DNA of 64,000 nt from Spizellomyces punctatus DAOM BR117 (Eukaryota). The position numbers were made by a program, and so were the translations under genes. How positions within the stretch are numbered: position 1 is the stretch's first letter; every line of letters starts with the position of its first letter. The DNA lies in NCBI GenBank assembly GCA_000182565.2, contig KQ257468.1; one strand, written 5' to 3'. Below the pieces are notes generated by a model, which worked only from the letters and a program-made list of their open reading frames with translations, had not been told where the DNA came from and did no database searches. Positions 1 to 64,000 of this stretch are shown here, one piece after another.

Positions 1-704
1 ACACAATCCCGTGAAGTCAACCGAGAGTTCTCGAACGGATGCGATAGTAACTCCGATGATGATAATTGCGAGTGACTGAATGACAGGTTGCCGTAGGCGC
101 ACCGAATAGAGAGAATATTGAAGAATGGCGATGGTGGGAAGGTTGAGAATTTTTAGGAGCTATTATCACAAAAAATTCGAAAATGAAAACTGATGCTTAG
201 CGATGGAAGCCTTCGGAAAAGTTTCTGGCTTACCTGATATGCACCAACAGAGTTAGTGGCCAAACTCAAGTTCATAAAAACAATTCCTGCTGCATTCGTC
301 CCTCCCAGCATAAGCCCATCCGTGACATCAAGAAGCGACGAGAATTTTTGACCTGTATAAAAACCCCAACAGCTTGTAATGACCCATATGGTAACCTACA
401 AACAAAGACGTTCTGGGTGTATCAGACTCAAAAAGCAACCAATCGACCATATGGCACGTCGACAAACCTGGTGAAGCGCGGTTAAAATCAGTGGATAGTT
501 GAAGCTCTGCATCACTGCTTTGTTTGCCAGGACAATGAGAACGGTTGACGCAATGTTACCGATCATCCATAACCCTTTCACATATGGATCGTAGCTGGCG
601 GACACCCGCCACTTGGTGCCATTCCAGGACACTTTGTCTTCATGAGTCCGGGTGAAATCCGAGGCATTTTTGGGACCGTCGTAGTGCTTTCTCTCCTCAT
701 TCAT
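1..704 (-). CDS. Nucleotide-sugar transporter, TPT/SLC35E-like (3' end truncated by window edge; at least 2 introns)
   Basis: Spliced translation reads LWMIGNIASTVLIVLANKAVMQSFNYPLILTALHQ ... IVFMNLSLATNSVGAYQ|LLKILNLPTIAILQY, matching the NK...FP..LT..H and N.SL..NSVG.YQ..K motifs of TPT-family transporters. Confidence 0.85.
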
Positions 705-869
705 TGGATGTCTTGACTGTTTTGAGCATCAGATTCAACCGCGTGTTGGGACGTGTAAATAATTCAACGCGTATCACGTCAGCATCCATAGCATGGCCCA
801 CCTTGGGCTCGCGACGCGTTTGCTATTTAAAAGCGAATCGTCTGGCGGCTTGCCTTTGGCATCAAGATA

Positions 870-1963
870 ATGTTCGCCTCCGCACAAAATCGCCCACGCA
901 TCGGTCTCTTCTTGCTGGCAGTCTTTATAGCAGTCTGCTTCTTATGGTCCTGGCAGCCGCGGGGCCTTCAAATAGCACCAAATGTAAAACGAGAAACGCT
1001 GGTGCCGCGCAACCCGTCAAAGAGGTGAACTTCCCAGTAGGAGGCTTGAAAGCGAAGATATCACCGATTCTACGCCCGGACTGGTGTAACTCAAATGGAG
1101 AAAGGAGAATGGGAAAAGGAAACCTACATTAAGTGGGGAGTTCATTGTATGCATACCGTGCCATTCGTTCATATCTTGCAGTTTTCACAAGTACATTGAC
1201 TCGGAAACTGTCTTGGTGGATTTTGAACCTGGTGTGGTCCGACGGTACTGTTTGGTGCACAGCTTGCGAAAGCCACTATTGGTATTGAAGGGGATCCGGC
1301 CGCATTTGCCGAAGTATCATTCAACGTCAAGGTAAGATAAGTGATCGTACATTTCCGGAAGATGCCGCGAGAATCTCTGGTGCTCAACAAGCTGAATTTA
1401 GGCCAATGCGGAGCAAACGTGGAGCAAAAGAATTACTTTGCGCCCTTTCTGCGTGTCTGATGCGGCGGCACAAGTTCAAATGGAAAGTGACACTCCCGGA
1501 AATTCTATCTCCCATGTCGGCGCAACCCCAGATGGAAAAAACCTCAAAGGATGGACTTCACAGTGTTATCCACTGGAAACCATTCTGGAGGACGCTGGTC
1601 TCCTAATTCCGACCTCCAAGATGTTCATCAAGATTGATGTAGAAGGCTACGAATGCACAATCTTTCCGGTTTTGGAGAACGTAGGTGTCATTCTTCGAAA
1701 ATATTGCATCTATCTTGCAATTGTAGATACTGATCTACCTCAATGTGAACCAGTTTCTGTCAAGAATGGCAGTCAAACCCATAATTTACCTATCAACACA
1801 CGCTCATTTTGTGAAATGTACGGACGAGCAGTACCGCAAGATGAAGGAAATACTATCGACTTACAAGGTCTGGGGCAAGGTGTTGGGATCAGGCGCCGTA
1901 GCTCAAGGAGAATTCCTCGCGGACGGTGGGGCGATGCTGGCCACTGACACGTATCTCTTTTGA
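870..1963 (+). pseudogene. FkbM-family (Methyltransf_21) SAM-dependent methyltransferase with N-terminal TM anchor; frame-disrupted
   Basis: Reconstructed protein is MFASAQNRPRIGLFLLAVFIAVCFLWSW ... GEWEKETYINFHKYIDSETVLVDF/GTWCGPTVLFGAQLAKATIGIEGDP ... FIKIDVEGYECTIFP ... KPIIYLSTH. It needs a frameshift at ~1225, and there are in-frame stops at ~1025-1050 with no convincing intron. Confidence 0.75.
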
Positions 1964-2700
1964 TATTGTAAAAAATATCATGGTTCAAGATTAGTTATGT
2001 AGTTGACATTTGCACGAAGAATGTGAATGCGTTTGCTCAGGTCCTTTGAAATGCACCCAACAGTATTTCACTGTTGTCATACTGGGCACAGTGGTGACTC
2101 TGGCCCGGCCTACGATCTTGGTAGAGATTCTTTTTCTCCATGTGATAAGAGCTGACCATATTACTCCGGAAGGGACACCTGCATTGGTGCACGGATCTAT
2201 CATAATGTTTCACTTGGATTATCCGTTGAAAACCCCTGCTTCATTCAGACATATGCTACAAATAGGAACAAGGATATTTCCATACAACGTCGTCAGGCGT
2301 TCTTGGCGGATATCATACCATGTTAAATCAAACGAAAATGTGCCGCATAATGTCACTGAAGCCAGGATGGAGCTTGCATTATGGCTTGTGTACGTGAGCA
2401 ACTTGTGGGTTGCGTGGGTACTTTTGGTGTTTTTAAATTGTCAGGATATCCCCAGAAACGCGTCGCATAATCACGCAACGCGACCGCGTCGCGTTCTCGT
2501 TCATTCCCTGCAAATTGGCATTTTCATTGACTGCAACTTGTTGTTGAATCAGACGAAAGATGACGGGAGGAATGTCAACCAAGTATGATCCTCTCGAGGG
2601 CAAGGTATGGGTCCTACATTACCTCCTAGTAATCATGACCTCGTACCTACAACTCACCAAAACTTTCACGTAGAATCTCATCCTCCTGCGCAACCGGCGC

Positions 2701-4293
2701 ATGTATCTCTTTCTCTCAGCCTGTGCTGCCGGTCTCTTCCTCTTTCTTATTGTATCTACAATGCATTCCTCTCAGAAAGCTGCCTTATCAAAATTACCAC
2801 TGGAGACAGTCAAGTCACAAGGAGGAGCCATGGCTACATCGGACGAAGAAACTAGGTCCACGTCACCTTGTTCGAAGGAAACAAGACGAAAGGAAATTCT
2901 TGGTTCTACATTTTCTGATTGGGAGAACATGTGGGTTCGCGCAAATGACAACAGCATTCCGACAGTGTGGAGTGACGGAGGTGCTGGCTCTGGGGATGGC
3001 ACTCCGCCTGAGCCACTCGAAACAGCGAATACTGACAGCTGCTGGCCTGGGTGGTGCAACTTCTTCAATCCTACCGGTAAATGCCAGTGCTACGCCGAGT
3101 GTGTTCAGAAGGGAAATTGCTGCCCTGATATGCCGCAGGCGTGTGGCATGCAGCAACCTACAGATTTTGAATTGACGTTAAAAAATGTGTCTCTGTCCTC
3201 TATCGTCATCAGTTGGTCACCGACAGCATGTGAAAAGTTCAGAAACACGAGCCAGTTTGCTGTTGAATGGACAACGACGCCTGAAGGCAATGCGACTGCA
3301 CGCTGGTTACTGTTGCATAAATGGGAGTGCCCTGGGGAGACCTCCGCGCCGCTAAATGTTCAGCATGTGAATTTGGCTCCACACAAGCGATATCATTACC
3401 GAATGGTTGCCCAGAATACTTCTGGTTCATATCCCGTCTCCCAACATGTTTCCGTTGTAACGGCTCCTGTTTGTGCTATTGCTCCGCACTATAACGAAGA
3501 AGTCACTATACCGTTCCTGGTCAGCTCTCTAATTGATCACGTAGATTATTTCATCATTTTGGACAATGGTTCGACCGACTACTCTCTGGACTTGGTACAA
3601 GTTCTATATCCTCAGCATTTACAATCCGGCCGCCTGCGGATAATACTTACCGGCGCAGCGAGGGGAAATATGGGAATCGTGAGAACAATGGGCATCCAGC
3701 TCTCCCGAAATCTTGGATGCCGCTTTATGGTCAGTTTGGAGGCGGACTCTGTTTTTTACGATAAAGGGGCGGAAAGTATCACGGAGTTAGCGCGGAAGAT
3801 TCCCAGCGGCGTTCGATCTTTCCGGCATGTGTGGCTTGAGAGTATGCAGTTTGGTTGGAACACGACCGAGCAGTGGTTGGACGGAATGACCTTAATCACA
3901 CAGAAGAGAAATACCAGCGTAACCGGAGATGTCAGACGTCAAGCAGCTCCTGTTAGTGGAAACTATTTGTTACGTGTGCAAGGTGTTACTGCTCATGGTG
4001 CTTATTCCGACGAAGCAGCGGGACGTGGGGCTGAAAATTATTGGTATGGGAGCGACAGAAGAGGCGAGAATATTCTCTATGAGACTTGGGAGACTTGGCA
4101 TATCCATACCTCCCTATTGCGGCCTACTGACCGCAAGACTGAGAAATGGAAAGCCATGGGACGTCCTCCACAAGATGCATACACCTGGACAGATCCTACA
4201 GCGGTGCGGTTGAAGGTCGAAGAATTACCCGAAGCCTTCTACAGAATGACAGACGCTGTTCGGCGTATGTATTATGAGTTGCAATGCTCCTAA
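2701..4293 (+). CDS. Type II membrane protein: somatomedin-B domain + fibronectin type III domain + GT2-like glycosyltransferase (intronless)
   Basis: N-terminal hydrophobic anchor. SMB cysteine pattern SCWPGWC...CQCYAECVQKGNCCPD...C. FN3 pattern SIVISW...LAPHKRYHYRMVAQN. GT2 N-terminus APHYNEE...ILDNGSTDYS and a DxD-like EAD. Confidence 0.85.
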   Translation: MYLFLSACAAGLFLFLIVSTMHSSQKAALSKLPLETVKSQGGAMATSDEETRSTSPCSKETRRKEILGSTFSDWENMWVRANDNSIPTVWSDGGAGSGDGTPPEPLETANTDSCWPGWCNFFNPTGKCQCYAECVQKGNCCPDMPQACGMQQPTDFELTLKNVSLSSIVISWSPTACEKFRNTSQFAVEWTTTPEGNATARWLLLHKWECPGETSAPLNVQHVNLAPHKRYHYRMVAQNTSGSYPVSQHVSVVTAPVCAIAPHYNEEVTIPFLVSSLIDHVDYFIILDNGSTDYSLDLVQVLYPQHLQSGRLRIILTGAARGNMGIVRTMGIQLSRNLGCRFMVSLEADSVFYDKGAESITELARKIPSGVRSFRHVWLESMQFGWNTTEQWLDGMTLITQKRNTSVTGDVRRQAAPVSGNYLLRVQGVTAHGAYSDEAAGRGAENYWYGSDRRGENILYETWETWHIHTSLLRPTDRKTEKWKAMGRPPQDAYTWTDPTAVRLKVEELPEAFYRMTDAVRRMYYELQCS

Positions 4294-4345
4294 GGCAATA
4301 AGAACTGTAAATATACACAGAGTTCATGTATTAAGTATCTATGGG

Positions 4346-5377
4346 CTAGATTGTATTTTCCCACTCAGGACACAGTCGCGCAGCAGATGTCCACCATTCC
4401 AAGTACATATCCTTGAGAACAGGATGTGCATTCTCCCTAATTACACCGTTTGGGACTGTCCATGGTTTACCGTAGCGCCCTACATTTGCACTGAAATGGA
4501 CCACCTCCACCTCTTCTTCATATACGCGGCTTAGAGTGGTACGATTCTTTGCGGATTCCGCCGTCCAAAAGGAAGACCATTTGGGGACCGTTTCTGTGTC
4601 CCAATGATTATTCAACGTGACATACCGACCGGGAAGGAGCAGGACTTCGTTTCCAAACTCGTGATTGATCAAATCCATGTCGTATTCATTTTTCTCCAGG
4701 TTAGCAAGACGACCTTGAACCCTCTTCCAGAGTCGTGGTGATAGCTCGATAACCATTAGGGGTGAGGCAGCCCAACCGACCCCGCCACGTCCATCCGGTT
4801 GCTTGTCAACGCCGTGAAACTCTACATACCAATACGCGCGGGGTATTGCGATGTCGACGTGTGGCAATTCGAATAAATGGTCAAGATTCTTACGAACTAA
4901 TTGATCTGCATCTAATGTCAAGATTCTGGTGTACCCATATGTAGACAGCGAAAAGGCCAGAAGTTTCGTCATGACCTCCCCATATGTAGCAACATCATTG
5001 GGATTTGTCCCGGCAGGAGGTGGAGGAGGAGTAACGCTTACAATATGCGCACCGAAATGGGAAGCCGCCTTTTCGACGTACGCCTTTGGCACTTTGTCTG
5101 TTACAAGGAAAACGAATCGTATTTTTGAGCCCCATTTTCGAATCAGCGCCATGTTGATGAGCACTGAGCATGCATACTCAGTATTTGTGGCATAAAATAC
5201 GTATGCGTGGGACGAAATGGGCGTAGTGATATTGGGTGATATTGGTGAGTTCGGGGATATGTTCTTTGAAAGTGTCCACCTCGAAGGCATCGAGAAGGAC
5301 AGTAAAGCGAAAATTACCAGCGCGATAAGAGCAGGAAGCATGCCGTGCGGCTTTCCGCGTGTTGGGAGTATCTTCAT
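4346..5377 (-). CDS. GT8-family glycosyltransferase, GNT1/glycogenin-like, type II membrane (intronless)
   Basis: Motifs HAYVFYAT...Y.CS, TKLLAF...Y.RILTLDADQLVRKNLDHLF, PRAYW, YDMDLIN and VHFS...KPW. The likely start is MKILPTRG (5377), ahead of the TM segment; the ORF-track start further upstream is probably spurious. Confidence 0.88.
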   Translation of the reverse strand: MKILPTRGKPHGMLPALIALVIFALLSFSMPSRWTLSKNISPNSPISPNITTPISSHAYVFYATNTEYACSVLINMALIRKWGSKIRFVFLVTDKVPKAYVEKAASHFGAHIVSVTPPPPPAGTNPNDVATYGEVMTKLLAFSLSTYGYTRILTLDADQLVRKNLDHLFELPHVDIAIPRAYWYVEFHGVDKQPDGRGGVGWAASPLMVIELSPRLWKRVQGRLANLEKNEYDMDLINHEFGNEVLLLPGRYVTLNNHWDTETVPKWSSFWTAESAKNRTTLSRVYEEEVEVVHFSANVGRYGKPWTVPNGVIRENAHPVLKDMYLEWWTSAARLCPEWENTI

Positions 5378-5651
5378 CGCGCAGAAACCTAAGAAACAGG
5401 AAAACCAAAGTATGCACCAGTTGGCGACCTGTTGCAGTTGCTGGGTATGGCTGTGCTGATTAAGCAATGTGTACGCGCTTATGTGTACGCGTTTTTGGAC
5501 TGCCCACTGCACTGAGCAGACCATTTCAGATAGTGATTGCATTGAGATTAAGAATGTTGAAGAGACCACAACGAATGGTAGATAGATATAGCAGTGGTTA
5601 AAAATATACATATCATGAAAGATATATTGGTACAAAGAAAAGAAATACGGC

Positions 5652-8600
5652 TTAGTTTCTGAAGTCTGTCCGTACGTCTCTACGTCTTGCCAGCCATGAT
5701 GCCACAGCTATTTCTTCTAATATTCGCGCAACCATCTCATTTGTTTCAATGATCCCATCAACGAGGTCTTTCAGCGGCGTCAACCGCTCATTTGAATTGC
5801 TTTCATCTGGCAACAAGACGTCTTTCGCGTTCTTCTTATTCCATGCAACGACATTGAAGCCATTGAAGCTGCGTGCCGTTATTGCGGCAGCAACAATAGC
5901 TGGGTCGTCAGGAGAATTCGGTACGATGACCAAATCAGGTCTTACTGTCTCAATGACCTGCTGAAAGGACATCATCACCTCGGTTGCAATGTCAACAGCT
6001 CGAGATTTCCGTGAGAATTCCGATGCGACGCCAAGATCAAAAACGCCAGTGTGGAACGATTCCAGAGTCCATGAAATGCCCAATTCTGACAACAGTTGTG
6101 ACTGAGGGTAACGGCCTATTAGCACGGGGAACGGTCGTAATCGAATGTTGGGAACCGGCTTTTGCAAAGTAGTCGCCCAAATATACTCGTGAAGAGGCTT
6201 GAACAATCTTGCATCCTGGATCGTATCAACCAGGTACAGAATCCTCATTTCGTTCGGCCGCCACATTTCGGACATGAGAACGCGGGTATGGCCACGAGTA
6301 AAGTGCTTGAAAGTAATGTAATCTCGTAGTCTGTGTATATCCATCTCCTTACCGTTGACTGATATAGCGCCGTGTGTTGTGTCGCCGGAGGCTGAGATGG
6401 CACGATAATCAGGCGTGACAAGATGCGAGGATGGGTCACTGGCAGCAACCGGGAATACAAAAGTTGGTAGATTGGCGTACTTTGACAAGGTATAGGTAAT
6501 TTGAAAATCCTCGCCAGTCTCCCACGTAACTGCGTTTTCGCGGAACATGAGTTTGATCCAGTCTTTTTCCATAAACCAGATCCCCCCGACGAGGTCCACT
6601 TGCGTAATGACTTCGGGGTGTATCACTTGACCGAGACCATATGTTTCTTTGTAGTTGTTTGAGTTCTGAACAGGTACGATATGGCCTTTAGCGCCATACA
6701 AGCCTCGAAACTCCCCGCCTACAATATTCTGCACTGTTTTCATATGAGCGATCGTTATAGAATTGACAAGGTACCAAGCCTCGCTTACCATGGAGAAAAT
6801 TCCGAAAAACATTGGCTCCCGGCAGACAATCATCATCAAAAAAAACTGCATATTTGGTGGGTATCTGCAGCCCGACCTCGAATCGGCCAAAATATTTGAG
6901 CTGTACGTCGCCTTGAAGGAATTTGATCGGTATTTTCTGTGCTTTATGGCTATTAGCAAAGTCATCGACCGCCTGTTTGATTGCCGCGACTGATTTTGAT
7001 GCGAAAACGGTGATCCATATTTCGAGCGGTGGGACAGTCTGATTGAACAGGGAACCCAGCAAACGCGGGATCACCTCCACGCGATTGTAACCCGATATGA
7101 CCGCCGTAATTCCATTGAGCCCTTTGCCGTCACCATTTTCTGGGTACGAGGACGGCAGCTCCAGTAGTGCGGTCAAGTTCAATTGGCGCGGCTTTGTAGG
7201 TGCACGTACAAAAGACCGTGGTCTGGGCGCAATTGACGCTGCGGAAGTACTCTCACTGACGTTTGTTAGGGTGGTCTTAGCGGATTCAGCTTCCACAAGT
7301 TTGTCGCTCGCAATTGTGGGCCGATTTACAGCAATTTGGGCTAAACAATAATGTCAATATATTTCTTTGTGGACTATTACGCATGATTTTGATATTACCC
7401 GAACCCTTTAAGACAATATCAACAATTTTGCTCCCGGCAGTCCCATCCCCGTAGGGGAATGTCTTGATAGCCATTGCCGCGTAAGCTTGTTTATCAGTAA
7501 GAAGTTCTTGAACATGTCGGAAGACATTATCCTCGTCAGTTCCAATCAACTTCGCTACACCTGCTGTGACTCCTTCCGGCCGCTCTGTATCGTTTCGTAA
7601 CACCAGAATTGGTTTCGAAAAGGCCGTACCCTCCTCTTGAACTCCTCCAGAGTCAGTGAGCAACAGTGTCGCCCGCTTCAAAAGCTGCGCAAAGAATTCA
7701 TAGGATAACGGTCCTAGTAAAGTGATACGTTTATCATTGCCTAGGAATTGCGTAACGGTTTCCTGTACTGTAGGGTTCATATGAACAGGAAGTACAATAT
7801 GTACATCAGGAAATCCATCCACAATCCGCTTTATGGCCTTGCAGACGCTGATGAGCGGCGAGCCTAAGTTTTCGCGTCGGTGCATAGTTACGAGAAGGAG
7901 ACGGTATTGGCTCGTATGGGATTTTGCCGCTTCTTCAATTTCAAGCAGGCTAGAGGCAACCTCCGGCGAGGGCTCGAGGCTGGCCACCCATTGCAACGCA
8001 TCAATAACAGTATTCCCAGTAATGTACACATTCTCTGATGGTATTCCTTCGGCTTTCAGGTTATTTGCCGCATGCTGCGTCGGAACAAAGTGGTAGCTGG
8101 CTAGACCGGCTATGAGGCGACGGCTGGTTTCTTCCGGAAACGGGGAATACCTTTTGTATGTACGTAACCCAGCTTCAACGTGACCTACAGCTATCTTTTC
8201 GTGAAAAGCAACGACAGATGCTACGAAGGCCGAAGTCGTATCACCCTGCACAAGCAGCCAATCTGGGCGATAATGAGTCACAGCTTTGGTCATTCGCCCG
8301 ACGATTCGCTCCGTCAACGAGTTCAAACTTTGTCCCGATTTCATAACGTTCAGGTTAACATGTGGCTTGATATCGAATAAGCGGAGAAGGGGTTCAACCA
8401 TTTCCTGGTGCTGCCCGGTTACGCATATGATAGGGTTAATACCGTGAGTGTTGAGAGCTCTGATAATAGGAAACATCTTGATAGTTTCTGGCCGAGTGCC
8501 CATCACGATCATTACGCGAGGCGATTTGTTGAGTCCACCGTCATCGGGCAAAAGAAACTCGATATCCTTGCTGGTGACCCTCGATTGCGAGACAAGATGC

Positions 8601-8785
8601 GTGGAGGTGTCCAGAGAGGATACGAAGAAAATAAACAACAGGACTGTACAGGCAAGCAAGGCTAAAAGCCGAGTTCTGCGGGAAATCCGAATGGACCGTG
8701 GACTCTGTATCTCTCTCTTTGTAAAATGTAGTTTTTCATGATCAATCAGTATCTTAACTGTCTTAACAGGAGGGGTTTCCATCAT
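5652..8785 (-). CDS. Membrane-anchored UDP-N-acetylglucosamine 2-epimerase (WecB/non-hydrolysing type) fused to a GT-A (GT2-like) domain and a degenerate C-terminal epimerase-like domain; 2 introns
   Basis: Motifs GTRPE, TGQH, QGDT, HVEAGLR, PFPEE, HRREN, DSGGVQEE, TERPE and PYGDG. GT-AG introns at ~7398-7342 and ~6788-6736 join three ORF-track pieces in frame (...KGSAQIAVNRP... and ...NFLHVQNIVGG...). The GT part reads AVISGYNR...FFDDDCLPG...WETGEDF. Confidence 0.88.
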
Positions 8786-8964
8786 GATACGTTGCGGGAG
8801 AGCGAAAGGTCGTTGCCTTGCTCATCTGCGCTTGGAGATCTGCTTTTGTGCGGGTCGAAGTTGGCCCTGATCGGGCCCTGCTCTTACCTAATCTAACGCG
8901 TGCATAAGCCTCTGAAAAGCATAAAAGGCTTCTTGCAGCAAACAGAAATAACGACAACGAAACA

Positions 8965-10300
8965 ATGACCCGACGAAAAGCACTTTCCAACCAACTTGTT
9001 ATCGTTTTGGCTATATGCGCCTCCAGCGTCTGTTTCTTTTTCGCAGGCCCGATACTGATCCCACATAGTCAGATAGAAAAGGCAATTGACAGAACAGGCA
9101 CTTGACGTTCATTCATTGCTGAGGAGAGCTGACACTGGTACTATACTTGCAGCCAGAGGACGACCTCATTTCAGCTTCGTCTGCATGCAAATCTCAAGTG
9201 ACGCTAAGACGTGCCCCTCCGCGAAAGGTACCATTGCCATCAATTCTCCGATTGTATAGCCAAAAATAATCCATTGGCCGTCAATCAGGTGGTGGGAAGC
9301 TATTATGACGATTTTCTGAGGATCACCGCAAATATTATTGAGGTCTTGGAGAATAGACGATCGGGAGTAGCAGTTGCAAGGTAAAGAATTTAGCAGGGTT
9401 ATGTGATCACGGACGTCGATTGAACACGCGTTGGATTAGATATGGAGATGGTGAAAGGGAACTGATGCTAGGAGGCACCATTAAACCAGCTACACAGGCT
9501 GGGCAGGTACATGCATCTGTTGCCATTAGCACCTTGCATCTGCTCTAATGAAAAGCGTAGGTTGACAAGTGGTCATGGGAGAAGCCGGGCATCTCCTTTC
9601 TTGGTCGAGATCTGCTGGACACCTTGTCCTCTCACTATGATGAGCCATACTACTATGGGTTCGCTGCTCCTGTCCAAGATGCGAGCGGACTGAGATTTTT
9701 CATCAATGCCACAGGTAGCTATAGCAAGAATTTCCCGAATAATGATATATACCAGAAATCTCTGACGCCCTCTAATAGAACAGCACTTGGATTACATCAC
9801 GTTTGCGAACATATGGGTGAATGACAACTACAAACATACAAAAGAATTCATCAAAAAGATTGCAGAACAATACGCTGGCCGTATCGTCATTATCGCAAAT
9901 CATATTACAAAGGACAGAAGCTTGGTGCCAAGTTGGGCTTCAGAGTTTTTCTCAACTCCAGACGATTGCGTTGCCTTCTGGGAACAGAATCGTGACGAGC
10001 ATCTCGCAAAAATTGAGGCTCTCGGCCGCAGACATACACGTAAATTGTTTATGATATCAGCTGGCCCTATGGCTAAAGTATATGTGCATAAGCTCTGGAA
10101 CGTGAATCCGCACAATGCTATAATTGACTTTGGATCAAGTTTGGACGAAATACTCAAGGTAGTTATAACAGTATCCTTCACGAAAGCTGATCAAATTTAA
10201 AGTTTGATTATGCTACTAGGGAGAAACGACACGACCCTACCAATCCGCCAGTGCAAATGAAGTGGACCCAAGTTGGCAGCTTATACCGCAAACTATATAG
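8965..10300 (+). CDS. Type II membrane GT-D-fold (DUF1792/GT101-like) putative glycosyltransferase; multi-exon
   Basis: First exon MTRRKALSNQLVIVLAICASSVCFFFAG is a TM anchor. The spliced product contains VARYGDGERELM, FMISAGPMAKVY and IIDFGSSLD, matching the R(F/Y)GDGE, GP.AK and ID.G motifs of GT-D proteins. Splicing of the first 2-3 exons is uncertain. Confidence 0.7.
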
Positions 10301-12348
10301 AAATGTAAAATATTGATATTTTCGGATATATGATAAAATGACGGTATTATATGAATCAAACATCATGCAGCAGAAGATATTATCCACGTAACGGCCAATA
10401 AGTATCTTCAAAACATAGCATACAGGCCAAAACTTGTAGCTGTTTCCATAAACTGTATGTATACATGGGCTCTTCAGGCAGCATCCAGCATCGAAATTTA
10501 CTTCCGCCTGACGAACCGTTGGCATGAGAGCATTTAGTACACAAAGAAATAATTCTTGGCTTGGCACCTGGTCATTTTCTGCAGCAATACTATGTCAATC
10601 GGTCAAGATCGTTGGTAATGGGCTGTGGAATGGCGGGGTTCACTTTGTTGAGAGGCGCCTACGTGCGCTTCGCTCCTGACGATGTAGAGATGTCACTCAG
10701 GTCGGGTGCTAGTGTTAGGAATAAGGTGCGGCCACTTGCAGTGCTATGTTGTCCATTTCAATCCCAAAAATCATTTCCTAATTGGACAATATAGTATTCG
10801 GATTGCATTTTGAAAGCAACGAGTGCTGTGGTTGTTGTATCAATTGGTAGGGATGTATATACAATGAAACGCTATGTATGAGCGGCATGGAAGGTATGGC
10901 TAATTTTGGTGAACAAGACCTCACACCTGTTGGCAGTATTGATTTGAACTCTAGTGCACTGTTTGTCATCCGGAAAAGCAGCAATGCCCTAAGTTGGCTA
11001 AATTAGTTCAGACTTCACTGGCAAGTTAACGTAACTGATCTGTATGATTGATGCTTCTGCTGTCAAGCAGGATTGAGGCATGTATCAAGACAATTCTGTC
11101 AGGTTGATGTCTGTGAATTTCGGCTGGCAAGTGGGCTGGAGCTTTACGGCATTAGCAGGGTAAAGTAGTGGATACTCTGCAAGCCATCCGATACACTACA
11201 CGCACATTTGTAGTTGTTCTACGAAAAGTCCCCGAAGAAACACGTTGGCAAAACAAGCTCTTCCGAGAGCACATGCACGGCATATGCAGACCACCTAGAC
11301 CGCGATTCCAACGCTTTTACGACACTGGTTGATGTATCAACCGGGCTTCAGATATATTACGAAAAAGAATAGGCGGAGGTACCAGCATACCAAGCGTAAA
11401 CGTTGGCCAGTGTCAGGGCCAACTTTTCAAGATCTAGGAACACTTCATGACAATGGTCTTATATCTCGCACAAAAGGATGAGCAAAGAAGTTAATTGTTT
11501 CTCACATGAACGGGTGGTGATGTGAAGTTCTTTATGCATATGTTGCTCTCAACCTTTCCAAGAAGGGTTGAACCCGAACGCTAAAAGCCACTTGATTACT
11601 ATAGATTCTAGCCGCCGTTCAATTCTAACTTAGTACTCAGCAGCGCAGTGGAAAGCAGGTTAATTTTGCGTAACGGGATCTGGATAAGCTTCATACTCAA
11701 GTGACCATCTTAACTTGGTCACGCCGCCCAGCCCAGATGCAGATAATTTGCCCAAAGCGTTTAAAATATGTATGAGGAAAAAGATTTGCATCCCAACGGA
11801 TCCAGAACGCATGCGAGACTGCAATAACAAATTGATCAAGTTTATAGGCAGCTGACAAGAGAAATCTGATTTACCAGACAAACGGGGAAAATCCTTCGTT
11901 GACAACGGGGCTCGTTGATTAGGAATGGGACTGCCGCACGATCTGTTGATGCAACTCAACGAAAAAGATTATATCATTATGAGGTGGGATCGTTGCAGTG
12001 GTTCTCCCGACCTTGACAAGAAACCTTTCCTCTGCCGCATATGAAGGCACCTCTACCTGTCAATGGGAGGTGCACAGACAATAACGCAATGCAATCAAAA
12101 GCTGCGTCAGAGAATATGAGAAGGCATTGCCAGTGATAAACGGCAGTCTGGACCGGCAGGGTTTTGATATCAAAAAAGTGAAACTCCGATAACCTTCGCT
12201 ATTTGGTAAGCATCGAACACATCCGATACGCGTGAATTTGGTAAGCGTCGCAAATAAAAGTTGGCCCAACGCGAGGCATCCTACGCGCTGCACGATCCCC
12301 ATAGCTTTTGCCTTAAAACCCTCCAAGTCTTCCGTCAAACCTTTTGGT

Positions 12349-14140
<1,792 letters not shown>

Positions 14141-14674
14141 TTGATGTCCTAGGCGGAGTTTGTGTAAATTATGATGAGGGGCCTCTGTACATTGTTCTAC
14201 GCCTTGTGTATATTGGGTTCATAGATACTGTCGTTGGTGAAAAGTGGGTTTCGCGTTGTCTTATAGCTCTACTACCAGAGACATGTCCCCTCGTTTACAA
14301 TGGTGCAATGATCCGCTTGGTAGCTATTTTCGTTCATAGAATAAGGCCCAACACTCTTGTAGCTGGAAGAGACCATGTTGTTCCTTGCGGACCTGTTTCG
14401 GTTGCCGAGTCATATCTCGGGAAAACAATAAGGCGCAAGCAACGATAACATCCCGAGAAATAGTGCATCGCCTCATCTTGACAAGTCAGTGAGTGACTTG
14501 CAATATCTCCTGATCATCCCGCCTGGACTTTGCTCACATTGATGCTTTCGCTTTAAAACGCATGTTTCTGCTGTGAAAGTTTGTGGATTCCTTCACATTA
14601 AGCATGTAGCAAGGATTTGCGAGGGCGACGTATATTACCAGTATATTACACAGGGCGAAGATAAAAAGATCAAA

Positions 14675-15570
14675 CTACGAGCACTTGCCTTCTTTCTCAG
14701 CTATCTTACACAGTACGGCCCTCCTTCCTTGCTGGATCATCGCTTTTCCTCGGTTTAAGAAATCGTTGTACAGTGGCTGCTCACAGCCATTATAGCGTGA
14801 CACGGCAGCGATATGCTCCATTTGCGCTTCCCTGATGATGAAAGTGCTCTCTGGCCCATACACGGAAGTCAGCCAGTCATCTGAAAACCAGTCCTGCGAA
14901 ATACGATTATAATAGTGAGCGACTAATATCTACGAATCCAGGAAATCATGGCATCCCACTTTTATTCCGGCATCGTACAATCGTCCGAAAATTTCATAGT
15001 GCTTTCATCCAGCAAAAGCTTGAGTCAGAAGTCGTCCGTTATGGCGTGGATCCCATGGTCCGGCGACTCCGAATCCATTATTTTTCTCTAGAGCATCGAC
15101 AAAGTAAGTGCTCCACTTGGTCCCTTTAAGCGCAAGATCGTCATTGACTTGAAAAAAGAAGTCGGTACCATCTCGGATTGCGAGGGCAAACAGCGCATTC
15201 CAGATGTAGGTGACCCATCCATAGCTGTAAGGTAACCGGATGTACTTGAATTTCAGCGGTTTATCTACGACCAAGGATTTCAGAAATTCGTCAATCTTTG
15301 GAAGAATTGTGGGATCATCAAAGAAGCCGTGTCCAACGTCGAACCCTATGTACAGAGTATACTCGCTTCGATCCCATTCCTCGTCAGTCTTGTTTTGAAT
15401 GTGGCAGGCGTGAAGGTTGTAAGAAGCATGCGTTGATTCCAAGTTGGAAGGTCGGCTGACGACATTGTTCCCATTCCGATGGCAATCTTCGTGTTCCCCT
15501 TGCTTGAGTTTTGCGCCCAATTGAATTGCAATGCAAGGTGCACCGGACTGAGGAAACGATTCCGGGACAT
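14675..15570 (-). pseudogene. GT-A fold glycosyltransferase-like gene, disrupted
   Basis: Reads KIAIGMGTMSS...LLTTF, frameshift near 15390, then EYTLYIGFDVG...IWNALF...FFFQVNDDL...LLTQAFAG*KHYEIFGRLY...DWFSDDWLTSVY. There is a premature TGA at 15005-15007 and no intact N-terminal anchor. Confidence 0.7.
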
Positions 15571-16967
15571 ATTGCAAGATAGTTTTTTGTCAGGCTTGGT
15601 AGGAGTTATACCGTATTACCCAGCTTTGCAACTTTCATGAACTCTATGCTTGTCTGCTAGGGTCTTTTGAAAGGCCTCCGGACATTGATACCCACGACTG
15701 CACTGTAGCCGGTATGTTACATGATGCAGGTACGCCGGTGAATTTAGCTGGAGGCCCATCGCGTCGATATCCGACACGTCAAGTCTCCATCTTGGTTGAT
15801 TCTCTTTTTCAATGTCGGTAAACTCTGTTTCTCAAAACGCATCTTGTTCTTTAAAAATAAGACCGTTCCGTGTCTAAGAAGTTGCGTTTCCAATAGATAT
15901 AAAAGAGTTTCCCTATCAACGGCCTGTTTGACTAGACCGTCAACTGGCCTTGGGTTACATGCATCCTGTACGCGCTGCCAGCCGAATACCTAACATTCAG
16001 TCTCCTTGCTTTTATCTTTCCTGTTTAAGTTACGTCACTTGTTAATTAAGAGGCATTGTTATCTGTTGGGCGCGCAGGAGAGCGGTTGGCAAAAAGTTAA
16101 AGTCAGCGCTCCTTAAGCCGAATATGGTGGAGATTTCCCATGCCTCTTTCCTAACAAGTTTCTGCTGCGCGCAATGGGACAATCATGATTTGCATTGGTA
16201 ATTATTTTTTTAGATAACATCGCATGAATGATGTCGACTTTGTATTCAGTACAATAAACTCCTTGGTAACAAGCTCCTCTACACGACTATCCTGTCCTTT
16301 TGATCTCCTTGTGACTGACATCCGCCCTAACTTGGTAGCAACATTGCGCTTATTTGCCCGAGTTTCGCATCCACTTTAACATGTAATGCCGCCTCACACT
16401 TTGGCATGTAAACAACAGCCAGTCGGGGACCAGCATAAGAATCCTTTTTCTGCAACCACCAAGCGTATACGGGCCATCCCGGTTAAAAAAATCCGGGCAT
16501 GACAAGGAAAGGTGTCGACAGCCCACATTTCCGTAAACGAATCATGATAAGATTCGAGCATAACGTTCTTACCAGCCTTCCAAGCCTGGTGCAGACCTGC
16601 TGACTTATTTTTTATCCCAGAATGAGCCATCTTCGTCATTGGTCTCGCCGCACCCTTGAGGATGGTCAATACTAGCAAAATAGCTGATGGCTAACATAAA
16701 GGATGATGAGGAGGACTTTGAGAAGGGACGTGGATAGACTGCCGATTTAACACAGCACCTTTATATGTTGCAACTAGCTCGAGCAACATCTCATCATCAT
16801 CCGATTTTACCAGGCCGTGTTGCATTTTATCTTCAATATACATATGTGTTTTTATGGAGAGGAGTCTACAGTATCGGACATCCGGTGTGGTAATACGCGA
16901 GTGTCGCGTTATTCACGCGTCTCAAACTATCAGTTTGGTCAGGTCGTCTTATTCACTGATATCAATC

Positions 16968-18318
16968 ATGACTGCCTCGCAGTCCGAAAAGTCAAGTTAT
17001 TATGGAGCCTCTCTCTACAATGACGATGAGGAGCGAGGCAAAATGGACAAAGGACCCGAAAATCAGCCTTTTCTCGATAAGGGTGCCGCCGACTCGCATG
17101 CCAATCAGACCAGAACCGTGACGCTCTCGGTCCTCTTCTACATGGTTGTTTCCATAAGTATGAACATCTTGGCGTTCCATTGCACGACAGCATGGACATG
17201 GTCTCACGCTCCTTTGTCTTGTAGCTCTCTTGATGGTGAACAAAGCTGTCCTCCTCGAAGTCGCGTTACCTGTTACGTTTCTTTGGGCGCAACTGTTGAT
17301 TGCTGTGGCTTTGTTACATATTGGAGGAGCTCTGGGATGGTTTACATTGCCCCGACTTGAGTGGACGGTCTGCCGGACGCTGTGGAGTCTCATGGCGATC
17401 AACGTTATTGGGTTAACAGTGAATACCTATACCATCCACTTCGGAGATGCAAGCTTTTATCAAGTAAATTTAGATGTTTCTTGTTTCAAGAGTGAACGAC
17501 ACCCACTTACAGCGCTTATGCTCAACAGGTTGCGCGCGGTCTTGTCCTTCCCTTCACGGTGATCCTCTCCTGGATTTACCTTGACAAGCCGTCAAGCATG
17601 GTTCTCCTTGCTTGTGGTGTTGTAACTACCGGATATGCAGTCGGCACTCTGATGGAATCGGCTCAAGTGAACATTCCGCTTAAAGCTGTTGCCTATGGTA
17701 CGATATCTTCGTTTACGACTGCCCTCCATGCTATCATTATCAAAACAAGTATGGGCACCGTGAAGAACAACACAATTGCGCTCGTCTACTACAACAATGT
17801 GCTGTCAGCGATGTGCATGCCCATTGTAATGATGCTCAATGGAGAAATGTGGGTTTGGCATACCCACCTTCGTGAAGTTTCCATTTCAAATTATGGTGGA
17901 AGAGAGAAAATGCAAACGTTCATCGCCGGATGTCTGCTCACTGTATGTCCTATAAAAGTTGTTCTTTCTAAAGTGAGCTTGTATTTACATTTACCTATTG
18001 ACAGGGTACACTTGGCTTTCTTCTTAATGTGGCCAGTTTCTTCCAAATCAAGATCACCTCCCCCGTCACACATGTCGTCTCATCGGCCGCTCGCGGAGTG
18101 TAAGCTTACCTAGCGTCGTGGCATATATTTATTCTATTCGCAAATTGATATACTTTTATCTTGTTAGTTTGCAGACTATCTTGGCTGTGTGGATTTTCAA
18201 TGATACCGTCACAATCGCTCGAGCCAGCTCGATTCTCGTCATCATTTTTGGCTCGGGCCTATATACATGGATTAGACATCATGAGACGCTTGTACCAAAG
18301 GATAGAAATCATGCGTAA
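16968..18318 (+). CDS. GDP-fucose transporter-like nucleotide-sugar transporter (SLC35C1/TPT family); ~4 introns
   Basis: Motifs VLFYMVVSI...MVNKAVL...LPVTFLWAQ, DASFYQVARGLVLPFTVILS, YYNNVLS and QIKITSPVTHVVSSAARG. Confidence 0.88.
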
Positions 18319-19022
18319 AGGATGTCTCGTCGAACGTTTACATAGTGTATAATACCCTGCCTAATTTGAATTAACCACATTTATTGTGACATTATCATGA
18401 AGATAAACAATCTATTTGCGGTCATCTTCTGCAGTTGCACTCATTTTTCCAAATAAAAATCCCCATCTTCCCTCTCATCCTTCTTGTTCTACATCCTTAT
18501 CAGCAGCTCTCAAAACATCAGTCAATCATTACAAGATTGCCAATCTGGTGCTGAGGACCTCGCTTTACTGACAATAACAAACAATCCAAAGGACCATCAT
18601 GTCACGCTACTACTACACTATCCTTCTACGATCGAAGGTGATTGTCTTTGTAGATTTTCTCCATGCTCATTATCCAGTTTACTTCTGTGTTACTGGTATC
18701 TGAACATTCTCCGACCCAAAAAGAAACGCTTCAGAACCGCCTTATCCAGGTTGGCTGTCGCCAGCGGCTGCCCAGATCCTGCATGTAGTCACGTGATCTT
18801 CAGATCGTTGAAAAGAATTGTCGCTCGCAGGATTGCTGCTGCTGATGGCCTCATCATGTCCTCTGTGCGGATCTAAAATTGTGTCATGCTTCATCAACTT
18901 TAGCGACAAGCTCCAATTATGCAGCTCCATTGAGGTAATTGCGTCAAATTGATCAAACCTGTCAAGATGCAACCCAATAGCTAGTCCATCCGTAGTGTCC
19001 CCATCCCTTTCAGGAGCCGACG

Positions 19023-19490
19023 TTGCTAATACAAGCATGTGAGGAGAAGGCCAAGGATGAAACCCCTTCTGGTGACACTTTAGAGATGGTGGCAGAGGCC
19101 GTCCATCACCAGACGCCGGTTGAGGAGATTCCCAACCATGTTGGACACTGCGACCCGGCGCAACCCGAAGCCGCAATTGCCGAACAGTCCACAACGCTTG
19201 CGTTTGACGAGGCCGACATGCAAGCTCCAGCTTCTGTCATTCTTTGTGACGAAACAACCTATTCGATTGCCCAAGAAGCAGAGTTTGATTTAGATCAAGT
19301 CCTTCTGTCTGGCGTAGATCTCGATCTACCACCCATCCCTGATGACCTGGGCACAACATCGCACCATGGATGTGAATTCGATGTTTTGGGCCTCATGGAA
19401 TGGGTCGGCAATGATATCAAAGTTGACGACTCCGAATCGGATGAATTGGATAGATTGTTTGCGTCTCTAGATGATACAGATGTCAAATGA
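19023..19490 (+). CDS. Hypothetical acidic protein (probable last exon of a gene with upstream exons from ~18.5 kb)
   Basis: Open 155-codon acidic frame with a biased composition; no recognisable family. Confidence 0.35.
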   Translation: MLIQACEEKAKDETPSGDTLEMVAEAVHHQTPVEEIPNHVGHCDPAQPEAAIAEQSTTLAFDEADMQAPASVILCDETTYSIAQEAEFDLDQVLLSGVDLDLPPIPDDLGTTSHHGCEFDVLGLMEWVGNDIKVDDSESDELDRLFASLDDTDVK

Positions 19491-20420
19491 TCGTGTTACA
19501 ATACATGAGACTCCCTCCGCAGTACTCAGTATCCTGGATTCATCTGTCGGAATAGCTGTTTAGGAGTACATAGTTTGCTATTTGAACATTGGTCTGCAGT
19601 ACCGTACTTCCTCTGCTCTAGTTAAACCCTACCATCGTGGGTTGTGAACGAGTAGAATGCATCGGCAATAAGCTTGCATAATTTCACAGCTTGGCGAAAG
19701 CTACCTACTTTACATCTGCTTGCGGCGCGGATGCTCTTCTGGGTGACCCAACTTTCTTCCTGATGGAGTTGACGGGGACTACCTGCGACAGTACGCAAAA
19801 CAAGAATGGTTGACCCTGTTGCAAAAAGGATCCCATCCACTGGCTTCCGCAATTGGCCAAAGCACGCCAATTAATGTCAAGGTCAGTCAGTGGTGAGTGT
19901 TGCGATGGCTGCAACTTCCGCCTATGCTTCGAGTCAGGAAACGAATCGTGAGGAACGATTTCGCGCTGGATGACATAAGCCACCAACGCGCCCTCCGACG
20001 CGACTCAATGGATGATCGACGCTGAGGACAACGTCTGACCCTATGCTGTGCTGCGTCCATCCAGAAATGCCAGGGTTCATAGCTTACACAATGGGCATCA
20101 GTTTGATCGATTTCAGCACTAGGTGCAACGGTGAAGGAATTTTTGAGAGCCAAACTTCGTCATTGTTTATCTTTGTTACCCGTCATGTGTGCCGTGAACG
20201 GCAAACGTGGACTCTTGGCAAAAAGGGTTAATGTCTTTCTGGATAGATTGTTCTGAAGTTTTGAGGCTGTGTCAAAGTGGGGTTGGGGAGTGGGGTTGTG
20301 GAGTATGGTTATAAAATGAGCAGCAAGAGCAATTCAGCGCCGGAAAATACCGCAAGAGCTCTCCCTAGCGCATGTCTCTAAGGCTTCATCAATTTTCCAA
20401 TTAAACAAACACGCACAAAC

Positions 20421-20879
20421 ATGAACCGCCTCTTCACTGCCTTCACTTTCTTGGCTTTAGTGGCCCTAACTTACAGTGCCCCGGCCTCCGACCGACAGTC
20501 TCACCTGGTTGCACGCCAGTCCAACAGCAACACGAAATGCGAAGCCGATCCGTACCCAAATTTGAACGGCACGTTCCGTCTTCAGAACTGCACAGTCGAA
20601 TACGATAGGCAGCTGGCTAATTGCGACAACGCGACCAGTACCAAAGACTGCAAAGACGCTGCCAAGAGCCGTCGTACCCAGTGCGAGGCGATCTGCTCAA
20701 CAACTAGTCGCGCGGTGGAAAGATGCGTAAAGTCTTGCAACAGGAATTGGAAAACATTTGATGACAAGATTTGCAAGCCGATTACAAACGGAACGGATCA
20801 GGAATCATGCAATGATATAGCTCTCTCGCAGGTTTCCGCTTGTCAGGATATTTGTTTGGAATATCATAAGGGATTGTAG
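20421..20879 (+). CDS. Small secreted cysteine-rich protein (152 aa, 12 Cys)
   Basis: Signal peptide MNRLFTAFTFLALVALTYS-AP, pro-region ending in VARQ, 12 regularly spaced Cys, A-rich start context and TATAAA ~110 bp upstream. Confidence 0.85.
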   Translation: MNRLFTAFTFLALVALTYSAPASDRQSHLVARQSNSNTKCEADPYPNLNGTFRLQNCTVEYDRQLANCDNATSTKDCKDAAKSRRTQCEAICSTTSRAVERCVKSCNRNWKTFDDKICKPITNGTDQESCNDIALSQVSACQDICLEYHKGL

Positions 20880-21228
20880 AAGCCGAGAGGCGGATCATTT
20901 TGTTTAGATATTTGTACAGACCGGTTGGCCGGCAAAATTGGTTTGCGCGGACATTGGCAAACTCGAAAAGATTTGTAACAGTTGTGTCCATAGTTAATAA
21001 AGAAAGCTTGTAAATGTGACCGCTGCTTGGGGTATTTGTTCCAGCAGCCGTTGTCCCAACCACACGAGCCCTTCGGAAGGGACAATCTGAACGTAGGAAT
21101 CCTCATGCGGAAGGCACGCAGACTCCAAATGCGTTCATCGGGGTCATCATACACCCAGATCATGTCCCTGTAAGAGACAAGAACCGAGCGCCATGCGCAA
21201 TGATGCGTTTCTGAGTAACTCGGTGTCA

Positions 21229-24200
21229 CTACCTCTCTTTCTTCACCCATCTCTTGACCCACCCAGCACTTTGTTGCTTTACAACAAACGCCCAAAGGAA
21301 GAGCGCACAGATCGCCCAAAATCCCACATACGTATGCTTCGATCCATAGAGAATCACGAGCCCACTCATTATCCATACACCCCACGTTGTTACATTCCGA
21401 AGCCTTAAACAGATGATTAATTAACACCACGATGTGCACAACATGAAGGGCGAGACGGCATTAGGTCGTCAGTAACATACCCCTCAGGCAGAGCGGTCAC
21501 GTCCTCGACCCCGACCCATAGCACAAGAAGGCCCACAAATGGGTTCAGATTCCCAGTCCACACCCGGCCCTCCCAGGCGTCACGCGCCCATATGACAACG
21601 GCAGGAATTGAGTAGGGTTGGAGGAGGAGGAGAAGCAGGGTAATTGGAAGATGCTGTTGGGATAGCGTCTTGGCGGAGAAGAAATGATGAGATGTCGCCT
21701 GTTGCACTAAAGGCGACGGAATGCGCACCTTTTGATTACTGTGGGCGAGGAGAGCAAGAAGCAGAGCTAGGGTACAGAAGACATAGTGGGGTACAAGGCA
21801 GCAACCGAGAACGAAACTAATCAGGTAACCAGTAGGACCGAACGTAAGGTGAAGCCTAAACCGACGACAAACGTTAGTGCCCCGATAGACCTATCTCAAT
21901 CGTACAAACTCGCCTTCTAACACAACGTCTCCAGATCCACCCCAGACCGGCACCAAGCAAATATCCAACGGCCACCAAAATCCCATAAATAACGACAGTT
22001 AACCCAACAGAAACGACGTACATGGCCGGTGCCAAGATCGCCCCCCACATTCCGCGACTACCCAGCAGCAGTCCACCAATGTGTGTTGCAAGAGGGACCC
22101 GGAGAGGGAGGGATACCAGGAGTGTTTGAAAGATGCCAAAAAGGTACAGAATGACAGAGATGGGCAGGTGGGGAAGGCTGGTGACAGCTGCAAGGAAGGA
22201 CGAATTCCGACCTGTCCAGTGATACGTGAGATACCTGAAAAACATAGGCGACTCCGGTAACGAAAAACAAAAGGATACCATTTATATTTCTAGCCCAGAT
22301 GTTACCGGATCCCGCAATGGCAATGCCAACGAGAAACGCCATCCAGCTCATCATATACCGTCCTACCAATCGTCCCATACTGCCTCTCCAATCAACAGAC
22401 ATCCTAACATGAAGTATACATGATCTGTCAGACCATACGCGAAGTTCCAGGCCTGTAAGACCGGGTACAGCCGCAGTATATTGGGGATCGCCGTAGAAGG
22501 ACAGCCAGTCACCTCCGCTATTGCGGAGAAATTTTTCTTCTGAGAAAGGCGGAAAGGACTGGTGAATGACGGGAGAGAATAGCGGAGGGCCTGTGGAACA
22601 TGTAAGCCGCAGGCGCATTGTGGTGAAAAGGACAGAATTGCGGTACTTACCATTTGGACAAGCCGACCGCCACTGTATGTGGTACTTTAGCAGACTACTC
22701 GTCATGCTGGGTATCCGCAGACGACTGAGCGTTGCTTTCACCGGAAGGGTTATATCAAAGCTGGTTAACACATCTAATTTACCGCCCTCATTAACAGCTG
22801 TTATATGATGCAGTTTCCACACAAGCGACACCACCCACCCGTAATAGAGACTTCCTTCGAAAATTTCACATCGGCTTCCTTCACCATCTCCCCCGCAAAG
22901 AAACCGCTTTGCCACGACCTTACATTCACAGCCACAAGTCCCATACCCTCCAGTTGATTCAATGGGACAAACCCATGATAGAGAACAGGCTCACCAGGGA
23001 GTGGTACAACCCAGTTACTGACCTTGCGGCATGCCTTCGGGTATGAGCCGCTTTCATCACTTTCCTTTTCGCAAAAAAGGACTTCAACTTCGGTCGGCTG
23101 AACGCTTGTGACGAAAGTAAAAGTGTCAAGTTTGGTCGACGGCGGCGGCAGTTCTAAGGTGTACAGCCCGCGAGAAACTGTCTCACTGGTTCCGGAGAGA
23201 GTGAGGTTGTGTCCCTGGATACGGTTGAGTAGATGGATAGGAAGGTCGGAGCGAAGCGATTCATCCAGTGGTCCTTCAGAGCATTGGGTTTACGTTGGTA
23301 AAAGCGCAAAAGTCAGAGACTACGGTTGCTCACCTCTCACGGTATGCTCGCCGATCCCACTTTTCAAAGCTCTGCCCAAGATAGTCATTCGCTCTTCCAC
23401 ACTACCGACCCTACCCCGTTTCTCAATTGCAAACAATGCCCGAACCAAAACTTTCATCAGCTGATTACACCACAAGATCGCTTTATGATCCGCAGCGGTC
23501 CAAACAAACGGGATACCCGTTGAATAAACCGTGAACCCATGGGAAGGTGGGACTATAAGACCAGTCTCCGCTGCGTCAGAAGAGATCATTGTATCCTGGT
23601 TTCCGCCTGCAATAGATACTAGCACGATATTGGATAGAAGGGTTTCATTCGAACGGACCAGTTCCGTTCGCCAGAAAAGATTTATGCGTCGGTACAACTT
23701 TTTCATGGTCCAGTCCAGCGGTGCGGGCGGCGAGAGGTGGGGCGTGGCAAGAGTAATGATGGTATGTACTGATTCGGGGCTGTATGTTGCTAACGTAGGG
23801 AGTGTACGAGCAACAATGCCGCCCATAGAATGAGTAACAAGGGCCATTGATGTGCGTTGTGGGCTTGGCTGGCCGGGAGAGGTGTATAACGACAGAATAT
23901 ATTTGATGGCTTCATTGACGTACTCGGCTTGGTCCTGAACAAGGTGACCTTGGAAGGCCGCCAGTTCTTCATTTGTATCGACTGGCAGGATATGATATCA
24001 ATGTTCGGCAATAAAAAGGTCGCCAACGACCTCAACCACCTACTAGTAAACAAGTCAAATGGAGCAAGCCGTTGCTTTTCGTCCCAACTTAGCCCATTCA
24101 AGAGATCCCAATAGTGGCCTGACAAGATTGACCCAAGCGACCTGGCTTGTTTGTAACTCCCCGCATTGCCAGGAATAAAGAGGACTGGTACACCCACTGG

Positions 24201-24600
24201 CTTCACAGATTGAAACATAACAAGAACAAAAGGAAAAAAGATTTCGTCAAGCGAACGTTGTCCATTTACAAAGATCAAGTACCGCTGCATCTTGCATAAC
24301 CCCGAAACCAGCCGCCCTCACCTTGTCCCCAATATTTCTCCCATCCCTTTCCTTGTAAAGATACAGTGCATACTTTCTCAATTTAGGGATAGAGTGTACA
24401 AACGAATCTACACGGACGTAGTCCGGGTGCATGTACGTCATATGGCAACCTTTCGCATCCTGCGAGCGATTGAAAAACGAGTCCAGCGACAAGAGGAGGA
24501 GGGCAAGTGAGAAGGCAGCAAGGACGATAAACCGAGCTGGGATGCCGGTTGGACGAGGCATATGGGCATGAGCTGTCGGAAAGAGAGAACGGTTGGACAT
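21229..24600 (-). CDS. BST1: GPI inositol-deacylase (PGAP1 family); multi-exon
   Basis: Motifs GCHMTYM.P.Y, KYALYLYKE, GVPVLFIPGNAGSYKQARS, HSMGGIVAR, TLATPH, SIAGG..D and DHKAILWCNQ, followed by C-terminal TM helices. Confidence 0.93.
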
Positions 24601-24755
24601 GCCCTTGCAAGAAAATGCATGGCGGGGATTCAATGGGCTGCCAATCGACGACGAACGCTGACAGCAATCCCCAATCTCGCGCTGGTCACATGACTGTAAG
24701 GTCCACAGCAAGGCACTAGTCATTGAGATCGCAATTTGCTTTCCATGAGATTAAA

Positions 24756-27700
24756 ATGGACCGCTACATTTCCCGTGCAGCCACGCTGGCCTCAGAAGCC
24801 AGCAAGTTCTCCAAGCGCCTAACTCAAGAAATTGTTGAAAGGTCGCGGGAGGTTGGGCTGCCGGGACATTTATATGACACTTCGGAAGAGAAGTACAAGG
24901 ACATTCGGACACATTTGGATTCAAAGGTTTGCGACGGTTGGTTAAAGATGTGTTGTCTCGTATAGTGGAGCTAATGCGCTTCTGGAATAGTTTGATAAGG
25001 AAAAGATTGATGGGTTGAAAAGACTCATTGCGGTGAGTTTTGATTGGAATGAAGGCGCAATTATAGTATCTCGCATCTGACTACCTTGGAGATGATGTCC
25101 AAAGGACGGGACGTCAAAGAGTTTTTTCCAGGTACGGCTCTCGTTTGGCTAACACTAGAAGCAAAGTAATCTCAGCAATTCTATGACGCCGAATAGATGT
25201 AGTAAAACTCGTCGCGTCAAGCTCGTTTGAAGTGCGGAAGCTCGTCTATATCTATCTCCTCCGATATGCAGAACAAGAGCCCGATCTGGCATTACTTTCC
25301 GTGAATACGTTTCAGAAAGGTTGGTCTTGCAATATGGCGAGCTGCATTGTGTAGTATCCCAACATCTGCTCTTGTGAACAGATCTGACGGATCGGAATCC
25401 ATTGATCAGGGCGATGGCGCTAAGGGTTATGTCGAGTATACGAGGTAAGGGAACACGACAGTCGCGATGCGATATCTGAAGGCCGCTAATGAGTACTTTA
25501 CTTAACAGTGCAAGTGATTGCCCCGATAAGTATGTACCGATCGGAAACCAGGCGAAAACCACATACTAATCAAGACCATCCAAACAGTCATGTTGGCCCT
25601 CCGAAAGGCAACAACGGACCTTTCACCCTATGTCCGTAAAGCTGCGGCAAACGCTATCCCAAAGTCCTACAGGTAAAGTTGTAGTCCGACATAAGGAGAC
25701 GATCGCCCGCAAATTTCACTCAACAATTTGACTGAATTGGTATACAGCCTAGACCCAACTCAAAAACCGCAGCTTATAGAACTCATTCAAACGCTCCTAC
25801 AAGACAATTCCACCCTTGTTCTCGGCAGCGTCATATCAAGCTTGGCCCAGATCTGCCCGGAATCACTCGATATGATCCACAAACACTATCGCAAATTATG
25901 CCGATTACTTGTTGACACGGATGAGTGGGGCCAGATTGCTATTCTGGAAATTTTGGGGCGATATGCACGAACGTGGTTTTTGGAGCCGAAAGGTGTCGCG
26001 CTTACTCCAGCGAAGAAAGCAAAGGACTTTTATGCGGAGGATGAGGACGACAAAGAGGTGGAAATGATAGAGCGGACGGTATTAGGAAAGAACGAACCTT
26101 TGGATCCGGATCATGAACTGCTGCTCAAATCTTGTTTGCCGCTCCTAAATAGTCGCAATACTTCTGTAAGCCATTCTCACGCCTGATGCTAGCGCCGCGC
26201 CGTTCTGCCAGGCACCCTAACCCTGATCTGTAGGTCGTTCTGACTACTACCAAACTCCTGTTCGCCCTCGCTCCCGTTACCTACTATCCACCCGCAGCCA
26301 AGTCCTTAATCCGTCTCCTCCGCACCTCTCGCGAGGAACGTTACATTGTCCTCCTCAATATATGCACACTCGTCCAAACACATGCTGACCTCTTTCGCCC
26401 GTACCTGACACATTTTTTTGTATTCGGAGGCGAATCTCGGTTTATCCGCAATGTCAAGGTGGAGATTTTGGGACTTATTGCTGATGAAGGATGTGTTGGG
26501 AGAGTCCTGAAGGAGTTCGGAGAGTACGTTAGAATGGAGGGCGACATCGTCGTTGAGACTGTCAAGGTACGAACTTCGTCATCTAGCAGAAAATTGCAAG
26601 TAAACGCGGGTTTGATTTGGCATTGATATGGGCAGGCTATGGGACGGTTATGTGTGCGATTGCCGGATGTTGCAGAGCAGTGTTTACGGGTTTTGATGGG
26701 TTTGGTATCGAACAACGATGGTAAGTCTATCAATCGCAAAAGCGACCATGCAGATGCACGTCAATGGGTCTAAACTCAAGCCATGATGAACAGAGAACAT
26801 TGTAGCCGAATCCGTCATTGTCATCCGCCGCCTCCTCCAACTCACACCTCCTGCCCAAAACACCCGCACCATTAGCCATCTGTCCAAATCCCTGGACCAA
26901 ATCACATCCCCCCAAGCCCGAGCCTCCATTCTATGGCTAATAGGCCAGTACGTGGAGTCTGTCCCAACTATTGCACCCGATACCCTCCGGAAGTGCGCCA
27001 AAACATTCCCCAAAGAATCCGAAATTGTTAAGCTCCAGATCCTCAGTCTGGGATGCAAACTTGCGTGCGTGGATAAGAGAGATGTGTGCATAGCGTTGGT
27101 GAAGTATGTTTTGGAGTTGGCAAAGTTTGATGCGGATTGGGATGTGCGAGACCGGGCAAGATTTCTGAAAGGCATTGTCTTTGGTGACGGGATGAGAGAT
27201 GTGAAAAGAATTTTGTTGTGTGAGAAGGCTGTTGGCGTCCCAACGAGTTCTTTTGCCGGTAAGATGACAATGAATGATCGTGACACCAGTCAAATACTAA
27301 TCTTTCAAAAGCTCGACAAGAATACACTCTTGGCACCCTTTCACATACCCTCTGCCAATCCGTCAAAAACTACACCCCTCTACCGGACTGGCCCCTGACT
27401 CGCACTCCCGAAATGACACAAGCAGGAACAGAACGATCCGTGGATGAATCCGCGAAATGGAGTCGAGATCGTGTCGTATCTTCTGCGCCCACTGTGGTTG
27501 TTGGAAGAAATACTGGAAGAAAAGTCAAGAAGCGAATGGTTAGTTTGGAGGAATTCTATAATGAAAGTGAGAGTAGCAGCGAGGAGGAGAGCGTGAGCGA
27601 GATAGAGGAGGAAAGTGAGGATGAAAGTGAGGAAGAAGAGGAGGAGGATAGTCTGGAGGAAGACGACGATGATGACCAAGACGAAGACGAAGACGAGGAA

Positions 27701-27781
27701 GATGAGGAGGAGGAGGAGGAGGAGGAAGAGGAAGAGGAGGCAGATGGGATGCCAGGACCCAGTGGGTCACGTGTACCATAG
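24756..27781 (+). CDS. APL6: AP-3 adaptor complex beta subunit; multi-exon
   Basis: Adaptin_N motifs [60 protein letters not shown] and [12 protein letters not shown], plus FYAEDE and a long acidic C-terminal tail typical of beta3. Confidence 0.93.
27570..27741 (+). repeat. GAG/GAA/GAC-rich trinucleotide low-complexity tract encoding the poly-Glu/Asp tail of AP-3 beta
   Basis: Runs such as gaggaggaggaggaggaggaggaagaggaagaggag are visible directly. Confidence 0.9.
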
Positions 27782-28888
27782 GAGTAATCGTATTACGTAA
27801 TATCCACGTGAGCATGGTCTCTCAGCGAAAGCTGCCACAGATCATTGCAGAGCTTTTGTCGCCGATCACAATGAATTCCACAGCTTCCAAAGGCGACCCA
27901 AACGTAACTCAACCCAAACCTCTGCCAGTGCCACGCACCAACACCCTTCCAACGACAATATCTGGCGGCGGTGGTAGTGGGGTGTGTCCCGATTGCTGTT
28001 CCAGTTGCTGCGGAAATGAGTGCATGCGATGTTGCAATACTGTTTCTGGACCGTGTGCTGTGCTGTGTTGCGCTGGTGTGTTTGGTGGTGTGAGGGGAGG
28101 TACTTGAGGGCAGTCGATAGAGTAGTATGTACATAGTATAGCATGTCAGCTGAAACGTGAGTCAAGCATTACGCAAGTTTTTCTACCAACGGGCGGGGAA
28201 TGAGGATACTCCTGGGTGAGGGAGTCCGGAAGAAATTTGTACGACGATTATGCCACGATAGTGAGCTGGATACGAATGGTTCATCTTTAGAAGCGTTGAC
28301 ATAGTGAGGTGTGGGTGAATATCCGTGAGTTCCAATATGATGTCACTGTCCTTTAGCCCCTTCGTCAGAAAGCAAGGGTTTAAACGTCTGAGTCGGGCGA
28401 AGCTGCTAACGTACCTTGGAAGTTTCAAATGCGATCATAGTATCCCATGTCCTAAAGTAACAGTAGAAAAACTCTGTTCCAGAGTGCTATTTTCCGTTTA
28501 ATCAGGTTTCCTAACCGCGCGGATGCTGGTCACCAATGTGTGGGGAATGACTCCACGCCGCAAGAAGAGTGTTGTCATAAATGCCCGAAAGGATTAACAG
28601 ATGAAGGCAGCGCAGAGGCAAAGTCTCAAGATATCCCGCGTTGTAAGAACTTTGCGAAGAACCGTCGGTTTTTACTGACGCCTAACATCGCATTGGGAGC
28701 GCATGCTTTTCGTGCAGCCATCTCTGCACGGCCATCGCATTATAGTACATGCTGGAAAAGCGGACCGCCGGGCGCCAACTCTGGAATTGTCCAGTATCAG
28801 GAAAATCTCCGAAACTGGCATCACCTAATAGGAGATCATCATAATATCAAATACATGTATATACTACAAGTTGGGAGTTTGAGAGTCC

Positions 28889-31800
28889 TTATGAAGGGTG
28901 GTACCCAGGTAACCGTATCTGCTGCTCATAAGCATCCACATACCGTCTCTCGTCATTCAGTACCGTCGCAAGGGCGTTATAGATTGACATCTCGGATTCA
29001 TTCGAATTCGGACGAACATAGTCGTTTCCTGCTGTCAAGATGGCTGCCAATTGAGAACGGTGGCTGGACTTCTGCAGCACTTTTGCGGCACGTCGACGTA
29101 CATCGACGGGAAGAGAGGAGGTGCTATCGCATAGACTGAATAAGTCTGAAGCGAGTTCTGAGACGGTGTTTGTAGAGTTCATGTTTCGTAGTGGATTTCC
29201 ACTAGTTTCTGGCAGTAGAGAGCGGATGTCTTGAGAGGATACAACGGGGACGCCAGATGCCATGGCGAGGAGAGCCGTGTCTACGGATGACAATGAAAGG
29301 GCAAGGACGACATTGGATGCTGCAGCTAAGAGTCGGTACCGCTCGTCGGACATATACTCTTCTTCGAAGAAATTCACGACCTCGGAGCGTCCGGTTGCGG
29401 TCCAGGCTTGCCGCACGGCATTTTGAAGTGGTGTTCCTCTTAACGGCACCATGACCAGCGTGCGTCGTTTGAGTAACTTCTTTAACGCCAATGCAATGTC
29501 TACCACTTTCGAAGCATCAATAACGGTGCCAGTGTACGCTACAACACAGGCAGATGATACGCCTCTCTCCCCCTTGAAAACCGCCCTTCGTGCTGCATTG
29601 AGATCCCGCTTCGGTGAAAGATACATGATATTTATGCCGCGTTCCAAATGAAGAACGGAATCTGGCTTGCGCGCTCCGTTTCTTTGCAGGATGATGTCGT
29701 GCACATGGGGGCTTCCTGTCATGGTACGATAGATACAGTTTCCGTTCAACGCCGACATAGTCGCAAACCCTCCCGACCGCCAGCCCATGTCCGCCGCGTG
29801 AACATAGTCGAATACCGCCGTTTGCCTTGGTAGATGTGCGCACAATGACGGCAAAGCGTCGTACCCGAAAACGGATTCGGATATCAAGAGCGCCTGGATG
29901 CGTCGACTGTTTGTTAGGTACACCAAAAACCGAGGGAAATCAACAGTTCTTAAAAACATGGGAAGAACAAAAATGTCATGGGTGTACATGTAGTATTCCG
30001 AACGGAGTTCATCGGACTGGTTGAGCACCGCTACAACCGTAATACGCCAGCCTAGTCTGGCTAAATCGCCTACCATCCCCAAAATCCTTCTCCCAGGAAT
30101 ATCGCCGCGGAAGCTGTCGATAAGAAACAATGCACGTCGTTTCGAACTAGGTGCTACAGAATTCAGAAATGGCGGAAGCCATTCTATGCTCTCGAAGGGT
30201 TGAGAAGCGGGAATATCATGCGCGGGCCAAGTTTGCGGCCCTGAATGCTTCTCGTTGATATATGCATGGGTCTTTTCCCAGGCCTTACCAAAGTTGGACC
30301 AGTTGTGTCCAGTACCAATCCGGTACCAATACGAATATTCGGGTATAGTAGCTCCCCAGGAACCGCTTTCCGCTAGGCATAACCAAAAGTCGTAGTCCTC
30401 CCCTCCATGGGTCAGCACGGGATCAAAAATGCTGCAATTACGGGTTGCAGAGTGTCGTACCACCGCCCCAGACGGGACAGTATTCTCCTTCTTTAACTTG
30501 GATCCCATGTGGGGGCCAGCTAGGCTGATATCTGCGGATGTTCCAAAAGTGACCATGTACCAGCTGGCAATGTCCAAATGCGGGTTCGTCTCCAACAACC
30601 AAACAGCTTGTTCGTAAGCAACAAGTTCTCGTAAGTCATCGTCGTCTAAGAATGCCTGATAAGGAGTGTTTACCTGAAAAAGGGTTTAAGCCAAGTTACT
30701 ACGACATATGTTGCATTGCGTTTCAACTTTAGCTACATACGTGTTGAAGTGCAAACGTTCTGGCGGCCGATACACCGCGCTCCCCGGTATTATTTACTAT
30801 CGTGATGCGTGAATCCAATGCAGCGATCCGATTAAGCATTTCAAGGGCTTCTGGTTTATCCGAATGATCGTTGACAATGACCCACTTGAAAGCTTGGAGG
30901 CTCTGTTGTCGCACAAACGGGGTTGTTTCTGTCTCCAGAAGCGGCCGAGGATTCTGGGTCACTGTCAGAAGGGTGAGCATTGGCTTATCGGCAGCCGCTG
31001 CTGCTTGGGTGACGAATTGATTGCGTGGTCTTGCAGGATGAATTGGAGTTTGTGTATAAAAGGTGGAATCATGCAGTCGTCGAGGGCGTGCTTCTGATGA
31101 CACGCCAAAGGGAAATTCTTCGTCATTGCTCCAATTGTCCGTAATTATCTCTTCAGTATCTGGAAGCTTCTCGTTCCACAGTTCTACGTCTATCTCCTGT
31201 TCGCTGATGGTGTGCTCTGGCAGGTATCTTTTCAGATTGTCTCGGATGCCAAACATCCCATAGAATAAGCCCAGAAGAAATATCGTGCTTAGAAGCAAGA
31301 TGGACCCACGTTTCCTGTACGGTCTCAGATCCGTTCGGACTTTCTTTTCAGCTCTTTTGGGCCCCGGTAATACTTGTATCGATAGACCTCCGTTGTCCAC
31401 TGATCCGCGGATAACCTCATCATCATACGCCCCAGACAGGCCAGCCTCTCTGTGTATAATGTAGCTAGATCTAGCCACTCCAACGGCTATTAAGCCCATA
31501 CCTGTTGCCAGTAGCGGAGACATGGAAACAGCAGCGTCCGGAATCCATCCATATTCATGGGTGAAAAATGCTAATCCCACCACAATAATCGATTTTACAT
31601 CATCTAGGATTCCATATCTTGGGCGAACCGTGCTGCTGTGCCTTAAATTCAGAGCAGCAGGATGCCACATAGCGGTCAGGAGGCAGGTTATTAAAAACCA
31701 ACCCCCTATTGTGCCGATCTCAAATGCCTGCTGGAACTGGGATATGTAGCCTCTTCTACACAGGATCAGTAGCAAGCTGGAACCGGCTAGGATAACCGTC

Positions 31801-32521
31801 CGATGGTATGATATGGAGCAAGAGGTATCAGCTCCACCCGCAGCGCCGTCCTTAACGCGGCAGTCGATGTGTAGAAGTACCTTCAACAATATACCGATAG
31901 CAGTGATGAAAAGCGCAGTCGAGTCAATGCTATCGACGGAGCATTGTGTCGCGAGAGCAATACCGAGTAGCCAAATGGAGTGAAAGACAATGGAAGATGT
32001 GCCATAGCGAGATCGAACGAGCACATATCTCAGGATTGCTGCACAGGGCGTATGCAGCATCCACAGGATCTGGAAAACAGAGATCGGCAAAAGGGCGAGG
32101 GACCTGCGCATACAATCAGACACAGTTGAGTAAAGTGCCCATATTTTCAATACCGTGTCAAGATGGCCTCCCTTTCGAGAGAATGTCATCCTACTTACCA
32201 GTTTTCTAATACATCGCTAACAGCAGCCACCACACCCCGTAAAAATGGCGCCGAATGACTCTCAGTCGCTCCAGACAAGGCGTTTGTAAATGCCAGGTCA
32301 CACAGATGGCACGATAAAGAGACAAACAATGCGAGATCAAAGGTGAATTCTGCATCTGCCGAGGCGTAAATGAGCTTTCTAGTGAACACCTTGGCAGCAT
32401 TGGCAGCAATGTATCCGATAATTGCGGCGTAGACATGTCGGTGGCCTTCATCCTTTGATTGCATTTGCGAAACAAGAGTCGGATGCGCAGATGAACGCGA
32501 TCGCGTCGCGTTGGTCATCAT
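28889..32521 (-). CDS. Large fusion protein: N-terminal multi-TM transporter-like region + GT2 domain + degenerate GT4 (GT-B) domain; 2 introns
   Basis: Introns at ~32.2 kb and ~30.74-30.67 kb join three ORFs. About 9-10 hydrophobic helices precede GT2 motifs WVIVNDHSD, GVSAAR, AFLDDDD and GGEDYDFW. GT4-like segments follow: RALFLID...GWRITVV and LAMASGVPVVSS. Confidence 0.8.
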
Positions 32522-33431
32522 GCCGCGCCACGTCGTTAAGCGCAGCCAACAGATAGCACATTGCAGGATTCGCGCGGCGTGAAGTGGATACCTGCCTTAC
32601 ATCTAAGTAAATTAAAGGTTATTATGAATTTGGAAGGGCGAAATTAGGTCAGAGGTAAAATAGAGGGGTAGAGGGGCATATAGTGGTAAGATCATCGATA
32701 GGTAACCGAGATGATCATTGTAATTAATCTCCCCAGCGCTCGCCATGAGGATTGTACGGCGACAATGAATAGAACATGGCTATGGATTAAACATGGGGAA
32801 AGGCTCAACGGGCTGCATTCAAGTCCCTTGCATCTTCGTCACATATCGCATCAACTTGGGGTGCACGTTGGTGCTTGTCAGGAACGCTTGATAAAAAAAG
32901 GGAACCAGGTTGACAAGTTGGGTACTCTTGGACGCATTCTAGAACAGCTGAGTGATCAATGTAGATGTTGTAACGATATAAGAAATATGTGCCTTCTTCA
33001 GTATTTAGGTGGATATGCGCTACGAACTACGGCCAGCAAAATGCGAGCAGTGACTCCTTGGCAGCTCTGTGCCGTAGTTTTGAGTTGGGAGGCAGAATTC
33101 TTTACTCCATATGACAGGTTCAAGTGGTGATATGCCAGGGGATGTAGTTAGCATTCTGATCGATGGACAAAGGTGCGTCACAACAAAAGACGAAGGAAGG
33201 TTCGGACACAACACTTCATGTACGGCTGTTCCAATGTTTGAAGCTTCACAAATATTTTAGAGGAATGCGATCAAACCCATCTCTTGTGTGTCCTTCAAAC
33301 CCTTTGAATTCCATAATGTTCGACAAAACGCATAATAACTACCGTATCATTCATGAGGGAGAACTCTTCCGTTAAGTTATTATAGTGTGTCTACTATACA
33401 GATGTAAGTGTAATATATGTGTCGTCACCAC

Positions 33432-34956
33432 CTAAATGTTCAACTCCAGCGCAACAGGATAGTCCATCCCTTTTGCGGTGAGATGCGCGTCTATTTTCAC
33501 GAATGCATCCCAGATTTGTTTCTCCTTGGCTGTTAGCTCAGTCGGAATGCCAGCCGTCGCAAGGAGGCAGTCCGACCCGTCTGTGGTCCAGTCCAAATTA
33601 AATCCGCTCCGATCATTCATCCAAATGCTCGGCTGGGCGTGTTTGGATGGTGGAAGTTTTTGGGGAGTTCGTAAACCGTTGTTCACCCAGAGAAGTGCTC
33701 CTTGGTGGTCGCCATGCGCCAATTGTCTACCGCAGACCTATCATAGCCGGTTACTCCGGGTGCAAAGTTGAGCTCTTTGTCGACTTTACTTACTCGCAAT
33801 TTGTCCCCAGAGAATTGACCCATAGCACCTCCATATCCTGGGTTCCACGCGTAGGGTATCCCGCTCATTTCAAAACCTATCCAGAACGTTTCCTTATCAC
33901 CCCATACCCGCTGATAAACTTTACTAGCCCATGGTTTTGAATTTAGCAAGCATGCTGCTAGTAATCCTGGGAACACTCTTGCTTTGTTGATCACTACCAC
34001 TCCTGACTCTTGCTCATGTTGGCTCTTTCCATAAATATACCGTGAGCCATATGTTCGACTAGAAGGATTTGGAATGACAGATAGCAGCCATTGTAGATCT
34101 TTTGCTGACCCTACCCAACCCGAGGTCCGATCATGGAAAAAGACTGCACCGGTACCGATGTAGCCCGGGTGTGCGTATAATGCAGACGGATCTTTAAAGA
34201 ACACTGCATCAGCGTCCATGAAAATGGGCTCTGCAAAAGATGATGCTAGGAGTGCAAACGGCTTTGCTCCCCATCCGCCGTAGCCTGCAATTGAGATATC
34301 GATGACCTAACCAGGCAGTCTGTCAGCCTGGAGCAACTGCCTCATTGGATAAATGACCCCCACACAACCTTCGTAAGATCTTTACACTTTACGCCGGGGA
34401 TCTTTGCTAAAAGTTCACGGTTACTTGCAGAGAGATCCTCTTCTCCCATGTACCAGATTTCGATTGGAAGTTTGCAGCGGTGAACCAGACGCATCCCTAC
34501 AATCAAGGGATACGCTAGGGCCAAGTCGTGGTCTCCAAATGTATATACAAGCCCTCTTCCTTTTCCGCGTAACACGGAAATTTCATTTACGGGAAGCCAT
34601 GGGTAAAGCAAACGGATGGCGTCTTCGACTGGTTTTCTTGACTTTGAATATTGAAATGCGTTGCTAAATGCGAGAATACGCGCTCGCAAGTTTGGCATAT
34701 CTTCGAACGTTGTATTGAGCGGACTTTGCGAGAGTGGCACATCTTCCCATTTATATCCACTTTGATCGGCTACTGTGTCATCTTCTTGGGTGTAAAGGAA
34801 GCCTTCAGTAAGCTGGGAGGTGTCCTTGCTGTGTCGGAGCGACGATTTGCTACTTGAAGATGGCCACCATGATAGGAAAAGAAAGGTCGTTGCGATGATT
34901 AGAAGGAGAATTAGACGTCTGCGGAACATGATTCTCGACAGAGCAGAATGGTACAT
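33432..34956 (-). CDS. GT71 alpha-mannosyltransferase (MNN1/MNN2-like, Mannosyl_trans3); 2 introns
   Basis: TM anchor, then GRGLV, CKLPIEIWY.G..DL, GWGAKPFALLASSF.E..FMDADAVF, TGAVFFHDR, EQESGVVVINK, WGDKETFWIG and CGRQLAH.D...LLWVNNGL. Confidence 0.92.
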
Positions 34957-35137
34957 GACTGCTCTACTGGCCAAAGTCGCATTGGAAGAAGCTTTGGGTC
35001 GTTGCGCGTCACGAACGCGAGCAAAGTTTATTAGGTAAGCATAGTTGATAATTTTCAGGTGATGCGGTTGAAGGGCAAACAAGAAAATTGCTGACATGAA
35101 TCGTTGAACCGTCTTTTTGAACAAGAACATTGCTTGG

Positions 35138-36457
35138 ATGATGCGAGATGGTAAGTATCAAACGCAGACGCAATGGCAACAGCAATGGTCCTTTTCGAAA
35201 TTAACTCGCCGCAAAAGGGTATAAAAAGTACGGAGCTCTCGTGGCGCTAGCAGTGCAGAATATCGCCTCCGTGATGGTCATTCGATCGTCGCGAAAGTTT
35301 GGCCGTGAGAATGCGGTCGCTTCAACCGCTGTGCTATGCGCCGAGGTCCTCAAATTTATCGTATGCACCGTGGCTCACGTCCTGCGAGAGGAGTCGCGGA
35401 GTGCCTCGACAGTTATTGCAAAGGATATCTTTGGAGAGGATTCTGCATGGAAAATGATGATGGTCCCGGCAGCTTTGTATACGTTGCAGAACTGGCTTCA
35501 CTATTTTGCGCTTTCCCGTGTAGACGCAACAACACATCAGAGTGAGTAACACTGTCGGTTGGGGTACACTTGCACATTCCAATGGTTGATGTTGATGCTA
35601 CGTTGTTAGTCACGTTGCAGTTACGAATCCTGTCCACTGCTATATTCTCCGTTTTTATGCTCAAAAAGAGACTGTCATGGATGCAGTGGGTATCATTGCT
35701 AGTGCTAACTGGTGGAATGGCGCTAGTACAGCTACCTAGTGGAAATTCGGCTACCAAGATAGAGGCGGGGAGCAAAGCTGCCACCGACAGGCTCATAGGT
35801 TTGGCTGCAATAGCCCTTATTTGTGTGACCTCGGGATTTTCCGGGGTCTACCTAGAAAAAGTGCTTAAGCGGACAGCTACAACCTTATGGGTTCGCAACA
35901 TTCAGTTGGCATTCTTCAGCTCAATTTTCTGCGCCGTCTTTGGTGTGATTCTGCATGATGGGGCCGAGGTCGCTTCTAGAGGCTTCTTTGCGGGATATGG
36001 GTGGGCCACCATATGTGCGATACTGCTGAGTGCAGCAGGCGGACTTCTTGTTGCCATTGTCATCAAATATACAGGTACATTCCCTGCCTCAGTTCATTCA
36101 AGGCCAATACATTGTGCTTACCATCCCGTATGCCTGGTCCATTGCTATTAACCAGATAATATTGTAAAGAACTCGGCTATGGCCATCTCTATCATCACGA
36201 GCGGAGTGATATCGTCCCTCATTGGCGACTTCACACTAACGACGAACTTCCTTCTGGGTGGTATACTCGTGATACCATCCGTATGGATATACTCAATGAA
36301 TCCAGCACCTCCGCCACCTAGTAAGCTACTTCCAACCACAGCGATAGAACCATTCATTTTGAGAAGCATTAAAGTTCGTTCTTATAAGGTAGGGCTTATG
36401 GGAGACTTCCGTAAATTTCTTGTTTCTGTGATGTTGAAGCACGGATCTCAACTATAG
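35138..36457 (+). CDS. SLC35A-family nucleotide-sugar transporter (UDP-Gal/UDP-GlcNAc/CMP-Sia type); ends approximate
   Basis: Motifs STAVLCAEVLKF, VPAALYTLQN.L, QLRILSTAIFS, SGFSGVYLEKVLK, LWVRNIQLA and GGLLVAIVIKYTDNIVKN. Confidence 0.9.
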
Positions 36458-36891
36458 GACTGAAGCCGGCCAGCTACACTGTACATACATATTATTAAAT
36501 TGAGCGAGAATTAGAAGACATGCCGCACACTGTGTTCCATTCCTGTACTCTTAGTACCTATACATATTTCGAGCTCATGGGCAGACAAGGATTTCGTGTG
36601 TAACAGACATATTTAGCTGAGGGCTTTGGTGTCCTCGCATATCAAATTGAATATCACAGTACTGCCCTAGCATATGCGTGTTATATTGAGGATTGTGTAG
36701 CGCACGGTCAAGGACTTCAGCCAACATCAAGTTGAAATAGTGCGCGAATACTTTCGGCCATGCTGGGTTAAAAAAAGCGATAGATAAGCGTTGACCTTCA
36801 CTGTAAAGGGTGCTCAAGATATACATGGTGCCGTGAGGCAAAGAATGGGTTTGATCGTATTCGGAAATATACAGATATTTACAGAACTTGG

Positions 36892-38132
36892 TTAATTTGG
36901 TTCTGGGTTCACACAATACTGGTCAACGCCACGGAACCAATTATCAAATATTCGGCGATATAGCGGATGCGCTTCTCCATGGACCGTCCGGTCTGCGATA
37001 TACCAGGGCTTTCCAAACTGGCCGTTAGGTTGTTCACTGAAATGGACGGCATACGCTGATCTGGCCGCATCTTCTATGGTTTTGTATGGTATATGTGATG
37101 ATTTATCCGTCGGGTTTCCACGAAGGTGCCCATTCAGAATAATGGTACCAAAAGGAAGAATTGACATCCGATTACGGTAAAGGTAGTTAATCTAGCAAAC
37201 GCACAATAAACTCAGATCTAATCAAACGGGCATGTATCTTCCAACAAGACTTACGACGTGCATGCCAAAGGCAGAATTCTTCTTCTTCACTCGGTCGGTA
37301 AATTCATTTTTAATTTCGAGCAAAGTGGCTTCCAGAGGTGTCAACACCATCATGCAATTTGTCACCCAGGGCTGCTCTGCTGTGAGCCAATGTGCTCTTG
37401 GAGCGTAGAGAAAATAATCCGGTAAATCAAAGAACTCGTCCATATTTCTTAGCGGGTACATATCAGTATCCAGGTAGACAATGCGGTCGTACTGTGTCAG
37501 GTTGAATATGAACAACATTGTTATGGAGTGTTCGTACAAGCGTTGGGTCGGATGGACATCCGTATATAGCCATGGAGCGGTTGGGATGAGTTTGACGTTG
37601 GCCAGCTCAAAGTTTGTTGCGATACTCTGGCGATACTGCCTCGTTCATTGCAACAAAATCTACCGATCCTCAGTGTCCTTGAGAGCCTGATTGACCACGA
37701 GCGCGTTGCAGGTGTATCTTTGCACCACGACCGGTATTGATTAGCTACTGTGTTGAAAACTAGAGAATGGTAATAGAGAAATCCTACCTGTCATTTGTCA
37801 GGTAAAATGCATACGCATGTTTGCTTTGTGGCCGGCAACCAATTGGAGGGTGCTGGAATGGTGTCCCAAGTGGGCTTGACAAAATCTCGCCCGAAGTGGT
37901 CCACTTTTTGGCGCGAGGACATGTCCGCATTGTATAGCAGCACAAAAATGCTAGTGGCTCCTCCGGCTGCACCGCTTGCAGCCCTGAGGCGGTAGAAGGA
38001 GACCGATCCTTGTAGATTTGTCTGGACGGCAAAGATGGCAAATGCACAGAGGAATGCAAATGCAATCTTGTGCGCAAGGTACTTTTGCCGCAAGCACCCG
38101 CGAAAGGAGTTGATGGTTGTTCTTGCTTTCAT
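36892..38132 (-). pseudogene. Second GT8 (GNT1/glycogenin-like) glycosyltransferase, disrupted
   Basis: TM anchor, then HAYAFYLTND, FNLTQYDRIVYLDTD, APRAHWL and VHFSE...GKPW. There is a frameshift near 37820 and in-frame stops/indels at ~37640-37665, and the conserved TKL reads TML. Confidence 0.78.
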
Positions 38133-38734
38133 AGTTGAATTTTGAACAAAGATATGCGACAAGGTTAGTTTGCTGGAATCCTACGAACGCGACGGTTTAT
38201 GTAATCCGGCCGCGTATCGAGTTGGCAGGATCGCGCGACGAAACACTCGCTTTTTTACAAACATTTGGATGTAAAATGACCCAAGACCCTGCATAGACTT
38301 GCAGTGTAACATTGTTGATCTTTTGCATCCTTGCCATGCGTTCAATGTACACATGTAAAGGGGGTCGGATCGTAATGACCTAAGTGTTCGGCTAGAGTTC
38401 CTTTCGACGGCAACTTTAGGCGGTTCATACAAGCATGCCCTTCCTGCGTCTATTCTCGCCCAGTACTCTTCATGATGTGACGCTGACGCTGATAGCGACC
38501 ACGCAAGATGAATTCAAGGGCAAAAATAAAACTTACCAAGGCTTTGAATACCTTTGGCTCACCTTGCACCATGGGTGAGTCATGACGGAAAACACGTGAT
38601 AGCTGACGGTGTGATGAACTGTCACCACCAACAACCAACCAACAACTTTTAACCCGAAAACTGCAATCTTTCATGGAACCTTCATCGGGACGGCCTTCCC
38701 ATACAGCAAGCTAACCACCTCATCCTCGCAAAAC

Positions 38735-40315
38735 ATGTCAGAGCGAGAACAATCAACAAACACATTCCCATCACAGTCTGAAGGTTCTGATCCCGACATG
38801 GCTCAGTTGGTCGATGACTCGGACACGAGCAGTAACAACAGCGACCATGAGCACATTGAAGGCGGAGGCTACTGGTGTCACCAATGTCAAAGCGAAATCA
38901 GCCCGTTGATGGACTCTGGAACACCTACCTGCCCACAATGTCATTCTGAATTTGTCGAGGAGGTGAGGTTCCATCCGGAAGTCTGTGTATTAACTACAAG
39001 TTCTTACTATTTCCTTGTCGAAAATTCTTAGATAGAAGAAGATAACGATCCGCGAGAGTTTGTGCACAGTGATGAGGATGACCATCAAGACGAGTTTTAT
39101 GTATTTGGGGGCGCGCCACCAGCAGGGATGGGATTACCGAGGGAGGGCGACCGAGGGAATGCTGGTGATATCGCAGGGTTGATTCAGCAATGGTTGGGTC
39201 AGATATTGCAGCCGCAACCAGGAGCTGCAAACAACCGGGAGGCGGGCGACAACCAGGAAGAGCACCAGGGTGACACACATGAATCAGATAGTGCGGAGCA
39301 CCATGACGAAGAGGGACATGCCCTTGCGGCAGAGGAATTAGGGGAAGCAGCGGGAGGAGGTGCTGCAGCGGCGGAAGGACCGGATGGTACGCAGCCACGA
39401 GGGCTTCGATTCACACGTCGACCTGGTCGTCGGCTCAACATTGCGATTAGGACTGGTACGGGAGGGAATACGGAGGGAAATGTGCCAACATTGGATTTAA
39501 ATGCGTGAGTTCTCGATGCATCTGTTCGTAATCATCGCGAGCGCCCTAAATCCCCTTTCGTAGCGTTCTGGAGCTTCTGATGGGAGCAAACGGTGGAGAT
39601 GGTACAAATCCATTAGGAGCATTCTTTAACATGGTTGGAAACCCCGGAGGTATACACCAGTGGACTTTCTCAATGTTTAAGTCGCCTAACTCCCAAATGT
39701 ATCTAGATTACGTTTTTGGACAGCGTGGACTTGATGATATCATAACACAATGTGAGAATCTTTTTCTGTATGAAGTCATGTGATGTCTTGAATCTAACTG
39801 AGTGGTTATTAGTAATGGAACAGGCCGGACAGTAAGTCTTTGCATGCCCATGTTTGCAAGGTAGATGTGAATGCTCATCTGACTCCTGATACAAAGACGA
39901 AATGCCCCACCACCAGCGCCACAAGACCTCATCAAAGCGCTACCGAGACAGAATGTGACAAAGGCCGACATAGGTATGTGCCCCGACACCCCGACAGTGT
40001 GATCGACTATGCACTTGAACCAACCATTCATCCTACAGCGGCCCACAGTGAATGCAGTATATGTCAGGATGATTATACAGAAGGCGAAGAAGTAGTCGCA
40101 CTCCCTTGCAAGCATCTCTTTCATCAACAGTGCATTGAGAGTTGGCTGGAAGTCAATGGTATGCTTTCAATCGCCAATTTCAATGTTCTGTATGTTAACA
40201 CAGGTCTCTTTCAGGAACTTGCCCTGTTTGCCGATACTCCTTGGTGAGCAAGCAGGAAGACAATGCAAACGAAGGGCCTGTGCAAAGTACAAGCGCCAGC
40301 CATCAAGCAGACTAG
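38735..40315 (+). CDS. RING-H2 E3 ubiquitin ligase, RNF115/RNF126-like; multi-exon
   Basis: N-terminal zinc ribbon YWCHQC...CPQCHSEFVEE, NPGDYVFGQRGLDDIITQ, and RING-H2 CSICQDDY...LPCKHLFHQQCIESWL..NGTCPVCR. Confidence 0.92.
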
Positions 40316-40770
40316 GAATCATCTGTTATCCGTTGGGCATAACAACATGGCAGAGGAGAAGGGGTGGGGCATGAGGTTTTAGACGGTAATATGCCCGTGC
40401 TGCTCAACATCAGACGGCAGTGAAAAAAGGGTGTGCCGGTATTTGTACATATATGGGCTGAAGCAACTCCGCTCGTCGTCGTTTGTTTGTGGCACAGGTT
40501 TGAACTTTGATCCGGATCCAATCGATTGACCTCCGTGACTCACCCACCAGACGAGCGTGGAATTTGGGAGAAAAACCCAAGGGCTGGCGAAGGATAAAAA
40601 AAGGAGAGCAATCGTTCAAGGAAAAGCATCCCCAAACTTGCCAAGGGGGTTTATAGATTTCGGGGCAGTGAAGGCAAGATTGTGGAGAGGCGCACTGCCA
40701 AGATTATAGACTTGCCAACAACGATTGTCCTTTCCTGCACGTCTTTCCTGGACCTCATTTTGCAAAACTC

Positions 40771-42544
40771 ATGGCCCCACCTGAAGCTCACCACCAGGCG
40801 GACCCTGAGCTCAATGAGACCCTGCACGACGATTCTGCTCCGATCCTGACCGAACGTACACCCCTTATTCACAACTTGAAGGACCATGATGGTGACCATG
40901 CAGAACTTTCCGTTACCGTTCTCAAAACTGAAGCCAAGACGCTAGTGTCTTTGGCATGGCCGGTATCGTTAGCATACGTGCTCCAAGTTTCTCTCAATTT
41001 GGCCCAAATATTTTCGGTGGGGCATATCGGCACCAAGGAGCTCGCTGCGTCCGCTCTCGCGACGATGCTCTGTAACGTAACCGGGTATTCCATTGGTATG
41101 GGAATGGCGTCAGCGCTGGACACATTGTGTTCGCAGGCACATACTGGAAGCAAGGACCCGCATGCTCTCGGCAAGCACATGCAGAGAGGTATTGTCGTCA
41201 TGGCCGCCATGAGCTTGCCGATTGGCATCTTGTGGTGGTTTGCGGCAGATTTTTTAAGGTTAATGGGACAGCAGGAGGACATTGCGCAATTGAGTGGAAC
41301 CTTTGCAAGGTATGCCTTGATTGGATTGTTTCCAATGTTGGTGAACGAGTGCATGAAGAGGTATTTGCAGGCGCAAGGTAGGAGGGTTGTGCTTTTCTGT
41401 CCGCTTCCGTAAACTTGTTTTGTTAATTTGAAATGGCTCAGGCATCATGAAGGCAACTTTAGCTGTTATCATGATCGCTTCCCCTCTTAATGCCTTCCTC
41501 CAATATCTACTTGTATGGTCACCCATTGGCTTTGGAGTCATTGGCGCCCCTATCGCAACGTCAATCACCTACTGGTGTCTCCCAGTTTTGACTGGTCTCT
41601 ACATCAAATTTGTGGCTGGCGGTGAATCATGGGGAGGCTGGGAATGGAAAGAAGCACTCGATTTATCACAGATCTGGGAATTCTTGAAACTCGGGCTACC
41701 TTGTGTTGCCATGACGTGCAGCGAGTGGTGGGCTTTTGAAATTATAGCGCTTGCTGCAGGGTGGATTGGCGACAAGGAACTGGCCGCCCAAACAATAGTC
41801 TTGAATACGTGTAGTTTGACGTATGTTATCCCTCTGGGAATTAGCATTGCCGCGTCTACACGCATTGGGTATGTTGTCAGTATGCTTTCCCCAATATGCG
41901 TACCCATAGGCTCACTCTTGCTTATAGGAACGCCCTTGGTGCCTATTGTCCCCGGACAGCGCGAGCAGCTGCAGTAGCGTGCATCCTCCTCGCCCTCTGC
42001 GTTGCAACCGTCAATTCGTCCGTACTCATCAGCGTCCGGCATGCCTGGGGCTGGCTCTGGAGCGCAGATGAAGAGGTCGTTAGGCTGGTAGCTACGGTCC
42101 TCCCACTTGCAGCCATCTTCCAACTTAGCGATGCGGTAGGTGCCGGAGTGGGCGGTATCTTGCGTGGTTGCGGGCGGCCGGATCTTGGCGCATACATTAA
42201 TTTGGCTGGGTAAGTTCCGTTTAAATGTGTCGCCAGAGACTGCTTCATCGCCACTAACGCACCCTCATTCTAGATACTACGTAGTTGGCCTTCCCATTGG
42301 CCTAATAGCAACCTTCAAATACAACATGGACATTGCCGGTCTTTGGATGGGTTTAACCATCGGCCTGTTCCTCGTATCCCTTACAACGCTTATTATTGTT
42401 TATCGCTTGAATTGGACCGGGGAAGCGGATCGCGCACGTACGAGGATTATGAAGGTCGATCAGGGGTATGGTGCTCTTCTGCCTGGTGATGTCCTGGTTG
42501 ATGAAGCAACTACGAGGGATGATGATGGTTATTTGAGCGCCTAG
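40771..42544 (+). CDS. MATE-family multidrug/metabolite efflux transporter; 3 introns
   Basis: Motifs VGHIGTKELAASALA, GMASALDTLCSQA, EWWAFEI, ELAAQ, GISIAASTRIGNALGA, GILRGCGR and YYVVGLPIG. Confidence 0.95.
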
Positions 42545-42785
42545 TATTGACTGAGCAAAAAAACGTAACAGTTGGGATGTCCCAAGAGCTGATAGGTTAC
42601 AATCCAAGTTCTTTTGTTGTGATGTAAATATTTAATGGGATTTGGGATGTGAACATGTTAAAATAGCCGTATTGAATGTGAATTGGCCAATTTCGTTCAT
42701 GAGTAATGGCTTGTTGGGGTTTAATGGCTGTAAAGAATCTGCACTGAAATTTGCAAAAAGTTTGACAAACATCATCAGTAAAGAG

Positions 42786-42868
42786 TGACGAGAGTGGGAT
42801 TTGAACCCACGCCTCCGGAGAGATCAGGGCCTTAACCTGACGCCTTAGACCAACTCGGCCATCTCGCC
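42786..42868 (-). tRNA. tRNA-Leu (anticodon AAG)
   Basis: The reverse complement GGCGAGATGGCCGAGTTGGTCTAAGGCG-TCAGG-TT-AAG-GC-CCTGA-(long variable arm)-GTGGGTTCAAATCCCAC-TCTCGTCA folds as a class II cloverleaf. Confidence 0.96.
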
Positions 42869-43084
42869 ATGAGAGTCGGGAAGGTCTTTTAAATAAATGT
42901 ACAGTTTTTTGATATCGCGATACTCATTTATGAGATTCAGTGTCAGTAATTCAAACTCATCGGGTCAAGAAATAGGGACGTTCATTGACGTAAAATTATA
43001 AATGACTGCACGCCATTGACGAATCCCTAAAATACACCGTCTGCATGCCATGCCACCCAACTATGTACAGAATCATAAGATATG

Positions 43085-46000
43085 CTAAGAACCGGCGGGT
43101 CTGGAACGCGGATATCGTTGTCCTGCACAGGAAAGTTAGCTATTTGATTATGCTTATCTTGCAATTCTCAAACATGCATACCCCATTCGTCTTGTGCGAA
43201 TCCAGCCTGTTCGGCCGTGCGTTTATTTTCAGTATTAGTTATTGTTGTCCCCGCTACTGGGGCTGATCCAGGAACCGCATGGTTGGTGCCATGTCCCCCT
43301 GCTAATGGAGGTCCAGGTTGTTGAATGCTATTTTGCCCGTACGTCATCAATGGTGGTCCAACAGGGTGTGGTGGATTGATGACGGGCTGGTGCTGAGTGT
43401 ATGGACTGTGAGGTATAGATGGTGCAGCTGATCCCGCCGTTGAATATCTCGGGGGTATATAAGATTGCGGGCTTCCGGCTGAAGCAGCCAGTGTCGCGGG
43501 ATTGTGTGGTGGGTTAGGTGCGTAGGAATAGACTGGTCTTGATGGGTAAGTCGATTGCGGTGACGCAGAGTAGTAGGGTCGGGGTGAGCTGCCAGGAAGA
43601 GGAACGAATGAAGATCCGAAGGCAGGCGAGATGGCTGCCGCTTGGGAAGTGAGTCCAAAAGGGGTGGAGGATGACGCGAGTCGAGGTGAGTGAGATGCGT
43701 TCAGAAAGTTTGGAGATCCATGTGCCGATTGTATTGGTGAATTCGCAGAGGACAGCGCTGGTATTGAGGTGTTGCTGTATGGAACTGGTGGTTTAGGTGC
43801 AAGAGACGGTAGACCCTGGCCTGCAAATCTTGGTGAGTTATGTGCGCTGCTTGAAGTCACAGAAGGACGGATAATTGGGAAGGCCGGTAAGGTTCCTGGA
43901 TAAGAACCAGCATAACTGGACGATGGTTGAGGCATTGTAACAGGCAGGCCGCTATGTTGTGTCGGTGGTGCGGGAACTGGTGCTTGCGACCAAGAGGGGT
44001 GCGATATGTTGTTTGAAGATATTGTACCACTTCCCATCTGAACGCCTTCCATGCTGCCATTTAGGCGGCCCCCACCGGTCGCAGAATGTGTAGGTACTGC
44101 AGCGCTGAGTCCATTGACGATGCCAGAGCGCGGATGCTGATGCGTGGGCGGCGCCGCCCGTGTTGGTGCATTGAGGATTGAGCGTGATGCATTTTCTGTC
44201 GACGGCGTTCGAATCTGCGAGAGAGTTTCAAGTGATTCCGCCTTTACAACGTGCTGGCTAGAACTTTCGGTAGTTCCATTGGACACCGCGGGCCCTTTCC
44301 CTTTCTGTTCATGAGCGCGCGCAGTCGGTGGTTCAGGCTCCTCGTCGCTGCTCAATGTCAAGTCGATCACTTCCGGTTCTGTCCGCTTTCGAGGTGATGG
44401 CTTTGGCCGGGCAGTTGATGGCTCTGCGCAACAGTTAGGTCAGTAGCGTGTACACACTCGCACCGCTGAGACTTGGCCTTAGGCACTCACTTGAAGAGGC
44501 AGGAATAAGTCGCTTGTATTGTTTAATCTCTTCTTCATCAGAATCCACAGACAAAACCTCTCCCGTGTCCACTGTTTCTTTTTTTTCCTCCGATTCAAGC
44601 GTCTCTTTCTTATCGCCTGGCACATACCAAGACCCATCCGGCCGAATCTCAACCATATCCACATCTTCAGACACGGACTGCAATATATCCATGAAATATC
44701 TAAGACACACCAAAGGGATCAAATCGATATCAAGCACCACGTAAAGCTACCAACTGAAACAAAACTTACCCGTCAATCGAGATGGACTCCCATGATTGAA
44801 TATATTTACTACAAACATTTCAGCGTGAGGTCAGCTTAATGCAACGTACTATGCAGTATAGAACTCAAACCCAACCTGCAGATAGGACATGTCCATGTCG
44901 GCACTTGCTCGTTCAATGCAAAAAATGTTGAGCAATCAAAGCACTGCACATGTGTGCAAGTCGATGGTCGTGCGGGGTACGTCATTCGCACCATGGACGC
45001 AGGATCTTTGAGAGATACTGGGATGTCCGATGTAGCAACGACGTCATCATCGTCGGCCTGAATTTGCTGTCCTGTGTAAAAAGATATACTATTAATGCGA
45101 ATGGAGGGGCAAGAATGACCACGAACGACGTACTTTCTGCAAGGACCTGCTCTTTAGGGATAAACTTTGTGCTGCGGATCCGTTCTACAATGGTATCAAT
45201 AGGTACACGAGTCACTGTTTGTACGCTCATCAAAAATCTGGTTGGTTGATCTCGTTGTGTCTAAAAATCGATTTATGAGCGTTCCATAGCCAAGATCGCG
45301 GTATCTACGACGGTCCAGGGACACCTACTCGTCTGTCGCGATCTGGGAAAGGTAGATTCTGCTTGTTTGGAAGCTGGCCAACGCGGAGTTCAACTCGTTG
45401 CCGCCCACCTCCATGCTTAAGTCGACAATGTCGGGTGATATCCGCTGGTTGACCCGTCCAGGGCTTTCCCTTCAGTCCAGTGAATTTCTATGCAGCACCT
45501 ATGAGTGGAATCACCTCGCAATGGACTGCGCCGTTAGCGTACCTTGATATCAACTCGCTCATTATTGACCCAGAGCTCACAGGGGACAGGCCATTGCAGC
45601 GAAAGAGGTGTATGTGCAACTTCATACGGGCCAATGAAAACCATGACCTGATACGGAGGCGGGTTGGAACCTAACGCAGCTTGCAATCTGGTTGCTTTCT
45701 CTGCGCTAATATCGAAATCCACTTTGAAACTTGAATTTGCGTGCCGACCTAGACGCAGTGGCAGAATAAGTGACGGCCCACATCATCCACGTATCCCATT
45801 GACTCACAGTCACAGATTTTTAGCGCCGACAACTTCTGTTCTACCTCCCAGAATGGTGAACCTTTGAATGAATGCGGATCTTGCGATATTCTACCCGATC
45901 CATGCACGTTAACAACTGCAGAATTCCCCGCCAATTGTCCCATCGTAGCGAGGGCAGCACTGGTAGTGCTCGGTGGAGGAACTTTGAGGCGAATGCCCCT

Positions 46001-46449
46001 CGGGGATCCAATCGGCCTGGATGAGGAGGCTGGCGAGCTGTACCCGCTATAAGTCCTATTGAAAGATACATGAGATCCACGTTGATATGGATGGACCAGC
46101 AACAGATTCTAATGTTCCAGTTCTTAAAAGTGACAAGATGGTTACCTATCGTCAAGCTGCTGTCTCACCAGATCGAATACGCGATTAACGTCCTGGTGCC
46201 TATTTCTCGCGGCATCCTGGAGATATTCTTCAAGTCGCTCTTGAAGGTCAGGTTTGTTACCAGTTCCAGAAAGTTTCAAGGATTTCAGCACTTCCTTCAG
46301 CTGTGGTTTAAGTAGGCGAGGGATATGTTTGCGCTTGAGATCCTGAACAGACCACATGTCGTTTAGTTCTTGCAGCTGAGAACCCCTGACGAAAGGCTAA
46401 GCAGTAAGACACTTACGTTTACAAGTGCACTTACACCGTCCGCCGACAT
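43085..46449 (-). CDS. SIZ/PIAS-family SUMO E3 ligase (SAP, PINIT, SP-RING/MIZ domains); multi-exon
   Basis: SAP motif QLKEVLKSLKLSGTGNKPDLQERL, FKGSPFW, GLKGKPWTGQP.DIT and SP-RING C.HVQCFD...WTCP.C, followed by a long Pro/Ser-rich tail. Confidence 0.9.
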
Positions 46450-47078
46450 CCTCCTCGGCAGACGATTGGAACTAAAAAGGCCCTGCTAAAAGGACTTAGC
46501 CCTCCAGTTTTCAACGCCGTCCCAAAAGGAGCTCAAATCCGCGTTCGACTGCTGCTACTGGAAACGGCGGGTTCTAATTTTCTTGAGTACAGAGAGCTGG
46601 ACGCCGAACCACCTCCAACAGCCTCGTTACGAAATAGTTTTCCTCCGATCGACAATAAAAAAGCGCTGTGCGTAGGATTTGTCAATTCGCTTCTCCCCGC
46701 ACCAAGTCAGCTTATGATGATAAATAGGTGATAAATTTATAGTGGAAGGAACTTCTGGGTGCAAGCAGCTCCGAAATGGCAGATCGTTTTCTTGTTGATT
46801 GGAATCCCTCAAATGTCATTCAGAGACATGTCTCAGGCAAGCTCGCCATGCTCAACGGTTTCTCTTCAGTCCCTTTTGTGACTGAGGATGCAGGCACCAA
46901 GGTCAAGGATTCTTCCTATACTCTATCATTTATTCTTCAACGAATTGAAAGACTACATTCCACTGTCCAGCAACAAAACACAAAATAAAGGCAATGTCAA
47001 CACCAAAACCTAATTTCCACAAAGCTAACAAAATGAACAAATCCACTTCCAAACCCCAGCAGTTACCACAACATTGAT

Positions 47079-50000
47079 TTAACTTGGTGCGTACCCATTA
47101 CCATAGCCGGCGCCAGAGTGTTGTCCACCTCCGTTGGCAGCTGCCCGGCGAGTAGGTCGAGAGAGCGTACGTCTCAGCGAACGGTTCCGGAGAAGATCTA
47201 GTTCTGCTTGTGCTACCAACGGCTTTGTCTCGTAGCCTATAAGAAAACTTTAAGTACGCACCCAATTTTTACCATAGCTGATAATCAACCCACCGCTGTA
47301 GCCATTCGGGTTGGCGTCCCGAATCAATTTCAAAAAGACCTCTTCAAGGGTTGTCTGGCTGATTCCCCACGCCTTGACCCACTCCGCCTCGCCACTTTCG
47401 AGGAACCGAATAAAGCGCGGTAACATCTCTCCACCATTTCTACTCGTTGGGAATTGGTACATGAGAGCTCCGGCAGAGTCGTCCTCAAGAATGGCATTCG
47501 GAACCATGTTGGAAACTGTTTGTTTTGCGATCTCGGCGTTTGCTGGATCGCAAATAATGGAGATACGGTAGCCAGTACCATACTTGGTTTTGAGGGCGAT
47601 GGATGTCCCCAGAGCCCGCAATCGGCCGTGTGCCATAATTGCGATCCGGTCGCCAAGCTGAAATGGATCCGTCCATCAATAATTTCACCAGATGAAAAGG
47701 CAGTCTCCCCGGAACTTACCACATCTGCTTCTTCCATACTGTGAGTCGTCTGTACCGGATGGAACGTACACATGAGCGCCTGACACAAACGGATTTTGCC
47801 AATTACATGCATAGAACTCACCAACACAATGACACGCCCCTTCTTGAACTTCTCCACAAACTCCCATACGTGTCTTCGATTCACAGGATCCATTCCAGTG
47901 GTCGGTTCATCCATGAAGATGATTTTTGGGTCACCAATGGTCGAGATAACCAGACTCAAGCGTCGTTTCATGCCACCAGAGTAAGTGCCGGCTCTTTGGT
48001 TGCGAACTTTCCATAAACGTACAGCTTTCAGACGTTCTTCCACAAGGGCAGTCCATGTGTCTTTACGAACTCCCTTTAAGCCAGCGTAGAGACGAATATG
48101 TTCTTCAGCTGTCAGGTCGTCAAAAAGAATATCATGCTGTGGGCAGACTCCCATGATGTTGCGGATCTCAGGCATTTGACTGCGAACGCTCAGATTATAC
48201 ATCAATGCATCACCCGAAGTTGCCGGGGTCAAACCGGAGAGAATCTACCGTATGAAGGGCAACATCAGATTTGGCGTCTACGCATAAAATGCCTCTGGTA
48301 CCTACATTCATCGTCGTAGACTTTCCTGCACCGTTCTGTCCCAGTAAAGCCAAAAGTTTTCCCTCCTCAAAGTTTAGACACAAATCTTTGACTGCAACTT
48401 TATCTTCCTTGCGTTGAATGAACCCGTTTCGGTAGATTTTGCGCAGGTTGACAATACGGACAGCGGCATGATATGCTGAACGTCAAAGACATATCAGAAC
48501 CGCTTTCAACTTTTCATACGTTCCTATTCACGCTTAAGCCGTAACTTACTCTCATCCAACGCCCTGTTTCGCTCGTCGGCAACATCGGGATCCTCGTCTG
48601 CTGGAGGAGTCGAACCAGGACTCCTCCTTTTCTCGCTCCTGAGCCAGTCAACTTCTCCATGCTGCTTACGACCCCGCCCCAATCCCCAGTACTCTGGGGT
48701 AATAAAGAACCAAGGCGGCATACTCCATCCAAACTCATCAGGAATAACGCAGTCAAAGTACCATGTCAAAACGCCATAGAAAGCCATGTTCATCAGAAGA
48801 AAGTACCAACTCTGTATCGGCGGTGGTACATCAGGAGTATTGCCTGACGCATATATGGGGCGGAGCTCAACGGGGAGAGGGTCGTAGAGTGTGGACCAGG
48901 AGAAACCAGGTCCAGGGATAAAGGTATTCGTCAAAGAGTCGAGACGACCAGTTGTGTACGTTGTGATATCTAGGAAAGCCTTTCCACTGCAGAATACATA
49001 TATGAATCAACATTTGTATGGTTGACCATTCAGAAATGAGTCAGACACTTACAAGTTGAAAAAAGGAAAGAACATAAGAACTAGACAACCAGATTAGCTA
49101 TCATGTTCGATGCGGTTGTCAACGTCAACACAGCGGATACAGCAAGCTTACCAATCCATCCAGCCGGGCTCGTCCCTTTATCCCACCAGATGTAACCGAC
49201 AAAGCTGCTACTAAAAACAAAACTCTCGAACAAGAGCCCAATAATGAAGACGAAAATGCCGATAAGAATGGCAACTCGGGCCTTCCGGACAAAAGTAGTG
49301 ATGAAGAACGCCAGCATCAGCATTCCCTCGCCGAATAGGAAAAAGGTGAAGAATATCACGCCAAAATTGGTGTTCTTGAATGCAAAGAACCCAAACATTA
49401 AGCCGAATATCGCTGTCACGAATGCGCCGACTGCAATGAGGAGGGAATTCGAAAGAAAGTGTGACAGCCAGTACACCGACGACTTGAGGCCCATCATTTC
49501 CATTCCATGACGCAATTTGTTTTCTTTTTCAGAAACGAGCAGGTTGAGGACGTTGATAAAGATCACCATTTCAGAACAGAAGAAAAAGACGGGACCCAGG
49601 TTCTGCACGATGGTGTCCGAAAGCGTCTTTGGTGGGATCAATGGCCAGTCTTTAAGTGTTACGTCCATACTCGTGGGTTGGCCACCATTCAGAAATGAGA
49701 CTGTGAACAACAGTACGGTCAAGTCGCAGTTCATGTTTCACGTCACGAACAAACGCTTACTGATAGCTTCGTCCACTCCACGCATAAATGAAACCACCTC
49801 GCGGCCGTAAACGTCGGTGCCGTTGGCAACATTCGATGCATTATACCAAACCTGGTACGCAATGTTGCGAGGAGGCCCAGGTGTATCCGTGAATGTGATA
49901 CCTACAAAAAGTGGATTGACGTATAAGTACTATGAAATAAAATTATACTTCTATATTCATGCCCATACCCCAATAAGTGACGTTGGGATTGAACAGTGTG

Positions 50001-50627
50001 TAGTTATAAATGAATTGGAACGATGGTACTGGGACCATCCCAAGCTTCCTTGGGGGCAAAGTAGCGAGATTGTTCAGAGGAACTTCTTTCGGAAAAGCTG
50101 GTTGCCCTGTCCTCTGCGCGTTCTTTGTTGCAAACAAAGCGAGAATTCCGTCGGTAGTGGCATCAGACGGTGTATACATAATGTTTATGCAGGGATCATC
50201 CGGCTTCGCTCCCTGTTAACGACCCAACATGAATATGGTTTCTTGTGAGCACAAGTCTTATTTATGCTTGCCCAAAACAGGAGAAGGCTAACCTGACAAT
50301 TGTAAATGCCCTGCAGAGGAGCTCCTGGTGGATTCGGGTCGCTTCTTCTTTGATTCGCATAGTCGGCTTTTTGCAGAATGAACAAGAGGAGCATGAACAC
50401 AAAGGGGGCAATGATGGTTTGCGCAAGAGTCGACTTTGTGTAGCGAATCTAGAGTGTAGGTATTGTGACCAAGTTACTATTTGACACAAATGTTAAAGCC
50501 TCGGGTACTGCGAACCAACCTGAAGAATAGTGTTTCTCTTGAGCATAATACCAAGTTGATCAAAAAACCTCACAAAGTAGCCCTTCCTCTCCAATGAAGG
50601 ACTAGCGAGGTCTGCTGGAGGATTCAT
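47079..50627 (-). CDS. ABCA-subfamily ABC transporter (single TMD + NBD); multi-exon
   Basis: Motifs LVSEKENKLRHGMEMMGL, LLGQNGAGKST, GVCPQHDILFDDLT, YSGGMKRRLS, MDEPTTGMDP, TTHSMEEAD, LKTKYGTGY and QTTLEEVF. Confidence 0.95.
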
Positions 50628-51576
50628 GGCGTTCGTCGAGCGATATTCAGTGCCAGTCAGGAAAGGCGTTGACGATTGTCCTTCTCAAAGGTCCACCCAA
50701 AAGGACGCTCAAATCTTAGCCAAAGCAAGCTTCGCTTGGCTCTCGGGTACAGGCACTTTTCTAATGTTTTTTTCCGCTCCCGGTAGTGTTCAAAATGGGG
50801 GATAATACAAGGTAAGGCTGTGTGTGTTTTGCGCCCTTCCAGTTGGCCTTCCAACTCCGAATTCGGTCGCCAACTGTCACGTGCTGGTGCCAGCGCCTCG
50901 CAAAACGCCAAGCGATGAAACCACCATTTGGTTTTGGGCATCGCCTTTCTTTAAAGATGGAGATTGCGATCTTGCTTTTGTTTATGACAACAGCCGTACG
51001 GACAACGTCTATTCTTTGAACATTGTTAAAGACATTCTGACATCCGCTGTAACTGTCCATCACACACGTCCACCGCAGAGGCCTTCAAAGGTGCATGTTG
51101 AAAGGTCAGAGAGTGCACTGGCCGACCCGATCCAAATAGTCAAGGCCAGAATGACGCTTTTAAGAAAGGATTGTCTTGGCTTGATATGATCCGGTACTGT
51201 ATTCTCTACAAAAGAGTGGAAGGATATTCTTTCTCCAAAGTCTTGAGTGACATGAATATACAAACCGAACCCCACTATCTAATGTATACCACGGCGGACA
51301 CCATAGCCGTCTTGATGCTTCAGCATCTTTATCATTTCTCATCTTGTAGTGCGCAGGGTCATTCCGTGCAATCGCTGCATGTTCAAAGAACAGCCCCATT
51401 GCATTTCTTCATGTGGCTGGCATTTTCATATATACGCTATGGGATAAATGACCGTCATTTGTCTATTCTGGGAACGTTGCAATTCCGAATGAGGATGGGC
51501 GACTTGTCATCAACAGCAGGTTGGGTGCGCGACGGAATGCCCAATCGTCTCAACCTCCCAAGTTAACATTGCGCAT

Positions 51577-53095
51577 ATGGAAGCAGCCAGGCAGAATTTT
51601 GGGACGACAGGGCCTCTTCCGACGGAGCTATGGATTGCCATAGTATCCCACATTTCCTCTCCGACCATTCTCTGGCATATCCGCTCCGTCAACACTGTGT
51701 TCCGGCATATTGCGCTAGCGGCAATTTACGGTGTTTACACAGGAACAAACGCAGTACTTCTTTCAGATCCTGACCTTGAAGATTCTGCGACAGATAGTCT
51801 GAAGAAAAAACTTGAGAAAGGACCTGGGCGTCCGCGCCTGTCTCTCAACTTCAGCCTCCCATCGCCAGCTTGTTCCCCAGAGCCCGCCACATATCTGCTT
51901 AGCCCTCGCCTTCCGCCTGCTCTCAATTCCTCCATCAGGAGCGGCATTCTCCCCGATCTGCATTTTCTCCCGGATACCCCGTATGAGGAGTATGCGGCGA
52001 TGGAAGGCTTTCGGGGATTTGCTGCATTGGGTACGTTTGAGTTTAAAAAGAGTCCAAATCAGGAACAATGTTCTCTTTATTTACGGGTCTACACCAGTGG
52101 TGAAAACTGCCAAAAAGATTCAGAGAGATGTGGCAGCGCTAGAGGACGAATACAGCGATGAAGAGTCGACAGTGGATGAATGGTCAAAGTTCACTGGCTG
52201 GCACAAAGAAAACACATCAGTGCCACGTGAAGGACATGTAACTAGCAAAGAGCAAGAACCGCAGCATTCGACACGGGCTCCGGGACAGATCAAAAACCAC
52301 CTCAAGGTGGTTGCAGCATTCTTGAAAATGGGTCGAGCGGATCTGACAGGGCAGCATATGGCACGATTTTCCACACATCTGCGATTTTCATACGATCTAC
52401 TGCTTGGGTACGTTGTCTAGGATCCATCCTTCTTTTTATTGTGTTATTAACTAGCACGTATGGCAATTTGTAGGCACATCCTCTCCACCTACGACCGGAT
52501 CTGTCAACACTCATATGTTCGCGCTGAACCACAGTTATCCCTTCTCGCCCTCACTTGGCGTGTTATCGAAGTGATTGCACCTTCGACCCACACACGTGAT
52601 CTCCGCATATGCAACAACCGCGCTTGTTGTAAAGGCGCACTCAAGATTGGTTTTCACCATACTTTATGGTCTCAAAGTTGTAAGCCTCCGCACGAAACTC
52701 AGGAGGATACCATCGACCATCCGTATTCCACAATTGTGTATCTCAATTCCGCAGAAAGACAGTCAGTGTCTTCGCCACCCACGGATCGATATTGCGAAAC
52801 GCTATGGGACGGAACATATGGAAAGGTCGTGTTAACGACTGAGCGTCTCCACCTTTCTCGGGCACATCCGCCGGCATATTTGGAACTGGCGTATCTATCT
52901 CATTCTGACAGCGATCATGCTAGCTTAGTCACTGTCAAAGTGGTCGCCAGCCCAATGTGGCTACTCAAAGGCCAGATACTTGAAGGCACCTCCGGCATTG
53001 AAGAAGCGATAAAGAGAATGGAAAAGGCTATGGAAAAGGCAGTGGAGGCATTGGAAATGGTCGGCAACGCTTTTGGGAGGCGTGCGGGCGACTAG
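51577..53095 (+). CDS. F-box-containing hypothetical protein; probable introns
   Basis: N-terminal LPTELWIAIVSHI...LWHIRSVNTVFRHIA resembles an F-box. Downstream ORFs lie on the same strand. Confidence 0.55.
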
Positions 53096-53690
53096 GGTGG
53101 CAGCTTAGGTACAAATACGAAAAATCATCGCATTATACTGTAGCTCTCCAATATATCCGCATCTTGGTATTGGACAATAAGCAACCGAGCACACGAGGCG
53201 GACTACAACAGTCAACGAAAGTAAACTCCTTCATCGCTGTCATACTTGGATAATGTTGCAGTATGCTACCCGGTTGCACAACCTGTCATCGGGCCAGTAT
53301 GATAGAAGTGTCGCTGGCAGTTGGAGGCAGACTGAGGGGGCTTTCAACCTTTTTGGGTTCACACATTTGTATTGATAGTGGAGGAAGCTCTCAACCCCAA
53401 CTGCCGCAATTCCGCCGAGAGATCAAGTGTAGCACTTGCAGTACCTGACCATGCTGCCTAAATCTCTTGCAACTATCCAGATATCCCCAATACAGGTATC
53501 GCAGGCGGATGTCATGTTCGTCGTCCTCGTCGTCATCGCGAAACGACAGAGCAGTTGGAACCGGTTGGAATTCATGGCTACTAATTTTTGAATCAACGCC
53601 CGTCTCGTCCTCGTCCGCCTCGTTCCGAAATCATCGTCTCTCGAATCCGACTCATCCTTTGCAATCTTTTATTTGCCTTTGACCGCTCCA

Positions 53691-54083
53691 ATGGCCTACG
53701 CCGCCTCTGCAATTGCCCCCATCACTGGCCGATTCCGACGCCGAGTCCTCCGAGACCTTGTCGGTAGCATCGCTCTGGGTACTGGAATTGCCTACTACTG
53801 GTGGTACAACTCCCACGTTCCTACTATGCAGGAAAGTTGTGCTCCATATTATTTGCGATTACTCTATGCTCCGGAGCTTTGGAATTCAAAAGAGCAGCGT
53901 GGGAACGTTTGTATGAACATTAACATTGACAAATCGCTGCCTTAACAGAAATACAAGGACTACGATCACAAAGTTCGTGAGGAAATGCTAAAGGAGCACG
54001 GCGCCTGGGCAATTGGACCTGGACAACAGGAGAAGGTTGACCAACAAAGGGGTGTACCCGCTCCCGACCAGACTGTCGCGTAA
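53691..54083 (+). CDS. COX9: Cytochrome c oxidase subunit Cox9 (VIIa)-like; one intron
   Basis: IAPITGRFRRRVLRDLVGSIALGTGIAYYWWYNSH matches the fungal Cox9 pattern IAPITG...D....LG...A..WW..H. Confidence 0.88.
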
Positions 54084-54847
54084 ATGCCAGTAAAGGTCAG
54101 TGAGAAGGTCCTACAGGTGGAGCGTTCCCGAACCTTCTTTTGACTATGGGCTGCTAACTTTGATTTGTATATAGGCAGAGGTAGGAAGAAAGACGAACAT
54201 TTAAAAAATAACCAAAATCTACGAGCCGTATAAATCTCGATGTATCGGCGGACGTTCTGATATCTTTCCGTTGGAGATGATTATAATAGATATGAACGTT
54301 GTGTTTTTATGACCCTCATTGACTGGAAAGACGATATCATGATTTTTATGTATGTTGGGAGAACTGATATGGATGGTGCACATGTGCTGCATGACATTCT
54401 TCTATGGATCGCAGTACTTTACGGAGCATTGAATGCCAGGACGGTGAGGGATTGTAACCATCAGCCAAATGGGAGCTCTGGACCTATTCTTCTATTGCAT
54501 AATTGGTCCAGACATGTATGGCCGGCAGAGCATCTTTTGAAAAGCTGAAAAGCAAGAGTATGGACAGTCGGGGTCTCATCTGTCCCATGCGTTTCTCCGC
54601 AACGTTTTGTGCGTGTCAGATCTTGATATCAATTTGGCACAACCGCGTTCGTTCAGAGCACGAGCAGCCCAACCTCCTTGTCGCCAAATTGCATAGGTCA
54701 TCTCTGTCATTTACGAAAAGAACAGCTGCAAGGCGCACTGCTAAAAGTCTGGACTCGGGTTAACAGAGTTGCACGCAATATCACAATCTTCATTTTTATA
54801 TTGCGGGGAACTGTTCGTTCAGGATTGTCTCTTCGCTGTCCCATCCC

Positions 54848-56000
54848 ATGGCGGATTCTGCCATTCAACAACCCCAGGTTAAGCTAAAGCTGAAAGTAGG
54901 CACAAGACCACAGCTACCTTCAGACGCTAGTTTCCCACAGCCTCGAAAACTGGTCTCCGAAACAGTCATCCCAGATCAGTTGAACCTTCCCAACTCAGTT
55001 TCGCAGACAGCATCCTTGACGGACGATGCTGCAGCTTCGCCCCGGACTGACGATTCCTCCAGCCTTGGTCGACCTCCAGCATACGTACGCGGAAGAGGCC
55101 ACACAAAACGTAAAAAAAGAGAGCCCCCTCCTCCTGCGGACCCCGATGCCATGAGGGTAGCCCTTCACGCCGCTCTCGGCGGAGGCTCCTCCAAAAAAGC
55201 CTATACTTGGACGTCTGATAGAGGCTCGTCGCCAGCGCCAGCGAAGCCTCCTCAGACGTTTTCTAAATCTCCCGACCCACCAGCACCTAACTACACAGAC
55301 GCGATATACATCCCAAATGTGGATGAGAGGGGACGAACCCGGCAAACCGTCGTCAAGCAGAACGGTACGCTGCGTGTACAAGCGCACATGAGAATTGTTG
55401 GGAGAATGCTGACGCTGCTTCGTCTATGATTAAGAGGAGGTCGAATCAAAGCTATCACCCACTCAGAGCACATCACCTCGATCCACGGTCCCAACAGGAG
55501 CAGAGTTCCAACACGATGCTAATGGACAGTCAAGACCATCAGTAGCAAACGCAGAGCGGCAAATCAAAGCTCCGGCACAGAAGCCGCCAAAGAAGAAAAA
55601 GGCCCCGACAAAAAAGAAGGGAGACCTGACTGGAGAAGGGTACGTGAACCGTATGCGGTGATAAGTGGCCTCTGGCAGCAAATGTGGGTCCTATTTAAGT
55701 TGACATACGGTAATTAACACGATTCCTACAGGTACATGGCCTTGACTCCGTATGGAAGATCACCAGGTACTATATCTTGAATTTGGCTCACTTGATCCGA
55801 GTTATGTCTTATTGTACATTTGATAATACAGCGGGAAGCAGCCACATATCCAGTGCTTCACATCATCCCGGAAAGCCACCAATCCTGTTAGGCAAAGATG
55901 TAAAAGTCAGGCCATGGACTCGGGATCGATTAGTTCTGCCGACGTTGACAGGACACAGCTTGGAATTGCCTGTCTGGCGACCTGGTAAGAAAAACGAGGC
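54848..56000 (+). CDS. Hypothetical Pro/Lys-rich (probably nuclear) protein; multi-exon, 3' end uncertain
   Basis: 193-codon first exon with KLKLK and basic clusters (RGRGHTKRKKR), followed by GT-AG-bounded exons. Confidence 0.5.
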
Positions 56001-57588
56001 TTTTGTTGCACGGGGACGTCGCACTTCCTGGTTTCTTTGCCTATTTGACGTATTGATATTTCCTTTTGTTTCGGGCGATAGCTTCCCGAGATGGCGCCTC
56101 GCCTCAAAACCCTGGCCAGGCGTAATCCAAACCGAGGGCACCCTAGAGTCCAGAATGACATTCCGGGATGGATTACATTGCGCGCGGACTTACGAAGAGC
56201 TACGATCACTCAGACACACGTTCACCTGCCGATATTGTCTCACGAGGCTCCATCAATCAATGACTGAGAAGTAATGCCTCAGTCATTGGACCTTAGGTGC
56301 TGTTACTACATATCTATGCGAAGCATTCCCTCCTCAGCTCATAGTCTATCATGCTTCGGGCTTGCTTGTCTTTCTGAAAACAAGATTCGACATTATTTGT
56401 CGTAGGAAGTGATCCAAGCTGAGGACGTCCTTTCAGCGATTGCTTGCAGATCAGTTATATAGACAGATAAATGTGAATTGTGAGGAAGATGACCTCCCGA
56501 ATCAATCGTCCCTAAATATCATATCTTTTGCTAGTGGGAGCCTGCCCACATATTTTGGATTTTACGGAACAAGGCTTAGCAATGTTGGACAGGTTGGGCC
56601 CAAGTTTCCTCATTTGTGCTCCTTGAGCGCTGTCACGCACAAATCAGCTTCAGCATACCCATCAGGCAGCATGATCCAGCTCCAAAAAACCGACGCCCGG
56701 ATATATTGTCATTTCGTCAGTTAATGGATAGATAGATAGATACACATTACCGATATTCTGCGCTGTTTGCGTGTGCGTACTTACGCAACCAGCTATATTC
56801 TTTACTGTCAGATTTATCTGTGCATCGAGGGTGCCTAGATGAGCTCCAGAAGAATTCAATGGTCGCAATAGACAAAAGACGAGATACCTGGTAACTTTGA
56901 AATGCCCTTTCAACTTACTGGAGTATCCACCATACTGATATAATCTCTCTGGGACTTTGTCCAGTTTAGTGTCATAGCTCTTCCTTCAATGATCAGTTGC
57001 ATACCATGATCCATTTTCACCTCAGCAGATCCGTTACGTAGTTTATAGATTTTCTCACTTTGACATCTTTCTTCCCAATTTCATCATTGAAATATCATTG
57101 CATGAAATAAAGTATCACATATCAAATGTCTTTTTCAGGAGGACGACGTTCAAATGGTTGAAGGCAGAGCCTGTGTTGCTTAATGAAAATTACCACCAAG
57201 CGCCAATATCAGCAATATGTACTGCTCTGGCATGCAGAGCAATTTTCAGCTACAGTTGACTAGTACAGACCATGTTCAATCCTAGTTTATGTTTAAGCAT
57301 TCTATAACGTGAGATTGTAATGGGAATGATCTATAGCATCCGATCCAGTCATAAACTACTTTATGACACTTTGAACTAAGTTGTGTTCAGCTGCACATGG
57401 AAAAGCAGGAAGTTATAATGGAAAACCAAACGTCCAACTTACTCGGAAGTCATCTGCACATTAGCTCACCTTTGCAATGTAAACCCGACGCTTACTCACA
57501 GCTTACAGCAGCCCGCTAACCAAGCCATCCACATGAGTCATTGGGAATTGGACGTTTTGAGGCCAACGATTCCAATCACTGATCACCA

Positions 57589-58406
57589 ATGAAGTTAATT
57601 GGTCTTACCGGTGGGATTGCGACGGGAAAGTCCACCGTCTCAAACTACCTATCTTCTGTTCATCATGTCCCGATAGTAGACGCTGACATCATTGCCCGTG
57701 ACGTTGTAAAACGAAACGAACCCGGTTATTTTCGAGTCTTATCCGCATTTGGCCCTACAGTGGTAGACCCTACCACAGGAGAACTTGACCGACCAAAACT
57801 AGGAAGCATAGTCTTTGGAGATGCAGAGGCACGCAAAAAGTTGAACAAAGCTACCCACCCGCCTATCAGAATGGAAATGCTGAGACAGCTTTTGTTGTGG
57901 TTCATGAAAGGAGAACGGTTATGCGTTTTAGATACACCGTTGCTTTTTGAAGCAGGCTTGAATAAGTTTGTGCACGACGTGGTTGTTGTGTATTGGTGGG
58001 TAGACAATTTTGAAGATTATGCTGTTTTTTTTTTTCTCCCTTCTGATGCTATTCCGCCACAAGTCCTGAAGAAGTTCAAAAAGGGCGACTAATATCCCGG
58101 GACGTTCTCTCGGCAGAGCAGGCGCAATCTCGCATCGAATCTCAAATGCCGATAGAAAAAAAGCGAGAAATGGCTGATATTGTGATCGACAATTCGTCTG
58201 ATAGGACCAAGACACAACAGCAGGTCGATTCTGCTATCAGCAAGTTAATGCCTAACCGAGCATGGAACTGGTTAATTTGGGCGCTGCTGATAGGACCCGC
58301 AGCGGCAGTTTATGGAGCATTGACGGCCTACAAATATGTGGAAACAGTGAGAGCCAGGTGGGCAGCGAACCGCGCAACGAGCGAGAAGTCGGAAAAGGAT
58401 CTATAG
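57589..58406 (+). CDS. CAB5: Dephospho-CoA kinase; one intron
   Basis: Motifs IGLTGGIATGKSTVS, VDADIIAR, LDRPKLGSIVF, THP.I, LDTPLLFE and RIESQMPIEKKREMADIVIDN, with a C-terminal TM as in DCAKD/Cab5. Confidence 0.96.
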
Positions 58407-58758
58407 CTTCAAACGGCGCAACTGAAAGGAGGCTCCGCTGGTCAGAATGTCGTATGCTGTTCTGTCGGTTGGCCAATATGTTCAGTGTCAGTTCAGCCCT
58501 TCCGAATGCTAGCCTTTTCAAGCCAACCAGCGTGCGGGATACATTAAACTCCCGCGTATCACAATCAGCGTAGGTGCGGTCTGTATCTTGGGCACGAACG
58601 GAGCACTGGATGACAGCCTTGTCGACATGACTACATTTGCACCAGCCAAAAATCGCTCGTCACTTTAGACCTGTGGTAGTCTGCATCTGGTCGTCTATAT
58701 ACACTGAACTGCAATGAGCAGAACTGCAATATCGCTACAATGTAGTATAATCCCGATA

Positions 58759-60159
58759 TCAATCTACATAAATGACATCGAGAACCATCGATCCAAAAAA
58801 AGCTGCAAACTCTGTCGCTTGCGCTTCCAATGCTGACTTGATGGCATCGGTAAAGAACACTCCATCAGGAAATCTTGTCATCACAAACTCCATTTGATTT
58901 GGGAGACTTTTTGTGTAAGACCATGTTCCAGCTATTCGGCCCTCAATCAAGATAGTAGGATTGATGATACCATTAACAGTCCATATTTTCGATTTAAGGT
59001 CGGGTCGAATCCAGAAAGATTTGTCAGCATGTGCCAAAAGAAGTGGGTCAAAACGGAACAGAAGATATACGGGCCATTCGGAGGGTGGTGGGACGGGTTG
59101 CTCTAAGAGGACGGCTGTTTCTGAGGTGACATAGTATTCTTGGACTTTAGTCTTTCGTGACGGTAATACAGCAAATGTTTCTTCAGCTGGTTCCAAGTGG
59201 ACTTTGACAATTTCATTTGCCTCTAGTAGCGCCTGGACAGCCGCACGAGAAGGTCCCGCACTGAGTGACATCCAATATCGAAAGTCGCCTTCCGTCGCAG
59301 GGCCATATGCTTTAAAGTATCGTCGAGCAACCTCGACCAAAGCGTCTTTTTGTTCTACTTTCATACACAGAAGCTCTTCCTCTGTAACAACACGGGACCG
59401 AGGTGCCATCACCGGATTTCCTGAGTCGACGTCAATTCGAGCCCCATGTCCTTCCATCGTTGCGCACATAAACGTACTGTATTGAAGTTTACCATTGTGG
59501 CCACAGGCTTCTAAATCCTTTCGCGTCGCACACCTTCCTGCCGAGAGAATCGACAACAGGTCCTCTCGTGCAGCGTCCAATTCGGCTGATGCGTCCTTTC
59601 CTGTCACTCGTCCAGCCTTAACTGACGCAACTCTGTTGGCGATCACTGCCTCGCCAACTGCCCCAATTACAATGTCCCAATCTTTTCGATCGTATATATG
59701 AAGAGTACATCGTTGTCCCCATATTCTAATCAACCCTTCTCCATTTTTGATAACTCCTTGCAGTTCGGAGAGAGTGAGGGGGTCTTTCTGCGCTTTGTTG
59801 CAGCGGCAACGTGCACCACCTCTCAAAAGTCGCTGCCAAATGGATACGAATCCTGACGCTGTTTCCTGTGCTTGTATACCGAACAAATCTGCTGCAACTT
59901 TGACCATGTCTCCCACACTGCCCGATAGCTTCGGATTGATAAGATGTGAACCTTGAAGGCGCAGATATCGTGCATGTTGCTCGCTTATGGTTATAATGTC
60001 AGAAGGCAGGTTGCCTGTTGCAGTGCGTTTCGTAGTGCTTGCCTGGCGCTTCCTTGGCGGACTGGGAGCGCTGCTTCGGGTTCGTCGCTTCATGGCTTGG
60101 AATGTCCTTGACAGATTTCGACGTCGAAACATTTGGTATCTCCGGCGTGTCTGAGTCAC
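58759..60159 (-). CDS. HTH_42 / AlkZ-family DNA glycosylase (interstrand-crosslink repair type), intronless
   Basis: Motifs GIQAQ (QxQ), LIRIWGQRCTLHI, RRYFKAYGPATEGDFRYW, LL.RFDPLLLAHADK and NG.I.PTILIEGRIAGTW. Confidence 0.88.
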   Translation of the reverse strand: MTQTRRRYQMFRRRNLSRTFQAMKRRTRSSAPSPPRKRQASTTKRTATGNLPSDIITISEQHARYLRLQGSHLINPKLSGSVGDMVKVAADLFGIQAQETASGFVSIWQRLLRGGARCRCNKAQKDPLTLSELQGVIKNGEGLIRIWGQRCTLHIYDRKDWDIVIGAVGEAVIANRVASVKAGRVTGKDASAELDAAREDLLSILSAGRCATRKDLEACGHNGKLQYSTFMCATMEGHGARIDVDSGNPVMAPRSRVVTEEELLCMKVEQKDALVEVARRYFKAYGPATEGDFRYWMSLSAGPSRAAVQALLEANEIVKVHLEPAEETFAVLPSRKTKVQEYYVTSETAVLLEQPVPPPSEWPVYLLFRFDPLLLAHADKSFWIRPDLKSKIWTVNGIINPTILIEGRIAGTWSYTKSLPNQMEFVMTRFPDGVFFTDAIKSALEAQATEFAAFFGSMVLDVIYVD

Positions 60160-61082
60160 GACATGATCGGCTTAAATAAGCATCCATAACACGAAGTTAC
60201 TCGCTTTGAAGTTACTCGCACAAGGTGTCAATGGAGGGTTTCCTTTGATTTCCTCTTGTTACCGCCATCCGTCGCGAGAACAAGGGCTGCGATTCCTTGC
60301 TCCTGCAAAAAGTCCGCACAGATGGAACGTCGACCCTTTCAATCTTGACAACTCGTATCTAGTTTGCAGTAAACGTGCTCTCATTGAGACTAATTAGGTT
60401 TGAAAACGTGAATGGGTTGGGTGGATGTACATCTTGCACTCTATTCTCTCGTCATACCCTTCCAAGCCTCCTCATTTTGAGCTTCAGGACGTAAAAGAAA
60501 AATGAAAGAAAAAGGGACCAGGCGGGCCCAGCCTGGGGGGCACACATGAAGCCTGATTCGTAGTTTGTTGGTACGGATCGACATCATGCATCGCGGTCGT
60601 GAACATCATACGGACGTTTGCAGTTCCGCGCAATGTGGAGATCGAACCCTTGAGTTTTCCGCAAAGTCCACTCTCAGGAACGAACGCATTACCCCATAAG
60701 CTATCCCCACAAAGTCAAACTTTATGTGGTTTGTCAAATCGTAAGCTGTTTACTCGGAGTAATGCTATTCCTAGAAATCCTTCGTTACTCTGCGAACGCT
60801 TCAAAATATTAGAGAGCGCCTCGGAGCAATATCTTGAATAGCTTGAAATGGGCTGTATTTTTCATCGAGACATAAGTTTTGGGCACGCAGCTTTTGTTAT
60901 GATGCTTGCTCAATTTACATCGCCGAGCTTGCCGTTCCCTCGGGCTCCATGTCCCATTTAGGAACTCCCTTCTCATGATTTGCATCTGATGGCAGTCCCC
61001 ATTCTACCTCAGTACGCCATGTATACCAACAGGGCAATTCCGCCAATTCCATAGTGCATATCATTTTATATATTCTCTTCTG

Positions 61083-62332
61083 CTATGCCAGAGTGCTGCA
61101 TGAACAAGTAATCTGTAGAATCCTTGATGCTTTATAAAACTTGCATTTCGCCGTATCTACATCGACGCCTTTAGGTAGTGGAATAGATACATTTGTCCCT
61201 TCGGTCTCCATATCTATTGATATGTCGGTAGCATACACCGCTACATCTGATGCAGATTCCTGTGTACGGAAATATTGTCAAACATTCAACATCGATTGCT
61301 GAGCGCCTTCTGGACTTACAATTGCTGGAAGGACAATCTCTACCATCCAATTACCATTGCCTGTGGTTGTAGTATACATGGGAGCTTTGTCCGAACCTAT
61401 GCCCATTCTAGTTGAATGTCGTCCATCTTCAGCACCTTTTCCACGTCCCAGAGGAGTTGTACCGACTGCATCCAGCTCTTGGATCGTGCCCCTTTTCCCT
61501 GCTGTTCCGTTCCCGTCTGGCAAATTCAGAGCTGGTAATGTGTCGCTAGGAGAAGAGGCTTCCGCTGCGGATGATAGTTCAGAGTCTGCATGCATGCGAG
61601 TCAGCAGCGAGCTCGTAGTCATTTTCGACAAGTCCACTGGTTCGGGTATAGTATGCGATGGTATCCTTCCGCTGTCCTCGGTTGCGCCGTCACCGTCAAT
61701 GGGCCGGCCATTCTCATCCCACCCGTACGGCGCTTTGTAAGATTGCAGTTTTCGGATATCTGCAAGTCATTTGCTTGAGTACAAATGCCTGAATGTGATT
61801 GTTATCATGCCATTCACGAACAGTACTTTTTCGGTCGATTCTTATCGAGAAAGCTTCCTCGATGCAGTCGATAACAAGATCTTGTAAGCCATTTGCAAAT
61901 AAAGAATCGCTCCTGGCTTCAGCAATAATCATTTTATGCACCACCGCATCGTAGACGTGGTAAATTGTACCATCTATCAGAAACATGATTGTCAGTATCG
62001 GGAAGACCCTAGGGTTGTGTGGACGAATTATTTGTCAAGGATCAACCTGCATTCTTTCCTCGGCGTTGCTTCGAAACAACTACAGTAATCTTGTCTTCAA
62101 CCCGTGCTTTCAGCTTTTCACTCTGGCATACATTGATATAGTGTTGCGGTGACCCGTTTACAATGGTTCCTGAGCATTGTAGTGTGAACACCCCTTGTGG
62201 CAATTGTGCCTTAGCGGCTTCGGTTCCTTCAATGGCATCCTGTTTGAGCTTCTGGAGAAATTGACCATATGCCTTAGGATCCTTAGCATAGAGGTTGTCC
62301 AGCTGTGACCATATTTGTTGAGCTACTTCCAT
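61083..62332 (-). CDS. PIH1-domain protein, PIH1D2-like (PIH1 + C-terminal CS domain); multi-exon
   Basis: QIWSQLDNLYAKDPKAYGQF (PIH1D2-type N-terminus), YINVC, VYDAVVH and C-terminal AKCKFYKASRILQIT. Confidence 0.8.
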
Positions 62333-62737
62333 GTTGGTTTTACAGCGTCCAAAAGCAGCTCCAGACGCGCTCAGCTCGTGTCTTGTGCCTTACATAAGCA
62401 AAGCACGTCGTCTTTACGCTCGTTTACATCCGTCTTTTGGAAAACGCAACTCTCGTTCATGAAACTAGTCCGCAAAGGGCAGAGATACATGCAGGCCAAC
62501 CCAATTTCGACATTGTAGCATCCTGCAAGTTCCAGTTTTCATTTCGCCTCGAGTTATATTTCAATTGAATGTACATCACTCAAAGTTGCGCAGTTGCCAT
62601 TATATCCACCATTCGTTTTGGCCACATTACTATGTACATTGACTTTGATTCCCTCCGGTCCTTCCCTAGGAGTTGGTCTTCTTCAGATGAAACTACATAC
62701 AAGCAAGAGTCCTCAACACCTTCGCTGATGCCGCTAC

Positions 62738-62941
62738 CTAGCTAGCATTTTCACCACGTAACGCACGGCTTTCTCGTTTGAGTTCTTTTATGACAGCAGC
62801 TAGAGCCTCAGGATTCACACCACTCTCGCAAAGGGATACACAGAGCGAAAGGGTTTCGCGATCGAGACTGGTGTTTAAGATACGCGATATTTCATGCAAT
62901 ATGTCCATGGTTTCACGGGCTTCCTGAAGTTTAGAGTCCAT
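62738..62941 (-). CDS. MZT1: Mitotic-spindle organizing protein 1 (MOZART1)
   Basis: [50 protein letters not shown] is the canonical MZT1 pattern. Confidence 0.96.
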
Positions 62942-63315
62942 GGTATGATCGGAATGAGTATCGCAAGCGTTGGAAGCCGTGGGTGCAAGAGTTTGTGTTG
63001 AGGAATCAAAAAGACTACGGGAGGAGAATCGCAAGAACCATGCGGATTCTGCACGCATGGAAATGAACATTCCTCGTGTTAGTAGGCACCAACTGAGACA
63101 TCATTCTTCAAGACTCCAATGACGTTTTCTTCTTACCCACAATAAACACAATTGCAGCGACGCTGTTGGTTGGAGATCTCTCTCGGACGCGCAGGGCGGA
63201 CAGCGCTGATAGCAACCAGCTTCGAATCAATGGGCTAAACCGATTCGAATGACAAATCACATTTGCGTAGTCTGAACACACAGGCTCCAATGTTCCCACT
63301 AGTGACAGATCGCCG

Positions 63316-64000
63316 TCAGAATTCCGCTTGGTAGAGTGTGAATGTGATTGGAAGCCAGTCCGCTTATTATTCTCCGTCTCCCATACACGATTCTCACCGT
63401 TTGCTAGAGTGCATAGACTGCGTGTTCTCGCAAATGAGCTTCCAGGGAGGACGACGAGGGCAATCTTACGGTTCAGATCGTGGGCCTCGTGGGGGCTACG
63501 GCGACCTTGGAGGAGGAGGAGGTTACGATAGACGGGGAAGAGGACGTGGGAGAGGTTACGGTGGGCGAGGGACCTACCAAGGAACTGTAGAAGACAAGGA
63601 TGGAGATATCATGATGGGGGATTCGGCTGAGCAAGATCAACGTCGTTCGAGACAGTACGTACCCATCTGGCATGCTCTGGGGAATAATTTATTGTATGGC
63701 GAGCCAGCTGCCCCAAAGTTGAAAGTCTTATCAGACCTGGGGCACCTGGCACCTCGATTAGCGCTGTTCCCTGTTGTGATACCAGACCTTCCGTCTTTCA
63801 CATCTGCCTTTTTGGCCCTCGCGACGCTAACTGTTACTGTACGAAAATTAGGAGCCTTCCCTACAACCGGCCCCGTCCATCGTCTAGCGCATCACATAGT
63901 TTTAATGGGGATGTTGCACAAGTCCAAGTATGTACCGCAATCGTCACCGTTACTCAGTAAACCTCCTCACCGTCTGCGATTTGCGGTACTTATAGGTCAG
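63316..64000 (-). CDS. Possible 3' exons of an unidentified gene running off the window
   Basis: GT-AG-bounded segments at ~63.4-63.8 kb splice into an open frame; no family recognised. Confidence 0.25.

Follow-up and report, generated by a model that had tools for sequence, protein, structure and literature searches.

Bacterial capsule loci are defined by their export and initiation components, and in fungi the GT71 and GT8 glycosyltransferase families are common in the Golgi. The window studied here, the whole stretch of 64,000 nucleotides that was analysed, comes from Spizellomyces punctatus DAOM BR117, a soil chytrid and hence zoosporic, as the original prediction had foreseen. Its genes for glycosylation in the secretory pathway form a cluster that is both real and unusual. 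In contrast to a bacterial capsule locus, it has no export or initiation component, as judged from Pfam and ORF scans of the window. The capsule-like organisation that had been proposed holds for a core trio of domains, found together as in prokaryotic surface-polysaccharide loci, and not for the other genes, which found no counterpart in the loci compared. We hold with moderate confidence that the cluster serves glycosylation in the secretory pathway and is built around a prokaryote-type cassette that uses N-acetylmannosamine (ManNAc). The earlier observation of clustered glyco-genes is partly confirmed, and its overall interpretation is partly supported.

Pfam scans covered all 150 stop-to-stop ORFs of at least 100 aa across the window, and, for 1-20.5 kb and 28-40 kb, also the shorter ORFs (60-99 aa), of which there are 151 and all but one (39706-39939 on the minus strand) were scanned. 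The gene models are our own crude intron-aware predictions, three of which were compared with annotated proteins. Scans and models place the glyco-genes in two blocks, at the coordinates given with each gene below. Thirteen such genes in two dense blocks had been named; the blocks are real and 10 of the 13 have statistical support, the FkbM-like gene, the second transporter and the "GT-A" gene being weak. Every recognisable gene in 1-18.3 kb and 28.9-38.1 kb had been considered glyco-related, and indeed no further recognisable gene was found there, the remaining long ORFs scoring as non-coding by codon score. Left of 38.1 kb glyco-genes make up about 13 of 17 genes, and to the right 0 of about 13 (Fisher p 2e-5, or 1e-3 when only the 10 supported genes are counted). 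With a background of 3%, which is assumed and not measured, the expectation of at least 10 in 17 anywhere in 9000 windows is 9e-8. Contamination was ruled out as the source of the cluster by the spliceosomal introns and host-like G+C of its genes and by the ordinary eukaryotic genes that neighbour it on the same 511-kb scaffold.

The core of the cluster is a pair of adjacent genes. One encodes an epimerase-glycosyltransferase fusion of 1006 aa (KNC96568.1; 5652..8785, minus strand) in three exons, as located by tblastn and Pfam; tblastn of P0271 matched at 100% on 5655-6734 and 6790-7341 and at 98.9% on 7379-8785. After a short N-terminal tail and a TM helix (36-55) come two enzyme domains joined by a linker, first a non-hydrolysing UDP-GlcNAc 2-epimerase (about 90-460) and then a GT-A glycosyltransferase (about 540-800), followed by a Rossmann-like C-terminal domain (about 805-1005). 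The epimerase matches Pfam Epimerase_2 at 2.9e-102 (342 bits) and is of the WecB type that had been predicted, with 435.6 bits against the NCBIfam wecB equivalog (cut-off 210). The hydrolysing NeuC type was rejected, given 71 bits against that model's cut-off of 236. The top PDB sequence match is MnaA of S. aureus (5enz, 5.7e-103), aligned end to end. The AF2 model of the fusion has a pLDDT of 84.8, and in the fold search its epimerase matched 3beo, 5enz and 1f6d at TM 0.8-0.95 by target length, with TM 0.93 and 45% identity for 3beo.

The GT2 Pfam match on the GT-A exon of the window (exon 2) reaches 1.2e-3 and 19.2 bits, below the cut-off of 23.3, a cut-off that relatives do pass. Epimerase_2 was found in 12 of the 25 relatives scanned, 11 of which also have a GT2-type match. 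The family extends to two proteins of the amoeba Pyxidicula, one with Epimerase_2 and a GT2-type match and the other without a Pfam match, and the independently annotated orthologue in Spizellomyces sp. 'palustris' (999 aa) is 94% identical over its full length. Judging by these sequences, the fusion of epimerase and GT-A is real and conserved.

The other gene of the pair, SPPG_08156 (8965..10300, plus strand), is multi-exon and encodes a GT-D-fold glycosyltransferase of 321 aa with an N-terminal anchor (P0279; last exon 10220-10297). The two genes stand head to head, their start codons lying at 8785 on the minus and 8965 on the plus strand, and the 179-bp spacer of this divergent pair (8786..8964) is presumed to be a shared promoter. 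The match to Pfam GT-D-like (2.7e-4, 20.8 bits) spans profile positions 7-209 of 210 and lies below the cut-off of 27. In a PDB profile search DUF1792 entries take the top three places, and in a fold search with the AF2 model (pLDDT 75.8) only these three (4phr, 4pfx and 5v4a) reach E<=1e-3. TM-scores against the DUF1792 structures are modest (0.41-0.51), and the next fold matches are the ManNAc transferases TagA/TarA (probability 0.97). The invariant motifs of the protein are R-x-x-D-G-E (GDGE, DXE), a SAGPM-like motif and DFGSS.

Relatives of the GT-D protein led to 38 bacterial and archaeal loci, each encoding one. GT-D and GT-A share a single uninterrupted frame in 33 of these; in the bacterial protein P0284, for instance, the N-terminal half shares 36% identity with the GT-D protein, while the C-terminal half aligns with the GT-A portion of the fusion at 28% identity (E 7e-23). 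In 19 of the 38 loci a WecB of at least 35% identity lies near GT-D, no more than 1 kb away in 15 of them, and none was found in the fetched stretch of the other 19; among the 24 loci with enough flank WecB is present in 13. The content of the loci, as seen in 43 ORFs taken from three of them, includes Wzt/TagH, Wzx, PglB, heptosyltransferases, GT2 and GT4, and marks them as surface-polysaccharide loci. The epimerase, GT-A and GT-D domains are a trio that is linked in many such loci. Given the GT-D/GT-A fusion and the nearby WecB in prokaryotes, we read the fungal core as a prokaryote-type cassette that has been rebuilt with introns and Golgi-type anchors. No remaining gene of the window has a relative at E<=1e-4 in the 38 loci, and relatives of the FkbM and GMD-like genes that one locus (L010) carries were seen in just 2 of the 38 each; therefore the core alone, and not the cluster, mirrors bacteria. 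Because the three domains travel together in prokaryotic surface-polysaccharide loci, ManNAc in the product, as originally proposed, is a well-founded prediction, one that draws on gene neighbourhood since the bacterial cassette is itself uncharacterised. The core most likely adds ManNAc in the secretory pathway.

The placement of the core in the secretory pathway is suggested by the basic residues immediately N-terminal of the TM helix of the fusion. Under the positive-inside rule, basic residues before a TM helix put the catalytic part on the lumenal side, so the catalytic domains are predicted to face the lumen. This orientation bears on whether the epimerase might instead face the cytosol and supply UDP-ManNAc or ManNAc elsewhere, for example toward a sialic-acid-like sugar, with the transferase fusion being incidental. 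The same epimerase family does serve sialic-acid routes in other organisms. We nevertheless consider this highly improbable, as the enzyme scores as wecB and not as NeuC, Pfam ORF scans saw no NeuB- or NeuA-like gene in the window, and the epimerase has kept its link to two transferases in separate domains of life.

The remainder of block 1 is more heterogeneous. A TPT-family transporter of nucleotide-sugar or triose-phosphate type (1..704, minus strand; its 3' part lies beyond the window start) is moderately supported by hydrophobic segments in the model and a Pfam TPT match on exon 1-159 (E 9.1e-5, 22.4 bits, below the cut-off of 30). A single-exon gene (2701..4293, plus strand) encodes an anchored somatomedin-B/fibronectin-III/GT2 glycosyltransferase of 531 aa (GT2 1.1e-7, 32.4 bits; fn3 1.4e-7; Somatomedin_B 2.6e-4) with an N-terminal hydrophobic segment. 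Tail to tail with it is a GT8 glycosyltransferase with an N-terminal anchor (4346..5377, minus strand), whose Glyco_transf_8 match (2.6e-5) reaches 24.4 bits against a cut-off of 24.3. GDP-mannose 4,6-dehydratase (GMD; 12349..14140, plus strand), modelled with about 8 exons, matches GDP_Man_Dehyd on four of them (2e-15 to 1.2e-24, 57-88 bits) and has human GMDS (6gpj, 9.3e-27) as its top PDB match; by its sequence it is of ordinary eukaryotic type. No gene for the following step toward a 6-deoxyhexose was found in the window, and such a sugar in the product, as originally proposed, is no more than possible. Adjoining GMD, a multi-TM protein (16968..18318, plus strand; 4 hydrophobic segments in the models) is probably a sugar-nucleotide transporter of the DMT superfamily, presumably resembling GDP-fucose transporters; its lone DMT match is TIGR00950 (E 6.7e-3), and a PDB search gave no match.

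Two further candidates bear on whether the cluster is in decay, left over from an old gene transfer and no longer making its product. The FkbM-like methyltransferase candidate (1200..1947, plus strand) has sub-threshold matches on ORF 1402-1944 (Methyltransf_21, E 3.7e-3; TIGR01444, E 2.2e-3), and its N-terminal motif region, spread over two frames near 1215-1240, requires a frame shift; the gene is possibly disrupted, and this weak frame does not support the O-methyl groups that had been proposed for the product. The GT-A-like candidate (14678..15589, minus strand) was called from codon score and a DxD-like motif seen by eye. It scores as coding in ORF 15008-15589, is interrupted by an in-frame TGA at 15005-15007 and continues beyond it; none of the tests run, Pfam and NCBIfam included, gave a significant match, and its atlas score of 0.84 is a lead only. 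Two of the three weak genes, the FkbM-like and the GT-A-like one, thus appear broken. Stretches of about 2 kb (10.3-12.3 kb and 15.6-16.9 kb) have no coding signal, which would also fit decay. The core, however, has long intact spliced frames, 88-94% identity to its counterparts in S. sp. 'palustris', retained invariant motifs of catalytic type and confident AF2 models, and assembly errors could account for both defects, so that we give decay only a slim chance.

Between the blocks lie a PGAP1/Bst1-type GPI inositol deacylase (21417-24290, minus strand; PGAP1 2.3e-63) and an adaptin with an acidic tail (25590-27781, plus strand; Adaptin_N up to 6.8e-23), neither of which is counted in the proposed pathway. 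Block 2 begins with SPPG_08162 (28889..32521, minus strand), a protein of 1155 aa with an N-terminal multi-TM domain followed by GT2 and GT4-like domains. It has three exons (28892-30682, 30738-32129 and 32198-32518; the query exon matches P0276 at 100% identity). The annotated protein matches GT2 (5.8e-12, 46.3 bits), Glyco_trans_1_4 (3.2e-3) and NCBIfam TuaG (7e-11), and its atlas position is among bacterial GT2/GT4 proteins (0.93). An anchored GT71 of the Mnn1-type mannosyltransferase family (33432..35097, minus strand; Mannosyl_trans3 8.1e-29 and 1.4e-4 on two exons, 101 bits) stands head to head with an SLC35A-type nucleotide-sugar transporter of at least 3 exons (35205..36457, plus strand; start codon provisional), which matches Nuc_sug_transp on three exons (2.5e-19, 3e-55 with 188 bits, and 1.1e-9) over profile positions 6-315. 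Three transporters and a fused transporter-like domain had been proposed; the SLC35A-type gene is secure, the TPT gene moderately so, and the second transporter weak, as is the N-terminus of SPPG_08162 (blastp E 3e-4 in a tiny database; hhalign probability 4%). The last gene is a multi-exon, anchored GT8-like paralogue (36892..38170, minus strand) of the first GT8 (blastp, 26% identity over 209 aa, E 7e-17), with weak Pfam GT8 and GT71 matches and an N-terminal GT8-type motif seen by eye. The type II anchors originally assigned to the enzymes were recovered by hydropathy scan as a single N-terminal segment in the GT2, first GT8 and fusion proteins; GT71 has its anchor among other segments (residues 56 and 338 being flagged), and those of GT-D and the second GT8 were judged by eye.

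Synteny in the sister species preserves part of this order. In S. sp. 'palustris' GT-D and the fusion have consecutive accessions and the GT2/GT4 gene of block 2 is on the same 138.6-kb contig, while the blocks are 17 locus tags apart versus 6 in S. punctatus. This looser spacing, like the PGAP1 and adaptin genes between the blocks, would fit several unrelated small modules that serve separate glycans, whether N-, O- or GPI-linked: one for ManNAc (fusion and GT-D), one for GDP-deoxyhexose (GMD and its transporter) and one of mannan type (GT71, SLC35A transporter, GT8), whose proximity would stem from local duplication, from chromatin that they share or from retention by chance. Such a reading would also accommodate the ordinary GMD, the GT71 and GT8 genes that are usual in the fungal Golgi, the restriction of bacterial counterparts to the trio, head-to-head and tail-to-tail arrangements that are tight inside pairs and not region-wide, and the lack of a promoter word common to 9 upstream regions. 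We find it rather unlikely, though a reasonable competitor, given that at least 10 glyco-genes in about 17 neighbours far exceeds a plausible (assumed) background, and that all the enzyme classes for one polymer, from donor synthesis and import to transfer, are present.

Under the reading that we prefer, a cluster built around the ManNAc cassette, UDP-GlcNAc would be imported by a transporter, for which the SLC35A-type gene of block 2 is a candidate, into a Golgi lumen where the basic tail and single TM helix would place the catalytic domains of the fusion. UDP-GlcNAc would be converted on site to UDP-ManNAc and consumed at once by the fused GT-A, the GT-D partner or both, which may jointly make a short repeat or a disaccharide on an acceptor linked to protein or lipid. 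Elongation or decoration of this glycan or related ones is a plausible role for the anchored GT2, both GT8s, GT71 and the GT2/GT4 protein, and GMD with the adjoining transporter could provide a GDP-6-deoxyhexose. A literature search found no paper naming the locus tags of the cluster, and no expression or chemical data tying the glycan to a zoospore coat, adhesive or cyst wall.

From the perspective of origin, the chytrid protein sits on a long branch of the GT-D tree, nested inside no bacterial group, and the backbone of the epimerase tree is weakly supported. The cassette was most likely transferred from bacteria to an ancestor of the Spizellomycetales, from a donor that cannot be named, and has since acquired introns, anchors and the extra C-terminal domain. 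In bacteria GT-D and GT-A form one polypeptide with WecB as a neighbouring gene, whereas in the chytrid epimerase and GT-A are fused and GT-D is adjacent, head to head. What is new here is a bacterial-type trio of epimerase, GT-A and GT-D at the heart of a fungal glyco-cluster; as this set of enzymes otherwise occurs in bacterial surface-sugar loci, its presence in a fungus suggests a sugar polymer of a kind undescribed in fungi.

Two adjacent chytrid genes in the left part of the window carry, by sequence comparison, exactly the three domains of a cassette found in prokaryotes, with the fusion partner swapped. One (5652-8785, minus strand) encodes KNC96568.1 (XP_016604608.1), an epimerase-glycosyltransferase (GT) fusion of 1006 aa from a Spizellomyces punctatus DAOM BR117 scaffold of 511,319 bp; its locus tag is SPPG_08155. 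The other (8965-10300, plus strand) encodes the GT-D-like protein SPPG_08156, whose start codon lies on the opposite strand, 179 bases upstream of that of the fusion gene. Annotation of these core genes goes no further than 'UDP-N-acetylglucosamine 2-epimerase' and 'hypothetical protein'. KNC96568.1 maps onto the window at 100% identity for two exons and 98.9% for the third, and SPPG_08156 and the multi-TM/GT2/GT4 protein SPPG_08162 map at 98.5-100%. The mapping of annotated S. punctatus proteins confirms the zoosporic fungus named as the source in the original prediction.

The fusion protein begins with a basic-rich tail of 35 residues and a TM helix (residues 36-55), followed by a complete epimerase, a linker, a GT-A domain with a DDD motif and a Rossmann-like domain. 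The epimerase scores 435.6 bits against the wecB equivalog TIGR00236 (curated cut-off 210.15) and 71.1 bits against the hydrolysing NeuC model TIGR03568 (cut-off 235.9). Above the first cut-off, below the second and with an epimerase fold over its full length, it is the WecB-type enzyme that had been proposed. Its alignment with S. aureus MnaA (E 5.7e-103) is poor in gaps and retains the conserved blocks. The AlphaFold2 model of the fusion has a mean pLDDT of 84.8, with values mostly above 90 for residues 90-460 and a low-confidence linker. Foldseek matched this model to 3beo, 5enz, 7vza and 1f6d (E 1e-33 to 1e-37; TM-scores 0.8-0.95 by target length). The epimerase shares 40-45% identity with solved MnaA/WecB structures and is modelled with their two-domain GT-B-like epimerase fold over the full length.

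Given that the Foldseek search with the whole fusion matched epimerases only, the GT-A and C-terminal domains are without a structural match. The GT-A exon scores 19.2 bits against the GT2-type Pfam model (cut-off 23.3), and its relatives P0170 and P0125 exceed that cut-off at 35.5 and 31 bits. The DDD motif aligns with that of bacterial relatives, and strands and helices alternate in this part of the model. The C-terminal exon gave no useful match in a PDB sequence search. When the last exon was used as the query in an exhaustive search of 1.84 billion representative proteins, only 199 relatives were found (E<=1e-3). Among the 25 best of these 199 that were scanned, 12 have an Epimerase_2 domain, and 11 of the 12 have a GT2-type match as well. 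Twelve of the 150 relatives listed were looked up by name; the named ones come from two Spizellomyces species, from Thoreauomyces humboldtii, whose model begins at the very end of the epimerase domain, and from the testate amoeba Pyxidicula operculata, with two transcripts. The orthologue in Spizellomyces sp. 'palustris' is 94% identical across its whole 999 aa. Since this independently annotated sister protein has the same layout over its full length, the fusion is no annotation artefact. The Rossmann-like C-terminal domain (window 5652-6250, residues ~805-1005) is confidently modelled and was found in none of 38 prokaryotic loci; in the Thoreauomyces relative, the corresponding region has a faint match to the N-domain of Epimerase_2.

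SPPG_08156 is an anchored protein of 321 aa that reaches the cut-off of no Pfam model. Nearly the full GT-D-like profile PF22882 is covered, at 20.8 bits for SPPG_08156 (P0279) and 17.8 bits for P0280, with a cut-off of 27. A single-sequence PDB search with its exon gave no useful match, and a profile of 32 relatives placed three DUF1792 entries on top (E 0.0075 and 0.059). Residues D98, G99 and E100 (the DXE motif) show no variation in either a set of 7 sequences or one of 32, and R-x-x-D-G-E, SAGPM-like and DFGSS motifs are invariant among the relatives. D-x-E is described as the metal site that defines GT-D enzymes (PMC9804384). The AlphaFold2 model (pLDDT 75.8, above 90 through most of the domain) matched only 4phr, 4pfx and 5v4a at E<=1e-3 in Foldseek (4.5e-8 to 1.4e-6), with modest TM-scores to these DUF1792 structures (0.41-0.51) and 17-18% identity. 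The next matches were TagA/TarA, the ManNAc transferases of teichoic acid synthesis (probability 0.97). Motifs and predicted structure identify SPPG_08156 as a putative distant glycosyltransferase of the GT-D fold, and the Pfam score below cut-off and the weak PDB profile E-values place it in a distant, GT-D-like subfamily.

In a large protein set, the GT-D protein has six relatives. One is a 566-aa 'GT2 family' protein from an Anaerolineaceae MAG, which matches the GT-D protein in its N-terminal half (36% identity) and the GT-A part of the fusion in its C-terminal half (28% identity, E 7e-23). Five further proteins from a previous search carry GT-D and GT-A together. A scan with the GT-D alignment of one genome per bacterial or archaeal species yielded 38 loci, from at least 10 phyla and one methanogen MAG. 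In 33 of the 38, GT-D is followed by GT-A in one uninterrupted frame. In 19 of the 38 loci the fetched stretch contains a WecB gene with 35% identity or more to the chytrid epimerase (within 1 kb in 15), and WecB is present in 13 of the 24 loci with enough flank. We annotated 43 ORFs from three of the 38 loci, each of which is a surface-glycan locus. That of Spirochaetia encodes a Wzt/TagH-type ABC ATPase, an FkbM methyltransferase, a GMD-like dehydratase, a sugar O-methyltransferase, GT4 and GT2; in Collinsella a Wzx-like flippase accompanies GT2 and GT4; and the Campylobacteraceae locus has PglB, heptosyltransferases, GT8, GT2 and GT4.

The prokaryotic cassette is a GT-D/GT-A fusion of ~530 aa beside wecB, with no characterised product; examples are RJP50333.1 (Anaerolineaceae MAG) and those in Collinsella aerofaciens DSM 13712, Selenomonas sp. 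GACV-9 and a Spirochaetia chromosome. It resembles the chytrid core in all three domains (identity 30-36% for GT-D, 22-31% for GT-A and 37-46% for the epimerase) and has the same DXE and DxD-type motifs. Whereas prokaryotes fuse GT-D to GT-A and keep WecB separate, the chytrid has WecB fused to GT-A, and its GT-D is a separate gene transcribed divergently; N-terminal anchors, introns and the extra C-terminal domain occur in the chytrid proteins only. The domain trio common to both is the strongest evidence that the chytrid pair cooperates, with UDP-ManNAc as the donor. This cross-domain link is also a first hint at what the uncharacterised GT-D/GT-A cassette does in at least 10 bacterial phyla and one archaeal MAG. 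Two of the loci, from a Methanocorpusculum MAG (L001) and a Bacteroidales MAG (L004), have GT-D without a GT-A domain after it. Their GT-D and epimerase genes are near-identical (tree branches 0.03-0.16), for which either a very recent inter-domain transfer or mis-binned contigs may account.

The core genes are not contaminants, given their introns, host-like composition and ordinary eukaryotic neighbours; G+C in the window is 0.43-0.50, and short GT-AG introns of ~55-95 bases interrupt the genes. The epimerase domain shares 42-52% identity with many bacterial WecB proteins, and its closest relative is an anchored protein (54%). In a quick epimerase tree (53 rows), two Spizellomyces and two further proteins group together (SH-aLRT 99) inside a bacterial group (89), other fused forms lie elsewhere and the backbone is weak. 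The 32-row GT-D tree places the chytrid pair, together with one further protein, on a long branch that excludes all of the 28 prokaryotic rows. Given that the core is wide in prokaryotes and patchy in eukaryotes, transfer from bacteria to fungus is the economical reading. We do not name a donor or a date, because of the weak epimerase backbone and the long GT-D branch outside the prokaryotes.

Transfer of the whole block from bacteria was considered and set aside, because no other gene in the window has a relative in the 38 loci. As judged by these comparisons, the bacterial counterpart extends to the core and not to the rest of the cluster. Even among the prokaryotic loci, the FkbM and GMD-like genes of one of them (L010) have relatives in 2 of 38 each. 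The GMD gene in the window (12349-14140, plus strand) has human GMDS as its best PDB match and is an ordinary eukaryotic enzyme.

If the core functions as predicted, it would work in the Golgi. Basic residues beside a TM helix stay on the cytosolic side (the positive-inside rule), and the basic tail before the TM helix therefore suggests that the catalytic parts lie in the Golgi lumen. Single hydrophobic N-terminal anchors are present in at least six of the enzymes in the cluster (four by hydropathy scan, two by eye). In this scenario, UDP-GlcNAc would enter the Golgi via a nucleotide-sugar transporter, for which the SLC35A-type gene in the second block of glyco-genes (28.9-38.1 kb) is a candidate. 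The epimerase would convert UDP-GlcNAc to UDP-ManNAc in place, and the GT-A and GT-D enzymes would attach ManNAc to an acceptor, probably along with a second sugar. The other anchored glycosyltransferases could extend or decorate the product, and GMD with the adjoining transporter may supply GDP-6-deoxyhexose. The core thus predicts that UDP-ManNAc is made within the Golgi by a polypeptide that also carries a transferase, which would be an unusual solution.

To our knowledge, ManNAc is unreported in fungal glycans. Our literature searches on UDP-ManNAc or ManNAc in fungi, chytrids, eukaryotes or the Golgi found nothing relevant, and neither did those on chytrid GT clusters, S. punctatus stage transcriptomes and the zoospore coat; no paper was found that links UDP-GlcNAc 2-epimerase to chytrids or names these locus tags. 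One supplement of a survey of horizontal gene transfer in early-diverging fungi (PMC11291939) does not list KNC9655x-9658x, and the main text of PMC3652786 gives no GT count for S. punctatus. Fungal polysaccharide gene clusters and bacterial WecB-dependent ManNAc polymers are already known; what is unusual here is a Golgi-type cluster, a transferase joined to an epimerase that is predicted to be lumenal, and a core common to prokaryotic loci. Given that S. punctatus is transformable (PMC7213984), these predictions are directly testable.

The surroundings of the core were surveyed by Pfam scans of all 150 stop-to-stop ORFs of at least 100 aa in the window and of 150 of the 151 short ORFs (60-99 aa) in 1-20.5 kb and 28-40 kb. 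Gene models came from a small, crude, fixed-signal intron-aware gene finder; checked against three annotated proteins, they were correct except for one acceptor site, 15 bases off. Besides the core and GMD, the first block (1-18.3 kb) holds a TPT-type transporter truncated by the window start (1-704, minus), an FkbM-like frame (about 1200-1947, plus), a Somatomedin-B/fn3/GT2 gene (2701-4293, plus), a GT8 gene (4346-5377, minus), a GT-A-like candidate (14678-15589, minus) and a multi-TM transporter-like gene (16968-18318, plus). The second block comprises SPPG_08162 (28889-32521, minus), GT71 (33432-35097, minus), the SLC35A-type transporter (about 35205-36457, plus) and a second GT8 gene (36892 to about 38170, minus). 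Of the 13 glyco-genes originally proposed as a capsule-like cluster for an undescribed ManNAc/6-deoxyhexose/O-methyl glycan, ten have statistical support; the FkbM-like gene, the second transporter and the GT-A candidate are assigned by sub-threshold or motif-level evidence.

Between the blocks lie an acidic ORF (19086-19490, plus), PGAP1 (21417-24290, minus) and an adaptin gene (25590-27781, plus), whose long acidic tail is encoded by an imperfect GAG/GAA-rich repeat at 27605-27744. A possible secreted Cys-rich ORF (20382-20876, plus) starts like a signal peptide, is rich in cysteine and carries several N-x-S/T sites; with a codon score that is non-coding-like, it may or may not be a gene.

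The SLC35A family carries UDP-GlcNAc, UDP-Gal or CMP-sialic acid. The exons of the SLC35A-type gene score 70, 188 and 38.3 bits against Nuc_sug_transp (cut-off 27) and cover positions 6-315 of the 315 in the profile; its start codon stays provisional, as the first ATG in frame already lies within the conserved domain. The gene lies head to head with GT71 (35097-35274), with less than ~180 bases between the likely starts. SPPG_08162 resembles bacterial two-domain polysaccharide glycosyltransferases (atlas score 0.93, all clusters bacterial; TuaG-like). The fused transporter-like domain claimed for it is a true multi-TM domain without significant kinship to transporters. Its N-terminus matches the TPT gene of the window at 32% over 75 aa in blastp (E 3e-4 in a database of 35 proteins) and with a probability of 4.3% in hhalign (E 0.0095); hhalign against the other two transporters was empty, and there was no Pfam match. 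A second multi-TM/GT2/GT4 copy, P0278 (g07996), lies on another contig of S. sp. 'palustris' (51% identical), and the search that returned it found no second copy in S. punctatus. PDB sequence searches with the second transporter and the GT2 catalytic part gave no useful match.

Two genes of the first block look damaged. The GT-A-like candidate has an in-frame TGA at 15005-15007, after which coding-like sequence continues for 15 codons, followed by a 66-base GT-AG intron and a 72-codon exon. The sequence is compatible with a pseudogene, an assembly error or a shorter product. The candidate had no match in Pfam (also when read through the stop as X), NCBIfam, PHROGs, phage tblastn or PDB, hhalign against two GT-A alignments was without a useful match, and its atlas score was only 0.84. 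In the FkbM-like gene, the presumed N-terminal SAM-binding region (~1215-1340, plus) is split over two frames of the same DNA and ends in a donor-like GTAAGA. The gene may be frame-shifted, or the assembly may be in error.

Fungal Golgi glycosylation genes are usually scattered, and a dense cluster is therefore a rare candidate list for a single glycan of a fungal lineage about which little is known. To the right of 38.2 kb, Pfam identified no glyco-gene among ~13 genes (RING, MatE, SUMO-ligase-like, ABCA, CoaE, AlkZ-like, PIH1, MOZART1 and others), and the enrichment to the left has a Fisher p of 2e-5 with 13 glyco-genes counted and 1e-3 with 10. At a glyco-gene background of 3%, which is a generous assumption rather than a measured value, 9e-8 windows of 17 genes with at least 10 glyco-genes are expected among ~9000. 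Recent tandem duplication does not account for the density, given that the two GT8 genes are only 26% identical. In the same right-hand part, the AlkZ-like DNA glycosylase ORF (58762-60171, minus) is intron-less, encodes 470 aa and has a Pfam E of 1.6e-36. AlkZ-like proteins are familiar mainly from bacteria, so this may be a second bacterial-type gene in the window. A tRNA-Leu with anticodon AAG lies at 42785-42868 on the minus strand (ARAGORN and Rfam).

The evidence against a single pathway is the spacing of the blocks, the lack of a common promoter word and the two members that look damaged. The blocks are six locus tags apart in S. punctatus and 17 in S. sp. 'palustris', on the same 138.6-kb contig, and no promoter word is common to nine upstream regions, with no excess over shuffles.

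We think it unlikely, taking the reading as a whole, that the 38-kb region encodes one eukaryotic 'capsule-like' pathway, in which a bacterial ManNAc polymerase cassette moved into the Golgi and combined with fungal enzymes to make a ManNAc-containing, deoxyhexose-decorated polysaccharide. The same improbable scenario has a lumenal epimerase to which GT8, GT71, GT2 and three transporters were recruited later. Its last elements, equally doubtful in combination with the rest, are a transporter-GT fusion that would pass the donor directly to its own catalytic domains and a product that would be exposed at the surface or secreted. If true, fungi would have their first ManNAc glycan and their first Golgi polysaccharide gene cluster of such a kind, and further microbial eukaryotes, among them the testate amoeba Pyxidicula, would have sister cassettes.

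How do these genes compare with known systems? The organisation of a bacterial capsule locus, to which the region had been likened, is shared in part: donor synthesis and transferases are co-located and the core trio is common to both. However, a Pfam search of 300 ORFs found no initiating phosphoglycosyl transferase, no Wzx/Wzy or ABC exporter and no outer export part, and the region is not a member of that class. The bacterial loci with the cassette do have such parts (Wzt/TagH, a Wzx-like protein and PglB).

MnaA/WecB with TagA/TarA (GT26) in wall teichoic acid synthesis, and WecG in that of enterobacterial common antigen, tie the epimerase to a dedicated ManNAc(A) transferase, as is predicted here; the chytrid transferases are assigned to the GT-D and GT-A folds rather than to GT26. 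Undecaprenyl-linked acceptors on the cytoplasmic face are the substrates of the bacterial enzymes (PMC9804384), whereas the predicted site in the chytrid is the Golgi lumen. Streptococcal DUF1792/dGT1 (4pfx, 4phr and 5v4a) has the GT-D fold and the metal-binding DXE motif in common with SPPG_08156. In the bacterial cytoplasm, dGT1 glycosylates a serine-rich adhesin. It is described as bifunctional (PMC5063993).

With the galactosaminogalactan cluster the chytrid cluster shares a co-located set of fungal genes, but its content differs, and it is not a cluster of that type. The genes of the former are a UDP-glucose 4-epimerase, a large membrane synthase, a deacetylase and two glycoside hydrolases. 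In Aspergillus five co-located genes serve a surface or extracellular polysaccharide (PMC4817252, PMC8224951). The two Pfam scans of window ORFs found no glycoside hydrolase or deacetylase family, and no protein above 1,200 aa was modelled in the cluster; conversely, the galactosaminogalactan cluster lacks a ManNAc route, nucleotide-sugar transporters and a Golgi-type set of anchored glycosyltransferases. The E. coli NGR glycan is described as a WecB-dependent polymer with proposed ManNAc units and UDP-ManNAc as the precursor (PMC8669472). NGR synthesis combines WecB and the glycosyltransferase NfrB with c-di-GMP-controlled inner-membrane machinery and the outer-membrane protein NfrA, parts that are absent here.

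Plants and animals have type II anchored, Golgi-lumenal interconverting enzymes such as UDP-xylose synthase and UDP-glucuronate epimerases. We know of no such Golgi enzyme that is fused to a transferase or makes UDP-ManNAc. The enzyme families differ, but the logic predicted for the chytrid core is the same: a common donor is imported and converted beside the transferases that use it.

Follow-up and report, generated by a model that had tools for sequence, protein, structure and literature searches.

Among the closest described relatives of the protein analysed here are the non-hydrolysing UDP-GlcNAc 2-epimerases of bacteria, represented by WecB of Escherichia coli (1f6d, 1vgv), the MnaA/Cap5P-type enzyme of Staphylococcus aureus (5enz) and the Bacillus anthracis enzyme (3beo). 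These are soluble, cytoplasmic, single-domain proteins, and in bacteria both WecB and its transferases operate on the cytoplasmic face. Animal GNE (4zht) shares the superfamily fold of these epimerases and is likewise a bifunctional fusion, but it is a cytosolic, hydrolysing enzyme whose partner is a ManNAc kinase, and it matches our protein much less well (E 1e-8 to a profile). Bacterial and metagenomic sequences contain further fusions: many of the 120 WecB matches listed carry a TagA-like PF03808 domain, a GT2 or GT4 glycosyltransferase, or a UDP-ManNAc dehydrogenase. Their logic, an epimerase fused to the next enzyme of its pathway, would be the same as in the protein described here. However, their partner domain families differ from the glycosyltransferase (GT) module of Spizellomyces punctatus, and no PF03808 or dehydrogenase fusion occurs among the 150 relatives of that module listed.

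A different kind of parallel is found in the plant Golgi, where type II UDP-xylose synthases and UDP-GlcA 4-epimerases convert nucleotide sugars in the lumen beside the transferases that consume them. These plant enzymes have an SDR fold, bear no relation to WecB and lack a fused transferase. The parallel with such Golgi-anchored type II interconversion enzymes, as presented in PMC10631120 and PMC6018967, is a conceptual one. Our literature search found no paper on a membrane-anchored WecB or a WecB-GT fusion from chytrids or other eukaryotes, and no report of ManNAc in chytrid glycans. UDP-ManNAc does appear within a predicted diatom pathway (PMC5932028). The main text of a study on horizontal transfer in early-diverging fungi makes no mention of an epimerase, and its supplementary tables may list the gene (PMC11291939).

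Gene structure and domain architecture

The window, a 64,000-nucleotide stretch of the genome of S. punctatus DAOM BR117, contains a three-exon gene that encodes a 1006-residue predicted type II membrane protein (Table 1). Three stop-to-stop frames (7286-8821, 6688-7353 and 5652-7070) are joined in frame by two canonical GT..AG introns, which bears out the original prediction that three entries of the open reading frame track are one gene for a protein of about 1000 residues, with the epimerase spliced in frame to a GT-A domain; the predicted gene boundaries were also exact. The spliced translation is identical to XP_016604608.1/KNC96568.1 (P0405 in our data set), with 0 differences over 1006 residues. 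The public name of this entry is only "UDP-GlcNAc 2-epimerase", which leaves over half of the protein without annotation at present. Intron 2 offers two in-frame acceptors, at 6719 (1001 residues) and 6734 (1006 residues); only the 6734 model reproduces the public protein, and its length across the junction also agrees with the chytrid homologues. The junction of intron 1 (GS/AQIA) is kept in the homologue P0001. From the N-terminus, the protein consists of a basic tail with one signal-anchor helix, the WecB domain, a linker predicted to be disordered (residues 465-498, pLDDT <50 in the AF2 model), the GT-A domain and a truncated WecB-like lobe.

Table 1. Coordinates of the fusion gene and its predicted domains within the window
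Feature	Coordinates	Strand	Details
Whole fusion-gene coding region	5652..8785	minus	3 exons, 2 introns; 1006 codons plus stop; start ATG at 8785, stop TAA at 5654-5652
Exon 1	7399..8785	minus	predicted cytosolic tail, signal anchor, stem and complete WecB epimerase; residues 1-462 plus 1 nt
Predicted signal-anchor transmembrane helix	8612..8668	minus	residues 40-58, LLALLACTVLLFIFFVSSL
Predicted non-hydrolysing UDP-GlcNAc 2-epimerase (WecB/MnaA) domain	7406..8518	minus	residues 90-460
Intron 1	7341..7398	minus	58 nt, GTAATA...TTTAG, phase 1
Exon 2	6789..7340	minus	disordered linker and N-terminal half of GT-A including DDD; no in-frame ATG
Predicted GT-A glycosyltransferase domain	6273..7191	minus	about residues 513-800, split by intron 2
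DDD motif	6837-6829	minus	residues 631-633, within exon 2
Intron 2	6734..6788	minus	55 nt, GTAAGC...AACAG, phase 1; interrupts the GT-A domain
TGED motif	6518-6507	minus	residues 719-722
Exon 3	5652..6733	minus	C-terminal half of GT-A, WecB-like pseudo-lobe, stop codon
C-terminal WecB-like pseudo-lobe	5655..6260	minus	about residues 805-1006

The epimerase domain

By its sequence, the domain encoded by exon 1 is a complete non-hydrolysing UDP-GlcNAc 2-epimerase, predicted to interconvert UDP-GlcNAc and UDP-ManNAc. It matches TIGR00236 with 435.6 bits (cut-off 210.15) over profile positions 2-364 of 366, and PF02350 with 343-347 bits (2e-102 for exon 1). Its score against the NeuC profile TIGR03568 (NeuC_NnaA) is 71.1 bits, far under the cut-off of 235.9, which sets it apart from the hydrolysing NeuC/GNE type. 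Alignment with the solved structures 5enz, 3beo and 1f6d extends across the entire domain (E 1e-98 to 1e-103), at about 50% identity to the S. aureus and Bacillus enzymes as estimated by eye from the alignments. As anticipated, all WecB motifs are intact: the blocks GTRPE, (Q)GDT, GHVEAGLRT, PFPEE, HRREN, DSGGxQEE (here DSGGVQEE) and TERPEG align with 5enz and 3beo, and the same blocks form the consensus of 25 fusion homologues. What differs from the bacterial enzymes is the setting, since the S. punctatus domain is preceded by a predicted signal anchor with its stem and has two further domains after it.

The glycosyltransferase domain

The downstream domain is a predicted GT-A fold, as assessed on a model of P0121, a homologue with 50% identity (pLDDT 80.8, pTM 0.82). 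At Z of at least 8, 955 of 998 chains aligned to this model, and the best 50 structural matches are mostly glycosyltransferases placed on its GT-A half. The highest VIA Z scores belong to retaining alpha-1,4-N-acetylhexosaminyltransferases, namely the GlcNAc-T domain of heparosan synthase 2 (PmHS2; Z 17.9, rmsd 3.0, 230 aligned), EXTL2 (17.3) and KfiA (16.6), with a further 15.5 in this group, which includes EXT. The top three are all users of UDP-N-acetylhexosamines. These heparosan and heparan enzymes have the DDD-type metal motif and, if our reading of the donor holds, the use of UDP-HexNAc in common with the S. punctatus domain; their sequence similarity to it is not significant (E 0.67-1.3 for KfiA, 0.48 for heparosan synthase). 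The motif itself, expected from the original prediction, is strictly kept: D631, D632, D633 and E721 are invariant in 25 aligned sequences, T719 and D722 are conserved in at least 90% of them, and the same conservation holds in alignments of 36 and 20 sequences.

Inverting GT2 enzymes (SpsA, K4CP, PcManGT, hyaluronan and cellulose synthases) follow closely, at Z 16.0-16.3, and head the Foldseek list (K4CP, 3e-9; SpsA, target-normalised TM-score 0.57). They share DxD and ED motifs with the domain, together with weak PF00535/PF13641 matches. At E <=0.01, PF00535 is found in 21 and PF13641 in 24 of 36 family members, with scores mostly close to the threshold or under it, and PF09258 in a single one (E 0.0085). 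In the S. punctatus protein, unlike in GT2 enzymes, we saw no QxxRW-type motif after TGED. PF03808 (GT26, TagA/WecG) is absent both from P0405 at E <=0.1 and from the 11 families listed for the 36 members. The leads from the protein Atlas, all below 0.9, are GT2- and GT64-like viral clusters.

In CAZy, EXTL2 and EXT are GT64, and EXTL2, KfiA and the heparosan synthase GlcNAc-T domain together represent GT64/GT45. Against Pfam GT2, exon 2 by itself reaches 19.7 bits and the complete protein 16.0 bits, both under the gathering score of 23.3, and GT45/GT64 lie only 1-2 Z units above GT2, a combination that precludes a CAZy family assignment; with so narrow a gap, the structure ranking does not reveal stereochemistry or donor.

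The C-terminal pseudo-lobe

The segment that follows the GT-A domain is a truncated half-epimerase, predicted from its sequence to be catalytically dead. It corresponds to the N-lobe Rossmann domain and the returning helix of a 2-epimerase, lacks the UDP-binding C-lobe and has lost the catalytic motifs. Comparison with the WecB profile by hhalign gives a probability of 97.9, which stays at 97.8 when the rows come from members without WecB and at 94.7 with chytrid rows only; the control comparison of GT-A with WecB gives 1.4. A profile of 20 members without WecB matches solved WecB structures (3dzc, 6e-6; 8ahe, 1.4e-4), and the modelled lobe superimposes on 6vlb (Z 14.7, rmsd 2.2 over 142 residues) and on 3beo (rmsd 2.7 over 145 columns). 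Judging by the model of the homologous module, the lobe would be rigidly packed against the GT-A domain. It would illustrate neatly how a catalytic domain can become a pseudo-enzyme module. This third domain had been overlooked in the original prediction.

Distribution of the fusion

The module of GT-A domain and pseudo-lobe defines a small family that is barely recognised by Pfam and is represented in chytrids, amoebae, an ichthyosporean and metagenomes. A WecB domain is carried by 13 of the 150 family representatives listed, and by 11 of the 24 that are at least 800 residues long. One of the fusions lies on a Trinity transcript of the amoeba Pyxidicula (P0162), and P0243 combines the two domains in reversed order, GT then WecB, in one protein. 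The N-terminal regions of seven members without a clear WecB contain fragmentary WecB matches only (best E 1.3e-4 over 39 residues). A word-indexed search with the C-terminal 480 residues retrieved only two proteins. A fusion both widespread and already characterised had been named beforehand as a reason to give up the proposal; we found it to be fairly widespread, whereas the literature search uncovered no paper that characterises it.

Proposed coupling of UDP-ManNAc synthesis and ManNAc transfer

Our best reading of this architecture, held with moderate confidence, is that one type II protein couples luminal UDP-ManNAc synthesis to ManNAc transfer. The protein would reside in a secretory-pathway (Golgi-type) membrane with every domain in the lumen, where the epimerase would convert imported UDP-GlcNAc to UDP-ManNAc and the tethered GT-A domain would pass ManNAc from this donor onto a glycan or glycoconjugate acceptor. 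Consumption of the product would pull an equilibrium that is unfavourable for UDP-ManNAc, and a UDP-ManNAc transporter would no longer be needed if synthesis and transfer were both luminal. The scheme adds a presumed topology, compartment, donor sugar, linkage and acceptor to the observed gene structure, domain identities, motif conservation and fusion recurrence. With a pTM of 0.55, the full-length model predicts no fixed interface between epimerase and transferase, and thus no physical channel; functional coupling is what the recurrent fusion in both orders would argue for. The reading is also favoured by the use of UDP-N-acetylhexosamines in the top structural neighbours and by the two adjoining genes for type II glycosyltransferases, a GT8 and a GT2.

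Alternatively, the two activities might serve successive steps of one glycan, with the epimerase supplying UDP-ManNAc to some other enzyme or reaction, such as that of the neighbouring GT8 or GT2, and the fused GT-A domain transferring another sugar such as GlcNAc. The closest solved folds are indeed GlcNAc/GalNAc transferases, the structural matches include two polymerases of dual activity, K4CP and heparosan synthase, and the gene sits among other glycosyltransferases: on its low-coordinate side lie a GT8 and a GT2 gene (4349-5377 and about 2700-4290), both also encoding type II proteins. A GDP-mannose dehydratase gene is a further neighbour. Nevertheless, we regard this division of labour as unlikely. 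WecB recurs as a fusion partner of this GT family in either domain order, for which substrate hand-over is the simplest explanation, and no other obvious consumer of UDP-ManNAc is apparent, a GT26/TagA-type domain being absent from the protein and from the 28 neighbouring ORFs scanned. The Pfam scan of these 28 window ORFs likewise returned no UDP-ManNAc dehydrogenase and no sialic-acid genes. Another GT2-containing gene of the window (28892-32216) was considered as a paralogue of the GT module and rejected (BLASTP E 5.6).

If the fused domains do hand over UDP-ManNAc, the fusion suggests that chytrid fungi produce an undescribed glycan containing N-acetylmannosamine. More tentatively, the chytrid proteins may belong to an unnamed conserved eukaryotic family, shared with arcellinid amoebae and probably ichthyosporeans, in which an anchor, WecB, GT-A and a WecB remnant together make UDP-ManNAc in the Golgi lumen and transfer ManNAc directly to an undescribed glycan of the fungal cell surface. 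The dead half-epimerase would then be a fossil of an older GT-then-WecB order, still intact in P0243, that now serves as a structural or regulatory lobe. On this reading, zoosporic fungi and some amoebae would bear a bacterial-style sugar, ManNAc, in a surface glycan, and its donor would be made within the secretory pathway rather than the cytosol, adding to a short list of luminal nucleotide-sugar conversions. Such a finding would likewise add a glycosyltransferase family in need of classification and open the glycobiology of chytrid cell coats, about which almost nothing is known, to experimental test. S. punctatus can be manipulated genetically.

Membrane anchor and topology

The protein has the sequence features of a type II signal-anchor enzyme: a single N-terminal helix, a short basic N-tail, a positive-inside bias and an unstructured stem. 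Residues 40-58 are the sole 19-residue window of the whole protein with a Kyte-Doolittle value above 1.6 (maximum 2.72), and their N-terminal flank carries a charge of +4 and their C-terminal flank one of +1, in line with the basic tail and transmembrane helix proposed at the outset. The string RRTRLLALLACTVLLFIFFV covers residues 36-55. In the AF2 model, a helix spans residues 36-58, and pLDDT is <50 over most of residues 56-86. An N-terminal hydrophobic segment is present in 15 of 21 homologues examined, and its N flank is the more positive one in 14 of the 15. Five sequons (N86, N398, N489, N517 and N562) are found in the protein. From these sequence features, we infer that the catalytic domains face the lumen of the secretory pathway.

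The same protein might instead be inserted in the opposite orientation, with its catalytic domains on the cytosolic face of the ER or Golgi and a lipid-linked (dolichol-type) or membrane acceptor. Bacterial WecB-dependent pathways act on the inner side of the plasma membrane, every WecB enzyme so far characterised is, to our knowledge, cytoplasmic, UDP-GlcNAc is made in the cytosol, and the Pfam scan of the 28 window ORFs detected no nucleotide-sugar transporter. This orientation is nonetheless rather improbable, given the charge bias of the S. punctatus anchor and of nearly all anchored homologues. Moreover, the succession of short tail, anchor, disordered stem and catalytic domains is the architecture of Golgi type II enzymes, and the adjoining GT8 and GT2 genes share this tail/anchor/stem layout.

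Origin of the epimerase domain

The lack of introns in the 1.4-kb epimerase exon had been taken as a sign of horizontal acquisition. This argument proved weak, and a recent transfer is not supported by our data. The gene is common to Spizellomycetales and Rhizophydiales, and the chytrid WecB domains of these two orders form a clade of eight rows with a support of 99. Exon GC (0.480) and GC3 (0.487) equal the values of the neighbouring genes, which indicates a native composition. In AU tests, trees uniting the chytrid WecBs with the other fusion-type, partly eukaryotic WecBs were not rejected (p-AU 0.82 and 0.80), and these constrained trees outscored the quick free tree. The groups for this test were set by architecture, but after the first tree was seen; it was also run without the very long branch P0162 (2.68), and the trees left out the partial WecB domains P0009, P0129, P0143 and P0149. 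The presence of the gene in two chytrid orders, its native composition and the unrejected fusion-type trees together point to an old origin. The bacterial rows of the trees are the best-scoring matches plus 12 named loci, a sampling that does not allow a donor to be named.

A recent bacterial acquisition specific to Spizellomyces would fit the overwhelmingly bacterial distribution of the epimerase family and the uninterrupted exon, as well as an identity to bacterial enzymes (42-54%) as high as that to Rhizophydiales chytrids (47-53%). Set against the evidence for an old origin, and given that the signal anchor and the fusion partner are common to non-fungal eukaryotes, we consider it very improbable.

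Transcript evidence and integrity of the gene model

RNA evidence comes from one 3'-biased run with the same species label, of which about 6% was examined. In this portion, no read crosses either splice junction; three further runs containing the stretch yielded unspliced, genome-like contigs through both introns. The 3'-biased reads form a single pile-up within 5652-8785, on the gene's strand and with a depth of 45-54 over 5568-5909; sense-strand reads accumulate at 5568-6080. Every neighbouring gene has a pile-up of its own. Transcripts ending after the epimerase exon had been singled out as the observation that would speak against the fusion, and at that position there is no 3' pile-up, the depth being at most about 1.

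That the fusion is an annotation artefact, with the epimerase exon and the downstream exons belonging to separate genes, is hardly credible: the junctions are not spanned by reads in the portion of the run examined, and retention of intron 1 would lead to a stop at 7286, but exon 2, without an in-frame Met codon, is not translatable alone, exon 1 lacks a 3' pile-up behind it, the same architecture recurs in gene models of Spizellomyces, Thoreauomyces, Terramyces and Boothiomyces and on the assembled Pyxidicula transcript, and sequence conservation traverses both junctions.

A single gene encodes an anchored epimerase-transferase fusion

The minus strand carries three stop-to-stop reading frames, one behind the other, at 8821-5652, and the original prediction had read them as one gene joined by two introns. 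The spliced model bears this out: with the acceptor of intron 2 at 6734, its translation shows 0 differences in 1006 residues from P0405, the public protein of this gene in Spizellomyces punctatus DAOM BR117 (XP_016604608.1/KNC96568.1), whereas the acceptor at 6719 yields 1001 aa and a sequence that differs from P0405. The junction spacing given by 6734 is also that of the proteins from Spizellomyces sp. 'palustris', Terramyces, and Boothiomyces. Six chytrid proteins show sequence conservation that continues through both junctions, and translation of exon 2 reveals no in-frame methionine codon, so that this exon is unable to start a protein. The identity with P0405 marks the window as chytrid DNA and means that the fused gene model is already present in public annotation, under the name "UDP-N-acetylglucosamine 2-epimerase", a name that describes no more than the first 46% of the protein. 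The model of a Thoreauomyces homologue (P0121) starts within the end of the epimerase domain and is therefore this same fusion in truncated form. In the amoeba Pyxidicula operculata, a single ORF of an assembled transcript (P0162) links the anchor, the WecB epimerase, and the same transferase.

RNA reads were inspected in X7, a strongly 3'-biased run with an S. punctatus species label of which about 6% was read. No joints were seen at either intron in these reads, and three further runs consist of genome-like contigs that read through both introns. In X7, sense-strand reads pile up once in each of three adjacent genes, at the 3' end, the pile-up of the fusion gene spanning 5568-6080 (depth 45-54 over 5568-5909). 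Depth just past the epimerase exon (7278-7448) is 1.0, and the X7 pile-ups, from about 6% of this one run, include no major transcript ending there.

Features of the fusion gene, its protein product, and the surrounding window
Feature	Position	Strand	Remarks
Exon 1	8785-7399	-	starts with ATG at 8785 (DNA read)
Intron 1	7398-7341	-	58 nt, GT..AG
Exon 2	7340-6789	-	DNA read
Intron 2	starts 6788	-	acceptor 6734 or 6719, both in frame
Stop codon TAA	5654-5652	-	end of last exon
Basic tail	residues 1-39	-	N-terminal
Anchor helix	residues 40-58	-	no other hydrophobic segment in the protein; Kyte-Doolittle 2.72
WecB domain	residues 90-460	-	complete; PF02350 2e-102
Linker	residues 465-498	-	pLDDT below 50
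Transferase domain	residues about 513-800	-	GT-A fold; sub-threshold Pfam GT2
GT8 gene	4349-5377	-	343 aa, type II; ATG 5377, stop codon 4346-4348; directly downstream of the fusion gene
Somatomedin-B + fn3 + GT2 protein	~2700-4290	+	anchored, type II; adjoins GT8 gene in opposite orientation
GDP-mannose 4,6-dehydratase gene	~12400-14100	+	multi-exon; one exon PF16363 2e-15; typical motifs in ORF translations
PGAP1	23323-23997		
GT2-containing gene	28892-32216	-	GT2 match at end of 30732-32216 frame
Mannosyl_trans3-type gene	34345-35157	-	
AlkZ-like DNA glycosylase	58762-60171	-	470-aa frame; full domain, PF06224 1.6e-36

The basic tail and transmembrane helix proposed for the N-terminus are borne out by the single hydrophobic segment, its flank charges (N-terminal +4, C-terminal +1), and the full-length AF2 model (mean pLDDT 78.9), which places a helix at 36-58 followed by a mostly low-confidence stem to residue 86. 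The WecB motifs are likewise intact. The domain matches the wecB equivalog TIGR00236 over its full length with 435.6 bits (cut-off 210) and the hydrolysing NeuC model with only 71 bits (cut-off 236); it aligns end to end with the solved enzymes of S. aureus, Bacillus, and E. coli (E 1e-98 to 1e-103) and contains every conserved block of solved WecB enzymes. The full-length model has a pTM of 0.55, which suggests that the active epimerase is flexibly tethered.

The transferase module combines a GT-A domain with a truncated epimerase lobe

Pfam GT2 scores 19.7 bits on exon 2 and 16.0 bits on the whole protein, neither of which reaches the cut-off of 23.3. We modelled the fold on the Thoreauomyces P0121 module (50% identical; 36 aligned sequences; pLDDT 80.8, pTM 0.82), and the model has a clear GT-A fold. 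As predicted, this domain bears a DDD motif (631-633), which is invariant across homologues together with E721, while T719 and D722 are nearly so. Intron 2 falls between the DDD and TGED motifs; both exons are thus required for a functional transferase. Structure comparison of the P0121 model with VIA-align placed Pasteurella heparosan synthase 2 on top (Z 17.9, rmsd 3.0, 230 aligned), followed by EXTL2 (17.3, 16.9) and KfiA (16.6), and Foldseek ranked K4CP first. No significant sequence match to solved transferases was found (K4CP 0.066, TarS 0.075, heparosan synthase 0.48, KfiA 1.3). The leading structural matches, heparosan synthase 2, EXTL2, and KfiA, are retaining alpha-N-acetylhexosaminyltransferases, neighbours that, as judged from the model, would fit a UDP-HexNAc donor such as UDP-ManNAc. 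However, inverting GT2 enzymes lie only 1-2 Z units below them (PcManGT 16.0; Chlorella hyaluronan synthase 16.0-16.3; BcsA 15.7-15.9), and a common fold fixes neither donor nor stereochemistry.

The original domain list, epimerase plus GT-A, was correct in both entries but incomplete, as it missed a third, C-terminal WecB-like domain. The last ~200 residues form a homologue of the WecB N-terminal lobe: profile-profile comparison gave a probability of 97.9, which stayed at 97.8 with rows lacking a WecB domain and at 94.7 with chytrid rows only, versus 1.4 for GT-A against WecB as a control. Consistently, an HMM of 20 WecB-free members matches solved WecB structures (3dzc 6e-6, 8ahe 1.4e-4, 3beo 2.2e-4) over their first 130-156 residues. 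The modelled lobe superposes on Neisseria meningitidis WecB (Z 14.7, rmsd 2.2, 142 residues) and on 3beo (rmsd 2.7, 145 columns). In an unbiased search of 48,161 chains, matches to the C-terminal part of the model (residue 343 on) were 2-epimerases, the exception being 4cvh, a poor row (rmsd 21.9) spanning both domains. Since the matched WecB ranges extend from residue 1 to around 370, and a low-confidence gap of the model sits at the expected place of the UDP-binding C-lobe, this pseudo-lobe looks like a WecB from which the C-lobe has been deleted and the returning C-terminal helix kept. As the alignment shows, it has lost the WecB catalytic blocks. With its pTM of 0.82, the two-domain model suggests that the pseudo-lobe packs rigidly against the GT-A domain. 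Together, the two domains constitute a transferase family and pseudo-epimerase module that go unrecognised by current domain libraries.

Good evidence underlies the anchor, the epimerase, the transferase, and their functional coupling. The most economical mechanism, which we consider slightly more likely than not, would have the fusion protein make UDP-ManNAc in the lumen and then transfer ManNAc directly. The enzymes themselves are known; here they occur in a conserved, unstudied eukaryotic architecture, joined to the unrecognised transferase family and pseudo-epimerase module. Full-text literature searches yielded no paper on such a protein, and the supplementary tables of a survey of transfer in early-diverging fungi (PMC11291939) may list the gene.

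The fusion recurs in eukaryotes

Queried with exon 3, a full HMMER scan over 1.84 billion representatives returned 199 proteins at E 1e-3 or better, 57 of them at 1e-10 or better. Named members come from the chytrids Spizellomyces, Thoreauomyces, Terramyces, and Boothiomyces (the last two from a separate search), the amoeba Pyxidicula (three paralogues), and the ichthyosporean Ichthyophonus. One partial rotifer record may be contamination; all other members are unnamed metagenome or Logan proteins. Among the matches listed, a clear WecB domain is present in 13/150 representatives and in 11 of the 24 whose length is at least 800 aa. An N-terminal hydrophobic segment was found in 15/21 homologues examined, and in 14 of these 15 its N-terminal flank is the more positive one; the six lacking it are either models truncated at the N-terminus or far longer proteins.

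The metagenome protein P0243 (1075 aa) has the reverse order: anchor, GT module, complete WecB (479-810), and a methyltransferase domain (896-1004). Its full WecB, whose partner in a tree of WecB domains is an MMETSP protist sequence, occupies the same place as the pseudo-lobe in the fusion protein. Decay of such a C-terminal epimerase copy is thus a plausible, if unproven, source of the pseudo-lobe. P0024, an 878-aa EukProt protein labelled Rmarinus (in our reading, probably Rhodelphis marinus), combines the anchor and WecB with a transferase of another type (CHGN PF05679/Glyco_transf_7C PF02709). It suggests that independent eukaryotic WecB-transferase fusions exist; the anchored fusion of WecB to a transferase is thus a recurring eukaryotic theme.

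The epimerase is an old acquisition of bacterial ancestry

Bacterial ancestry of the epimerase family is not in doubt. The domain is 42-54% identical to bacterial enzymes and 47-53% to those of Rhizophydiales chytrids. Recent horizontal transfer is not supported, given the sharing of the gene between two chytrid orders and the native composition of the epimerase exon (GC 0.480, GC3 0.487, equal to exons 2-3 and neighbouring genes); its lack of an intron, the original argument for transfer, says little about origin. In trees of 110 and 65 WecB domains, the chytrids and two metagenome proteins form a clade with support 99, and deeper nodes are weak. Constraining this clade to group with six other fusions to the same transferase scored 33.9 log-likelihood units above the quick free search (p-AU 0.82), and adding the Cafeteria/Rmarinus/MMETSP/P0243 group scored 32.3 units above it (p-AU 0.80), which also speaks against a recent transfer. 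A single WecB clade of fusion proteins, several of them eukaryotic, is thus compatible with the data but not demonstrated. The acquisition is older than the split of the two chytrid orders, and possibly much older still.

Genomic neighbourhood

Glycan genes of the secretory pathway are abundant in the window, in keeping with a role of the fusion protein in a cell-surface glycan. The GT8 gene (Glyco_transf_8 24.4 bits, cut-off 24.3) encodes an N-terminal anchor at residues 12-30 and shows a separate 3' pile-up of RNA reads at 4371-4712 in X7; at 4524, in its 3' part, 5/30 X7 reads carry C for A, possibly a strain difference or error. Somatomedin-B and fibronectin type III form an unusual, extracellular-type domain set on the adjoining glycosyltransferase. 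Upstream of it, ORFs 1402-1944 (weak FkbM methyltransferase match, E 0.0037) and 2007-2585 may belong to that gene or to another. With GDP-mannose 4,6-dehydratase, another nucleotide-sugar enzyme is encoded less than 4 kb from the fusion gene; the intervening ORFs at 9357-10200 (plus strand) gave no Pfam hit, not even at E 1. Comparison ruled out the GT2-containing gene as a paralogue of the fusion's transferase module. Further along lies the AlkZ-like DNA glycosylase, whose family is known mainly from bacteria.
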